This document shows positions 1 through 64,000 of a stretch of DNA of 64,000 bases, piece after piece (position 1 is the stretch's first letter; each line of letters begins with the position of its first letter). Where the stretch lies: positions 63,488,001 to 63,552,000 of the forward strand of contig OZ024743.1 of the NCBI GenBank assembly GCA_964016885.1, written 5' to 3'. This stretch comes from Eledone cirrhosa (taxonomy: Eukaryota). Both the position numbers and the translations under genes were made by a program. The notes beneath the pieces are model-generated. The model was not told the origin of the DNA. It did no database searches and was given only the letters and a program-made list of their open reading frames with translations.

Positions 1-138
1 CTGAAACCTGTTAAAGTATCAAACCATATGAAATGATAGAGTAGACAAATAAAGGAAAGAGAAGAAAAAGAAACAAACAAGAAAAAGCACTCATAATTAT
101 TTTGTAAAGCTACATTTCCTGTGAGATTTTAAAAGGGT

Positions 139-168
<30 letters not shown>

Positions 169-170
<2 letters not shown>

Positions 171-503
171 GAGGTTCTCAAAGTGGGGACTACCACCCCT
201 GGAGGACATTGAGAAGGTTCAGGAGCCGCTGGGACCTAAGGGGGCAGTAGAGATGATATAATAGTATATTAAATATCAAATAATACATATTATTTATATA
301 TAGTAAAATAAAAAAATATATATTTATTTATACATAGTATATATTATATATAAATTAACGATTTTATTTATTATATATTATTTACAATTTGCGTGAAGGT
401 AGGTCTCTCTGGAAATAGGGTGGGGTACTGAGGGTATTGTGTGGCTGTGAGGGGGGCAGTGGCTGTGAGGGGGGCAGTGGCCTGAAACGTTTGAAAACCT
501 CTG
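169..503. mobile_element. hAT (Charlie-like) MITE
   Basis: TIRs CAGAGGTTCTCAAA / TTTGAAAACCTCTG; no ORF; sits in the (CAT)n tail of a LINE remnant. Confidence 0.7.
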
Positions 504-507
504 ATAT

Positions 508-960
508 ACATCCTTTAACGTTTGTTTTCCCTGCTAGCATGGGTTGGATAGCTTGTCACAGAGCAAGTCAGTTCTTAATCAAAGTTACAGACACCTCAGA
601 TGGGTCAGGGTGAGGTGGAGGAGTAGAAGCATCATGCATATATTACAGCATTCAACAGAGTTCGCCAGGTGCATTTTATTATGGTCCTAGCACTAGAAAA
701 GTTGTCATGACTTAGACACAGCTGAAAAGTCCTCCTGACCCATTGTTTGGCAGGTTTTCTATGACTGGATGCCCTTCCTATCACCAACAATTTTACAGAG
801 TGTACTGAGTGCATTTATCATGTAGATAGATCACCACTAAAGTGGTTGTCATGCTCTTGACACAACTGAAAAGCCTGTTCTCAGACAATAGTGTAAAATG
901 GTGAAAGTTGTCTTGGGGTCTACAAGACTAACCCGTGTTTTAGCAGGGAAGTGGCCATAA
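508..960 (-). mobile_element. Degraded RTE-type LINE 3' end
   Basis: tttaacg..gctagcatgggttgg and tggatgcccttcct motifs shared with the 3'UTR of the intact RTE copy. Confidence 0.6.
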
Positions 961-1082
961 AATGCTTGTTGTTGCGGTTGTAATTGAAATATTTCATCTC
1001 ACTATATTATATATGTAAGACTCTACTATAGTTTTGTATTTCATATACAGATTGCTCCCCCTAAATTGAATAGAATATGAGA

Positions 1083-1114
1083 CCAAAAGTTGTTCGCCGC
1101 TATCATCAGTTGGC
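1083..1114 (-). ncRNA. Degenerate hammerhead-like motif
   Basis: minus strand gccaa-CTGATGA-tagcggc-GAAC-aactt-ttggt; stem I plausible, stems II and III eroded. Confidence 0.25.
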
Positions 1115-1340
1115 TTAACCCTTTGGCATTTAAACCGGTCATATCTATCCAGAATTCTCTTATCTCTCTCTGTTCCAACTGACCATAACCGGCCACTCAT
1201 ACTGACATTAAGGTATTCTTCTCGAAATAAATTATAACATCAAAATCTCATAGATTCCATATTATGTGAGATAATTATGTGGGATAAAGCCTTTACTATG
1301 AAAATACAATAGTAGAGTAATCTAAATGCTAAAAGCTTAA
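1115..1340. mobile_element. piggyBac-type MITE (family 1)
   Basis: TTAA-CCCTTTGGCATTTA ... TAAATGCTAAAAGC-TTAA; homologous copies at 39181 and 48745. Confidence 0.7.
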
Positions 1341-1374
1341 AGACAAAACCCTTTCCTTTTATTACATTTACAAT

Positions 1375-2115
1375 CATCATTACCATTTAATGCCCATTTT
1401 CCACACTAGCATGGGTTAGATGAGTTGTCCTGTTGTGAGACAAGTCAGATAAGGTGACCATGTCTTGCTCATACAGAACTGTTTCTGGATTGGTTTCTAC
1501 AGCTGGATGCCTTTCCTAATACCAACCACATTTACAGCATTGACTGGGTGCTTTTTGTTGTGCACACCCCTTTCTGACATATTGTACAAGGTCACTTTCC
1601 TGTTGGTATCACCTTCCTGTCTTCTTTCCTACTTATTAAGACTTTCATCGTCACTAAATTTACTTTTAGGCCTTTCAACTCCAGGTTCTTCTTCCATGCT
1701 TGAAATGCTGCTTCTAACTCTCCTACAAACTGAGCTATGAGAACTAGGTCATCAGCATAAAGGAACTTTCATGGAGCACCCGTTTTTAAATTTTCAGTGA
1801 AAGCCTGAAGTACAATGATAAATAGGAGTGGACTGATCCTTGGTGGATCCTCACCTGCACTTCAAATTCATCACTATACTCATTGCCAACTCTCACACTG
1901 TGGGTTGCTCCTCTATACATGGCCTGCATGGCCCTCATAAGCCTTTTGTCTACACCTAGCTTCTTAAGTACCCATCAGATTATAGAGCATGGGACCCTAT
2001 CAAAGGTTTCATCCAGATCTACAAATGCTAAATACAGTGGCTTACACTTAGCTAAGTACCTCTCCTGTAGTTGTCTCACCAGAAAAAGGGCATTGGTAGA
2101 ACCCTTATCTGGCAT
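1375..2115 (-). mobile_element. Degraded RTE LINE (3' end plus RT fragment)
   Basis: 3'UTR motifs at 1375-1560; 1735-2115 antisense encodes LVRQLQERYLAKCKPLYLAFVDLDETFDRVP and an LYADD-like segment. Confidence 0.75.
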
Positions 2116-2619
2116 AAATTCAAACTACATCTTATATGGTAAATTAATAGAAACAAACCCTCTCAATTTTAGTGGAAAATCATTTTTTTCCCTCAGCTTC
2201 TTCGTGTGCTAATCTGACCTCCAACATACTCAGAGTTTTCTTTACCATTATTTTATTTTACGGATGTTTTCAACGAATATGACTTCCAAACTAATCGGAA
2301 ATTATTAGCTTTTTAGAAAAAGGAGGGAGAGAGCAAATGGAAAGACCATCAGAGTTTTTCAGATCTGTCACTCTCCTGCATTTGGTGGGAAATAATTATT
2401 TTTCCTCGTTTTTTTTTTTTTTTCTTTTATGTGCTATCAACTAATCTGACGTCTGAACCTTTTTCAAAGCCGTTTTTCTCGGAAAATGGAGGGAGTACAC
2501 CCCTCCCCCCAATCCAATATCACCTTAAACCCATACTCCAATCACATCATTTTCCAGGCAAAAAAGTCAGAAGGGTGGTTTATGCATATATACATGTTTA
2601 TATGCACATTTATATATAT

Positions 2620-2807
2620 CTGTATGTGGTGAACTGCTGAGAGAAAAGCCTACTCAATACCGAAGTAAAGTTTTAATATTCATTTTATTAAGGCTAAATA
2701 GTGAGTCTTGTTACTTTGGAGTTTTGCCTGTTTATCCCAAGGTCATGATAAACAGGCGAAACTCCAGAGTAACAAGACTCACTATTTAGCCTTAATAAAA
2801 TGAATAT
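2620..2807. mobile_element. Penelope-like pLTR remnant with fold-back (61-bp arms 2676-2736/2747-2807)
   Basis: inverted repeat with a 10-nt loop and 2 mismatches; contains the hammerhead 3' half aggc-GAAA-ctc-ca-gag-TA. Confidence 0.5.
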
Positions 2808-3505
2808 CATCATCATCATCATCGTTTAACGTCTATCTTCCATGCTAGCATGGGTTTAGACAGGAATTGTCCCACTTCAGGCAAGATTGGTCGGGTGACC
2901 GTGTCTCGCTCATATAGGACTGTCTGGCAGGTTTTCTACGGCTGGATGCCCTTCCTAACACCAACCACATTTACAGTGTGGACTGGGAGGTCTTTACCGT
3001 GTTTCCTACATGGCCACATTACAGCATGGACTGTGTGTTTTTTTTGTCGTGACACCTACACGGTCTCATTTATTTTGGACTGGATGTTGTGGTACCAACA
3101 TAACTTTACAGAGAAAGGGTGGTGTTGGTGGGAGTGGGAGGGTGGAGTAGGGGTAGTGGGACGGGGTGTATATTTGGTTAAGCGGTACCTACTGACTGTA
3201 GGTTTCGCTTTGTACATAAGCAAGGCGGGTCTTCTGTATTACTGCGTGGCGCCAAAGATCTCGGTCCAGTGACATTGTCTTAGAGAGGTGTAAGTGTGTA
3301 AGGTCTGAATTTATCAAGGGTCTACCTACTCCGTAACTTCCATCAATTTTGATCGCCCTGCACTTTTTTATACAGCTGTCATCTTTCATGCACATCACGT
3401 GTCCATACCAACATAGTCTTCTCTCGAGTAAACAGCATCTGATCCCTCTTATTCCTAATTTCTCACTTAGTTCATTTATGTTTTGCCGTTCACGTATATT
3501 ACTAC
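2808..3505 (-). mobile_element. RTE LINE family A, 5'-truncated
   Basis: (CAT)n tail at 2808, 3'UTR, ORF C-terminus (DDSCIKKCRAIKIDG...DRDLWR) matching the 44615 ORF. Confidence 0.9.
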
Positions 3506-4609
3506 TCGATATATATAAAATTATGTCTCTCTGTCTGTCTGTTTCTATGCATTCTCAAACGTCTGGACCAAATCAAATCAAATTTTACAAGGTAATAGTA
3601 TTAGACCCCATGAATGTCAACATGTAATTTTTATTTTCATTTGGATTAAAAAAATATATTTTATCAAAAATAATATTTTTATAGTGAACTATAGTAAGCC
3701 ACCACTGCCAGTCACATTTTGTATATGAGTGTGTATGTGTCTGTAAGTGTGTTTGCGAGTTTGTTACTACGTAAGTTGCATACACATTATCTTCACACAG
3801 GCAATTAAACACACACACACATCTACACATACAGATACATATGTGATGACAGACAGGTGTGCATGAATGTATGTCTTTGCGTGTCTGTCTTAGTATATGT
3901 ATGTGAGTGTATGTGAGAGTGTGTGTGTGTATGTATGAGTGTATGTGTGTGCGAGTGTATGTGATAATTTTTATTTTCATTTGCATTAGATACATATGTG
4001 ATGACAGACAGGTGTGCCGGTATGTATGTCTGTGTGTGTCTATCTTAGTATATGTATGTGAATGTATGTGAGAGTGTGTGAGAGTGTATGTGTGTATGAG
4101 TGTATGTGTGAGTGTGTGTGTGAGTGTATGTGTGAGTATATGTGAAATAATTTTTATTTTCATTTGCATTAAAACAATAGAAAACAACACACCTTTGTCT
4201 TATTTTGTATATGAATATGTATGTGTGTGTGCATTCATTAGGTAGTGATTAAATACAGACACACATCTACACATATGTAGCAACTGACCAAAAATGAGGT
4301 GAAAAGCTATGCATGTGTCTGTGTGTGTCCATCTTAGTATATGTATATGAGAGTGTATGTGTGTGAGTGTGTAGCAACAATTTATTCATTTGGACACCAA
4401 CAAAAAATTACACAATGAATATTGTTTACCCTGCTTCAAGATTGACAAATTTTCATTTTTAAATTCTATTATCATTACAATGTTGATATCTTTTAAATAA
4501 AATATAGATATTTTGAAATAATTATGTAAAAAATATATCTTCATATTTATTGTTTACTAATCTGAATAAGAACAGCAGTAACCTGGGCAACGCCGGGTAA
4601 TTCAGCTAG
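3506..4609 (+). mobile_element. Non-autonomous Helitron (Lep1-like)
   Basis: 5' TC-gATATATATAAAA with (TCTG)n; 3' hairpin ACCTGGGCAACGCCGGGT then CTAG|T; internal ~160-180-bp duplications and TG-rich repeats. Confidence 0.75.
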
Positions 4610-5214
4610 TATATATATTGAACCGAACTGGTAAATATGGTAATTTCGCATGTGTTGTGTATGCTTTATATATTTCTTTATATATTATTTCTCTGTGTAA
4701 AACACTAACCTTTTGTCTGTGCCTACTATTGCTTCTTAAAAACACTTCCATTCCTCCAAATTTAATAAACTTATTCCATCTATATAAAGAAAAATAACAA
4801 CAACATAATAAATAAATAACCTGCCTACTACCACATATTAGGTAATTTTCCATTCCTGTAATGTCCCACAACACTCTAACTGTACAAGAAAAATAACTAA
4901 TAACATTGAAAATTGTAATGGCATAGGAGTTATAACTCAACAGTTTTACATGGTCACTGTACACTCCATGTACAAAATATGCTTTTTGAGATCTAACTGC
5001 TTGCTCTCTGCTCACTCTTTTGATATTGTATTTATTCTTGAAAACTTTTGAAATTAGTAAACTTTATTCTTTCTTATTTCCTGAGGATATGTGAGTTATA
5101 GATATTATGTATGTTGTAGTTAATTGATAACTTATCATTTCCAGTTGTTCTGCAAATACATTTATTATTATGACCGTATGTAAGTTGTTAACCTTAGTTT
5201 TTTGTAATATTGAA

Positions 5215-5410
5215 TACATACTGTAAATGTGGTTGGTGTTAAGAAAGGCATCCAGTTGTAAAAATCCCGGCCAAATTTACAGTCCTGTTGGAGCAAGGTA
5301 CGGTGTGGCGAATTCTGCCCATACTTGTCTCTCAATGCGGACAACCTATCTGAACCATGCACGCATGGAAAATAGACGTTAAATGGTGATGATGATGATA
5401 ATTATGATGA
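5215..5410 (+). mobile_element. RTE 3' end remnant
   Basis: ctgtaaatgtggttggtgttaagaaaggcatcc...gacgttaaa(tga)n. Confidence 0.75.
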
Positions 5411-5449
5411 TATATATATATACCATACTGGCCAGATAATATTTTTTGA

Positions 5450-5593
5450 TGGAGGCACATGGCTTAGTGGTTAGAGCATTGGCCTTGCAATCAAAAGGTT
5501 GTGAGTTCAATTCTCAGACCGGGTGATGTGTTGTTTCCTTGAGCAAGACACTTTATTTCACATTGCTCCAGTTTACTCAGCTGTAGAAATGAG
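5450..5593 (+). mobile_element. tRNA-derived SINE (family S1)
   Basis: A box TGGCTTAGTGG, B box GAGTTCAATTC, then ccttgagcaagacactttatttcac; homologues at 16445, 29690, 59100. Confidence 0.8.
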
Positions 5594-5604
5594 ATGATAG
5601 GGAC

Positions 5605-5788
5605 TGGGGTCCATATCATTCCACTGCAAAGTGGTCGTAGAGGTGCCATGGCAAAAAAGCACCCAGCACTCACTGTAAATGAGGTTGGTGTTAGGAAGAG
5701 CATCCAGCTGTAGAAATTAAGCCAGAATCAATTCCCGTCTCACCCTTGCAAGCAGGGAAAAAGCGGACGTAAAATGAAATGATGATGA

Positions 5789-5790
<2 letters not shown>
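5605..5790 (+). mobile_element. RTE-type 3' end remnant
   Basis: 48-bp-like subunit plus cttgcaagcagggaaaaagcggacg and (GAT)n tail; similar to 28933-29170. Confidence 0.7.
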
Positions 5791-5824
<34 letters not shown>

Positions 5825-5832
5825 TCATATTG

Positions 5833-6294
5833 TTTTGTAAATCATATTTATTGTATAAATTGTAATAAGTATAAGATGTAATAAAAGTGACTACATTAAA
5901 TTTATTTAATGTTTCCATGGGGATAATTTGATGCTTAAACAATTGATAGAACACATAAATTATGTTATACTATTATTACATAAACCATTGTTTTATAAAC
6001 TGAATAAGTAATATTCGGTTTCATAATAAGTTTCTATTTCATAACTTCTGTATTGCTTCTGTAAGGAAAAGCAATACAGAAGTTATGAAATAGAAACTTA
6101 TTATGAAACCGAATATTACTTATTCAGTTTATAAAACAATGGTTTATGTAATAATAGTATAACATAATTTATGTGTTCTATCAATTGTTTAAGCATCAAA
6201 TTATCCCCATGGAAACATTAAATAAATTTAATGTAGTCACTTTTATTACATCTTATACTTATTACAATTTATACAATAAATATGATTTACAAAA
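5833..6294. repeat. Long inverted duplication, 226-bp arms, 10-nt spacer
   Basis: 5833-6058 is the reverse complement of 6069-6294; mirrored ORFs 5691..5954(-) and 6173..6385(+). Confidence 0.95.
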
Positions 6295-6889
6295 TAAACA
6301 ATACAATACAAAACAAATTAGTCAGAAAAACAACAAAACAGACATGCACACTCATAATAGTGAGGTGGATAAAGCACTGGAATAGACAAACACTCTCACC
6401 AGCATCACCTTAATGCATCAGTAAGATGAGTCAACAACAATGACAAAAACCTTGTTGCCAGTGGTCCATGTCTCCAGTGTCACAGGCTGAAGAAAAAGAT
6501 AAAAGTTTACTGATAAATGAATTAGTTATCTTTCCTTTAAGGGAAGTGGTAAAGTTTAAGTTTGAAAGACCTTTAACAACCTTTTACTTGTTGCTTATGT
6601 TGTTACCTAAATATCACAAACACATTTTGGGGTTGATACGACAGTCACATTTCATTTTCCCATTTTTAGAAAAAAATATATTTTATTCACAGTTGTATAA
6701 ATATCACAAATTGTTCACAATTCTTTATTATGAAAATATAAACACAAATGCAAACACATATAATAAATACAAAAGCACCCAGCCCACACTGTAAAGTGGT
6801 TGTGTATGTATCACGACAAAAATTAGAATACACAGCAAAAATTCTAACCATTCCAAAACTAAAAAGCTGAGCTGAGGACACAAATAAAT

Positions 6890-7700
6890 TGCTACGACTG
6901 TCGCTGGTGGGGCCCCCCACTGAGCGTAGCTGTGGCAATTACCCTATTTGACCCCCATTAAATTCAGCCCTGCAATACTCCTCCCACCAAAAGCAAATGA
7001 GATGCAATCCAGTGCGACAAGGCTTCAGACAGCCTTACGCCCCTGCTTGATCAGCACCATCTGGCATGTTTCCACTCTACCTCCCAACCATACAGCGATG
7101 TTGGGCTTAATGCTGTACTCTCACTATCAGCTAATACTCAGCAAAACAGCGACTGTCAGTGCATCAGTGTTTCCCTGAACCTCAACCTCTGGATTTATGA
7201 GCCACACAAATGCCACTGTAAATTTACAGTGGATGCTTTCGGCTTTCACCCACTGTCATGCTGTCACAGTGCCAGTCACCTTCCACACCAACAAGATTAT
7301 TATGTATGGCTTGGATGCCACAGGCTCCCCTTCATATCTCAAGTTGGTGGGATTAGACCAACAGGATGGCAGGTCTGATACATCACAATCTTCCTGTTTT
7401 GTGGTTTAAATCTCTCATCTGGGTTTCAACAGGTAGTGACATTTTTCTTGGTGCATGCGGCGATTGATCCAGGCTTTGTTATCTGACAAATGGAAGACTG
7501 CAAGCTGTTGAAGTAATGGTTGCTCTCCAATAGGTTTGTTGTCAAACTGTAGCAGTGGAGTGTTCCAGTGTTATTGCTCCCAAGAACATCAATTGTTCCC
7601 ATGCTCTCAAATAGTCACATATCACCATTCACTGAACTTTAACCCCAGTCGGCTTAACAGAGATACCAATTTCTTTGTTTGAACTAGCATCATTGCTGTT
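6890..7700 (+). mobile_element. CRE-clade-like non-LTR retrotransposon relic (CCHC finger plus restriction-like endonuclease)
   Basis: frameshifted translation EPHKCHCKFTVDAFGFHPLSC / NKIIMYGLDATGSPSYLKLVGLDQQDGRSD / SLIWVSTGSDIF / AVECSSVIAP follows the CxC..H..C..RH, DGxRPD, LxWDxT, AVETxG pattern. Confidence 0.7.
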
Positions 7701-8285
7701 TAGATTTACAGTATTTGTTTAGAAGGAAATGGCTGTTTAATGTTTCTGGGCACCTGATCTTTATAATTACAAGAGATTTTGACCCTAGAATATGGAGTCT
7801 GCTTCTTCACTCTGCCACAGACAGACAGTCTGTTTTCATCCTCGCACAGTTCATCATGTAGCCTCACATACACACTTGCTAGCTCAGCACTAGCAGAGCT
7901 TGATACCAACATCAACAAAAGGTTAGTAAAATTCATTACTTTTAGATTCTACATTCACACACATGATCCAACTAACTTAATGCATCACAAATATACATGT
8001 ACCTTTTCCAACTGTTCATTATTGCACATGATTTGGGAGCAAATCATGCAACTAATAAAAACATAAATATTAGCAATGTCTTGTTCATTTATAACTTCAT
8101 ATCAATGTGAGTAGAGAAAATAGTCTTCCCTGCGGCAATATCACATCACCACAACAAGCAACTACAACTACTGGTTTCATCGATGATGGCACGACTTCAT
8201 AGTCACAATTCTCTTGATTCACTGAGACACACTTCACTCACTTGCCATAGACTCAACCAACAACCACCCCTGCTTTATATAAACA

Positions 8286-9162
8286 CTAGCAGTAAAGCCC
8301 GGCGTTGCTCGGGGTCCCTCAGTAGCTGTGTTAAAGTTACAATGTTAAGTTTCTTTCTTGGCTTAAAAACTGTAGTGTCTACTGTGCAGACTTGCATGTG
8401 GTGTTTTTGATTAATATTCCCTCAACCAACAATATGCCTTATGAAGTTAAGAAAACATAACGATAACCCGAATGTTATAACAAAAGAGGATGCTGGGGAT
8501 AGAAACTGCACTGGTTATTTATTAACAAAGATCGAAAATGTAAACACTGCAACGCAGAGAAAAACATTAGCGTAACCAAATTATCAGTTATGTCTGTCTG
8601 CACGCCTATATCACCTCTCTGCACGACTATCTGTCTGCACGCCTATATCACCTCTCTGCACGACTGTCTGTCTGCACGCCTATATCACCTCTCTGCACGA
8701 CTGTCTGTCTGCACGACTGTCTGTCTGCACGCCTAACGACGAAATATTTGCTTGTTTTACGTAGTCTTTAAATAGACTTGTTTTCAAGTAAAAATATTGT
8801 TTTAAAATGCTTTTAAATGGAAATGAAGCAAAACGGAAGCTTAGTGTTCGAACTCATGAATTTTGCAGGTCAATATTTTGCTGGCTCGACAACTGTTAAA
8901 GCCAGCGTAATTTTTTACGTAAGACGCTCAATGTAAACAGAACAAAGGGAAATAACTGATAACTTACGCTCAAAAATCGATACATTATATTCGATTTCGT
9001 CACATAGGGTGGGTCAATTTGAAATTTTTTTTTTCCGATGTCTTCGCTAGGGCTCAATGTACAAGTATAGCAATTTCGGTGCAATTCCGTGAGAGATTCT
9101 AAGAGGAGATGTGTGCCAAAAATCGATAGACAGACAGACAACCACAGTTTTATATATATAGA
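8286..9162 (-). mobile_element. Non-autonomous Helitron (Lep1-like), 877 bp
   Basis: minus strand A|TCTATATATATAAAAC..(TGTC)n ... CCCGAGCAACGCCGGG..CTAG|T; no TSD; empty site preserved at 10842/10843. Confidence 0.9.
8592..8735. repeat. 37-bp minisatellite (about 3 units plus partials) inside the Helitron
   Basis: cacgcctatatcacctctctgcacgact recurs at 8601, 8638, 8675. Confidence 0.9.
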
Positions 9163-9346
9163 TTAAAGCGAATCTAATACATGTTTCAATACTTTTTATT
9201 TTATTTTTGAATTCGGCAGATCTGAACCTAGAATGTAAGAAGTTGTAACTAAATACTGCTGGTATTTCGTTAGAAGTTCGAACGATTCTGCCTATCTACT
9301 ATTTTTTTTTTTTTTTAAATTTCGCATATAGTTAAACTTCGCATAT

Positions 9347-9397
9347 AATCAATGAAATAGTTGAATGAGTGAATCTCATTCAACTATTTCATTGATT
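9347..9397. repeat. Perfect 23-bp hairpin
   Basis: aatcaatgaaatagttgaatgag-tgaat-ctcattcaactatttcattgatt. Confidence 0.9.
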
Positions 9398-9869
9398 CAC
9401 CTTGCAATTCCTCCTACAATATCACAAATGAATCAAGCAAGCAATCAACCTACCACCACAAACCACTAATCTCAAACCCAACCCAATAAAGGCCCCTTTC
9501 CCCCAACTTACTTCTATCAGGACAAAGTTGGCCACCCGCAGGAGTAAGCTCTGCGATATGAAATTGCTGTTTCATCTCGTCTCCCTCACCATCCTCCAAG
9601 GCAACACTTTCTCCTTTCTGTCTGCTGAGATACGAAGGCAGCTTGAGGCTAGAGCTCTGTATTCCAGAGAGCTTTTCCATACATCATACAGGCCCTTATC
9701 ATTGAGGTAGCAATGTTTGAGTACTCTTTCACCAGTTTTCATTTATATTTAGGTCATTCTTGATATTTCACCATCACTTCCTCATATATGTAATAAGGAT
9801 AAAGATCCCAAAACTCCTTGTGAAGTCGCATATATAATACCATGTTGTAACAGTCCCTCACACACCCTA

Positions 9870-10100
9870 TACTCACCTCCCCCACCAAAGCCCCCAGCCC
9901 ACACTGTAAAGTGGTTGTGTAGGTGTCATGTCAAAAAGTACACAGCCCACACTGTAAAGTGATCATGTAGGTGTCATGACAAAAAGCACCCAGTACACCA
10001 AACCAAAATCAGTTCTGTATGACATCTGACGTGGCTTATCTCATAACGGGACAACTCATTTAACCCATGCTAGCTTGAAAAAATGGACGTTAAACGGTAC
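9870..10100 (+). mobile_element. RTE 3' end remnant with two 48-bp subunits
   Basis: cagcccacactgtaaagtg..gtaggtgtcatg twice, then taacccatgctagc..ggacgttaaa. Confidence 0.75.
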
Positions 10101-10224
10101 AAAACGCCAGCACCAATAGTTTTGCAAGAGATGTCAACATGAATGGACCTGTTATTTTTATCTGAAGACATTTTTTCCAATTCCAACCCGCCCGTCCCCT
10201 CAATCTATCTTATTTCTCATTCTT

Positions 10225-10260
10225 TCTTCTGATGAAAGACTAGCGTCCGAAACGTTAAGA
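10225..10260 (+). ncRNA. Minimal type-I hammerhead ribozyme (Penelope-like)
   Basis: tctt-CTGATGA-aa-gac-tagc-gtc-c-GAAA-cg-TT-aaga; palindromic ACGT stem III; (TA)n ~80 bp downstream. Confidence 0.7.
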
Positions 10261-10332
10261 CCGTCTTCCTGATATATCAAGTGTTAACCTAATATATCCC
10301 TTCCATATACTGTACGGATTGTGTTTACCTTT

Positions 10333-10405
<73 letters not shown>

Positions 10406-10670
10406 TATATATATAGAGAGAGAGGGGGGGATTACATAAGTAATTTGCATTTGTGTTTATTTTTCTAATTTTATTAATATTGAATAAAATATCGCCAATG
10501 TATAGGTGTTAGACAAAATGCCTTGCGGTATGTAGTTATGGAACCTTACGTTCTGAGTTCAAATCCCGTCGAAGTCAATTTTTCCTATCCTCCCTTCGGA
10601 CAGATAAAATAAAGTTCAATACAAGTGTAAGATCGATTTATAGTACTATAGCACATCCTTGTTGTGAATG

Positions 10671-10866
10671 TAACTATATGCGAATTTAAAAAAATAAAAA
10701 AAATAGTAGATAGGCAGAATCGTTCGAACTTCTAACGAAATACCAGCGGTATTTAGTTACTTCTTCTTACATTCTAGGTTCAGATCTGCCGAATTCAAAA
10801 ATAAAATAACAAGTATTGAAACATGTATTAGATTCGCTTTAATGTTTATATAAAGCAGGGGTGGTT
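10671..10866 (-). repeat. Inverted copy of 8262-8285 + 9163-9334
   Basis: ~195 bp reverse-complement match with few mismatches; lacks the Helitron. Confidence 0.9.
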
Positions 10867-11490
10867 ATCCCTCAACCAGGTTGAAGTTTCTAAAAATAAA
10901 TGAATAAATAAAGAAGACCCAAACAGTCATTTAAGTTATGAATTTGTAAGAGATTCAATATTTTTCTCAGCACAATTTACCCCTCGTACTAAAAAGGATC
11001 CCAATCACTGCTATAGAGTAGCATAGATGTGAATGGAATTATGAAAAGAAAATATGATATAGGGCTTCCTATTTATGTGTATGTGTGTGTGTGAGAGAGA
11101 GAGTGAGTGTGTATGTGTGTGTCAGAGATGAAAGAAGTGGAGGTCCATAAATGGTGTGAAAGTCGCCAAATAATCGACCGAGAGAATTGTACACATAAAC
11201 AGACTCATGTAGATATATAGATAGTCAAGTAGACAGACAGACAGATAGATAGATAGATACAAACAAGGATGGATGACTAGAGAAATAGTTAGATACACAG
11301 ATAGACACACAAATACGCTTGCTATATTAGTTGTCTTTAGACCGTTTCTTGACAGTCTCCTTCTTTTTTTAATTTTCAGCTGTTTGCTTTATATTTATTC
11401 TATATACTGGTGGGATATTGAATGATTCTAAAATAAATATCTGTCATGTATGTATGAAGAAACTAACTGCCGCTCGTGTATGTGCATGTC

Positions 11491-11532
<42 letters not shown>

Positions 11533-11538
<6 letters not shown>

Positions 11539-11555
11539 ACTCGGAGCATTTTGCT

Positions 11556-11595
<40 letters not shown>

Positions 11596-11618
11596 AGCAA
11601 AATGCTCCGAGTTGTATA
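11533..11618. repeat. Perfect 86-bp palindrome centred on (TA)15
   Basis: caactcggagcattttgctcattg-(TA)15-caatgagcaaaatgctccgagttg. Confidence 0.95.
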
Positions 11619-11654
11619 AAGTACATCAAACAAGAACAACAAAAAGGTACCTGA

Positions 11655-11745
11655 TGACGTCAGAGAGACGTAATAGTGACGTCAATTCGCGCGTGGTTTC
11701 CTTGCATATGTTTTTTTTGTTTTTGTGCTTCCCCGCCTCCTCCTC
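11655..11745. promoter_or_regulatory. Candidate promoter or enhancer: phased CRE/ATF sites, E2F-like site, GC box
   Basis: TGACGTCA at 11655 and 11677, third ACGT core midway (11-bp spacing); TTCGCGCG at 11686; CCCCGCCTCC at 11731; local CpG excess. Confidence 0.4.
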
Positions 11746-12099
11746 CCTCCAGCCACAATATAATTAACAGAATTTCGTCTTGGAATTCCACCAAATTTTT
11801 CAATATCATTTATTTTCTTTTATTTTTTCCTTTTCCCCCTACTTAATTATATATTTCACCTCTTACTGAGAAGCCTTTATCTTAGATTTTTTCTTAACCT
11901 CTCTTTCCCTCCTATGTGAAAATACACCTGTATTATTTCAACAAAATGAGCGGCGGGGGATGGGGTGTAAATTACAAAATTGTAAGAAAGGGGAAAATAT
12001 ATTTTAAAACCAAAATTAATATAAAAATAATAACTGGATGAAAATAAAACTATATGCAACTACACTATAGTGCCAGGAACCACTCATTTGTTTAAAGGC

Positions 12100-12580
12100 C
12101 ACCTCCATAACCCGACACTTGCTCTCCCACAGTGGGATGACTCTCCCCCCAGGCAAGCAACATGTAACCTACTACCCCCTCCTTACCCATTCCCATCACT
12201 ACTTTCCTCAGCCTGGCCAAGAACACAATGAGTGCTCTTCTGTTATAAGGTGATAGTGTTGGTGCCACAATAAAACACACAGATCACTCTGTGAAGTGAT
12301 AGTGCCGGTGCCATGATAAAACACACTCAGATCACTCTGTAAGTTGGTAGTGCTGGTGTCATGACAAAAATAAATCACCCAGTCCACCTTGTGCAATGGA
12401 AGTGCTGGTCCATGATAAAATGATCCCAGTATGTGCTGTAAAGTGGCTGGTGTTAGGAAAGACATCCAGCCATAGAAACCAAGACAAAAACGGAATGCAT
12501 AAGCAAGATATAGCCTCTTGACCAGTCTAGTCTCAAATCATGACAACCTGTCTAACCCATACATGCATGGAAACATCATT
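12100..12580 (+). mobile_element. Old RTE 3'UTR remnant with degenerate ~48-bp subunits
   Basis: repeated ctgtaag..gtagtgctggtg..atgataaaa units ending in ggtgttaggaaagacatccagc. Confidence 0.6.
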
Positions 12581-12922
12581 GCAAATTATCTATATAACTG
12601 ATTGAAGTTTAATTAAGAATACAACTACAGCAAAAAGCTGCCAAAAATAAGGGACCCTATGTGTATGAAGACCTATGAGGCCTGTATTTTAAAGACATTT
12701 TCGCTGCTAAAGTAAGGGTTAGCCTTACAGGCCCTATGACAGACTTATATTGATCATGGGTTTTTTTTAGGTGTTTTACAGTTGGATCCCTTCTTGGTGT
12801 CAATTCTTTTTGTCACCTCTTATGACATGCAGGACTTACGGTGTATCTATTCTTATTCATATACACCCAGTTACAGTTTATAGAATAGGATTTCTCAATC
12901 TTATTTCTAACCATGCTTTGGT

Positions 12923-12960
<38 letters not shown>

Positions 12961-12965
<5 letters not shown>

Positions 12966-13214
12966 GTAGAACACTGGAAGGTAATATCCGTAGTGGTAGA
13001 GCACTCAGTCCATGGTGCGAGTTAGGTAGAAGTGGTTACACAACAGTTAGTTCACCATACCGAGAACAATTGTTTCACCTTAGCGGATCCTCGACTCATA
13101 ATGGACATGGTTATATATATATGTTCCATATAACCATGTCCATTACGAGCTGAGGATCCGCTAAGGTAAAACAATTGTTCTCGGTATAGTGAACTAACTG
13201 TTGTGTAACCACTT
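12961..13214. mobile_element. Penelope-like pLTR remnant with 87-bp fold-back, each arm carrying a hammerhead copy
   Basis: arms 13030-13116/13128-13214; consensus cgag-CTGAGGA-tcc-gctaa-ggt-GAAA-caattg-TT-ctcg; (TA)n on both sides. Confidence 0.7.
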
Positions 13215-13236
13215 ATATATATATATATATATATAT

Positions 13237-15362
13237 GAGACAGAGAGTGACCTGGTGGTTGAACAGCACAGTAGATAAGGCTATTAGAGACAAAAGACTA
13301 GCATGGAAGGCTTGGAAAAAGGGTGGGAGTAGGGAAGAATATACAGCCACTAAGAGAGAAGCTAGACGTCAGGTGTACATAGCACGCAGGGAGGCAGAGA
13401 GTAGGAGGTTTGCCAATGTTCTTCGACGGGAAGATCAGAGGCGTGCGGTGTTCCACATTGCAAGGCAGTGTGTCAATGCAAATCAGGATGTTGTTGGAGA
13501 TAAATGTATCCAGGATGATGCCGGTGTACTTAGTGTCACGAATGACCAGAAAAAGGAGGCCTGGAAATGTCATTATGAGAGACTGATGAATGTGGAGAAC
13601 GAATGGGAGAGAGAGAAATTACCCTTGGTAGATCCGACAGAGGGACCAGCTATTGAGATTGACGAATATAGGGCCCAAGAGGCGATTAGGGAAATGAAAA
13701 ATGGTAAGGCGGCCGGACCATCGGGAATAGTTGCTGAGATGCTGAAGGCATCAGGGGACGTAGGCACTAAACTGGTTGCACGCATCATCAATCAGGCTAT
13801 ATATGGTGGTGTCATACCCAAAGACTGGTGCAACAGTATTCTCATAAATTGCTACAAAGGTAAAGGGGATGCTTTGGAGAGGAGCAATTATAGGGGTATA
13901 AAACTGATAGATCAGGTTATGAAAGTGGCAGAAAGGATATTAGCACAACTAATTAGAGAAAGGGTCAAACTAGATGAGATGCAGTTTGGTTTTGTGCCTG
14001 GGAAGAGTACAACAGATGCCCTCTTCTTGGTGAGACAAATGCAAGAGAGGTTCTTAGAGAAGAATAAGCCACTATACTTAGCCTTTGTTGACCTAGAGAA
14101 GGCCTTTGATAGGGTACCCCGATCTGTCATCTGGTGGTCCCTAAGTAAACTAGGTGTTGAGGAATGGCTTGTGAGGACAGTGCAAACTTTGTACAGAGGT
14201 GCTGTCAGTAAAGTCAGGGTAGGAATGGAGTTTAGTGAGGAATTCCAGATACAAGTAGGAGTACATCAGGGTTCGGCCCTCAGCCCGCTCTTGTTCATTA
14301 TAGTCCTCCAAGCCATAACAGAGGAGTTTAAAACTGGCTGTCCATGGGAACTTCTCTATGCTGACGATCTGGCTCTTATAGCAGAATCAGTAGAGGAGCT
14401 AGAGAATAAATTCCGGCTATGGAAACAGCAGTTGGAAGCAAGAGGACTGAGAGTAAATCTAGCTAAGACAAAAGTGTTGATGAGTAGAAAAGAGGACAAA
14501 ACCCTGATTCCGTCAGGGAAATGGCCATGTTCGATATGCAGAAAAGGAACTGGCATAAATTCTATAAAATGCACACAATGCAGGTCCTGGGTACACAAGA
14601 GATGTAGCGGGATAGCAGGCAAACTAACAGGTAGGGAGAAATATGTATGCAGTAGATATACAGGGAAATCAGACAGTAGAAGTCGCACTGATAGACACAT
14701 TTTTCAAATGTGAGAGGGCGCTATAGAAGTGGTGGATAGCTTCCGGTACCTAGGAGATCAGATTAGCATGGGAGGAGGGTGTTCCGAGGCCATAGTATCT
14801 AGAATAAGGACGGGTTGGAAGAAGTTTAGGGAGCTGCTTCCTCTGTTGATGAAGAAGGGTTTCTCCCTGCGTACGAAAGGCCGGTTATATGATGCCTGTG
14901 TGAGGAGCGCGATGCTGCATGGTAGTGAGACATGGGCAGCAACCGCAGAGGATATGCGACGGCTGGAGAGAAATGAGGCAAGCATGCTCCATTGGATGTG
15001 CAGTGTAAATGTGCGTGAACGACCCAGCATAAATGTGTTGAGAGAGAAACTGTGTCTGAGAGGGATAGAATGTAGTGTACGGGAGAGGAGACTGAGGTGT
15101 TATGGACATGTGATGCGCATGGAGGATGACCGATGGGTGAAGAAGTGCCAGGAAATGCCAGTTGAAGGAAGACGTGGTAGAGGTATACCACGAAAAACAT
15201 GGGCGGAGGTGGTGAGAACAGACCTCAGATCATTGAAGCTCACGGTGGAGATGACGAGGGACCGTGACGAGTGGAGAGATGCTGTGCTGAATAAGACCCG
15301 TCCCACCCTTGCAAGCAGGGAAAAGCGGACGTTTAAATGATGATGATGATGATGCTGATGAT
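13237..15362 (+). mobile_element. RTE LINE family B, 5'-truncated (RT plus PHD-like finger; one frameshift near 14700)
   Basis: ORFs 13235..14713 and 14729..15340 with QFGF, FVDLEKAFD, GVHQGSALSP, LYADD, FRYLG; essentially no 3'UTR; (GAT)n tail. Confidence 0.95.
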
Positions 15363-15894
15363 GAGAGTGAGCCACACACACTAACTACAAGTTGTAAGCA
15401 TTGTATCCTTGAATAAGACACTTTATTTTATGTAACTCCAGTCCATTCAGCTAGCAGAAGGGAGCTATACCTGTGTTTCAAAGGTCCAGCTTTGTCATAC
15501 TGAATATCCTTGAGAACTATGTTAAGGGTACATATGCAGATTGTTCCATTGTTTGAACAACTAGAACAGTTGTCATTGTATCTAACAGATGTCCAACGCA
15601 TATACACACACACACACACATAACGATGGGAATAATTTATATTTTCCCAGAACAAACAGACTTGATAATGGCTGGTGACTTAAATGTACTTGTTGGACAT
15701 GGTACAAGAAATGGAGAGGAATCAAGGCACTTGAGTCCTGAGAAATTGCAACACTAACTTCAGAAAAGAAAAACCAGTCGGCCACCAATTGTTTACCTAC
15801 CAAATAAGTGGACAGGTAAACCAGATAGACTTGCATACTCAACAAGAAACAAGATAAATAGAGGTTTATATACTTAATAGTGTGTTATATGGAT

Positions 15895-16210
15895 GCAGCA
15901 TGGCTGAAGGGTTAAGGAGTTCACATCACAATCATTAGGTCTGGGGTTCAATTCTACTATGTGGCATCTTGGGTAAGTGTCATTTACCATAGCCTCAGAT
16001 GGACCCATACCTTGTGAATGAAACTGGGTAGAGAGAAACTGTTTGGAACCCTTTGGATGGACAGTACACTGTGTCATGCTGAATCTCCCTGAGAATTACA
16101 TTAAAAGTACATGTGTCTGTGGAAGACTCAGCCATTTACATGTTAATTTCAGGAACAGGCTGTTCCATTGATTGATCAACTGGAACATTCATCGTTAACA
16201 TTGGTGGAGG
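15895..16210 (+). mobile_element. Degraded tRNA-derived SINE
   Basis: TGGCTGAAGGGTTAAG / GGTTCAATTCT boxes; body similar to 15400-15600. Confidence 0.55.
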
Positions 16211-16444
16211 TCCATTCCAGAGTCTTACATGTGATGGGTAATTTTTTGGAGTATACGTTTGCTGCTGTATGTAGTAACATCAGGTAATGTTACATAGGTA
16301 AAATTATAAAAAAAATTTTTTTTCAAATTTCATGTAGCTTACACGAAATGAAATGAATACTAATTTTGTAAATGAAAGTATTTGTTAATTTAAAATATGA
16401 TAAACATAACAAATAAAAATAAAAATTAATAAACAACTTAGTCG

Positions 16445-16640
16445 AAGGCATGTGGCTGAGTGGTTAGAGAATTGGATTCACAATCGTGAGGTTGTGAGTT
16501 CGATTCCCAGACCGGGCGATGCGTTATTTCCTTGAGCAAGACACTTTATTTCACGTTGCTCCTTCTACCTGGAGTTGCGACCGATAGATAGTATTAGCAA
16601 TTGGAAAGACCAATGGAAACATTGTTTCCTTGGTCCGATT
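16445..16640 (+). mobile_element. tRNA-derived SINE (family S1)
   Basis: TGGCTGAGTGGTTAGA, GAGTTCGATTCC, ccttgagcaagacactttatttcac. Confidence 0.85.
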
Positions 16641-16794
16641 TGATGAAAGTCGATCGTTCCTTTTTTAGTCGATTATAATAATAATACCATATGAGAAGTC
16701 AGTAGCCCCATTTAAGTGTTGCCAGTTTGTGAAAACCCATCCAACTTTTGCTAGGAGGGAAAACAAACATTAAATTATGATGATGATTTATATA

Positions 16795-17566
16795 TCATCA
16801 TCATCATCACTGTTTTACGTCCATTCTTCCACACTAGCATGGGTTACACGAGTGGTCCTGTTGTGGGCAATGCCAGGTCAGGTGACCATGTCGTGCTCAT
16901 ACTGAACTGATTTTGGCTAGGTTTCTACAGCTGGATGCTCTTCCTAACACCATCCTCATTTACAGTGAGCACTGGATGCTTTTTACTGTGGCGCCTACAT
17001 TATCACTTTACAGTGTGGACTGGGTGATTTATTGTCATGACACCTACACGACCACTTTACAGTGGGAAGGAGGTGGGGGCATATTGTCTATATGCTTCAG
17101 CTTTGGCTTGTACCCATGGGAAGTCGTGTCTTCTTCTGAATATATATATATATATATCATCATCATCATCATCATCAACGTTTAACGTCCGTGTTCCACG
17201 CTTGCATGGGTTTGGACGGGGGTTTTCCCACTTGAGGCAAGAGTGATTGTCTTGCTCGCATAGGACTGTCTGGCGGGTTTTCTACAGCTGGATGCCCTTC
17301 CTAACACCAACCACATTTACAGTGTGGGGCTGGGAGGTTTTTACCGTGTTGCCTACACGGCCACATTACAGCGTGGACTGTCTGGCAGGTTTTCTACAGC
17401 TGGATGCCCTTCCTAACACCAACCACATTTACAGTGTGGGGCTGGGAGGTTTTTACCGTGTTGCCTACACGGCCACATTACAACGTGGACTGTCTGGCAG
17501 GTTTTCTACAGCTGGATGCCCTTCCTAACACCAACCACATTTACAGTGTGGGGCTGGGAGGTTTTA
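16795..17566 (-). mobile_element. Two RTE 3' end fragments; the second has a 112-bp 3'UTR segment repeated ~3 times
   Basis: (CAT)n tails at 16795 and 17158; tggatgcccttcctaacacc at 112-bp spacing. Confidence 0.85.
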
Positions 17567-17834
17567 TATGTATATGTATATGTATATATGTACATGCTAT
17601 GCAATAATACAGAAGACCTGCCTATGTACAAAGCGAAACCTACAGTCAGTAGGCACCTCTTAACCAAATATACACCCCAATCCACTACCCTTACCCTATC
17701 CTCCCACTCCCACCAACACCACCCTCTCTCTATAAAGTTGGTACCACAACATCCAGTCCAAATAAATGAAATAATGAGATTGAGATCGTGCAGGTGTCAC
17801 GAGAAAAAACACACAGTCCAAGTAGTTCACAGAG

Positions 17835-19535
17835 ATGGATTAGAGCCGGAAAGATCATCAGCAAGAGGGCCTTTCAAATTGCAAAAGATCTCACAAGCAG
17901 AGACATTCAAAAGTCAGCACCATCCAAAACAAGCAAGGAAAATGCCATTAGACCCATGGGATACCTCAGTGTGCTTATCAGTCACGGAGCATCAAACGAG
18001 GATGACTTCCAAATCCTGTGTGAAAAAGTGGAGACAGCAATAAAATCACTGAAAACTGGAAAAGCTGCTGGTACAAACAACATTCCAGCAAAACTGATAA
18101 AGCATGAAGGAGAGGCAGTGATTGACATTCTCACCAGAATTTGCAACAAGATCTGGCAAAATAGAGAGTGGCCAACACCTTGGCCTCAGTCACTCATTAT
18201 CACACTCCCCAAGAAAAGCAATCTACAACACTGCCAACATTATAGAACCATCAGCCTTATCAGCCACTGAAGCAAAGTGTTACTAAAAGTCATCCTGAAT
18301 AGGCTGAAGTCACAAACTGAGGAAATCATTGCAGAAGAGCAGGCTGGTTTCTGTTGTGGAAGGAACACCACAGAGCAGATTTTCAATCTGAGAGTTCTAT
18401 GCAAGAAGTACATCCAACACCAACAGGATCTTTACCACATATTCATTGACTTCAAGAAAGCCTTTGAAAGGGCACGGCATGATGCACTGTGGGCATCGAA
18501 GAAGAAATATAACAAAAGCTCATTCACACCACACAACAGCTGTATGCAAAAGCCTCAAGTGCAGTACCTGTCCAAGGCACAATGAGGGACTGGTTCCACA
18601 TATCAGTAGGCATCTCACAAGGCTGTCTCCTCTTCCTGAGATTGTTCAACATCTTCCTTGAGCAAATCATGACTGATGCCCTAGAAGACAATCCTGGGAC
18701 AATCAATATAGGAGGATGAATTGTCACAAACCCCAGGTTCACTGATGACATCGACGAGCTAGCTGGAAGTGAAGAAGAACTCGCTGAGCTGGTGAATTGC
18801 TTAGATGTAAGTTCTGCTAGATATGGCATGGAGCACTGAGAAAACCAAGCTGATGACAAACACCACAAAGCCAATAAAGAGAAGGATCACAATCAGTGGT
18901 CAAGAGCTGGAGACTGTGATGCAGTTCAAGTACCATCATCAGTCAAGAGGGATCAAAACCAGAGGTCCTTGCAAGGAGTGCTCTAACATCCACAGCACTT
19001 ACTAAGCTGAAACCTCTCTAGAGAGACAAAAACACCACTCTTAGATGCAAACTAAAACTCCTGCGTGTGTTGTTCCTATCCATCTTTCTATAGGCATGTG
19101 AGTCATGGACTCTGACCACTGAACTGCAAAGACAGATCCAAACAGTGGAGATGAGATGCTATAGAAGAATCTGGGAATCTCCTACACAGATTACATCCTG
19201 AATGAGGAGGTCTGCAACAGAATCCTCCAGCATGTGAGCTACTATTAAGATCTGCTGACCACGGTGAAGAGGATGAAGCTGAGGTGGTATGAGCATGTAA
19301 CAAGATTGGATGGACTCTCTAAGACAATTCTCTAAGGAACAGTGTGGGGAAAGAGAAGGTGGAACAGACAAGGGAAGTGGTGGATAGACAACATAGCTCA
19401 GTGGATGGGTAAGAACTTTGCCACAACCCAAGCACTCGCCCATGACCACCAGAGATGGGGGCAGTTGGTGCAGAGTTCAACACTGCAGTGTCCCAATGAC
19501 TCCAAAAAGGTTAAGGGACCCTAATGATGATGATG
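17835..19535 (+). mobile_element. RTE LINE family C (BovB-like, no PHD), degraded
   Basis: AIKSLKTGKAAG, LPKKSNLQHCQHYRTISLISH, EEQAGF, FIDFKKAF, FTDD; (GAT)n tail. Confidence 0.9.
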
Positions 19536-19831
19536 CATCAGTAATCAACAAAAATTATAAGCTTTCTCTTATCAAAACACAAATTCCCTAGTTTGTATGA
19601 TTGTTCATATATCTAGTAATCATGGCATTATAAGGTATACCAATCCTCGACTCCCAATATTAAATATGTTCAATGCCATTGCCATCATTATTGATGACAT
19701 TTGTCCACTAGTATCTTTATAATTCCCCATAGCTAAAACCATTCATAATATTCTTCATACTCAAACACTATAAATATACTATTAAATAAATTGACAATTT
19801 GAGAGAAAAAAAGCAAGAGAAGTGGAATATA

Positions 19832-20306
19832 CCGTATATTCTCGTATATTAGCTGAGAAATATGTTACAAAGAAAAATCGATGGCAAAATGGGGGAGGAC
19901 TTCAAAATTTTACATAAATGAGGTGCTAAATATTTTAGTTTTGAAGGTAAATATTATACCAACTTCACTTTTGTCGTGAAATTCGTATTTACTATTGTTT
20001 TTGATATGATTTGAATGAATATGGTCTTCAAAATGGTCAGATATTGGTAGAAAATCATTATGTAATGGAGTTGTGAAACAAAAACTATTCTCTAAACGAC
20101 ACTTAAAACATTTTAAATATCAAAATATTAAAACTTCATAAATATATTCTCCACTCATGAGAATTTCAAAACCACACCATCTAAACATAATATGTTGATT
20201 ACCTGCCTCGGTTTATAAGTGGGGTTTGGATTTTTGCTTATTTCTCAAATATAAAATAGGGAGTCGACTTATATATTTAGATCAGCTAATTTTCGAGTAT
20301 ATATGC
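19832..20306. mobile_element. Tc1/mariner-pogo-type MITE
   Basis: TA-CCGTATATTCTCG ... CGAGTATATATGC-TA degenerate TIRs with TA flanks; relative at 31920-32457. Confidence 0.6.
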
Positions 20307-21440
20307 TACATTTTACTATATGTATATTCAATTTGACAAGAAGAAAAGGTGGAAGGAAAACATTACTTTTTACAAATGTTATAAGTATCCACACTTTGTT
20401 CATAAGTTCCTTTATTAATTTGATACCAAACCACCTGAAACTACCCCTGATTCTATAATAAAAAAAAATATATATATATAAACTGTTTAAAAGAGTTCAT
20501 ATTTATATTTAAACCTCCCATTATAATTTTATGTTAGAACCTTTTGTTCATAATGAGAAGGTTAGTTACATTACTAAACCCTCCCAAATTTTCAATTATT
20601 TTAAAAATTAATCAAAACACTTAGGCAGTCTGTTATATTCAAAATATAGTAATGAAAGGTTTAAAAATATTTAAATAATCTGAGCTTCCCTTCATCTATG
20701 CCAACCCATTTCGGCCAAATGCCCCCTTTTACCCCTCAAAATCACGAAACGCCCCCCCCCCCCTCCTATTTTTCCATTTTTCAATATACTACTGATTTTG
20801 ATATCAGTAGATTACTGGGCCAAATCAAGTAATGTTAGAATCTTTAAAAATATCTTTAAAAAATACTCGTACAAATTAAATACAAACAAGTTTCAGTCCA
20901 AAACAAAAGCAAGCTATTTCAAATTATATATTTTTGAAAAATAGATCTGAATGTTCTCAAAGATTTGATCTCAGTCGAAAAAGTTTTTTTTTTTAATTCT
21001 CTATTTCACTGTTAGCTGTTGTAATATTTTGAGTGGACAGACAATTCTACAATTCAAACTGTAAAGTCAAAATACAAAAGATGCAAAATATGAAGAATTT
21101 CTTACCTTTCTCTTGAATCACAAACTCAAGGGAAAAATAGTACCTTGCAAAATAAAGTGCCTTGATCACAAACTTAGTTGCAACGAATGAATTGAGATGC
21201 TTAGTGACAGTGAGCAAACAATATCTGTATCCATTATATATATATATATATACATAGGTAGATACACACACACACATATATGCGCATGCGCACACACACA
21301 CAAACAAACTTGTGTGTGTCTGTGTGTGCCTTGTTTTTGGTACAGAAAGAATTTTGTCTCCAGTTTTTATTGCCGGGTCAAAGGCTACTGCTCTTTTCAA
21401 CAACATCAAGTAACAACGCCATATATATATATATATATAT

Positions 21441-22007
21441 GAATGTATATATATATAGTGTATTTTGCAATACACTGTATGCTTAATTAAAATCATTTCG
21501 AAGACCTTACGCTATTGTTTTAGAGTAGTGAGAGTCTCACTTACTTTAATTTTCAGCAAACAGGGGAGATAAAGCTGACAGAGCTCTGTTTCGCACTTTT
21601 TGGTGCTTATCAAAGCTAAGTACTCCGCCTGTTTGCTGAAAATCATGAATGTTTGATTCTTATAGAATTCTATTAATAATCAGGAACTGATTATACAGAG
21701 CGGTTGCCGGTCAAGCAGAAATTGAAAATTAGAATTGGTGCTCTGAAATAGCGATATATATATATATGAATGTATATATAGTGTATTTTGCAGGCGGAGT
21801 ACTTAGCTTTGATAAGCACCAAAAAGTGCGATCACAGAGCTCTGTCAGCTTTATCTCCCCTGTTTGCTGAAAATTAAAGTAAGTGAGACTGTCACTACTC
21901 TAAAACAATAGCGTAAGGTCTTCGAAATGTTTTTAATTAAGCATACAGTGTATTGCAAAATACACTATATATACATTCATATATATATCGCTATTTCAGA
22001 GTACCAA

Positions 22008-22013
<6 letters not shown>
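21441..22013. mobile_element. Hammerhead-bearing ~321-327-bp retrozyme/Penelope-like unit: about 1.1 tandem monomers (minus sense) plus inverted partial copy
   Basis: direct recurrence at 21441/21768; 21791-22013 inverted; (TA)n both sides; homologue at 33128. Confidence 0.85.
21549..21643 (-). ncRNA. Type-I hammerhead ribozyme, U3-A8 core variant
   Basis: agct-TTGATAA-gcac-caaaaa-gtgc-GAAA-cagagctctg-TC-agct (21573-21617) enclosed by a 16-bp distal stem I. Confidence 0.8.
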
Positions 22014-22091
<78 letters not shown>

Positions 22092-22274
22092 AAGAGAGAG
22101 AAAGAGGGAGAGACAGAGAGACAGAGAGAGTAAGAAATGTGTGTGTGTGGGTGTTTAGTATCTATCTATCTATCTATCTCTCCAACAGGGGGCTCAAACA
22201 TGCGCTGCACGAACTACTTTTCTATGGCCCGTGGTAGAACCAATATTTCAGATTCCATTATAACTGGTGAAAAT

Positions 22275-22380
22275 AAGGCAGTGAGCTGGTGGAATCGTTA
22301 GCACATCCGGCGAAATGCTTAGTGGTATTTCTTCTTCTTCCGTTTTTACATTCCAAGTTCAAATTCCGCCAATCTCAACT
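22275..22380 (+). mobile_element. tRNA-derived SINE head (family S2)
   Basis: aggcagtgagctggtggaatcgttagca..aagttcaaattccgcc. Confidence 0.65.
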
Positions 22381-22535
22381 TATATATATATACATAACTT
22401 ATATATATGCATATATACAAGTCGGTTCTTTAATTTTGGTCTATCAAATCCACTCACAGGGCTTTGGTCGGCCCGGCCAGTGGAACTGAACCCGGAAACA
22501 TGTGGTTGGGAAGCAAGCTTCTTGTCACACTGCGC

Positions 22536-22576
<41 letters not shown>

Positions 22577-22780
22577 CAAGTTAGCAATGAAAATAAAAAG
22601 AACAAAGTCAAGTTACTTTATAACTTTGTTTTTATTTTGTTGTTTTTATTTTTATTGTTAATCTAATACCTAATATCTGACTCTGTATCTAAAGAATTAA
22701 TTCAGCGAAACGGAACTTCTCTATGGATTTTACAAGATTACATTGAGTCCTATCAGAGGTAGATGAGACTGAAAAAAGAA

Positions 22781-22811
<31 letters not shown>

Positions 22812-23499
22812 CTACATACATATATACATACATACATTTACCTATGTATATAGCTATGCATTTATACATTTGTATACATACATGCATTTATATTTAAGTG
22901 TGTAAGGATGTTGACATTATTTATCTTTTTTTTTTGGTAAGGAGAAAATTTTGTCTCCAGATTTTATTACCTAGGGAGATTAAATACCACAGCTCTGGCT
23001 GAAAGCTGACCAGGTTCTCAACCTCATCAAATACCAATGCCGGCCTGTGTGTGTATATATGTGTGTGTATGTATGTATGTATGTATGTATGTATGTATGT
23101 ATGTACGTATGCATGTGTGTGTATGATTGTATGTACATATATGTATACACCCAGACCTTTCATCACCATTGCTTCTTTTTCTTGTCGTATCTGTTGTTCT
23201 TGTAACTGTTGTAAAAGTTGTCGTGCCCTTATTTTCACTTTCTTTGATTTCTTTCGTTTTTCTTTTATCTCCCTAGGGAATTGGTTGACAAGCTTCTTTT
23301 ATTTATTTTCTTCATTTTCTTCATTCAAATGCATTCACACTGGCTGTCTCAGAGACGTACAAATATGGCTTATAAAACTCACCTAAGTAAATATCCTAGC
23401 ACCCCCAAAGCTTCAAACACCCCTTAACGACCCCTTGCTCCAAAACGCCCCAGGAGGGGGGAGCATATGCCCCCCCCCCCGTTGAGAACCTTTGATCTA

Positions 23500-23855
23500 T
23501 GCCATGATAAAATGCTCTAAGTCCATTCAATATGTGGTAATGCTGGTGCCAAGATAAAATTCATCTAGTGCACTTTGTAAAGTGGCAGCACTTGTGCCAT
23601 AACAAAATCCACCCAGTACACTCTCTAAAGTGGTAATACTGGTTTCACGACAAAGGCACTCAATACATTCTGTAAAGGGATAGTGCTTGGACAAGGAAAT
23701 GAACCAAGTACACTCTGTAAAGTGGTAGTGCTGATGCCATGGTAAAATACATCCAGTACTCTGTAAAGTGGTAGTATTGGAGTCACAATAAAATGCAGCT
23801 GGTATAATTTATAAAGTTGTAGTGCTGATGCCATGGTAAAATACACCCAGTACAT
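23500..23855 (+). repeat. Degenerate ~46-48-bp tandem array of RTE 3'UTR origin
   Basis: recurring cagtacactctgtaaagtggtagtgctg. Confidence 0.65.
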
Positions 23856-24510
23856 TATATATATATATATATATATATACATATATATAAAGATTACTAG
23901 ATAGATAGATGGATAAATAGATGGTTGGATAGATGGACAGCAGAGCAGATGGATAGAAAGACAGACCAACGAAAAGACCAACTGATGAACAGACAACTGG
24001 ACAGGAGGATGGATAGATAGACAGACAAGCAGGCAGGTAGGTATGCATTCTACTTGATTTCCAAAGATATTTATAATACAGAAATATATTTTACAATAAT
24101 GAGTTCTCCAAACAAATTTTATATAATTTTAGTTGAGTATATAATTGAAAAGATTAAAAAGATAAAAGCAAGCACAAGATAGACAAACAATGATGCACAC
24201 AGAAATACTGAGATATTAAATTGGACAGACAGTCAAAAAAAGGTAATGTTCTTAGCCTAAGCTGTTTTCCAGAATGTTCTAGATGTATAAAAAAAAACAC
24301 ATTAATAAATTTAAAGAAAAAGTGGATAACACGGTAAAATAAATAAATAAAATAAATGAATAAATAAATAAAATAAAAAAGATATTGATTTTGGAAAGAA
24401 AGGTAAGTTTTCTGAAAAAGAATGATATATATATAAATATATATCCCAATCAGCATGGAAAACAATGCAAAATAATGATAATGATGCTATATGTATGTGT
24501 GTATATGTGT

Positions 24511-24670
24511 CATCATCATCATCATCATCGTTTAATGTCCATCTTCCACGCTTGCATGGGTTTGGACGGGAGTTTTCCCACTTGAGGCAAGATTGGTTGT
24601 CTTGCTCGCATAGGACTGTCTGGCGGGTTTTCTACGGCTGGATGCCCTTCCTAACACCAACCACATTTAC

Positions 24671-24714
<44 letters not shown>

Positions 24715-24735
24715 TATATATATATACACATATAC

Positions 24736-24770
<35 letters not shown>

Positions 24771-25083
24771 TATATATATATAATTATGTATGTATATATA
24801 TAATTATATATATAATAGACAGTCCACGCTGTAATGTGGCCGTGTAGGCAACACGGTAAAAACCTCCCAGCCCCACACTGTAAATGTGGTTGGTGTTAGG
24901 AAGGCCATCCAGCTGTAGAAAACCCGCCAGACAGTCCTATGCGAGCAAGACAACCACTCTTGCCTCAAGTGGGAAAACTCCCATCCAAACCCATGCAAGC
25001 GTGGAACATAGACGTTAAACGATGATGATGATGATGATGAATATATATACATACATAATTATATATATATATATGTAATTATG

Positions 25084-25144
<61 letters not shown>

Positions 25145-25270
25145 ATATATATATATATCATCACCGTTCATCATCATCACCGTTTTACGTCCGTTCTTCC
25201 ACGCTAGCATGGGTTAGACGGGTTGTCCTGTTGTGTGCAGTGTCTGGTCGGCTGACCATGCCTTGCTCAT
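24511..25270. mobile_element. Three short RTE 3' ends (24511-24675 minus, 24817-25040 plus, 25158-25270 minus) embedded in (TA)n
   Basis: each has the terminal motif and a (GAT/CAT)n tail; separated by (TA)n. Confidence 0.85.
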
Positions 25271-25281
25271 ATATATGTATA

Positions 25282-25349
<68 letters not shown>

Positions 25350-25459
25350 TATACATATATATATATAATTATGTATATATATAATTATATATATAATATA
25401 TATACATACATAATTATATATATATATATATATGTAATTATGTATGTGTATATATATAT

Positions 25460-25501
<42 letters not shown>

Positions 25502-25797
25502 GGAAAAAATGAAACAAAATTTCATTTCCCACTCTTAGTACGGCTGTTACTTAAATCTAAGTATGTACATATACATACATATATGTATACAGACGCACAG
25601 TAGTATGTATATATATATATACATACATGCACACATATATATATGTACGTATGGATTCACTGAACATTTATTATAATGTTCGGTGTGTTTGTAAACAAAC
25701 ATCCCGTATTAAGCCGCAGTGTCTAGCAACCACCGCTGCTCGTTTGTTCAACACTGACAAAGGAACGCTGTACTAGTTTCAATATATATATATATAT

Positions 25798-28700
25798 CAT
25801 CATCATCATCATCATCAACGTTTAACGTCCGTGTTCCACGCTTGCATGGGTTTGGACGGTAGTAGTCCCACTTGAGGCAAGAGTGATTGTCTTGCTCGCA
25901 TAGGACTGTCTGGCAGGTTTTCTACAGTTGGATGCCCTTCCTAACACCAACCACATTTACAGTGTGGGTCTGGGAGGTTTTTACCGTGTTGCCTACACGG
26001 CCACATTACAGCGTGGACTGTGTGTTTTTTTGTCGTGACACCTACACGATCTCATTTGTTTCGGCCTGGATGGCGCGGCACCAACATAACTTTACATAGA
26101 ACGGGGTGGTGTGGATGGGGTGGGGGTGGTGGGGGTGGGACGGGGTGTATTTTGTTAGAGATGCCTACTGGCTGTAGTAGGTTTTACTATGTATTTAGGT
26201 AAGGCGGGTCTTCTCTGTTACTGAGTACCGCCAAAGGTCTCGGTCCAGTGACATTGTCTTGGAGAGGTGTAAGTGTGTGAGGTCGGAGTTTATCAGCTCG
26301 TCCCAGGTTTTTCTAGGTCTGCCTATTCCGTGGCTACCGTCTATCTTTATTGCCCTGCACTTTGTTATACAGCTATCGACTTTCATGCGCATCACGTGTC
26401 CATACCAGCGTAGCCTTCTCTCGAGTAAACAACATCTGATCCCTCTTATTTCTAATTTTTTCCTTAGTTCGTTTATGCTTTGCCGTTCACGTATATTACT
26501 GTTACACATCCAGCGGAGCATGCAAGCTTCGTTCCTCTCTAGTCTGCGTATATCCTCTGCACACAATGCCCAGGTCTCACTGCCATGCAACATTGCTGTT
26601 CGTATGCAGGCATCGTACAACCTGCCTTTCATTTTTAGGGAGAACCCTTTAGCAGCTAATAGTGGTATAAGCTCTCTGAACTTTTTCCAACCAGTTCTGA
26701 CACTAGCTACTGTACTTTCAGAGCACCCTCCCCCACTGCTGATTTTATCGCCCAGGTAATGGAAGCTGTCCACTATTTCTATAGAACCCTCTGCGCAATT
26801 GAAAGAGCTAGTATTTTGTGGGCACTTGCTGCTACTTATTGCACCAGAGCACCGGCCACATGTAAAATCTATGTTCTTAGTTAGCTTACCTGTGATTCCA
26901 CTATATCTTTTATGCACCCATACTTTGCATTTAGGACATAAAATGGAGTTTCTACCTACGCCTTTCCTACACACTGAGCATGACCATTTCCCAGAAGGGA
27001 CCGCCACCTTATTTTCTTTCCTACAAACTAGAACTTTAGTCTTAGCCAGGTTAATTTTAAGTCCTTTTGATTCTAGGCCGTGCTTCCATGTTTGGAATTT
27101 CTTCTCTAGCTCGGCCATTGATTCAGCTATGAGTGTCAGATCGTCTGCATATAGGAGTTCCCATGGGCAGCCGGTCTTGAACTCCTCTGTTATAGCCTGA
27201 AGGGCAATAATAAATAGTAGGGGGCTGAGAACAGAGCCTTGATGGACGCCAACTTTTACGCTAAACTCTTCACTATATTCGTTGTTAATTCTAACCTTGC
27301 TGACTGTTTCTTTATACATGGCTTGTATAGCTCTCACAAGCCATTCGTCAACACCTAGTTTTCTAAGAGCCCACCAGATAATGGAGCGGGGGACTCTGTC
27401 GAAGGCTTTCTCCAAGTCGACAAAAGCTAAGTAAAGGGGTTTACCTTTAGCTAGGTACTTCTCCTGTAGTTGTCGTACAATGAAAAGAGCGTCTGTGGTA
27501 CTTTTGCCTGACACAAACCCGAACTGCATTTCATCTAGGTCAATTCTCTCTCTGATTAGTTGCGCTATTACTTTTTCCGTGACCTTCATGACCTGGTCGA
27601 TTAATTTAATGCCTCTATAGTTACTCCTATCTAGGGCGTCTCCTTTACCCTTATAACAGTTAACTATGATGCTCCTATGCTAGTCCTTCGGAACAACCCC
27701 ATTCTGTACAACTTGGTTAACTATGCGGGTGACCATGGTGTGTCCCACCGTGCCAGATGCCTTCAGCATCTCAGCAACTATTTCCGAAGGCCCAGCCGCC
27801 TTACCCATCTTCATATCCTTGATTGCCTTACTTATTATACTCCCCTCGACTAACACTGCTGGTCCCTCTATTGGGTCGATATGGGGGAGACTGTCTTTCT
27901 CCCATTTATTCTCCTCATTTAGTAGCCTTTCATAGTGACACTTCCAAGCTACCTTCTTATCAGCGTCGGTGATGGCAAGTACGCCGTCATCATTAAGTAC
28001 ACACTTCTCCCCGACAATATCACGGTTTTCCTTGACGCATTGCCTAGCAATCCTGAACACCTCACGTTTTTGGTCCTCGCGTTGTAGAACATGCTTGAAC
28101 TTTCTTTCCTCTGCTTCCCTTCTTGCTAAGTACACTTGTCTCCTAGCTTCCCTCCTGGCCACTTGATAGTCTTCTCTACTTCCCCCATCCCGCCATACTT
28201 TCCAAGCCTGCTTTTTGGCCTTAATTGACCCCTCCACCTTACTGTTCCACCACCATGTTACTCTCCTCCTGCCTACAGGCCTGCTCCAGCCACAGACTTC
28301 GTCTGTCGCCATCAGCAGGTTTGCTTTCAGAAATTCCCACTGTCCCTCTATATTGTCCGACTCTAAATGCTCTTCCTTACTGTCGAAAGCATCAAGTAAT
28401 ATGCTTTTAAATTTATTTCTGGCTGTGGGGTCCTTTAGCTTCCATATTTTTCTCCTGAGGATAGTCCTCTTCTGCTGTCGAGTACGTCTCGTCCTGACTA
28501 TGAGGTCGCTAATTATCAGTCTATGTTGGGAGGTGCATTCTTCATGGGGGAGGGATTTAGTGTTTACAACAGACACTCTGTCACGTCTTCTGGTAAGGAT
28601 ATAATCTACCTGGATTGTGTGTTCCCCGGATCTATAGGTGATCAGGTGATTGTCACGTTTTTTGAAGTTAGTGTTACAGATAGTTAGGTTATTTGCGTCA

Positions 28701-28885
28701 CAGAATTCCAGGATTCTGGAGCCTTCCTCATTTCTAGTACCAAACCCATAGCCTCCATGGATTTCGTCGTAGCCGTCACAATGTTGTCCAACGTGACCAT
28801 TTAGGTCGCCTGCAATAATTATATAGTCACTGTCGGTTATTTGGGAGGTAGTGAGCATCAGTGTCTCATAGAATCTGTCTTTTGT
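25798..28885 (-). mobile_element. RTE LINE family A, long 5'-truncated copy
   Basis: ORFs 27680..28957 and 26195..27589 nearly identical to the 44615 protein; in-frame TAG at 27680; full 3'UTR and tail. Confidence 0.97.
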
Positions 28886-28894
28886 ACTTTTCAA

Positions 28895-28936
<42 letters not shown>

Positions 28937-29689
28937 GTCCCTATCATTCCACTGCAAAGTGGTCGTGGAGGTGCCACGTAAAAAAAAAAAGCACCTGTAA
29001 ATGAGGTTGGTGTTAGGAAGGGCCTCCAGCTGTAGAAATCAAGCCAGAATCAGTTCCCGTATGAGCAAGACAAGGTCAGCCGACCGGACACTGCCCACAA
29101 CAGGACAACCCATCTAACCTATGCTAGCATGGAAGAACGGACGTAAAATGGTGATGATGATGATAATGATATACACACATATATAATATATATATATATA
29201 TACACATGTATACACATTAATGAAACCCTCTCTCTCTCTCTCCATATATATATATATGTATATGTGTGTATATATATATATACACACACATAATTACATA
29301 TATATATATGTAATTATGTATGTGTATATATATAGTATGTATTAAATATATATATATATATATATATGGAGAGAGAGAAGGAGAGAGAGAGAGGTGAGGG
29401 TTTCATTAATCCTTCAGTATGATATACCAGACAACCATAGGACTATGGTGGTGGTGGTGGTAGGGAAGTGAGGCTATGAGTAACCTTTACTTTGCCCCTG
29501 GCCTAATTCCATTTGGCAAGGAAGCAATCAACTGAAGATTAGTGAGTTGATCAGCATTCCACCTGTAATTAATCTGTCTCCATTGGGTGGGTGGCGTTCA
29601 TGTTGTCTCAAGATTTAGGAATAAAAATGTATGAAGCCTCTTCTACAGACACTATGAGGTAGTTTTCTATTTTTGGACAACTACACTGT

Positions 29690-30030
29690 GAAGGCACATT
29701 CCCTCGTGATTATGCTGTTGGACACATAATCATAATGTTGTGGTTTTGATTCCTGGACTAGGTGGTGTGTTGTGTTCTTCAGCAAAATACTTTACTTCAC
29801 ATTGCTCCTTCTGTCAGGAGTTGTGACCAGCAGAAATGGAAAGATCAATTGAAACATTGTTTCCTTGGTCCGCTCTGATGATTGCCTCCTTTCATTCAAG
29901 TCAAACAATTGTGCTGAAGTTACTGCTCCATTAAAAAAAGCTGATCCTCAGCTTGAACTAAGAAAACAATGTTTCCATTGGTCTTTCCCTTAACTGATAT
30001 TATCTGCCAGTCACAACTCCTGGCAGAAGG
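29690..30030. mobile_element. SINE S1 copy plus inverted partial copy
   Basis: similar to 16445-16640; 29960-30030 is an inverted match to 29808-29870. Confidence 0.6.
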
Positions 30031-30234
30031 ACTCATTCAACCTATGCTAGCATGAAAAAGCAGATGTAAAATGGATGATGTTGATGATGGTGTACAGGGA
30101 ACATTTGATAAAATATGTTATTGTTTTTTTTGTAAATATATATAAATATATATTTAAAGCAAGACCATGTGATAAATATATTTATAATATATATTGATAC
30201 CAGGAAATGAATCATTTATTATTTGATAGCTACA

Positions 30235-30246
30235 AGAGAGAGAGAG

Positions 30247-30327
<81 letters not shown>

Positions 30328-30348
30328 AGAGGGAGAGAGAGAGAGAGA
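30235..30348. repeat. (GA)n microsatellite
   Basis: direct reading. Confidence 0.95.
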
Positions 30349-30944
30349 CACCATAGGATAAGGTCATTTGTTATTGTGTATCTATAGAGATAAAATACTT
30401 TTAAAAAAAATTTGTTTATCATTCATGTAATAAAGTAACATTTCTGATAGGGTTCAAACTGAAAGCTGGGATATATCAGACATCCAATATGATTGATATG
30501 ACATGAGTGACTCAGGCGTATTGTATAAAAATATTTTTTTACCCTGTCAGAAATTATTTAACTCTTAACCTTCTGTACTGCATGAAACATTAACAAGATA
30601 TTCTTGAAAAGTAAAAAATAACACTTTGACTGCATCACATTAAAAATCCAAGTTTCATTCTAATATTGCATATTTTCACAACAATCAGTCTACTAGTAAA
30701 GATACTATAAACATTTGAATTAACAAATATGATTTTAGATATTTTCATTTTCTGTTAAATCACTTCATGTGTATTGTCTCGTAACTCCTGATACAGTCGT
30801 AGGTATGCCATATTGACATAAGGCATTTCTTGGACATTTTAAGCCTGGCGGAGTCCATCCCTCTCCAGACCTTAGTACAGCAGATTTCTTCCAGAGAAAG
30901 ATAGAAAATGAGGGAAAGGAAATGAGAAAGAGATGTAGAGGAAG

Positions 30945-31095
30945 AATCGACCGCAGTACTAGACTGGTACATTTTTTATCAACCTTGAAAGGATGAAAGG
31001 CAAAGCTGACCTCGGCAGGATTTGAACTCAGAGAGCAGAGAGCCAGAACCAATACCATAGAACATTCTATCCGATGTTCTAACAACTCTGCCTAT
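30945..31095 (-). mobile_element. tRNA-derived SINE (family S2)
   Basis: antisense gagttcaaatcc..ctttgcctttcatccttt..gataaaaaatgtaccag. Confidence 0.8.
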
Positions 31096-31348
31096 GTTAA
31101 ATCATTACAGAATGTTAAAAGTTAACCTTTCATGATACCTCTAATGAAATACACTCTATTTCAATTATTTAACAAATTATTTTGAGGTATTTACTAAAAT
31201 TACTAATTATTTCATTTCTAAGATAGTAATTTTGAAAATCATAGGTAATAACTATCATTAAACATATGGCAATGAAAAGGTTAATATATCAGATAGTACA
31301 TTGATATTTGTCCTCACACAAACAAGCTGACACTAGAATGGTCGTTGT

Positions 31349-31398
31349 CATCATCATCATCATCATCATCATCGTCGTCATCATCATCATCATCATCG

Positions 31399-31459
<61 letters not shown>

Positions 31460-31505
31460 TGTTTTAACATCCACTTTCCTGGCTAGCAAGGGTTGGACAA
31501 GTCTA
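31349..31505 (-). mobile_element. RTE terminal remnant with expanded (CAT)n tail
   Basis: ~110-bp (CAT)n followed by tttaacatccac..gctagcaagggttgg. Confidence 0.75.
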
Positions 31506-31919
31506 CATAGACCAAGTCAGTACTGATGTGGGGTTACTGATCTCCAAGACAGGCTAATGAACTGCATCTCACTTAAATATGGCCTCACATTCTACCAAGT
31601 GCACAGAGGAGGTTGCCATGTCTTTAATTCAACTGAAGGGTTCTCCCAACCCTTTGTTTGATATATATACATATAAATATTGTAGCAAGTCTTCTCGTGG
31701 GTAAACTGAGGTATGAAGAATCTTTCTTGAATTTATGAATGAAGCTTCTTTCATACCTCAATATACTCTTGAGAAGGGTTGCTACTTATAAGCCAGAACC
31801 ACTAGGCGTTGCCTTCTTTTATAAACATTTTGTACCTTCCCATGCATAGAGTACTACCCTGATTTGTAGTCTACCTAATTTGTGGTCTCCCTGGTTTTGG
31901 CACTGCAGACTTATATATA

Positions 31920-32457
31920 TCATATATACTTGAGAAATAGTTGATCTCATGTAAAAGTCAACACCTTATTTTTGTCCAAAAAAATCTGTAATTTTCCATA
32001 GACCTCATATAAAGGTCAATCCTGGTATTTCACAGATAACAGGTCAACATTTGTGGGTAGAAATAACTCTGTTACAAAATCATCATAAATTTAAGGCAAA
32101 TTTATATTGCAAATACATGTCTGAAACTAAAAATTTACCCAGACATGTGCCAAAAGTTTGATGAATATGAGTAAAAGAGCAAGTGTAAATATTTATAAAA
32201 GCTATGCGGCCTTCTTTATGGATTTTGTTTTTTACTAGGACGTGCGTTTTGATACATAGAATCGGTAATATTACTGTAATTCATTGTTTTTGTTTTTATT
32301 GATTTAGAGATCAGTTGAGCTTCTATTGATACAGTACTTTGGATTCTAGCTTGAATTTCATGCCCTTCAAAAGTAGTATCTATGTAATAGTCATCCCTAT
32401 AAATTAAATCTTTAAAAAATGGTCTAAAAAATTCGATTTTTACACGAGTATATACCG
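31920..32457. mobile_element. Tc1/mariner-pogo-type MITE
   Basis: catatatacttgag ... cacgagtatataccg-TA. Confidence 0.55.
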
Positions 32458-32933
32458 TAGGTATTTATATATATCATCATCATCATCACCATTTAATGTC
32501 ATGGGTTAGACAAGTTGTCCTGTTGTGAGAAATGCCAGGTCAGGTGACCATGTCTTGCTCATACAGACCTGATTTTGGCTTGGTTTCTACAACTGGATGT
32601 TCTTCCTAATGCCACCCTCATTTACAGTGAGTACTGGGTGTTTTTTGTTGTGACACCTGCATGACCACTTTACAGTGTGAGGTGGACGCTTTTTGTTGTG
32701 TCACCATCACAACCACTTTACAGTGAGGGCTGGGGGCTTCACTGGATGTATACTCCAGCCTGTCCTCATGGGAGATTGTATGGGAGTGGGTGGGGTGTGA
32801 TGGTGCATACTATATGTATGCTTTAGCTTCAGTCAGTGCAGTAGCATAATGCCAGAGATCTCGGTCCTGTGTTATTACCTTACATATATACATAAATATA
32901 TATATATATTTAATATAGAAATAGCATATACAG

Positions 32934-32975
32934 GACTAGACATGTTTCATTTGAAGGAAATCATCAATTCTAGTC
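32934..32975 (-). ncRNA. Degenerate minimal hammerhead
   Basis: gactagaa-TTGATGA-tttccttcaaat-GAAA-catg-TC-tagtc; palindromic stem III; (TA)n downstream. Confidence 0.4.
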
Positions 32976-33127
32976 CCGTTGAAGCCAGTTCTATACTAAA
33001 TATTATATATACTCTACTATGTATTGAGTACCTTACTTACCGTGGTTACCCCCGATTGAACTTTGGATACATACACACACATATATATATATATATAATA
33101 TATATATATATATAATATATATATATA

Positions 33128-33597
33128 TTAGAATTGGTGCTCTGAAATAGCGATATATATATGAATGTATATATAGTGTATTTTGCAATACACTGTATGC
33201 TTAATTAAAAGAATTTCGAAGACCTTACGCTATTGTTTTAGAGTAGTGACAGTCTCACTTGCTTTAAATTTTCAGCAAACAGGGGGAGATAAAGCTGACA
33301 GAGCTCTGTTTCGTACTATTTGGTACTTATCAAAGCTAAGTATTCCACCTGTTTGCTGAAAATCATGAATGTTTGATTCTTATAGAATTTTAGTAATAAT
33401 CAGGAACTGGTTATACAGAGCGGTTGCCGGTCAAGCAGAAATTGAAAATTAGAATTGGTGCTCTGAAATAGCGATATATATATAAATTTAAAGTAAGTGA
33501 GACTGTCACTACTCTAAAACAATAGCGTAAGGTCTTCAAAATGCTTTTAATTAAGCATACAGTTTATTGCAAAATACACTATATATACATTCATATA
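33128..33597. mobile_element. Second copy of the hammerhead-bearing 321-bp unit (tandem overlap plus inverted partial copy)
   Basis: ttagaattggtgctctgaaatagcg at 33128 and 33449; 33488-33597 inverted; (TA)n flanks. Confidence 0.85.
33293..33337 (-). ncRNA. Type-I hammerhead ribozyme, U3-A8 core variant
   Basis: agct-TTGATAA-gtac-caaata-gtac-GAAA-cagagctctg-TC-agct. Confidence 0.8.
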
Positions 33598-33608
33598 TAT
33601 ATATTTAT

Positions 33609-33685
<77 letters not shown>

Positions 33686-34399
33686 TATGTGTGTGTAATA
33701 AATTTGAATAAATTTATATTTAAATATAAATGCTTCAATGCCTAATTATATATCTCTGTTCAAATGCTCATTATTAACACACAAAAACTAATTCATGTTT
33801 TTCTAGATATTCTGAAAGAATAACAATAAATATTAATATCTATTGTCAATAATATTATGACTGAATGTTATTAACAGGAGGATTGTAAGCAATTAGATAG
33901 ATATCCTTCAGTACATGATTTGCAATTTGTTTGTACACCACTCTACAGATTCTGTAAATTTATCATACTCATAACGCTTTCATTACCATATTTCTAATGA
34001 AAAATACTGCTGAACATTTTCAACTCATTTTTAAAATATTCAAGAATATGGTGGAACTTAGCATTATAACTGACTTTTTTGTATTTGTCTGGAGTTTGGA
34101 GTATAACTTAATAGTTTCCTTTATAAGATTATGATGGGAGGTTTTTAGATAAATGCAAACATTTTAACACTAAAAGTAAGTAAAACAAAAGGTCAGTGAT
34201 TTATAAACTGTCACTGTCATTGCTGTGTACTTAGCTCAAGACAAATAGCTCTCATTAGCTTTAACCCTTTCATTAAACCACTGCCTATAATTTTGAAAAT
34301 AACCAAAAATTTGGAGAGATTTACTGATATATCTAATTTTCTCACTATTAATCTGGTGTTTAGAGCATAACTTAACAAAGGCTCTTTCATATTTTTTGT

Positions 34400-36060
34400 T
34401 ACCCGGCTTTAAGTGTCATTTCCTGATTTGTTATATCCCATTATTATAAAAAAATACTATTATTTAATTAGAAGTTTGGGTTTGTAGTCAGAAATTTGAT
34501 ATTTCGAAATTTTCATATTTTTCAAGAAAAAACACATTTTTAAAAATTTATCAGTTCATATAATTAATTCAACAGAGTATATATTTATTTTATTTCACAA
34601 ACTTATCAAAAGCAAACAGATAAAAACAAATAATACTTATAAAGCAACTTATACACATCAGAAATGACTGGATTTCCTGGATTTGCGGTTGTAGTCCAGG
34701 TCGTATTCCCGCACTAGCCCCATCATTTTTTCATTGTAGTGGCCCTAGTACCTCCGCTCTATCTCTTTCACATCTTGGTGGAATCGTTCGCCTTGTTCTT
34801 CTGAGTAGGCGCCCATATTGTCCTTGAATTTTTCCAGGTGAGCGTCCAGCATATGGAGTTTAAGCGACATCCTGCATCCCATGGCGCCAAAAGCCTTTAT
34901 CAGATCCTGCACCAGTTGCTGGTAGTTTTCAGCTCTGTAGTTGCCCAGGAAGCCCTTAACAACTGCCTTGAAACAGTTCCATGCTGTTCTCTCAATCCTA
35001 TTGAGCTTATTGGAGAACTCGGTAGACTCAAACACCTTCTTTATCTGAGGTCCAACAAAAATTCGACCTTTGATTTTGGCCTCAGATAACTTGGGGAAGA
35101 ACTCAAGAAGGTACTTAAAAGCGGCTGATTCTTGGTTGAGAGCCTTCACAAACTGCTTCATCAACCCCAACTTAATGTGAAGTGGTGGCATGAGCATAAT
35201 CCTAGGATCAACCAGTGGATCCCACATGACGTTCCGAGTCCCAACTACAAATTCTGTTCGCTGCTCCCAGTTCTTTCTTTTGTAGTGGTCAGAGGTGACT
35301 CTGCTGTCTCAAAGGCAGAGGAAGCATTGGAATTTGATAAAGCCTCCTTGGAGTCCAAACAGGAAAGCCACCATCTTGAAGTCTCCAATGATTTCCCAAT
35401 TGTACTGGTTGTATTGCAGAGCTTCCAAGAGGACTTTCAGACTGTAGTAATCTTCCTTCAGGCAGACTGAATGAGCTAGGGGCAGTGTCGGGAACTTGTT
35501 TCTAGTGTGGAGGAGGACAGCCTTCAAACTTGTGGTGGAGCTGTCTATAAATAGCCGCCACTCCTTGGGAACAAACGGCACCCCAATAACGTCAAACAGT
35601 CCAGGCACGTCATGGCAGAAGCAGAGGCCATCCCTAAGAGTGTAAAAGCCTGAGAAAGGTTTGTGTCGACTTCCCCCTTGACAAAGTTCCACTTAAAACA
35701 CAACTTACCCTTTATTCAGGGTGAAAAAATCCAGTATCAATAAATCTCTTTAATCCACTTTTTAACAATTTTATACTTTATTGCGCTTTTATAATTTTCT
35801 TTAGGTATTACTCTTTATTTTATAATTTTAATTTAACCTGAAACATATATAAAAATCATTTAACATAAGCAAATTAAACTTACATACAACGTAAAATCCA
35901 GCATACAAATAATTCTAGTGAATAGCTTAGAATTTTTACAAACCCCAACTTTTAACTGTTTAATAGCACTTTATTTTAAAATTTATTTGGGACCTAAGCA
36001 ACACAAAAAAAGAGATTACAAGCCAGGAACAGAGAAAAAGAAACTTTTTGTTACACGGTG
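34400..36060 (-). mobile_element. Chapaev3-like (CMC) DNA transposon, internally deleted, transposase disrupted
   Basis: WRLFIDSS..SLKAVLLH, GDFKMV..CFLCL, PPLHIKLGLMKQFVKAL, SEEQGERFHQD; 5' end TTA|CACCGTGTAACAAAAAG; left end uncertain. Confidence 0.8.
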
Positions 36061-38432
36061 TAATTTGCCGATCTGAAGTCAGATTCCATCTTAACCAAAA
36101 AGTCCTCCCATGTCATAACTTTGGATGCCTTTATTGTCTCTGCGTGATTCTTCATGCCTGCTTGTACTGCAAGTGCAAGAAGGAGGACTTATTTCAAAGC
36201 CAAGCTTTGTAAGCTTCCTTCTTTGCTTGGATGGCATCTTTCACCTCTTGATTGAACCAAGGTCCTCCTTTCTGGTGCCACACTAATTTTCTTTCACACA
36301 AAGCATTTAACTGAAGCAGAAACTACTGCTAAGCTCAACAATCTCCACTCTGTCTCAATGTCCTCAGTTTGCTCATTGAGTTCTCTGAATTTGGATACAA
36401 TAGTATCTGCATACCTGGTCCTGACTTCTTTATCCACCAACGCTTCCCACTTTATATTGTAGGTCGAGCTGGATCTGCCAGTTTTGTGGGCTTCTTTGAC
36501 TTTAAGCACCACAGCTGAATAGTGGAATTTCCATCTTCCATCCAAACCTACAGTATCAGAGCCACGGAACTTTGTTGAGGAAACACTGACTACATCTAGC
36601 CAGTAGCATCTCCACTCATTCCCGCTCCTTATCAGTAAGGGTTGTGATGTGCCAGGTTCCAACTGTCAAGGTTTACTCCCTTCCGGACCTTCTATGGGGT
36701 GTCAGTATATGAAATATTTGTGCATCCATCCCATGCCTCACAGAACAGGTTGCAGCACAAAGCCAGTTTTTGTAGCATGGAATGAAGACTGCAATATATA
36801 TTTTTGAACAGGCCCCTCTACCTAAGACCTGAACGCGTCTTTTGTTAACCCACTCGAAGGACGATGCAGTATGGTTCTTTTTTGTTTTCCTCATCATGTT
36901 TCAGTTTCAGTGATCTTATTCACATCAATCTGGTACTTTGTCAAACCCACAAAGACCAGGCCTTTTTAGAGGCAAACTTTACTCGCCTTGTCATAGCTAC
37001 ATCACTGGGTTGTGAGAGTTTTCTTGGGAGCTACAAGTGTCACCCATTGCCCCATCTCCTTTAGTAGTTTACCACTGTTGGTCCAGAGTTGCTTATTCAT
37101 CTGACAGTTGCCTGCTTATATTGCAACTAGCCATCATATCTGGTGGTCATATCGCTATCTGCTACCTGTGACCCATTCTCTAGCAGAACAGCTCTGCTGA
37201 TTTCATAATAAGAAGCCCTCTCCACACCTACTATCAAGAACACATCTGGGGTTCTCCTCTCTTCAGAGAGGTGCATCCTCGCAAGGTGGAGAGAATACTT
37301 TGTTGATCTCCTAAACCCGATCACAACAGCATCTTCTGATGTACACAATGTGCATCTGGGAGTGGTGATTAATCTCTCAGAGGTTGAGGTCACAAGAACA
37401 GTTAAAGAACTCAAATGTGGTAAGCCCATTGGAGAAGATGAAATCCAGCCCGAGATGTTAAAAACCTTAAATTGAAAAGGTATTCTCTGGTTGACTCGTG
37501 TGTGCTAGGTGGTCTTAATCTCTGGAAAGTCACCTAAGCAATGACAATTGAGAGCGATAATCCCAATTTTCAAAAGAGATTGTTCCAATTACAGGAGGAT
37601 TTCCTTGTTAAGCCTCCCTGGAAAAGTCTATGCTAAGTGTCTGGCAAAGAGATGCAGAGAGATAGTCGAGTTTAAGCTAGCACAGGTCTTCGAGAAGTAG
37701 TGGGAGTACTGCCAAGAGGTATATTCTCATTTTGTCGACCTTGAAAAGGCATATGACCGTGTTCCTCAGGACCTGCTGTGGAAGGTTCTGCGAGAATATG
37801 AGATCGATAGTCAGCTTCTTGCTGCCCTGATGTCTCTATATGAATGCCCAACCATTTGTGTTGGGATAAATGGTTCTAAATCAAAACCATTCAGTGTGGA
37901 AGTTGGACTCCGCCAAGGGTGCATACTGTTACCTCTCCTGGTCATTATTTACATGAACAGGATTGACCTGTGCAGCCAGGTTGGAAGTTACATCATGACT
38001 GGCGGATGTAAAATCAGTCAACTGGAATTTGCAGACAACACGGTGTTATTTAACTCAACAGAAGTTGATCTTCGATTTGCACTGAATAGGTTTGATGCTG
38101 AGTGCTGAATGGCTGGAATGAAAATCAGTGCTGCAAAAATTGAGACACTCATTCTCTCATGGAAGCATGCGCAGTGTACTCTACATGTGAATGGAGTTCT
38201 ACTGAAGCAAGTGGAGAAGTTCAAGTATCTCGGGGTCATGTTCACAAGTCATGGAAGGCAGCAAGCTGAATTAAGTGCAAGCATTGCAGGAGTTGGCACA
38301 GTAATGTGTCAGCTTCAGCATCCAGTAATCAGAAGAATAGAGTCAGGTGTAAAATCCAAACTCGCTATCTTCAATTCGGTATTCGTACCAACACTTACCT
38401 ATGGTCATGAATCTTGGGTAAGGAAGAGATGA
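36061..38432. mobile_element. RTE LINE family D (Expander/Rex3-like) with inverted 5' segment (36061-~37180 minus; ~37190-38432 plus)
   Basis: minus strand: GTWHITTL..LDVVSVSST and linker to MESDFRSAN; plus strand: TIKNTSGVLL..RWREYF, FVDLEKAYD, GLRQGC, FADN, FKYLG. Confidence 0.85.
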
Positions 38433-38772
38433 TAACGGCGAAAATGGCAGTAAATAAGAAGACTTTAAAATAAACAGTTTTGTGTTATAAAAATAGGGAT
38501 ATCTTTTGGTTGTTTAGTATCAAATGGGTTAAAGCAACAATAATTGGCTGAATTGATAGGGTACATGGCAATAAACTAAAAGGTTAATGACTTTAATTTT
38601 GTCATTGTTACTGCTATGTACTGAATTCAGCCCCACAAAATTAGCTCTCATTAACTTAACTCTTTTGTGACCATATTGTTCATGAAATACACTGTATTCT
38701 AATTAATTAATGAAGAATTTAGAGTGATTTACTAAAACCTTTTCATTATTAAAATGTCATTTTAATAATCAA

Positions 38773-38957
38773 AGGCGGTGGATTGGCAGTATCGGTAGAG
38801 GGTCGGATGCCATGCTTTCCAGCATAGTTACGTCTCTTAACGATCTGAGTTCAAACCCCGCTGAGGTTGACTTTGCCTTTCATCCTTACGGGGTCGATAA
38901 AATAAAGTACCAGTAATACACTAGGTAATTGTTGGCCTTGTGCCCAAAGTAGAAACA
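38773..38957 (+). mobile_element. tRNA-derived SINE S2 with 18-bp TSD
   Basis: attattaaaatgtcattt at 38745-38762 and 38958-38975. Confidence 0.9.
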
Positions 38958-39180
38958 ATTATTAAAATGTCATTTGTAACATAATTTAACGAATAGTTGT
39001 TATATATCAAATTATGATGGAAGATTTCGATTTATTATTTATTTATTTATTTATTCAATCAATTTAAACGTCCATATAGAGCTAGTAAGCCATGGCAGAT
39101 TAAGAGAATTATCTAGTACTTCTTATTGTTGAAAAACAAAAAACAAAATAGACAGAGATAAGTGAATATAAAAATAGAAA

Positions 39181-39385
39181 TTAAACCCTTTAGCATTTAA
39201 ACCAGCCGTATCCGGCCAGAATTCTCTCCCTTCTTTCTGTTCGAATCGGCTATAACCAGCCACTTATGATGAAGTTTAGGTATTGTTCTCAAAATAAATA
39301 ATATCATTTGATATTATGTGAGATAAAGCCTTTACCGTGAAAATATAATAGTAAATATAGAGTAATGTAAATGCTAAAGGGTTAA
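39181..39385. mobile_element. piggyBac-type MITE (family 1)
   Basis: TTAA(A)CCCTTTAGCATTTA ... TAAATGCTAAAGGG-TTAA. Confidence 0.8.
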
Positions 39386-39424
39386 TTTTTTTTAAAAACG
39401 TTAATAGGGAAGGCCAACGGAATA

Positions 39425-40140
39425 TTGTGATGCTAAACTCTGCAGATGCAGACTGCGCATGAACATGAGATATTTTTCTCCTCAAACTTCGATCGCCAGC
39501 AGCAGAGTTCAAAGAGCAAAGATCAAGTCCAGTCCATAAGTTGACATCATCAAGCCATTGTTTTGGCTGCCGGCCTCTGCTTCTCTTACCAGCCAACCTT
39601 CCTTCCAGGCATAACCTACTCACACTACCGTATAGTTTGAGTACTCTTGACTGGATAATTGATGTAATTGGTCTAAATATGGTAATGTTGAGCAGCTCAC
39701 TGATACAGATACGGTCGCTGAGCTGCTTGCCAGTCATAAGTCTAATGATGTGGTTCTGGAATGTAGAGAGCTTCTGAAGTGACTTTGTCATCCAATTAAT
39801 ACAGTCAAGACCATATAACACAACTGGTAGGATGTAAGTATCAAAGATCTTAGTCTTCAAATGATAGGAAACTCGTTTTGATGTTAGTACTTCCTTGTTC
39901 TTGTTCAAAGCTGCCCAACCTAGAGCAATTCGATATTGCGGAGCCACCATTCCATTGTTGTTTGATGATAGTTTGTGACCAAGATATACAAACTCTGTAA
40001 ATTGAGCAATTTGATTGTGAGTTGGAAATTGGCATTGTCTTTATCAGTTGTCATACACTTTGTTTTGGAGATGTTGATGTGTAAGCCAGCCTCCAGCAAA
40101 TGTTTGGTCAGTACATTCAGAAATTCTTGGAGGTTGGTGG
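39425..40140 (-). mobile_element. RTE-like LINE family E, RT thumb and C-terminus
   Basis: AGLHINISKTK, FVYLG, RIALGWAAL, YILPVVLYG, EGRLAGKRSRGRQ. Confidence 0.85.
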
Positions 40141-42960
40141 TGCTTGTTTCCTGTGGTCGTTTACTGCTTGCTGTTCCAGCACATCTGCTACATTCTTAGT
40201 TAAACTTCCGGAGATCCCACTACATCTCTTGTGTACCCATTGTTTGCATTTGGGGCAGAGGATGGAGTTCCTACCTACACCTTTCCTACATATTGAGCAA
40301 GGCCATTTCCCTGAGGGGATCTGGGTTCTGTTTTCTCGTCTACTTACAAGAACCTTAGTCTTTGTCAGGTTGACTTTGAGATCCTTTTTTTCTAGTCCCT
40401 GCTTCCATGTTTGGAATTTCTTCTCTAGTTCCACCATGGATTCAGCTATAAGTGTGAGATCATCCGCATATAGGAGTTCCCATGGGCATCCGGTCTTAAA
40501 CTCCTCTGTTATTGCCTGCAAAACTATAATGAACAGGAAAGGGCTAAGAACAAAGCCCTGGTGGACACAGACCTGTATGCTAAATTCCTCGCTATAGTCA
40601 TTACTAACTCTAACTTTGCTGACTGCTCTTCTATACATGGCTTGTACACCTTTCACAAGCCATTCATCTACTCCTAATTTTCTAAGAGTCCACCAGATTA
40701 TAGCACGGTGGACTCTGTCAAAGGCTTTTTCCAGATCAACGAATGCCAGGTAGAGCGGCTTACTTTTAGCTAGGTACTTTTCCTGTAACTGCCTCACAAG
40801 GAAGAGGGCATCAGTGGTGCCTTTTCCTGGTACAAACCCAAATTGCATCTCATCTAGTTTCACCTGGTCCCTAATCAACTGCTATAACTCTTTCCGTTAC
40901 TTTCATGACCTGGTCCATCAGCTTTATACCTCTATAGTTTCCTCTATCTAGTGCATCACCTTTACCTTTGTAGCAGTTGACAATGATGCTGCTGCACCAA
41001 TCCTTTAGTATGATACCTTCTAGTATTACCTGGTTAACAATTTTTGTGGTTATGGTGTGACCTACCGACCCAAATGCCTTCAGTATCTCGGCAGCTATAC
41101 CCAATGGGCCGGTTGCCTTCCCTGTCTTCATATCTTTGATTGCCTTACTTACTATGCTGCTGCTGACTTGTACTGCTGGCCCCTCTATAGGGTCCGCTTG
41201 GGGTAGGGTCTCTTTTTCCCATGTATTCTCCTCGTTTAGTAATCTTTCATAATGGCTCTTCCATGCAGCTTTCTTCTCGGCAAGCTCACCATTATCATTC
41301 TGGATACACTTCTCTCCAATGACATCACAATTCTCTCAGACACGCTGCCTCACAATCTTGAACACCTCCTGTTTCTGGTCCTCACATTGCAAAACATGCT
41401 TGAATTTTCTATCCTCTGCTCCCTCCTAGCTAAGTATACTTGTCGCCTAGCTTCCCTCCTGGTCTCTATGTAATGTTTCCTGCTACCCCCGTTCTTCCAT
41501 TCTTTCCATGCCTATCTCTTGGCCTTAACTGCCTCATCTACTTTATTGTTCCATCACCAAGTCACTCTCCTCCTCCCTGTGGACTTGCTCCAACCACAGA
41601 TCTTGTCCGTCGCCTTTAGTAAGTTATTCTTTAGGAACTCCCAGTGCTCTTCTACATTGAATGTCTCTATCTGTTTTTCTTTACTGTCGTAGGCGTCGAG
41701 TAGAATGTCTTTAAACCTGTTACTGACTGAGGGGTCGTTCAGCTTCCAGATCTTTCTTCTCCAGGTTGCCTTCTGTTTCCAAGTTCATCTAGTTTTGACA
41801 ATGAGGTCGCTGACAACTAAGTTATGTTGAGAAGTACATTCCTCACCAGAGAAGGTTTTTGTGTTTACAACCGTCCACCTATCACGCCCTCTGATGAGGA
41901 TAAAATCTATCTGACTAGAATGCTCCCCTGATCTATAGGTGATCAGATGGTTGTCGGGTTTTTTGAAGTTTGTGTTACATATCGACATGTCATTGGCGTC
42001 GCAGAATTCCAGAAGCCTGAAGCCTTCTTCATTTCTTGTGCCAAACAATGGACTCTATAGAAGCCGTCACAGTGTTTACCAATGTGTCTGTTAAAATCTC
42101 CTGCAATGATTAGGAAGTCATTGTCGTTTGTTAGGACCAGTAGTGTGCATTAGGGACTCATAAAACCTATCCTTCAGTTCGTCTGGCAACCCCAATTGGG
42201 GTACGTAAGCTGATACTATTGTGGCAATTGTTTTATTCAGGACTAGTCTGAGTTTGATGATTCTTGCATTCACCCTGTTCACTGAGATTACCTTATCTAC
42301 CCACTTGTCAGCTAGTAGAATACCTACACCACTCATCCCATTGTCATTTCCCACCCAGAACAATTTATAGCATTGACTTTTGCCTACAAGGACTCTAGTA
42401 GACTCTCCTCTCCATCTAGTCTCTTGCACACAGCATACATCAATTTCCTTTCGCTCTAGCATCTCTACAATTTCTCCTGCTCTTCCTTTCATTGTGCTTA
42501 CATTGATGGTTCCAACTCGGAGTTTTGGACATTTGCCATCACTCGTAGGATGGGGTGAATTTTTGTGGGGTGTGTGTATGCCACCTGTCTCTGGATTGAA
42601 GCTTTGCATGGGTGTTTGGTAGCTTGCGGATTCATATTCATTTATTAATTTGGGGTTGTTCCATTTATCCCCAGCTCATCCATAGATATCAGTAAAGGAA
42701 TTATTATTATTTAGTGCAGGGCTAGGACAGTAGTAGTAATAGCAGAGTTTGTTGGGGCTGGTAAGGGCTAGGAGGGCAGTAGTAGTAGTAGTAGTGGCAG
42801 TGTCTGTTGGGGCTGATAATGGGTTGAGGTTTGATTGGTCAAATAGCTTATGGTGGAAACTGGGGGTGGGTGGCAGGGAAATTGTGAGATAGGCAGCTAG
42901 CACACGTATACCATCATCATAGGAGATTTGGGAATAACAACAATAAAAATAAATCAGAAT
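40140..42960 (-). mobile_element. RTE LINE (A-related), putative 5'UTR through RT and PHD, 3'-truncated, several frameshifts
   Basis: ORFs 42118..42609 (APE), 41785..42048, 40871..41131, 40117..40878 (RT). Confidence 0.92.
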
Positions 42961-43039
42961 GAATGAATGAGAGAGAGAGAACGAGATGTGATGGGTTAAG
43001 GGAGAGGCCTAATAACCAGCGTGGTGTAATTCGAAAGTT

Positions 43040-44110
43040 GATAACAATAAAAATGACCGGTGTGAACAGGACATTTTGAAATGGAGGATTCATTTATACG
43101 AATAGAAGAAACACCCAGACAAAAGAAAAGACCTTTAATATCTGCACATACAATACACGTACCATCAATGACCGTAATACCAACTTTCTTGAGACAATGA
43201 TGTATGTACTTGAAAAAGTAAACTGGGATATTATTGGACTATCAGAGACTAAATAAAACGAAAACAAAATAAAGATACACCAAGATACCGGACACTATAT
43301 TTATCTGTCAAGCAATGTGACTCATCGCATGAATGGAGTGGGTTTCTTGGTGAACAAAAAGTGCGCAATATTAGTACACAACTATCGACCTATATCAGAC
43401 AGACTAGCTGTTCTGAGCTTGAAAAGTAAGTTTTGTAAACTCGTACTTATCCAGTGCTACCCAAATGAAAAAATCAGTGAGTTATAGGAGAACATACAGG
43501 CCATTATAGATAGACACTAAAGACAGATGACTTCTTTCTGATGGGTGACTTTAACTGCAAAATCGGGCAACTGAACGAATCATTCCCATCAAGTATTGGA
43601 AAATATACCACAGGTACATTTATCTTGAGAGGTGAGCTTCTGGCTGAATTTTGTACGAAGTACAATATACAGATCACAAACACAATATTTCAAAAGAAAA
43701 ACCTGTTCACTTGGATATCACCAGACAGTATAACTAAAAATCAAATCTTCAGCAAGACTAAGCATATTAGACAACACTGCTCTTAACACTCCTGATATAT
43801 CTGACCATCGTATGGTGTGCACGAGATTTCACATCAACTTTGTTTGGCCACAAAGAACTAAAATACCATTGAAAGTTAACTTAGACAAACTCTCATGTAA
43901 CAAAACAGCAAGCCGATTTAAACTTGAGTTGTAAAACTGCTTTTCAGCTTTGCAATCAGATGAAGACTCTGACAAGATTTATGATACTATCTGCTGAGGC
44001 GTAAAAGAGGTATCTGAAGAGATTTTAACTAAGGAAAGCCTTTCCACCCAACAATAGATGCCATAACAAAGAAAGAAAGCAATATCTGAAAAACAGAATC
44101 AGAAGAGAAT
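43040..44110 (+). mobile_element. Degraded APE endonuclease region of an RTE-like LINE
   Basis: FNICTYNTRT, WDIIGLSETK, NGVGFLV, MGDFNCKIG, TWISPD, SDHRMV. Confidence 0.85.
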
Positions 44111-44539
44111 GAGGCTAACGGGAAGCAAAAATTAAATAACAACCCTTTAAAGTGGGTGGTTTGTGTTTCACAGAACTAAAGGTTTTGGTAAATTCATTGT
44201 CATTTTTTTTATCTGCAGAATAAATAGATTGCTAAGCATTATTTAAAGGTTTTATTTGCAAAGTAAAAAAAAAACATTGCATTTCATTAATAATGAAAAA
44301 GAAATTCAAAGTACTGATACCAAGTTTACTCCAAATAAACACAAAGAATTATTGTCAGCAAATAAATGTTCTAAACTAAAATTTGATCGTTTTAACACTT
44401 TGTATCTTGGTTCTGTAAAACACTTGAAAATTTGCATTGAGCCTTTTCTCTTACCGGTAATTGTCTAGTACTTAGTACTACCCTCCATATTTATAGTTGT
44501 ATTAAACATATATAAATATTCTTACTACTATATATATAA

Positions 44540-47500
44540 CCCCATAACCCCATCCCCCCCGCGCCCCACCGCTCCCACCCTCCAAACGCAATCCAAAACT
44601 TCAGAGTTGGTACCATGAATGTAGGCACCTTAAAGGGTCGCTCTAACGAGGTTGTAGAAATGCTTGAACGTAAGGAGGTCGATGTTTGTTGTATTCAAGA
44701 GACCAGGTGGAGGGGAGGGTCGGCTAGATTCATCGTGGGTAAAGAACGATGCTATAAGCTTTTCTGGGTGGGAAATGACAATGGGTTGGGTGGGGTAGGA
44801 ATCATGGTAGCAGAAAAGTGGGCAGATAAGATAATAGACGTAAATAGAGTGAACGACAGAATAATTAAAATAAGACTTGTCCTCAATAAAACTACGGTGA
44901 CAGTAATATCTGCGTACGCACCCCAATCCGGACTGCCCCGCGCTATAAAAGACAGATTCTACGAGACACTGATGCTCGCTACCTCCCAAATAACCGACAG
45001 TGACTATATAGTTATTGCAGGCGACCTAAATGGTCACGTTGGACAACATTGTGACGGCTATGACGGAATCCATGGAGGCTATGGGTTCGGTACTAGAAAT
45101 GAGGAAGGCTCCAGAATCCTGGAATTCTGCGACGCAAATAACTTAACTATCTGTAACACTAACTTCAAAAAACGAGACAATCACTTGATCACCTATAGAT
45201 CGGGGGAACACACAAGCCAGGTAGATTATATCCTTACCAGAAGACGTGACAGAGTGTCTGTTGTTAACACTAAATCCCACCCCCATGAAGAATTCACCTC
45301 CCAACATAGACTGATAATTAGCGACCTCATAGTCAGGACGAGACGTACTAGACAGCGGAAGAGGACTATCCTCAGGAGAAAAATATGGAAGCTAAAGGAC
45401 CCCATAGCCAGAAATAAATTTCAAAGCATATTACTTGACGCTTTCGACAGTAAGGAAGAGCAATTAGAGTCGTATAATATAGAGGAACAGTGGGAATTCC
45501 TGAGAGCAAACCTGCTGACGGCGGCAGACGAAGTCTGTGGCTGGAGCAGGCCTGTAGGTAGGAGGAGAGTAACATGGTGGTGGAACAGTAAGGTGGAGGA
45601 GTCAATTAAGGCCAAAAAGCAGGCTTGGAAAGTATGGCGGGATGGGGGAAGTAGAGAAGACTATCAAGTGGCCAGGAGGGAAGCTAGGAGACAAGTGTAC
45701 TTCGCAAGAAGGGAAGCAGAGGAAAGAAAGTTCAAGCATGTTCTACAACGTGAGGACCAAAAACGTGAGGTGTTCAGGATTGCCAGGCAATGTGTCAAGG
45801 AAAACCGTGATATTGTCGGGGAGAAGTGTGTACTTAACGATGATGGCATACTTGCCATCACCGACGCTGATAAGAAGGTAGCTTGGAAGTGTCACTACGA
45901 AAGGCTTCTAAATGAGGAGAACAAATGGGAGAAAGACAGTCTCCCCCAGATCGATCCAATAGAGGGACCAGCAGTGTTAGTTGAAGGTAGTATAATAGGT
46001 AAGGCAATCAAAGATATGAAGACGGGTAAGGCGACTGGGCCTTCGGAAATAGTTGCTGAGATGCTGAAGGCATCTGGTTCGGTGGGACACACCATGGTCA
46101 CCCGGATAGTTAACCAAGTCGTACAGAATGGGGTTGTTCCGAAGGAATGGCGTAGCAGCATCATCGTTAACTGCTATAAGGGAAAAGGAGATGCCCTAGA
46201 TAGGAGTAACTATAGAGGCATTAAATTAATCGACCAGGTCATGAAGGTCACGGAAAAAGTAATAGCGCAACTAATCAGAGAGAGAATTGATCTAGATGAA
46301 ATGCAGTTCGGGTTTGTGTCAGGCAAAAGTACCACAGACGCTCTTTTCATTGTACGACAACTACAGGAGAAGTACCTAGCTAAAAGTAAACCCCTATACT
46401 TAGCTTTCGTCGACTTGGAGAAAGCCTTCGACAGAGTCCCCCGTTCCATTATCTGGTGGTCTCTTAGAAAACTAGGTGTTGACGAATGGCTTGTGAGAGC
46501 TATACAAGCCATGTATAAAGAAACAGTCAGTAAGGTTAGAATTAACAACGAATATAGTGAAGAGTTTAGCGTAAAAGTTGGTGTCCATCAGGGCTCTGTT
46601 CTTAGCCCCCTACTATTTATTATTGCCCTTCAGGCTATAACAGAGGAGTTCAAGACCGGCTGCCCATGGGAACTCCTATACGCAGATGATCTAACGCTCA
46701 TAGCTGAATCAATGACCGAACTAGAGAAGAAATTCCAAACGTGGAAGCACGGCCTAGAATCAAAAGGCCTTAAAATTAACCTGGCTAAGACTAAAGTTCT
46801 AGTTTGTAGGAAAGAAAATAAGGCGGCGGTCCCATCGGGGAAATGGCCATGCTCAGTGTGTAGGAAAGGCGTAGGTAGAAACTCCATTTTATGTCCCAAA
46901 TGCAAAGTATGGGTGCATAAAAGATATAGTGGGATCACAGGTAAGCTAACTAAGAACATAGATTTTACATGTGGCCGGTGCTCTGGTGCAATAAGTAGCA
47001 GCAAGTGCCCACAAAATACTAGCTCCTTCAACTGCGCAGAGGGTTCTATAGAAATAGTGGACAGCTTCCGTTATCTGGGTGACAAAATCAGCAGTGGGGG
47101 AGGGTGCTCTGAAAGTACAGTAGCTAGAGTCAGAACTGGATGGAAAAAGTTCAGAGAGCTTATACCACTATTAGCCGCTAGAGGGTTCTCCCTAAAAATG
47201 AAAGGCAGGTTATACGATGCCTGCATACGAACAGCAATGCTGCATGGCAGTGAGACCTGGGCATTGTGTGCAGAGGATATACGCAGACTAGAGAGGAACG
47301 AAGCTTGCATGCTCCGCTGGATGTGCAATAGTAATATACGTGAACGGCAAAGCATAAACGAACTAAGGAAAAAATTAGAAATAAGAGGGATCAGATGTTG
47401 TTTACTCGAGAGAAGGTACGGTCACGTGATGCGCATGAAAGACGACAGCTGTATAACAAAGTGCAGGGCAATAAAGATAGACGGTAACCACGGAGTAGGC

Positions 47501-48133
47501 AGACCCAGAAAAACATGGGACGAGCTGATAAATTCCGACCTCACACGCTTACACCTCTCCAAGACAATGTCACTGGACCAAGACCTTTGGCGGTACTCAG
47601 TAATAGAGAAGACCCGCCTTACCTAAATACAAAGTAAAAACCTACTACAGTCAGTAGGCATCTCTATCAAAACACACCCCCGTCCCACCACCTCCACCCC
47701 ACCCACACCGCCCCTTTCAATGTAAAGTTATGTTGGTCCCACAACATCCAGGCCGAAACAAATGAGATCGTGTAGGTGTCACGACAAAAAACACACAGTC
47801 CATGCTGTAAATGTGGCCGTGTAGGCAACACGGTAAAAACCTCCCAGCCCCACACTGTAAATGTGGTTGGTGTTAGGAAGGGCATCCAGCTGTAGAAAAC
47901 CCGCCAGACAGTCCACGCTGTAATGTGGCCGTGTAGGCAACACGGTAAAAACCTCCCAGCCCCACACTGTAAATGTGGTTGGTGTTAGGAAGGGCATCCA
48001 ACTGTAGAAAACCCGCCAGACAGTCCTATGCGAGCAAGACAACCACTCTTGCCTCAAGTGGGAAAACCCCCGTCCAAACCCATGCAAGCGTGGAACACGG
48101 ACGTTAAACGTTGATGATGATGATGATGATGAT
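44540..48133 (+). mobile_element. Near full-length RTE LINE family A
   Basis: single long ORF, ~490-bp 3'UTR with a 112-bp duplication, (GAT)n tail; 5' junction at a short (TA)n. Confidence 0.97.
44615..47626 (+). CDS. RTE ORF: APE endonuclease + reverse transcriptase with internal PHD-type finger (1003 aa)
   Basis: NVGTL/QETRW/GDLN/SQH APE motifs; QFGF, DLEKAFD, GVHQGSVLSP, YADD, YLG RT motifs; no stops. Confidence 0.95.
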   Translation: MNVGTLKGRSNEVVEMLERKEVDVCCIQETRWRGGSARFIVGKERCYKLFWVGNDNGLGGVGIMVAEKWADKIIDVNRVNDRIIKIRLVLNKTTVTVISAYAPQSGLPRAIKDRFYETLMLATSQITDSDYIVIAGDLNGHVGQHCDGYDGIHGGYGFGTRNEEGSRILEFCDANNLTICNTNFKKRDNHLITYRSGEHTSQVDYILTRRRDRVSVVNTKSHPHEEFTSQHRLIISDLIVRTRRTRQRKRTILRRKIWKLKDPIARNKFQSILLDAFDSKEEQLESYNIEEQWEFLRANLLTAADEVCGWSRPVGRRRVTWWWNSKVEESIKAKKQAWKVWRDGGSREDYQVARREARRQVYFARREAEERKFKHVLQREDQKREVFRIARQCVKENRDIVGEKCVLNDDGILAITDADKKVAWKCHYERLLNEENKWEKDSLPQIDPIEGPAVLVEGSIIGKAIKDMKTGKATGPSEIVAEMLKASGSVGHTMVTRIVNQVVQNGVVPKEWRSSIIVNCYKGKGDALDRSNYRGIKLIDQVMKVTEKVIAQLIRERIDLDEMQFGFVSGKSTTDALFIVRQLQEKYLAKSKPLYLAFVDLEKAFDRVPRSIIWWSLRKLGVDEWLVRAIQAMYKETVSKVRINNEYSEEFSVKVGVHQGSVLSPLLFIIALQAITEEFKTGCPWELLYADDLTLIAESMTELEKKFQTWKHGLESKGLKINLAKTKVLVCRKENKAAVPSGKWPCSVCRKGVGRNSILCPKCKVWVHKRYSGITGKLTKNIDFTCGRCSGAISSSKCPQNTSSFNCAEGSIEIVDSFRYLGDKISSGGGCSESTVARVRTGWKKFRELIPLLAARGFSLKMKGRLYDACIRTAMLHGSETWALCAEDIRRLERNEACMLRWMCNSNIRERQSINELRKKLEIRGIRCCLLERRYGHVMRMKDDSCITKCRAIKIDGNHGVGRPRKTWDELINSDLTRLHLSKTMSLDQDLWRYSVIEKTRLT

Positions 48134-48744
48134 ACAAATGTTTCTTACATTCCTAAGGACCGCAAACCAATCTATCACAGAGCAGTATTCTGCCAAAAAA
48201 TACAAGAGCAGAAAATTTGAACCATAATCATAGTGTATGAGAGAGAGGTGGGGGAGGAGAGATAGAGATATCTCATAAAGTGAGAGAAGCAAGGAGAAAG
48301 ATAAACAGGGATTTAGAAAGTGATATAAAGATATAAAAATAGAAAGATATAGAGAGATAAAGGGGGAAGATTACAAGTAAATAGTTAGATAGATATATAA
48401 ATAAAAGAAAAAGAGAAAGAAAGCGAGAGACAAGTAGTCAGAGATATAGAAATAGATATAGGAATAGAAAGACAAATAAAGATGGATAGATGGGTGGATA
48501 GATAGTTTGGAGGGAAGGAGCAATGGACAGAAGTTGGCAATGGACAATGATTCATATATCTTTCATGACTAGTTGAAACTCATTTTAACATCATTCTTGG
48601 GTTATAATTAACATGAGTGGGAGATCAACCCTTTGGATACCACCAAATTGCCTGAAACTGCCCCTTCTTCTATGATACAAAGCTCTTTGTTTTAAAGATA
48701 TTTATCTAAAAACCTTCCTTCATAATTTTATATAGGAAACTTTG

Positions 48745-50555
48745 TTAACCCTTTAGCATTTAAATTGGCCATATCCGACCAGAATTCTCTCACCTCTTTC
48801 TGTTCAAACTGGCTGTAACTGGCCACTCATACTAATGTTAAGGTATTGTTCTCAAAATAAATAATATCAAAATCTCCTAGATTCAATATTATGTGAGATA
48901 ATTATGTGAAATAAAATGTTTACCATGAAAATACAATAGTATATATAGAGTAATCATCATCATCATCATCGTTTAACATCCATCTTCCACGCTAGGATGG
49001 GTCTGGACGGGAATTGTCCCGCTTGAGGCAAGATTGGTTGTCTCGCTCGTATAGGACTGTCTGGCAGGTTTTCTACGGCTGGATACCCTTCCTAACACCA
49101 ACCACGTTTACAGTGTGGACTGGGAGGTTTTTACTGTGTTACCTACACGGCCACATTACAACGTGGACTGTGTGTTTTTTTTGTCGTGACACCTACACAT
49201 CCTCATTTATTTAGGACTGGATGTTGTAGTACCAACATAGCTTTACATCGAAAGGGGTGGTGTAGATGGCGGTGGGGGTAGGGGTAGGGGTAGTGGGACA
49301 GGGGTGTATTTTGGTTAAGAGGTGCCTACTGACTGTAGTAGGTTTCACTTTGTACTTAGGTAAGGCGGGTCTTCTGTATTACTGTGTAGTGCCAAAGATC
49401 TCGGTCCAGTGACATTGTCTTGGAGAGGTGTAAGTGTGTGAGGTCAGATTTTATCAAGTTGTCCCAGGTTTTTCTGGGTCTGCCTACTCTGTAGCTACTG
49501 TCTATTTTGATCGCCCTGCACTTTTTTATACAGCTGTCATCTTTCATGCGCATCACGTGATCATACCAACGTAGTCTTCTCTCGAGTAAACAACATCTGA
49601 TCCCTCTTATTCCTAATTTCTCACTTAGTTAATTTATGCTTTGCCGTTCGCGTATATTACTATTACACATCCAACGGAGCATGCAAGCTTCGTTCCTCTC
49701 CAGTCTGCGTAGATCCTCTGCACACAAGGCCCAGGTCTCACTGCCATGTAACATTGCTGTTCGTATGCAGGCATCATACAGCTTGCCTTTTATTTTTAGA
49801 GAGAAACCTTTAGCAGCCAATAGTGGTATAAGCTCTCTGAACTTTTTCCATCCTGTTCTAACTCTAGATACAGTACTTTCAGAGCACCCTCCACCACTGC
49901 TGATTTTGCCACCCAGGTAATGGAAGGTGTCCACTATTTCTATAGAACCATCTGGGCAATGGAATGAGCTAGTATTCTGTGGGCATTTGCTGCTACTTAT
50001 TGCACCAGAACACCGACCACATATAAAATCTATATTCTTAGTTAGCTTACCTGTGATCCCACTACATCTTTTATGCACCCATACTTTGCATATGGGACAT
50101 AAAATAGAGTTTCTGCCTACTCCTTTCCTACACACTGAGCATGGCCATTTCCCAGATGGGACCAGTGCCCTATTCTCCTTCTTACATATTAGGACTTCAG
50201 TCTTAGACAAGTTAACTTTAAGGCCTTTTGATTCTAGGCCATGCTTCCATATTTGGAATTTCTTCTCTAGTTCAGCCATTGATTCGGCTATGAGCGTTAG
50301 ATCATCTGTGTATAGAAGTTCCCATGGGCAGCCGGTCTTGAACTCCTCCGTTATAGCTTGGAGGGCAATAAAAAATATGAGGGTGCTAAGGATGGAAACC
50401 TGATGAACACCAACTTTTACGCTAAACTCTTCACTATATTCGTTGTTAATTCTAACCTTGCTGACTGTTTCTTTATACATGGCTTGTATAGCTCTCACAA
50501 GCCATTCATCTACACCTTGTTTTCTAAGAGCCCACCGTAAGTGCTAAAGGGATAA
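48745..50555. mobile_element. piggyBac-type MITE (48745-48954 + 50537-50555) split by an RTE family A fragment (48955-50536, minus)
   Basis: the MITE halves rejoin to match 39361-39385; ORFs 49629..50498 and 49356..49556. Confidence 0.88.
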
Positions 50556-50776
50556 AGCATGTTCCAAACAGCTTAACGTTTTTGATACCGAACTGTCTGT
50601 TTATGTGAATATTTTAAATCTAAAAACCCTCAATCATGATTCTATGTAAGAATCTTTGTTAAGTTATGTTTCAAGCATGAGCTTAATAATGAGAAAATTA
50701 GTTATATTACTAAATCCCTCCAAATTCTTGATTATTTTGAAAATGACTTGAAAATCATTGGTGGTGCCTTTTATTA

Positions 50777-53700
50777 GACAAAAAGCACCCAGCCCACACT
50801 GTAAAGTGGTCATGTAGGTGTCACAACAAAAAGTACCCAGCCCACACTGTAAAGTGGTCATGTAGGTGTCGCAACAAAAAACACCCAGCCCACACTGTAA
50901 AGTGGTCATGTAGGTGTCACAACAAAAAGTACCCAGCCCACACTGTAAAGTGGTCGTGTAGGTGTCACAACAAAAAGCACCCAGCACACACTGTAATGTG
51001 GTCATGTAGGTGTCATGACAAAAAGCACCCAGCCCACACTGTAAAGTGGTCATGTAGGTGTCACAACAAAAAGCACCCATTCCACACTGTAAAGTGGTCA
51101 TGTAGGTGTCACAACAAAAAGCACCCAGCCCACACTGTAAAGTGATCATGTAGGTGTCAAAACAAAAAGCACCCAGCACACACTGTAATGTGGTCGTGTA
51201 GGTGTCACAACAAAAAGCACCCAGTTCACACTGTAAAGTGGTCATGTAGGTGTCACAACAAAAAAAAAGCAACCCACACTGTAAAGTGGTCATATAGGTG
51301 TCACAACAAAAAGCACCCAGCCCACACTGTAAAGTGGTCATGTAGGTGTCACAACAAAAAGCACACAACCCACACTGTAAAGTGGTCATGTAGGTGTCAC
51401 AACAAAAAGCACCCATTCCACACTGTAAAGTGGTCATGTAGGTGTCACAACAAAAAGCACCCAGCCCACACTGTAAAGTGATCATGTAGGTGTCAAAACA
51501 AAAAGCACCCAGCACACACTGTAATGTGGTCGTGTAGGTGTCACAACAAAAAGCACCCAGTTCACACTGTAAAGTGGTCATGTAGGTGTCACAACAAAAA
51601 AAAAGCAACCCACACTGTAAAGTGGTCATATAGGTGTCACAACAAAAAGCACCCAGCCCACACTGTAAAGTGGTCATGTAGGTGTCACAACAAAAAGCAC
51701 ACAACCCACACTGTAAAGTGGTCATGTAGGTGTCACAACAAAAAACACCCATTCCACACTGTAAAGTGGTCATGTAGGTGTCACAACAAAAAGCACCCAT
51801 TCCACACTGTAAAGTGGTCATGTAGGTGTCACAACAAAAAGCACCCAGCCCACACTGTAATGTGGTCGTGTAGGTGTCACAACAAAAAGCACCCAGCCAA
51901 CACTCGCTGTAAAGTGGTCATGTAGGTGTCACAACAAAAAGCACCCAGCCCACATTGTAAAGTGGTCATGTAGGTGTCACAACAAAAAGCACCCAGCACA
52001 CACTGTAATGTGGTCGTGTAGGTGTCACAACAAAAAGCACGCAGCCCACACTGTAAAGTGGTCATGTAGGTGTCACAACAAAAAGCACCCAGCCCACACT
52101 GTAAAGGGGTCATGTAGGTGTCACAACAAAAAGCACCCAGCCCACACTGTAAAGTGATCATATAGGTGTCACAACAAAAAGCACCCAGCCCACACTGTAA
52201 AGTGGTCATGTAGGTGTCACAACAAAAAGCACCCATTCCACACTGTAAAATGATCATGTAGGTGTCACAACAAAAAGCACCCAGCACACACTGTAATGTG
52301 GTCGTGTAGGTGTCACAACAAAAAGCACCCAGCCCACACTCACTGTAAAGTGGTCATGTAGGTGTCACAACAAAAAGCACCCAGCCCACATTGTAATGTG
52401 GTCATGTAGGTGTCACAACAAAAAGCACCCAGCCCACACTGTAAAGTGGTCATGTAGGTGTCACAACAAAAGGTACCCAGCACACACTGTAATGTGGTCA
52501 TGTAGGTGTCATGACAAAAAGCACCCAGCCCACACTGTAAAGTGGTCATGTAGGTGTCAAAATAAAAAGCACCCAGCACACACTGTAATGTGGTCGTGTA
52601 GGTGTCACAACAAAAAGTACCCAGCCCACACTGTAAAGTGGTCATGTAGGTGTCGCAACAAAAAACACCCAGCCCACACTGTAAAGTGGTCATGTAGGTG
52701 TCACAACAAAAAGTACCCAGCCCACACTGTAAAGTGGTCGTGTAGGTGTCACAACAAAAAGCACCCAGCACACACTGTAATGTGGTCATGTAGGTGTCAT
52801 GACAAAAAGCACCCAGCCCACACTGTAAAGTGGTCATGTAGGTGTCACAACAAAAAGCACCCAGCCCACACTCGCTGTAAAGTGGTCATGTAGGTGTCAC
52901 AACAAAAAGCACCCAGCCCACACTGTAAAGTGATCATGTAGGTGTCACAACAAAAAGCACCCAGCACACACTGTAATGTGGTCGTGTAGGTGTCACAACA
53001 AAAAGCACCCAGTTCACACTGTAAAGTGGTCATGTAGGTGTCACAACAAAAAAAAAAGCAACCCACACTGTAAAGTGGTCATATAGGTGTCACAACAAAA
53101 AGCACCCAGCCCACACTGTAAAGTGGTCATGTAGGTGTCACAACAAAAAGCACACAACCCACACTGTAAAGTGGTCATGTAGGTGTCACAACAAAAAGCA
53201 CCCAGCCCACACTGTAAAGTGGTCATGTAGGTGTCACAACAAAAAGCACCCAGCCCACATTGTAAAGTGGTCATGTAGGTGTCACAACAAAAAGCACCCA
53301 GCACACACTGTAATGTGGTCGTGTAGGTGTCACAACAAAAAGCACGCAGCCCACACTGTAAAGTGGTCATGTAGGTGTCACAACAAAAAGCACCCAGCCC
53401 ACACTGTAAAGGGGTCATGTAGGTGTCACAACAAAAAGCACCCAGCCCACACTGTAAAGTGATCATATAGGTGTCACAACAAAAAGCACCCAGCCCACAC
53501 TGTAAAGTGGTCATGTAGGTGTCACAACAAAAAGCACCCAGCACACACTGTAATGTGGTCGTGTAGGTGTCACAACAAAAAGCACCCAGCACACACTGTA
53601 ATGTGGTCATGTAGGTGTCATGACAAAAAGCACCCAGCCCACACTGTAAACTTGTCATGTAGGTGTCACAACAAAAAGCACCCATTCCACACTGTAAAGT

Positions 53701-56700
53701 GGTCATGTAGGTGTCACAACAAAAAGCACCCAGCCCACACTGTAAAGTGGTCATGTAGGTGTCACAACAAAAAGTACCCAGCACACACTGTAATGTGGTC
53801 ATGTAGGTGTCATGACAAAAAGCACCCAGCCCACACTGTAAAGTGGTCATGTAGGTGTCAAAACAAAAAGCACCCAGCACACACTGTAATGTGGTCGTGT
53901 AGGTGTCACAACAAAAAGCACGCAGCCCACACTGTAAAGTGGTCATGTAGGTGTCACAACAAAAAGCACCCAGCCCACACTGTAAAGGGGTCATGTAGGT
54001 GTCACAACAAAAAGCACCCAGCCCACACTGTAAAGTGATCATATAGGTGTCACAACAAAAAGCACCCAGCCCACACTGTAAAGTGGTCATGTAGGTGTCA
54101 CAACAAAAAGCACCCATTCCACACTGTAAAATGATCATGTAGGTGTCACAACAAAAAGCACCCAGCACACACTGTAATGTGGTCGTGTAGGTGTCACAAC
54201 AAAAAGCACCCAGCCCACACTCGCTGTAAAGTGGTCATGTAGGTGTCACAACAAAAAGCACCCAGCCCACATTGTAATGTGGTCATGTAGGTGTCACAAC
54301 AAAAAGCACCCAGCCCACACTGTAAAGTGGTCATGTAGGTGTCACAACAAAAAGTACCCAGCACACACTGTAATGTGGTCATGTAGGTGTCATGACAAAA
54401 AGCACCCAGCCCACACTGTAAAGTGGTCATGTAGGTGTCAAAACAAAAAGCACCCAGCACACACTGTAATGTGGTCGTGTAGGTGTCACAACAAAAAGTA
54501 CCCAGCCCACACTGTAAAGTGGTCATGTAGGTGTCGCAACAAAAAACACCCAGCCCACACTGTAAAGTGGTCATGTAGGTGTCACAACAAAAAGTACCCA
54601 GCCCACACTGTAAAGTGGTCGTGTAGGTGTCACAACAAAAAGCACCCAGCACACACTGTAATGTGGTCATGTAGGTGTCATGACAAAAAGCACCCAGCCC
54701 ACACTGTAAACTTGTCATGTAGGTGTCACAACAAAAAGCACCCATTCCACACTGTAAAGTGGTCATGTAGGTGTCACAACAAAAAGCACCCAGCCCACAC
54801 TGTAAAGTGATCATGTAGGTGTCAAAACAAAAAGCACCCAGCACACACTGTAATGTGGTCGTGTAGGTGTCACAACAAAAAGCACCCAGTTCACACTGTA
54901 AAGTGGTCATGTAGGTGTCACAACAAAAAAAAAAGCAACCCACACTGTAAAGTGGTCATATAGGTGTCACAACAAAAAGCACCCAGCCCACACTGTAAAG
55001 TGGTCATGTAGGTGTCACAACAAAAAGCACACAACCCACACTGTAAAGTGGTCATGTAGGTGTCACAACAAAAAGCACCCAGCCCACACTGTAAAGTGGT
55101 CATGTAGGTGTCACAACAAAAAGCACCCAGCCCACATTGTAAAGTGGTCATGTAGGTGTCACAACAAAAAGCACCCAGCACACACTGTAATGTGGTCGTG
55201 TAGGTGTCACAACAAAAAGCACGCAGCCCACACTGTAAAGTGGTCATGTAGGTGTCACAACAAAAAGCACCCAGCCCACACTGTAAAGGGGTCATGTAGG
55301 TGTCACAACAAAAAGCACCCAGCCCACACTGTAAAGTGATCATATAGGTGTCACAACAAAAAGCACCCAGCCCACACTGTAAAGTGGTCATGTAGGTGTC
55401 ACAACAAAAAGCACCCATTCCACACTGTAAAATGATCATGTAGGTGTCACAACAAAAAGCACCCAGCACACACTGTAATGTGGTCGTGTAGGTGTCACAA
55501 CAAAAAGCACCCAGCCCACACTCGCTGTAAAGTGGTCATGTAGGTGTCACAAAAAAAAGCACCCAGCCCACATTGTAATGTGGTCATGTAGGTGTCACAA
55601 CAAAAAGCACCCAGCCCACACTGTAAAGTGGTCATGTAGGTGTCACAACAAAAAGTACCCAGCACACACTGTAATGTGGTCATGTAGGTGTCATGACAAA
55701 AAGCACCCAGCCCACACTGTAAAGTGGTCATGTAGGTGTCAAAACAAAAAGCACCCAGCACACACTGTAATGTGGTCGTGTAGGTGTCGCAACAAAAAGC
55801 ACCCAGCCCACACTGTAAAGTGGTCATGTAGGTGTCACAACAAAAAGCACCCATTTCACACTGTAAAGTGGTCATGTAGGTGTCACAACAAAAAGCACCC
55901 AGCCCACACTGTAAAGGGGTCTTGTAGGTGTCACAACATAAAGCACCTAGCCCACACTGTAAAGTAATCATGTAGGTGTCACAACAAAAAGCACCCAGCA
56001 CATACTGTAATGTGGTCGTGTAGGTGTCACAACAAAAAGCACCCAGCACACACTGTAATGTGGTCATGTAGGTGTCATGACAAAAAGCACCCAGCCCACA
56101 CTGTAAACTTGTCATGTAGGTGTCACAACAAAAAGCACCCATTCCACACTGTAAAGTGGTCATGTAGGTGTCACAACAAAAAGCACCCAGCCCACACTGT
56201 AAAGTGATCATGTAGGTGTCAAAACAAAAAGCACCCAGCACACACTGTAATGTGGTCGTGTAGGTGTCACAACAAAAAGCACCCAGTTCACACTGTAAAG
56301 TGGTCATGTAGGTGTCACAACAAAAAAAAAAGCAACCCACACTGTAAAGTGGTCATATAGGTGTCACAACAAAAAGCACCCAGCCCACACTGTAAAGTGG
56401 TCATGTAGGTGTCACAACAAAAAGCACACAACCCACACTGTAAAGTGGTCATGTAGGTGTCACAACAAAAAGCACCCAGCCCACACTGTAAAGTGGTCAT
56501 GTAGGTGTCACAACAAAAAGCACCCAGCCCACATTGTAAAGTGGTCATGTAGGTGTCACAACAAAAAGCACCCAGCACACACTGTAATGTGGTCGTGTAG
56601 GTGTCACAACAAAAAGCACGCAGCCCACACTGTAAAGTGGTCATGTAGGTGTCACAACAAAAAGCACCCAGCCCACACTGTAAAGGGGTCATGTAGGTGT

Positions 56701-57867
56701 CACAACAAAAAGCACCCAGCCCACACTGTAAAGTGATCATATAGGTGTCACAACAAAAAGCACCCAGCCCACACTGTAAAGTGGTCATGTAGGTGTCACA
56801 ACAAAAAGCACCCATTCCACACTGTAAAATGATCATGTAGGTGTCACAACAAAAAGCACCCAGCACACACTGTAATGTGGTCGTGTAGGTGTCACAACAA
56901 AAAGCACCCAGCCCACACTCGCTGTAAAGTGGTCATGTAGGTGTCACAAAAAAAAGCACCCAGCCCACATTGTAATGTGGTCATGTAGGTGTCACAACAA
57001 AAAGCACCCAGCCCACACTGTAAAGTGGTCATGTAGGTGTCACAACAAAAAGTACCCAGCACACACTGTAATGTGGTCATGTAGGTGTCATGACAAAAAG
57101 CACCCAGCCCACACTGTAAAGTGGTCATGTAGGTGTCAAAACAAAAAGCACCCAGCACACACTGTAATGTGGTCGTGTAGGTGTCGCAACAAAAAGCACC
57201 CAGCCCACACTGTAAAGTGGTCATGTAGGTGTCACAACAAAAAGCACCCATTTCACACTGTAAAGTGGTCATGTAGGTGTCACAACAAAAAGCACCCAGC
57301 CCACACTGTAAAGGGGTCTTGTAGGTGTCACAACATAAAGCACCTAGCCCACACTGTAAAGTAATCATGTAGGTGTCACAACAAAAAGCACCCAGCACAT
57401 ACTGTAATGTGGTCGTGTAGCTGTCATGACAAAAAGCACCCAGTTCACACTGTAAAGTGGTCATGTAGGTGTCACAACAAAAAGCACCCAGTTCACACTG
57501 TAAAGTGGTCATGTAGGTGTCACAACAAAAAGCACCCAGCCCACACTGTAAAGTGGTCATATAGGTGTCACAACAAAAAGCACCCAGCCCACACTGTAAA
57601 GTGGTCATGTAGGTGTCACAACAAAAAGCACACAGCCCACACTGTAAAGTGGTCATGTAGGTGTCACAACAAAAAGCACCCAGCCCACACTGTAAAATGA
57701 TCATGTAGGTGTCAACAAAAAGCACACAGCCCACACTGTAAAGGGGTCATGTAGGTGTCACAACAAAAAGCACCCAGCCCACACTGTAAAGTGATCATGT
57801 AGGTGTCACAACAAAAAGCACCCAGCCCACACTGTAAAGTGGTCATGCAGGTGTCACAACAAAAAGC
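50777..57867 (+). repeat. 48-bp satellite, roughly 147 units, derived from the RTE 3'UTR
   Basis: unit caaaaagcacccagcccacactgtaaagtggtcatgtaggtgtcacaa; 16-aa periodicity in the ORF track. Confidence 0.98.
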
Positions 57868-58034
57868 GTTATGAAGGGCATCCAGCTGTAGAAACCTAGC
57901 CAGAAACAGTTCTATATGAGCAAGACACTGTCACCTGACTCAATTTGCTTCTAACAGGACAACCCATCTAACCTAGCATGGGAAATGGACATTAAACGAT
58001 GATGATGATGATGATGATGACGATGATGATGATG
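57868..58034 (+). mobile_element. RTE terminal segment and (GAT)n tail capping the satellite
   Basis: gaagggcatccagctgtagaaacc..ctagcatgggaaatggacattaaac(gat)n. Confidence 0.9.
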
Positions 58035-58575
58035 AAAGGGTTAGCAAGGTATTTATTTTATCAAAACTGGAGAGACTAGAACTATCAATCAGTTGCCCTC
58101 TTGTTGTTAATAATATTACAGATATTTTACTTACAAATATATCATCAAATATATCATCATCAGTCTTCTGTCTCTCTTATTTCTCCATCCATCATCATTA
58201 CCTTTTATTTTAAGTCAGCAAGAAGCATTAGTTTTGTAATGAGACTATGATGATTGCCTTTGTTATTTAATATCTATATGAAGAGCATCAGATAACGATT
58301 TTGTTTTTTAATGTCAACAGATAGCCAGAGAATTAATGATTTGATGTTGTTTTTATAATAAACCATTTGTTAGCTGATATCAAGACACTCGGTGGCATTG
58401 CTGCAGGTGACAGCAAGGCTAAGAAACTGGGGTAGTCTAGCAACCTCGCAAGTATCAACTGTCACTTTAATAGGGGAACACCAGTATTATAGCATGTAAT
58501 TGAATGTGCACATCAGTTTTTCTCTCACAATTCTGATTGATTTGATTCTTTTGTAAATCATATTTATATTAATAA

Positions 58576-58808
58576 CTAGCAAAAGAACCCATCGTTTCCG
58601 GGAACACCTTTCACCACTGTAAATAAAGACCCTCCCCCTCTCTCTCTCCTCAACATGGCCCAGAACTCTGTTATTTCAGAGGAGAAAAAGATTTAAACTC
58701 TATGTTGACATGTTCCAGGAGCTAAATTTGAACAAAATTGGATGGAAACTGGGGAAATGCATCGCCTGCATACAGACAGTCAGACATGTTTGTTTTTATA
58801 TATATAGA
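58576..58808 (-). mobile_element. Non-autonomous Helitron, 233 bp
   Basis: minus strand A|TCTATATATATAAAAAC..tgtctg ... CCCGGAAACGATGGG..CTAG|T. Confidence 0.8.
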
Positions 58809-59099
58809 TTGTGTTTATATGTACAAGATGTTCAGAAAAGGGAATAAATATATATAGATAGTTGATATTTCTATATACAAATAGTAGATATCTCTATATA
58901 TAGATAGTTGATATTTCTATACACAGATAGTTGATATCTCTATATACAGACAGTTGATATCTATAAAGATGCTATGTGATATTTTTTCTTCTTAAGAACC
59001 TTCTGATAATCCTCTTGTTAGAAGTTACTTGATATTTGATATCTATATAAGAACCATCTAATAAATAGTTTTCTGCAAATTCTTTGTCAGTAATTAAAA

Positions 59100-59385
59100 G
59101 GGTAAAGACATCCTTTGGTCATGAATGACCATGCGTTTTACACCTAGAAAGTTCTTCTAGGCACAAGCCTAGCCAAAGTGTTTTTGTGGAAGACCAGCAG
59201 TCACCCAGGATACCAGTCTCCCTTGTCCATGCCACTGTTGTTGTTCAAGGGAAAGACAAAAATCAATACACTGACATCGCAACTCATTTCCACAGCAATG
59301 TGAAATAAAGTGTCTTGTTCAAGGACCCAGTGCATCACCTGGTCCGGGAATCAAATTTTCTAACCATTAAGTCACATGCCTTCAC
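59100..59385 (-). mobile_element. SINE S1-related copy
   Basis: antisense gaaggcatgtgacttaatggttag..ccttgaacaagacactttatttcac. Confidence 0.65.
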
Positions 59386-59632
59386 ATTGTCAGTAATTAT
59401 ATCATGGTAAATACATTGCTTAGTAATTTCATCAGAAGGTAATTGACTCCATGATCCAATAAATCGTAGGTAAATTCATCACCATGCTTTTTATCCATAG
59501 AATAAATAAATCACTAAACCTTATTTAAAGGTCAACTTTGCCTTTCATCCTTACGGGGTCGCTAAAATAAAGTACCAGTAATGTACTGATAATTGCTGGC
59601 CTTGTGCCAAAAGTAGAAACAATTATTTAAAG

Positions 59633-59778
59633 CAGGCATGAGCAACTTCTTTTAAACAGTGGGCTGCATGAGATATGGTTCATCATAAGGTGAGCTGCAC
59701 TGCTAAAAAAGCTCAAGGTAATTTTTCATTAGATATGCTATTTAGAAAAGGAAATGGGCCGCAGTTTACCCATGACTG
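59633..59778. mobile_element. hAT (Charlie-like) MITE
   Basis: CAGGCATGAGCAAC ... GTTTACCCATGACTG; flanks atttaaag/attaaagg resemble an 8-bp TSD. Confidence 0.6.
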
Positions 59779-59849
59779 ATTAAAGGTTTTGATTTTCAGA
59801 GCAAATGTCATATTTCATTAACAGTGAACTGTAGAGGATGATGGGAATA

Positions 59850-59990
59850 GAGCCAGTGATGAAAGTTGTGATGAGAACTGAAATGAAATGGCTGTATCAT
59901 GTGTTGAGGGAGGATGAAAGTGATTGGGTGAGAGAAGTGATGGAAATGAATGTGGAAGTAGAGGGAGTTGATGATAGGGCAACAGGGAGG
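59850..59990 (+). mobile_element. Old RTE C-terminal fragment
   Basis: MKWLYHVLREDESDWVREVMEMNVEVEG resembles RLRWYGHVMRM..VEG. Confidence 0.6.
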
Positions 59991-60247
59991 AGCTTGTCAT
60001 TCCTTCTCTGCACAGCTAAATCCTGATTTAGTAGAGGCTTAAAATATTTGTTGTAATTTACATTGTTAGGAGCAAAAGCATTATAGATTAAACAAGCCCC
60101 TCCTCTCACATATAGATTGCCCACACTTATTGTCATAACAGCTACAAATATATTAACCAATATGTATGTACCATTTATTTCTGAGAATCATTACAACCAC
60201 CACCACCACCACCATCATCAATGTCATCAACATCAACATCATCATTC

Positions 60248-60283
<36 letters not shown>

Positions 60284-61289
60284 CCATCATTTTACATATT
60301 TTTTTCATTCTAGCTTATATTGGATAGTTCATTTCTTGCACGGGCCATGGTCAGTCATCATCTCCTTCTGATTACATAGCAGATCTAGGATCAAATACAT
60401 TCTAGCCATGACCCACCAGACATATTCTACATTGGGCTCCATTATCCATATGTTCTTGCTATTTATAAGCATTGTTGTTGTTTAGACCTTGGCAACTCTA
60501 ATTGAGAAGACTTGCAAAGTCATTCTGGCTATGACCATCCCACCTTTTTTTAAAACAGTAAAATGATGTTGATGATGATGATGATGATGACTGCATGTGT
60601 GAATACATTATCTTTCTTCTTCTACCATTGCTGCAAGGATCCCTGTTTCTTGGGGCTTGTTGAACCCATGCCATTTTCATCCAGACACAACTCACTTATC
60701 TCTCTACCACTCATTAGCGAAGATGTGTCCAGTTTCCCATGTCTTATACTAAGCCTTATGTCCTGTACTTCTTGCCCAGAATGTTGGCCATCTGGAACCC
60801 CCCTTTGCGTATGTCTTTCTCAAAGAAGCAGATCTACAACAATTTGAACAGAACATCAACTTCTCTGGGCTTGAAGGGCATATGAAAACCCCCAAACCTA
60901 CCAAGTAAAAATAAGTATGATGAGATTTGGTTGCTATTTTTAGCAATTCCACATGCTAATTCTAGATGGTGAATCGGCAGAGTTGTTAGAGAGGTGGATT
61001 AAATACTTTGGTATTTGTTTTGGTGCTCTGTGCTCTGAGTTCAAATCTCACTGTGGTCAACTTTGCCTTTCATCCTTTCAGGGTTGATAAATAAAGTACC
61101 AGTCTAGAGGCAGTGGGTTGGTGAAATTGTTAAGAGTTGAATGTGATCCTTTTTCTTAATTTGATCCACTCTGTGCTTTCTGAGTTCAAATCCTGTCTTT
61201 TTTTGCCAGGAGATGTGATTAGCAATTAGTGATTAGTATCAGCAATGAATAGGCCCTATGGGAATATAGTCTTTTTAATCTAATATAAT

Positions 61290-61475
61290 TGTTTCTACTT
61301 TTGGCACAAGGCCAGCAATTACCCAGTTCATTACTGGTACTTTATTTTATCGACCCCGTAAGGATGAAAGGCAAAGTTAACCTCGGCGGGATTTGAACTC
61401 AGAATGGCAAGGGCCGTAACTCTATGCATCAAAGCATGGCGTCCGACCCTCTACCGATACTACCAATCCCCGCCC
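61290..61475 (-). mobile_element. tRNA-derived SINE S2 with 20-bp TSD
   Basis: tctttttaatctaatataat at 61270-61289 and 61476-61495; close match to the 38773 copy; older copies at 60965-61200 and 59530-59625. Confidence 0.92.
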
Positions 61476-61889
61476 TCTTTTTAATCTAATATAATGATTG
61501 GCTATTTTTAGCAGACCATGTGACCATTTGCTCAATAATGTCCATCCCTTTAGAAAAGGTAACACAGTGCTTATTTAGCAGTTATAAAACAGCATGAAGT
61601 TTAAAATATATATATAGATATTGCCATGCTTGGCTTAATTCTCACTACAGCCTTAACATAGTTTTTATATTATAGTCACTTGCCTGTTGAAGGCACTAGC
61701 TTTCTCTCATAAGTTAATCCTGACACAAGGCATAAAACTATAAATAAAAGCAGGATTTAAACAACAAACAGACGAACTGCCACTTAATTTACAGTTTAAA
61801 ACCATAACTTAGCATGATTAATAACATTCCTCTCTTCCTCACCTCTCTCTCTCTCTTCTATCTTTCTTTCTCTCTCTCTCTCTCTTCCC

Positions 61890-61928
61890 AAGAAGAAGAA
61901 GAAGAAGAAGAAGAAGAAGAAGAAGAAG

Positions 61929-61962
<34 letters not shown>
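61890..61962. repeat. Compound (GAA)n(CAA)n microsatellite
   Basis: direct reading. Confidence 0.95.
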
Positions 61963-61963
<1 letters not shown>

Positions 61964-62092
61964 AAACATATTTGCCACAAGGGAACTGGATAAAAGTGAC
62001 ATTACAAAAACAGGTTGCAACATGAATGTAGGAGTTTAAATGGAAGTGCAGAAAATAATTAACCATAATAATATGTCACGTGTGTGTGTATA

Positions 62093-62201
<109 letters not shown>

Positions 62202-62224
62202 ATATATATATATATATATGTATG

Positions 62225-62297
<73 letters not shown>

Positions 62298-62299
<2 letters not shown>

Positions 62300-62759
62300 T
62301 CATCATCATCATCATCATCAACGTTTAACGTCCGTGTTCCACGCTTGCATGGGTTTGGACGGGGGTAGTCCCACTTGAGGCAAGAGTGATTGTCTTGCTC
62401 GCATAGGACTGTCTGGAAGGTTTTCTACAGTTGGATGCCCTTCCTAACACCAACCACATTTACAGTGTGGGTCTGGGAGGTTTTTACCGTGTTGCCTACA
62501 CGGCCACATTACAGCGTGGACTGTGTGTTTTTTTGTCGTGACACCTACACGATCTCATTTGTTTCGGCCTGGATGGCGCGGCACCAACATAACTTTACAT
62601 AGAACGGGGTGGTGTGGATGGGGTGGGGGTGGTGGCGGGACGGGGTGTATTTTGTTAGAGATGCCTACTGGCAAGGCGGGTCTTCTCTGTTACTGAGTAC
62701 CGCCAAAGGTCTCGGTCCAGTGACATTGTCTTGGAGAGGTGTAAGTGTGTGAGGTCGGA
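62298..62759 (-). mobile_element. RTE family A 3' fragment
   Basis: near-identical to 25798-26286 with a small deletion. Confidence 0.92.
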
Positions 62760-62802
62760 ATATATATATATATATATGCATGTATATATATATATATATA
62801 TG

Positions 62803-62841
<39 letters not shown>

Positions 62842-62842
62842 A

Positions 62843-63967
62843 TGAAAGGAGTAGGCAGAAACTCCATTTTATGTCCCAAATGCAAAGTATGGGTGCATAA
62901 AAGATGTAGTGGGATCACAGGTAAGCTAACTAAGAACATAGATTTTATATATGTGGCCAGTGCTCTGGTGCAATAAGTAGCAGCAAGTGCCCACAGAATA
63001 CTAGCTCATTCCATTGCACAGATGGTTCTATAGAAATAGTGGACACCTTCAGTTACTTGGGTGACAAAATCAGCAGTGGTGGAGGGTGCTCTGAAAGTAC
63101 AGTAGCTAGTGTCAGAACTGGATGGAAAAAGTTCAGAGAGCTTATACCACTATTAGCTGCTAAACGGTTCTCTCTAAAAATGAAAGGCAGGCTGTATGAT
63201 GCCTGCATACGAACAGCAATGTTACATGGCAGTGAGACCTGGGCATTGTGTGCAGAGGATATACGCAGACTGGAGAGAAACGAAGCTTGCATGGTCCGTT
63301 GGATGTGTAATAGTAATATACGTGAACGGCAAAGCATAAACGAACTAAGGGAAAAATTAGAAATATGAGGGATCAGATGTTGTTTACTCGAGAGAAGACT
63401 ACGTTGGTACGGTCACGTGATGCGCATGAAAGACGACAGCTGTATAAAAAAGTGCAGGGCAATAAAAATAGACAGTAGCCACGGAGTAGGCAGACCCAGA
63501 AAAACCTGGGATGACCTGATAAATTCCGACCTCACACACTTACACCTCTCCAAGACAATGTCACTGGACCGAGATCTTTGGCACTACACAGTAATACAGA
63601 AGACCCGCCTTGCCTAAGTACAAAGCGAAACCTACAGTCAGTAGGCACCTCTTAACAAAAATACACCCCGTCCCACTACCCCCACCCCATCCACACCACC
63701 CCTTTCAATGTAAAGTTATGTTGGTACCACAACATCCAGTCCGAAACAAATGAGGTCGTGTAGGTGTCATGACAAAAAAAACACACAGTCCACGCTGTAA
63801 TGTGGCCGTGTAGGTAAAAACCTCCCAGTCCACACTGTAAACGTGGTTGGTGTTAGGAAGGGCATCTAGCCATAGAAAACCCGCCAGACAGTCCTATGCG
63901 AGCAAGACAACCATTCTTGCCTCAAGTGGGAAAACTCCCGTCCAAACCCATGCAAGCATGGAAGATG
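62843..63967 (+). mobile_element. RTE family A 3' fragment
   Basis: from KGVGRNSILC through the ORF end and 3'UTR; frameshifted. Confidence 0.92.
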
Positions 63968-64000
63968 TATATATATATAAATACACAATGATACCTCGCA

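Follow-up and report, generated by a model that had tools for sequence, protein, structure and literature searches.

The hammerhead-bearing loci of the window (the whole stretch of 64,000 nucleotides analysed here, from contig OZ024743.1 of Eledone cirrhosa) are probably 3′-end remnants of Penelope-like elements (PLEs) that target (TA)n. Most likely they comprise Hydra-clade elements (loci D, G and B), an element of the minimal-hammerhead type (locus C), and an ORF-less, non-autonomous family (loci E and H), for which movement by a (TA)n-targeting PLE is the most likely explanation. The recurring grammar of hammerhead, (TA)n and fold-back is already published PLE biology. The Penelope origin proposed in an initial annotation is supported and narrowed to a (TA)n-targeting Hydra type, although hammerheads are not supported at all of the loci. 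The features are as follows.

1020..1116, minus strand: locus A, degenerate and doubtful member; first box and 4-bp helix I seen by eye (1083-1113)
2620..2807, no strand assigned: locus B, two symmetric arms in inverted orientation (2676-2736 and 2747-2807), 59/61 identical
10225..10260, plus strand: locus C, minimal PLE-type hammerhead; boxes intact, no Rfam support, no fold-back
12963..13109, minus strand: locus D, left arm; hammerhead 13061-13098 is damaged, and an extension of 68 nt on this side only (12963-13030) leads into (TA)16
13134..13213, plus strand: locus D, right arm; hammerhead 13146-13183 has one mismatch; extension-less, ends in (TA)n
21436..21790, minus strand: locus E, long arm; a full unit preceded by 37 nt of the one before it, tail-less end in (TA)n 21421-21457
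21573..21617, minus strand: locus E, intact type-I hammerhead of the same family as 33293 (Rfam HH9 26.5 bits, strict descriptor)
21791..22014, plus strand: locus E, inverted 5′-truncated arm; damaged hammerhead 21805-21850 (GAA box broken)
31682..31911, plus strand: locus F, doubtful member; two TA runs enclose an imperfect hairpin (31682-31785), hammerhead-less
32905..33003, minus strand: locus G, RNA rod whose tip holds an atypical or damaged hammerhead (core 32939-32967); flanked by (TA)n left and right
33127..33152, minus strand: locus H, terminal 26-nt tail, leading to (TA)n 33081-33128; identical to unit start 33448-33473
33153..33473, minus strand: locus H, full 321-nt ORF-less unit, GC 34%; the 26-nt tail recurs at period 321
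33293..33337, minus strand: locus H, intact type-I hammerhead with U3-A8 core (strict descriptor and folding)
33484..33600, plus strand: locus H, inverted 5′-truncated arm without hammerhead or tail, ending in (TA)n/(CA)n; 93/97 identical to the long arm

As previously noted, the sequence families are unrelated: among 91 pairs of 14 segments, only the 21.4/33.1-kb pair (E and H) gave a clear alignment, and hammerheads from different families were unalignable with MAFFT. The E/H family has two copies in the window, and the remaining families are singletons.

A permuted 321-nt non-coding unit at 21.4 and 33.1 kb

Loci E and H share an ORF-less, circularly permuted, retrozyme-like unit of 321 nt, with approximately 1.1 units plus an inverted arm per insertion; the initial annotation had missed both this unit and its one-sided tail. 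The unit is non-coding, within 150–450 nt, low in GC and equipped with a canonical type-I hammerhead. When the H unit is circularised, its longest sense stop-to-stop frame is 41 aa, and its folding z-score is −5.0. The long arms of E and H (∼355 and 357 nt for a unit of 318–321 nt) contain a partial tandem (pLTR-like) repeat that is found in none of loci A–D, F and G, and the long arm of E aligns to H with 284 identities and 12 mismatches. Each insertion carries the PLE-type 26-nt tail at a single end; in E it closes the inverted arm (21989-22014) and is followed by (AT)14. Although the two insertions are independent, the tail stops at an identical nucleotide in both (on the short arm of E and on the long arm of H), and two of the four tail copies continue into the unit start.

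The H hammerhead combines a 4-bp helix II and 6-nt loop with a 12-nt palindromic helix III, and is placed at the tip of a 16–20-bp rod. The E/H motif has the type-I order of core boxes and three helices, if U3-A8 is accepted as a core variant in view of its published description as a PLE variant in Schistosoma (PMC4209133). Helix II differs between E and H by one compensatory C-G to U-A change, a single event that is non-significant (157/500 shuffles). Folding predicts this hammerhead to be off in the monomer and on, or nearly on, in the dimer. More specifically, the predicted two-copy fold of the rod tip is a double hammerhead for both E and H, which upon full-tandem folding is the minimum-energy fold for H and lies 1.1 kcal/mol above an inactive fold for E. 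A built-in alternative pairing would silence the hammerhead in the monomer, while tandem transcripts would favour it through pairing of the palindromic helices III between copies. Folding and known retrozyme biology together suggest that tandem RNA may be cut into monomers, which would then circularise and persist.

Tentatively, and with somewhat less than even confidence, we regard the 321-nt family as a circRNA-forming retrozyme that bears Hydra-clade PLE footprints (two reverse transcription starts 26 nt apart, a one-sided tail and a head-to-head copy), and in whose hammerhead the helix III and U3-A8 core are of PLE type, the loop contacts of retrozyme type, and a monomer-off/dimer-on switch is encoded by the sequence. 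It might instead be an internally deleted PLE, its tail fused to its 3′ end, that was trans-mobilised as an uncleaved partial tandem with the hammerhead as a passenger, a reading that we consider doubtful yet of real weight. Indeed, the window has no array in which two or more complete hammerhead units stand in tandem, which is why we term E/H retrozyme-like only. Moreover, insertion by PAc (an anole PLE) in vitro was unaffected by hammerhead mutants, non-autonomous pLTR-bearing PLEs are known in Chlamydomonas (MRC1), and a circle and an uncleaved tandem are indistinguishable by sequence. However, helices I–III are completely paired in all three copies of the E/H hammerhead, its canonical 4-bp helix II and 6-nt loop match Rfam HH9, the kind assigned to retrozymes over autonomous PLEs, and both the 321-nt length and the GC content of 34% lie within the retrozyme range.

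(TA)n context and inverted copies

A (TA)≥4 run lies 29–121 nt downstream of all seven hammerhead copies, compared with a background of 0.19 per position; by simple arithmetic over four independent families this association comes to ∼0.001, and in the 21.4/33.1-kb family the run belongs to the unit itself. The initial annotation had placed (TA)n on one side at a spacing of 50–130 bp. The downstream run stands, but for six of the seven copies a further (TA)n lies upstream, at a distance of up to 132 nt, and two of the downstream spacings (29 and 34 nt) fall short of 50 bp.

The fold-back that was proposed as the third recurring part could be located at six loci (2678-2805, 13031-13213, 21458-21965, 33176-33579, 32910-32999 and 31682-31785), but not at 10225 or 1010, where a local inverted-repeat search returned none. 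Neither is it one uniform part, as the term covers both DNA-level inverted copies (2620, 12961, 21441 and 33128) and RNA rod stems (32880 and 31682). An inverted 5′-truncated copy is present in B, D, E and H and not in C or A, and G and F are RNA-like rods. In each of the four inverted loci a tail is found at one end only, measuring 26 nt (E and H), 68 nt (D) or 56 nt (B), with 30–40 nt being usual for PLEs. The one-sidedness of B may be secondary, because its right end adjoins the (CAT)n tail of another repeat.

Individually, the arms of locus D align with 74 identities and 5 mismatches, and its right-arm hammerhead has Hydra-type U flanks and a 4-bp helix III. In locus B, the 56-nt extension reaches (TA)n on the left side, and a Hydra-type 3′ half hammerhead, non-significant on its own, lies at 2758-2771(+). 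Locus C has an extra nucleotide before a weak helix II, a 4-nt palindromic helix III and (TA)n 87 nt downstream; its upstream frames (10088-10162), inspected by eye, revealed no clear GIY-YIG end. The rod of locus G folds with z = −8.0 (−38.0 kcal/mol for the minus and −26.8 for the plus strand), and its hammerhead has a helix I offset by 3 nt and a weak helix II. Locus F folds at −48.2 on the plus strand (with 4 GU pairs) and −40.7 on the minus strand, and locus A has neither helix II nor helix III and a fold z of −0.24. A similarity between 1020-1070 and 33011-33070 (7/5000 shuffles) was rejected as a sign of homology, as two other, unrelated real loci match equally well or better, and so was an 8-mer common to the ends of B and G (3 occurrences against 2.5 expected).

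Snap-back repair, template switching and related processes are established mechanisms for the formation of fold-backs. The window contains 27 local inverted-repeat rows, the majority of them without hammerhead, and near-perfect hammerhead-free palindromes lie beside or around (TA)n at 5830-6297 (228/229 identical) and 11537-11614. The fold-backs might have arisen by accident at (TA)n on the DNA level, independently of retrotransposition, whether through snap-back repair, through template switching or as an assembly fold-back, with hammerheads occasionally trapped in them. While we consider this unlikely overall, it is plausible for 5830 and 11537, and perhaps applies to B and D, whose arms are symmetric, with TA at the centre of D. 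For E and H it is unlikely, since their arms are unequal and terminate at the two fixed 3′ ends of the family, and the short arm of E runs contiguously from hammerhead to tail, for which the long arm of E has no counterpart. Furthermore, paired arms differ by 2–6%, indicating that the inverted arms are not fresh assembly artefacts.

Coding content of the window

The reported absence of a PLE RT/GIY-YIG ORF holds within the limits of our Pfam scan, in which no GIY-YIG match was found among the 320 distinct of 415 stop-to-stop frames of at least 50 aa outside the satellite core (95 short frames lying inside LINE regions were set aside). All RVT_1 matches in the window fall within LINE-type regions, and the coding content is dominated by APE+RT LINE ORFs (RTE-like), one of which is uninterrupted for 1,028 aa. 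Protein searches gave aquatic invertebrates, fish and arthropods as named relatives, at ∼35–83% identity. ARAGORN found no tRNAs in the window, the Hydra-1_Obim hammerhead motif had no match in it, and none of six window 12-mers was present in the Craig supplement, a comparison of low sensitivity.

This abundance of RTE-like LINEs, together with the proposal in the literature that LINEs possibly drive retrozymes, could suggest that LINEs rather than PLEs move the short elements. Such a scenario is nevertheless very improbable, as the LINE and SINEs of the window end in (GAT)n/(CAT)n and the hammerhead elements lack such ends, and as a one-sided tail with an inverted copy sharing its 3′ end has been described for PLEs and is stated to be absent from non-LTR TPRT.

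Hammerhead motifs relative to shuffled background

A strict type-I hammerhead descriptor, run over the whole 64-kb window, retrieved three intact cores, at 10225-10260(+), 21573-21617(−) and 33293-33337(−). Two sets of block shuffles yielded means of 0.08 and 0.06, with three cores reached in 0/150 and 0/150 shuffles and two cores in none. Relaxing the descriptor (one core mismatch with palindromic helix III and a helix I score of at least 4) added 13150-13179(+) and 32939-32967(−), giving five matches against a background of 0.16 (0/300 shuffles), although this p-value is optimistic because the descriptor was tuned once the loci were known (a 3-nt offset being permitted for 32939). A third descriptor, modelled on the published Hydra-clade table, found three full matches (13150, 21577 and 33297) against 0.09 (0/300 shuffles). 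Within the window, the motif is thus above shuffled background.

Hammerheads are consequently supported at five of the seven main loci and in four families, being intact at 10225, 21573 and 33293 and damaged at 13146 and 32939. This support does not extend to every locus of the initial annotation: it is lacking at 2620, where the 3′ half (GAA plus a 4-bp helix III, 2758-2771) belongs to a class counted three times against 1.37 expected (52/300 shuffles), and at 31682-31915 and 1010-1114, where three descriptors, the relaxed and the Hydra-shaped ones among them, found no hammerhead and the latter locus is degenerate. Rfam backing is confined to the 21.4/33.1-kb pair, with E = 1.8e-4 on 481 nt for HH9 at 21.4 kb and 20.8 bits at 33274-33351; as these 26.5 and 20.8 bits lie below the gathering score of 52, the E/H hammerhead is not placed in the HH9 family. 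No Rfam hammerhead match was obtained at 10100-10335, 13120-13215 or loci 31682 and 32880, and Rfam miRNA matches, all scoring below cut-off, were attributed to hairpins and TA runs. The box-only pattern CUGANGA..GAAAC was rejected, because its single match against 0.58 expected means that boxes alone are no evidence.

A chance origin of the motifs in DNA rich in both AT and hairpins holds, as far as these tests reach, for loci A and F and for B's half motif, and loose patterns are indeed noisy (69 window matches at two mismatches; a background mean of 6.1 for the stem-free class), but as a general explanation it is extremely improbable, as none of 300 shuffles reached the observed count with any of the three descriptors, and it is already refuted for E and H.

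As for abundance, the density of one locus per 5 kb suggested earlier becomes 1 per 6.8 kb over the first 34 kb, where five loci are supported, and none from 34 to 64 kb. The suggestion that these elements are probably under-annotated finds no support, because the remnants make up 3% of the window (1,899 bp) and because, in a curated annotation of an octopus genome, 190 PLE families already account for 6.83% of the sequence (PMC13282606 supplement).

Penelope-type insertion as the proposed origin

The Hydra-clade assignment is supported by short motif shapes, and to that extent the published table (PMC8557442 supplement) is consistent with it. Hydra-clade PLEs, which share (TA)n targeting with Neptune and Naiad elements, prefer (TA)n in 26/27 families, and have an AC..GU helix III of 3–4 bp in 26/26 rows, with ACAG/CUGU (as in E/H) in four rows, ACUC/GAGU (as in B) in five and ACAA/UUGU (as in D) in one. 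An extra U flanks helix II on both sides, as in D and G, in 14 rows, and by our own arithmetic the hammerhead lies ∼25–150 nt from the 3′ end in 23/24 rows, two rows (an inverted copy and a 5′-placed motif) being dropped from this count. One family is listed with an attached 5′-truncated inverted copy. An inverted copy and a one-sided tail of 30–40 bp are features already described for PLEs, and a target-primed assay has been published in vitro (PMC11167929). In vitro, PAc shows cleavage and extension on both strands, AT-rich targets and two reverse transcription start sites that bound the tail.

On this basis, a PLE RT/GIY-YIG protein encoded elsewhere in the genome might cut the (TA)n tract on both strands, after which each cut end would prime reverse transcription on the element RNA at either of two close internal start sites. 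As with the anole PLE in vitro, these two start sites would leave a tail on one end and none on the other. In E and H, two 5′-truncated cDNAs would be joined head to head, resulting in unequal arms, and in B and D a single cDNA may have folded back on itself, yielding symmetric arms. The E/H template was a circle or an uncleaved tandem of the 321-nt non-coding unit, because the long arms exceed one unit and cross the cleavage site intact.

Some observations run against the Penelope reading: a PLE protein remnant is absent from the Pfam scan of the window, no match to a published PLE was obtained with the Hydra-1_Obim motif or, at low sensitivity, in the Craig supplement, the Rfam scores are sub-cut-off, tails of 26, 56 and 68 nt lie outside the usual length, and hammerhead-free fold-backs occur beside (TA)n (5830-6297 and 11537-11614).

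If the retrozyme reading of E/H is true, it would provide insertion-level evidence for PLE enzymes mobilising animal retrozymes, for which the literature found offers only co-occurrence and pLTR phylogeny. PLEs have been called 'a strong candidate' for the enzyme that spreads animal retrozymes, and Li et al. 2026 (bioRxiv 10.64898/2026.07.22.740005) describe the mobility mechanism as still to be elucidated. An ORF-less hammerhead unit that bears tail and inversion footprints would offer a direct test of which enzyme spreads retrozymes, and the predicted monomer-off switch bears on how retrozyme circles escape self-cutting. The retrozyme reading, if true, would also suggest that hammerheads are very dense in the genome (three intact cores per 64 kb). 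A literature search, with most subscription journals and Repbase/Dfam outside its coverage, yielded no description of a retrozyme with tail or inversion footprints, and none of a retrozyme from a cephalopod.

Comparison with known systems

Hydra-clade PLEs (PMC8557442; including Hydra-1_Obim of Octopus bimaculoides) share with the loci described here a hammerhead placed close to the 3′ end, targeting of (TA)n, an AC..GU helix III of 3–4 bp, a U-flanked helix II (D and G), an inverted 5′-truncated copy and a one-sided tail. They differ in having an RT/GIY-YIG ORF, which is missing here, and the published octopus element is unmatched by sequence. Neither the U3-A8 core nor the 12-nt palindromic helix III of E/H occurs among the 26 Hydra rows.

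Minimal PLE hammerheads (Cervera and de la Pena 2014, PMC4209133) resemble locus C in the extra nucleotide before helix II and the minimal palindromic helix III, but helix II is 7–8 bp in Schistosoma and short and mismatched in locus C. Opposite-strand hammerhead pairs 100–700 bp apart have been reported (PMC4209133), and U3-A8 sits here in a canonical-type motif (E/H) instead of a minimal one. MRC1 and other non-autonomous Chlamys PLEs are, like E/H, ORF-less with a PLE insertion architecture, but they are green algal and most lack hammerheads.

Metazoan non-LTR retrozymes (Cervera and de la Pena 2020, PMC7229834; Li et al. 2026, bioRxiv 10.64898/2026.07.22.740005) are similar to E/H in their non-coding unit of 170–400 nt with GC <45%, canonical type-I hammerhead, strong self-pairing and more-than-unit copies. 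Whereas they form tandem arrays, E/H comprises ∼1.1 units and an inverted arm in (TA)n, and whereas folding predictions let most of their circles reach the active form unhindered, the E/H monomer is predicted to be blocked.

Hammerhead motifs

A strict descriptor recovered three intact hammerhead cores in the window, at the loci starting at 10225 (C), 21441 (E) and 33128 (H), whereas block shuffles (n = 300) gave means of 0.06-0.08 and a maximum of 1. A relaxed descriptor (one mismatch allowed, palindromic helix III, helix I), which was tuned on these same loci, added those at 12961 (D) and 32880 (G), raising the count to five against 0.16 expected. A descriptor shaped on the published table for the Hydra clade of (TA)n-targeting Penelope-like elements (PLEs) matched D, E and H (three against 0.09 expected). 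With each descriptor the observed count exceeded the shuffled controls, none of the 300 shuffles reaching it. The Rfam search returned HH9 for E and H only, with scores under the cut-off, and no hammerhead match for C or D. At the locus starting at 2620 (B) only the 3′ half of a hammerhead was found, which was not significant (52/300 shuffles), and descriptor scans revealed none above background at 1010 (A) or 31682 (F). The tally in the initial annotation was therefore too high: five of its seven main loci (C, D, E, G and H), in four families, have supported hammerheads, B and F fell short, and the weak locus A is dropped.

Repeat content of the window

No supported hammerhead was found in the second half of the window (34000-64000), in line with target availability, as only 17 of the 98 (TA)n runs of at least four units lie there, the first 34 kb holding the other 81. 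The window as a whole is animal DNA rich in repeats, and protein searches of its frames returned metazoan relatives. We take its SINEs to be octopus-like and its LINEs to be RTE-type. The main features are:

13193-15340, LINE ORF, APE + RT (+ PHD)
26195-29038, LINE ORF, APE + RT (+ PHD)
39276-42675, LINE ORF, APE + RT (+ PHD)
44540-47626, LINE ORF, APE + RT + PHD, 1,028 aa without interruption
49629-50543, LINE ORF, APE + RT (+ PHD)
50778-57867, 48-bp satellite, 147 copies, 91% matches

The best database relative of the 1,028-aa frame is 52-53% identical, and several relatives of this LINE, some younger and some older, lie in the window. A 112-bp tandem duplication (17263-17565 and 47795-48026) falls inside the 3′ region common to the LINE and its short derivatives. 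Short arrays related to the satellite (46-48 bp) occur at 9887-9993, 12250-12369 and 23534-23854. On the minus strand, 34745-35692 holds adjacent frames of 187 and 127 aa, neither with a Pfam match; the former is related to 1,245 uncharacterised animal proteins (identity at most 88%), as would be expected for a transposon protein. A tRNA-like match at 5460-5517 (28.5 bits against the Rfam cut-off of 29; no call by ARAGORN) is probably a SINE head.

Flanks and fold-backs

The (TA)n that had been placed on one side of the motifs lies, as runs of at least four units, 29-121 nt downstream in all seven hammerhead copies (background 0.19), but also upstream in six of them. Fold-backs are present at B, D, E, F, G and H and were absent from C and A in a local inverted-repeat scan. 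Two kinds had been merged under this term: an inverted second DNA copy at B, D, E and H (arms 93-98% identical), and imperfect self-complementary rods at G, at F and as a stem inside the unit shared by E and H (63-74% in the inverted-repeat comparison). In the G and F rods one strand folds 7-11 kcal/mol better, as RNA stems do. Of 91 pairs compared, E and H alone are homologous.

The inverted-repeat scan also gave several fold-backs without a hammerhead. At 5830-6297, an AT-rich 468-bp palindrome (228/229 identical, 10-nt spacer) beside (AT)16 may have arisen by recent fold-back duplication or reflect an artefact of assembly. At 11505-11620, flanking sequence is duplicated inverted (24 bp, exact) around a central (TA)15, the outer end also lying in (TA)n. 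The hairpin at 31682-31785 (F), imperfect, between TA runs, with the plus strand favoured and four GU pairs, may be a rod like that at 32905-33003, but decayed. A MITE-like hairpin element of ~225 bp lies at 29806-30031, and a partial copy that looks related by eye at ~16560-16640. Locus D, which carries a hammerhead, has a 68-nt extension (12963-13030) with an imperfect direct repeat of 14 nt whose copies lie 30 nt apart. The possible ends of this extension all share a short AC-rich motif, and a 38-nt tail followed by a template jump might account for it.

Match to a known PLE 3′ end

The recurring arrangement corresponds to the 3′ end already described for PLEs that target (TA)n, since features described by Craig et al. 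2021 (PMC8557442) and a motif reported by Cervera and de la Pena (2014; PMC4209133) match the loci, which supports the earlier Penelope reading. According to the former, PLE insertions are 5′-truncated partial tandems, frequently accompanied by a neighbouring inverted copy and by a tail of 30-40 bp at one end, and the Hydra clade, which includes an octopus family, combines hammerheads with (TA)n targets. In their table, 26/27 Hydra families prefer (TA)n, 26/26 hammerhead rows have a helix III of AC..GU (3-4 bp), and in 14 of 26 helix II is flanked on both sides by an additional U; by arithmetic on that table, the distance from the motif to the 3′ end is ~25-150 nt in 23/24 usable rows. D and G share the U flanks, and the helix III strands of D, B and E/H all appear in the table. 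C fits the minimal hammerhead of Cervera and de la Pena, whose paper also describes a U3-A8 core and pairs on opposite strands separated by 100-700 bp. No locus matched Hydra-1_Obim, the published octopus member, and, as the initial annotation had stated, no PLE ORF was detected in a Pfam scan of 320 distinct window frames.

An ORF-less 321-nt hammerhead family

The unit shared by E and H has a period of 321 nt, a GC content of 34% and a longest sense frame of 41 aa. Both insertions consist of a long arm of ~1.1 units and an inverted 5′-truncated arm, head to head; their 3′ ends face outward in (TA)n, at distances of 141-144 and 167-170 nt beyond the cleavage site. A 26-nt segment occurs four times, twice as a terminal tail:

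21989-22014 (E), terminus running into (TA)n
33127-33152 (H), terminus running into (TA)n, last nucleotide identical to that in E
21728-21753 (E), continuing into the unit
33448-33473 (H), continuing into the unit

Each insertion has the tail at one end only, on the short arm in E and on the long arm in H. Because the long arms cross the cleavage site intact, the template would have been circular or an uncleaved tandem rather than a linear monomer already cleaved. Between E and H, 12 of the 296 aligned positions differ, including one compensatory pair in helix II (a single event, not significant).

The hammerhead has a 4-bp helix II with a 6-nt loop, as in Rfam HH9, and a 12-nt palindromic helix III (predicted duplex -20.1 kcal/mol). 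Folding predictions favoured an inactive pairing of the monomer over the active fold by 2.9-3.5 kcal/mol, whereas two copies of the tip gave a double hammerhead as free minimum for both E and H. In the full tandem, the double hammerhead was the minimum for H, missed the minimum by 1.1 kcal/mol for E, and was favoured over two active monomers by 5-10 kcal/mol. From these energies, tandem RNA is predicted to be cut and monomer circles to be stable. The window copies, each with one intact hammerhead per strand, are probably dead ends.

Mobilisation

Frangieh et al. 2024 (PMC11167929) reported on a PLE protein that cuts AT-rich DNA on both strands and extends both. It starts reverse transcription at two neighbouring internal sites, which set the limits of the tail, and insertion did not need hammerhead cleavage. 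Here, a PLE that targets (TA)n and is supplied in trans would prime both ends of a break on the unit RNA, one of the two starts yielding the tail and the other none, after which the truncated cDNAs would be joined. We consider PLE-type mobilisation likely; that the unit is a genuine circRNA retrozyme mobilised by a PLE of Hydra type is a more tentative reading, with somewhat less than an even chance.

Comparison with known systems

The unit resembles the metazoan non-LTR retrozymes described in PMC7229834 in size, GC content and motif. The tandem array that serves Li et al. 2026 (bioRxiv) as retrozyme criterion is not seen for it within the window, so we call it retrozyme-like, a candidate retrozyme. 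In both sources the link between retrozymes and PLEs is made through co-occurrence and pLTR phylogeny; in the main text of Li et al. the word "tail" does not occur and "inverted" occurs once, inside a reference. Non-autonomous PLEs are already known (PMC8969392). Hammerhead/PLE remnants cover 3% of the window, against 6.83% for PLEs in the O. vulgaris annotation (PMC13282606), so the load would be ordinary if the host is an octopus. The observation is real and mostly known biology, and its main value lies in the 321-nt family without an ORF and in the direct test which this family makes possible.

What the first reader, a model, noticed from the sequence alone, without database searches (positions are those of the whole stretch)
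21441..22013. Non-coding ~321-bp retroelement carrying a U3-A8 variant hammerhead ribozyme (retrozyme-like)
Seen: the minus strand reads agct-UUGAUAA-gcac-caaaaa-gugc-GAAA-cagagcucug-UC-agcu. It is enclosed by ggag/cucc and a perfect 16-bp distal stem (21549-21564/21628-21643) with an internal loop. The unit recurs after ~327 bp, is followed by an inverted copy whose GAAA is mutated (21805-21850), and is flanked by (TA)n. Known: the hammerhead core is C3UGANG8A with a C3-G8 Watson-Crick pair, so U3-A8 is a compensated variant that CTGANGA searches miss. A palindromic stem III is typical of dimer-cleaving hammerheads in Penelope-like elements and non-LTR retrozymes. Inference: tandem transcripts self-cleave after GUC (21577/21576) into ~321-nt monomers or circles that are copied by a Penelope-type RT.
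Basis: partly seen in the sequence, partly recalled or inferred. Interest (0 to 1): 0.88.

Follow-up and report, generated by a model that had tools for sequence, protein, structure and literature searches.

The report
Penelope-type retrozyme with swapped ribozyme core
This is one copy, likely dead, of a 320-base non-coding repeat present over a thousand times in this animal genome, carrying a predicted self-cutting RNA motif and likely spread by Penelope-type jumping-gene enzymes, and its family history shows a catalytic base pair swapped for a known working alternative, a hint that cutting matters for its spread.

Summary
The type I hammerhead is real (21617-21573, minus strand; U3-A8 core, cut predicted at 21577/21576). 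It lies in a ~320-bp non-coding unit with at least 1,092 exact-core copies genome-wide, some in arrays of 3-17 units. Insertions have the Penelope (PLE) build: back-to-back 5'-truncated arms in (TA)n; in 45 of 50 scorable two-armed insertions one arm ends at the unit's TA tract, the other 24-32 nt further on. The locus itself is not a tandem: one intact hammerhead plus a broken inverted copy, so it cannot release a monomer. U3-A8 is in print (Perreault 2011; Cervera 2014, in PLEs) and occurs in three autonomous PLE families here. What this family adds: a tree built without the ribozyme gives a ladder of C3-G8 sister subfamilies with a lengthening palindromic stem III, ending in one U3-A8 clade (100/97), with compensated stems; half-swapped cores are only scattered copies. 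Tandem units are predicted to fold as double hammerheads. Cleavage, expression and circles are untested; no parent PLE in 82 loci. The scan found sister retrozyme families in this genome many times before. Verdict: new member of metazoan non-LTR retrozymes.

The parts
21433..21753 (-). One full 321-bp unit of the repeat (main arm), 3' end running into (TA)n at the unit's internal TA tract (end site 1)
   Evidence: 96-100% identical to the 40 best genomic copies
21573..21617 (-). Type I hammerhead: stem I, U3-A8 core 21613-21607, stem II, GAAA, palindromic stem III 21589-21578, C17 at 21577
   Evidence: sequence, scanner, Rfam HH9 below gathering, covariation
21549..21643 (-). Extended helix enclosing the hammerhead: ggag/cucc with internal loop and 16-bp distal stem (21549-21564 with 21628-21643)
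   Evidence: 8 of its 15 counted pairs change on both sides across subfamilies
21754..21792 (-). 5'-truncated head-to-tail remnant of the preceding unit (last ~39 nt)
21791..21988 (+). Inverted, 5'-truncated second arm (unit positions 123-321); joins the first arm over 2 shared bases; its hammerhead (21805-21850) is broken at GAAA
21989..22014 (+). 26-nt PLE-type 'tail' (start of the next unit) closing the inverted arm (end site 2)
   Evidence: 40 of 78 tails in the family are 26 nt
21421..21432 (.). (TA)n flank, left
22015..22040 (.). (TA)n flank, right
33127..33604 (-). Second, independent two-armed insertion of the same family in the window (94% identical; intact U3-A8 hammerhead, N3 at 33333, stem II GUAC/GUAC; tail at the left end, inverted arm to the right)

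Best explanation
This is a two-armed insertion of a high-copy, non-coding ~320-bp repeat with an intact type I hammerhead motif, likely a non-autonomous Penelope-like element (non-LTR retrozyme) copied into (TA)n by a PLE reverse transcriptase-endonuclease. Shown: the motif, the copy number, the arrays, the two fixed 3' end sites, the (TA)n targets and the subfamily ladder. Inferred working: tandem source loci are transcribed; neighbouring units pair through the palindromic stem III and the distal stem into a double hammerhead that cuts after GUC; the 318-322-nt monomers would be ligated to circles; a PLE protein nicks both strands of a (TA)n tract and starts reverse transcription at two sites ~26 nt apart, one for each side of the break; both copies read through the cut site (so the template is a circle or an uncut multimer), stop early and are joined back to back. 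This particular copy has one working motif and an antisense arm, and is likely inert.
For: 1,092 exact-core matches, control 0; dispersed 96-100% copies; arrays of ~17, ~14 and 3 units. Of 112 insertions 68 are two-armed; 45 of the 50 with both ends scorable pair one TA end with one tail end, p 1.8e-9; 68 of 78 tail ends run into (TA)3+, background 2.8%. This is the PLE architecture described in PMC8557442 and the two internal start sites with both-strand extension shown in vitro in PMC11167929. Autonomous RT+GIY-YIG PLEs, some with intact 844-1096-aa frames, the same two-end design and hammerheads 130-200 nt before (TA)n, abound in the genome. Structure is conserved across relatives only 66-82% identical: 94.9% of cells paired, 15 of 28 pairs change on both sides, slid controls 38-49%. 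Double hammerhead is the minimum-energy fold in 1 of 3 natural dimers and within 1.7 and 8.7 kcal/mol in the others, always better than two single hammerheads. Opposite arms are closer to each other (median 4.3%) than to other loci (6.9%), n 49.
Against: No cleavage, transcript or circle was observed. No parent or partner PLE with shared sequence in 82 PLE loci. Nothing here separates circle from uncut multimer: only 2 locus-private variants are shared by all copies of an insertion against 166 single ones, and rare A>G changes equal T>C (56 vs 55), so no RNA-editing mark. The two long arrays are old (11-13% between units) with many broken cores and scattered shared variants. Two dimers of older C3-G8 subfamilies did not fold near the double hammerhead (+21, +41 kcal/mol). 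In print, 8 of 9 Xenopus retrozyme dimers did not cleave and hammerhead mutants did not impair PLE insertion in vitro.
Confidence: 0.8

Rival explanations
1. Same PLE-driven element, but no circle is involved: uncut multimeric read-through transcripts are the template, and the hammerhead acts at another step (end processing, export, turnover) or weakly.
For: Arms read through the cut site (142 of 177 longer than 175 nt) and 5' ends do not gather there; in vitro, unprocessed RNA was the main PLE substrate (PMC11167929); most arms are under two units long.
Against: Long-term compensation of the core pair and stems argues for a selected function; in the young 310-bp sister family all units of both arms differ by 0-1 base in 8 of 9 multi-unit insertions while insertions differ by 0-5, as a re-read circle would give (a homogeneous source array would too).
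Confidence: 0.35
2. The copies are only truncated 3' ends (solo pseudo-LTRs) of an autonomous PLE that I did not find.
For: Most PLE hammerheads occur as single motifs from truncated copies (PMC4209133); only 150 of 10,596 GIY-YIG candidates were scored.
Against: The tail runs directly into the same unit in head-to-tail arrays with 318-322-nt spacing; none of 112 insertions extends into other element sequence; no homology in 82 PLE loci; longest stop-free stretch 55 codons.
Confidence: 0.08
3. A DNA-level repeat (MITE with terminal inverted repeats, fold-back element or satellite) whose hairpins mimic a hammerhead.
For: The locus looks like an inverted repeat; two long arrays evolve like satellite DNA.
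Against: Inverted arms vary freely in length and 41 of 112 insertions have one arm; fixed 3' and ragged 5' ends are marks of reverse transcription; core pair and stems covary on one strand.
Confidence: 0.03

Closest known systems
Metazoan non-LTR retrozymes (Cervera and de la Pena 2020, PMC7229834, parts 2-4 of 6 read, supplement not readable; Li, Clavereau and Pollet 2026, 10.64898/2026.07.22.740005, parts 1-3 of 5 read, supplements closed)
   Same: Non-coding 150-450-bp unit, type I hammerhead, low GC, monomers to multimers, no LTR features, co-occurring with PLEs, which both papers propose as origin or mobiliser.
   Different: Stem III is a 10-nt perfect palindrome rather than 1-2 bp; core is U3-A8; most insertions are back-to-back arms with PLE tails in (TA)n, which the parts read do not describe; expression and circles are not shown here.
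Pseudo-LTR hammerheads of Penelope-like elements (PMC4209133, parts 1-2 of 4 read and 2 supplement files searched; PMC8557442, passages; PMC11167929, parts 1-2 of 4)
   Same: Minimal type I motif with palindromic stem III, 5' truncation, partial tandem plus inverted copy, a tail at one end, (TA)n targets; U3-A8 already reported for the Cercyon PLE of Schistosoma (about 1,300 hits).
   Different: No ORF; tail 24-32 nt rather than 30-40; no sequence match to any sampled autonomous family.
Non-autonomous Chlamys PLEs such as MRC1 (PMC8557442, passage)
   Same: Non-coding PLE dependants forming head-to-tail and pseudo-LTR insertions.
   Different: Those share 3' sequence with autonomous partners and the clade lacks canonical hammerheads; here a hammerhead is central and no partner matches.
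Natural U3-A8 hammerheads (Perreault et al. 2011, PMC3088659, one passage read)
   Same: Same covariation, stated there to be active in vitro.
   Different: Here the switch is traced inside one element lineage, with both states in one genome.

Membership tests
Type I hammerhead ribozyme | Conserved core with a Watson-Crick 3-8 pair, three stems, NUH site | tested here: met
   3-8 pair C-G in 17, U-A in 7, unpaired in 1 of 25 rows (rows chosen by core patterns, so core invariance itself is by construction)
Type I hammerhead ribozyme | Reaches an Rfam gathering score | tested here: not met
   HH9 26.5 bits versus 52
Type I hammerhead ribozyme | Self-cleavage | not testable with these tools
   no assay; fold predictions only
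Non-LTR retrozyme | Small non-coding unit with type I hammerhead | tested here: met
   318-322 nt cut to cut, 7 monomers; longest stop-free stretch 55 codons
Non-LTR retrozyme | [quoted passage not shown] | tested here: met
   met by the family (L062, L063, L079), not by this locus
Non-LTR retrozyme | Expressed as linear and circular monomer RNA | not testable with these tools
   no run on record as RNA was listed
Penelope-like element insertion | 5' truncation, partial tandem, adjacent inverted copy | tested here: met
Penelope-like element insertion | Tail at one end; two fixed 3' end sites; microsatellite target | tested here: met
   45 of 50 mixed ends; 68 of 78 tails into (TA)n
Autonomous PLE | RT plus GIY-YIG ORF | tested here: not met
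   no ORF in unit or in 112 insertions
Non-autonomous PLE derivative | Sequence shared with the pseudo-LTR of an autonomous partner | tested here: inconclusive
   none in 82 PLE loci, a small sample of 10,596 candidates
SINE | Pol III A and B boxes | tested here: not met
   simple recalled consensus patterns found none on either strand; weak test
MITE / DNA transposon | Fixed terminal inverted repeats | tested here: not met
   arm lengths 26-5,500 nt; 41 of 112 one-armed

The most novel reading that the evidence does not exclude
This genome preserves a step-by-step record of a ribozyme evolving under selection inside a replicating RNA circle: successive subfamilies lengthened the dimerisation palindrome, rewrote stem II and the distal stem in compensated pairs, and finally swapped the catalytic C3-G8 pair for U3-A8 with no amplified half-way form, while a dimeric PLE enzyme copied the circle from both sides of a (TA)n break. 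That would show in vivo that hammerhead catalysis is required for PLE-driven spread, against the in vitro result that it is dispensable, and that a retrozyme can persist with no sequence tie to its mobilising PLE.
Probability: 0.35. Interest if true: 0.65.

Novelty: new member of a known kind. Interest (0 to 1): 0.4.

Why it matters
What hammerheads do for Penelope elements and retrozymes is open: the only in vitro PLE system found cleavage unnecessary for insertion (PMC11167929). A lineage with over a thousand copies per subfamily, both core states, compensated stems and young autonomous PLEs in the same genome offers natural variants for a direct test, and its ends tie retrozymes to the PLE enzyme more concretely than co-occurrence. 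It also shows that CUGANGA-only searches would miss whole families. None of this is a new kind of system, and the scan has already noted sister families in this genome many times.

Tried and rejected
Rfam at gathering thresholds: nothing in the window. Partner search: GIY-YIG and PLE-protein searches, 82 loci, at least six families; only two separate insertions of this repeat beside PLEs (L032, L081), no shared pseudo-LTR. Expression: no RNA holder listed; reads and contigs laid were DNA or of unrecorded kind, so no evidence either way. RNA-editing mark: an overall A>G excess (96 vs 56) came from a few shared sites and vanished for rare variants (56 vs 55); rejected. Cut linear monomer as template: 3 of 177 5' ends within 3 nt of the cut, about 4 expected; about 25 ends were set to unit position 1 by my method; rejected. 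Idea that U3 arose to relieve mispairing of stem I with the longer stem III: active monomer fold costs +2.9 kcal/mol, +5.6 with C3-G8 in silico, but natural C3-G8 relatives range +1.7 to +7.9 (5 computed, 4 not parsed) and it makes no difference in the dimer; kept only as a weak lead. Rolling-circle signature in the two long arrays: too old to read. Literature: searches listed no paper on this family; a recalled 2017 paper on dimer-cleaving PLE hammerheads was not held; unreadable supplements of PMC7229834 and the 2026 preprint, and Repbase/Dfam (not available), could hold it.

Full report
Observation. A type I scanner gives 2 hits in the window, here and at 33333, both this family, against 0.075 per shuffled window. 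Rfam HH9 matches at E 3.1e-4, below its gathering score. One point is wrong: only 39 nt of the unit recur head to tail. The locus is (TA)n, one full 321-bp unit on the minus strand, a 39-nt remnant, an inverted arm of unit positions 123-321 with a broken hammerhead, a 26-nt tail, (TA)n. Its transcript is predicted to be one long hairpin, -353 kcal/mol.

Family. The window lies in a 3.0-Gb animal genome (G000); earlier scan notes call it cephalopod, which I did not test. The unit has 1,299 first-look candidates, the 40 scored being 96-100% identical and on many contigs. An exact pattern that leaves positions 3 and 8 free finds 1,092 matches, control 0; of the 100 listed 99 are U3-A8 and 1 is U3-G8, and stem II alternates between GCAC/GUGC, GUAC/GUAC and GCAU/AUGC. 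Arrays of about 17, 14 and 3 units exist; 7 cut-to-cut monomers measure 318-322 nt, and the three folded as circles give z -4.2 to -6.5.

Insertion anatomy. I examined 112 insertions (30 best BLAST loci, 81 from the listed pattern hits on C1 or beside them, and the second window copy; both samples favour intact copies). 68 are two arms back to back, 41 one arm, 3 more complex. 3' ends fall at the unit's TA tract or 24-32 nt further (26 nt in 40 of 78). Dropping 18 two-armed cases with an end elsewhere, 45 of 50 have one of each, against half expected, p 1.8e-9. 68 of 78 tails run into (TA)n. 5' ends are ragged and ignore the cut site; 142 of 177 arms are long enough to cross it and 70 exceed a unit plus tail. 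In 32 of 68 arm junctions 1-9 nt are shared (apparent gaps are partly artefacts of my filter). PMC8557442 (passages) describes this build for PLEs, and PMC11167929 explains the tail by two internal start sites with both strands cut and extended. The idea of scoring the two outer ends came from an earlier scan note.

Relatives and the core swap. Sister subfamilies with C3-G8 are as numerous: 954 matches to one pattern, 344 to another, and a 310-bp family with 18,158 motif matches found through a non-ribozyme motif, 66% identical to this unit yet with a full hammerhead and a distal stem of different sequence. A tree of 52 copies built without the hammerhead, rooted on a single long-branch 310-bp copy, is a ladder in which stem III goes CAGACUG, CAGAUCUG, CAGAGAUCUG, CAGAGCUCUG; all 23 U3-A8 copies form one clade (100/97) at the top, and the 3 U3-G8 copies are scattered (bootstrap not fully settled, correlation 0.987; one search agrees on 26 rows). 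With the newest stem III only 7 copies have C3, 5 of them mismatched C3-A8; with the previous one, my hand count of the 100 listed is 89 C-G, 5 U-A, 4 C-A, 2 U-G. Over 25 rows, 94.9% of cells pair and 15 of 28 pairs change on both sides, slid controls 38-49% (related rows inflate this). Dispersed copies decay neutrally, so compensation between subfamilies points to selection on the RNA that spreads (inference).

How it would cut. Alone, the motif is predicted to mispair, the active fold costing 2.9 kcal/mol, and the same mispairing appears in the circle, which would keep a circle shut (inference). In tandem units the double hammerhead is the minimum-energy fold for L062, for the doubled window unit and for the 310-bp family, +1.7 and +8.7 for two other natural dimers, and two older-subfamily dimers fit neither fold. 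This matches the dimer model in PMC4209133, whose minimal motifs cut only weakly.

Driver. The genome holds many RT+GIY-YIG PLEs, some with long intact frames and near-identical copies. Their 3' ends show a hammerhead, then (TA)n, then an optional tail; three families have U3-A8 cores. None of 82 loci shares sequence with the unit, so the mobiliser is inferred from the footprint only.

Against and open. No RNA evidence. No editing mark. Circle and uncut multimer are not told apart in this family; the young 310-bp sister shows near-identical units across both arms, which fits a circle but also a homogeneous source array. U3-A8 is known, and a PLE origin of animal retrozymes is proposed in print.

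Verdict. A real, likely inert copy of a new retrozyme family of a known kind; the traceable core swap is the part worth a bench test. Interest 0.4.

Noticed in passing
window 32870-33070 (minus): A different hammerhead-like repeat (stem I GGACUAGA/UCUAGUCC, core UUGAUGA, stem III CAUG) abuts the second insertion; a C3-G8 relative sits in L094.
   Followed up: partly
L136, L141-L156 (G000 C1): Young 310-311-bp sister retrozyme, 18,158 motif matches, in opposed arrays with near-identical units; also present in runs of organisms B and C. Noted before by the scan.
   Followed up: partly
window 21537-21545 and 21744-21753 (minus): A donor-like AAAGUAAGU just after the distal stem and an acceptor-like CUAUUUCAG in the tail; PLEs carry introns near the hammerhead. 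The donor is absent from the 310-bp sister; no RNA data.
   Followed up: no
window 21681-21725 and 21500-21515: Blocks outside the ribozyme that stay nearly unchanged between families 66% identical (around GACCGGCAACCGCUCU just 3' of the tail, and AGGUCUUC): candidate binding site for the PLE protein.
   Followed up: no
L278-L289: A very young Penelope/Poseidon-like PLE family with many ~900-aa open frames, often in opposed pairs, with the same two 3' end sites in (TA)n.
   Followed up: partly
L039, L057, L089, L094, L096: A PLE family whose hammerhead-like motif reads UUGAAAA...GCAA CCGG UA, i.e. U3-A8 with GCAA in place of GAAA in all five loci printed.
   Followed up: no
window 50778-57867 (also 9887-9993, 12250-12369, 23534-23854): 48-bp satellite, 147 copies, 91% matches, with short dispersed relatives.
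   Followed up: no
window 44540-47626, 13193-15340, 26195-29038, 40117-42675, 49629-50543: LINE copies with AP endonuclease, RT and PHD-finger; the 44540-47626 frame is open for 1,028 aa.
   Followed up: partly
L003: Both flanks of this two-armed insertion look like inverted copies of each other, on a small contig: fold-back event or assembly artefact.
   Followed up: no
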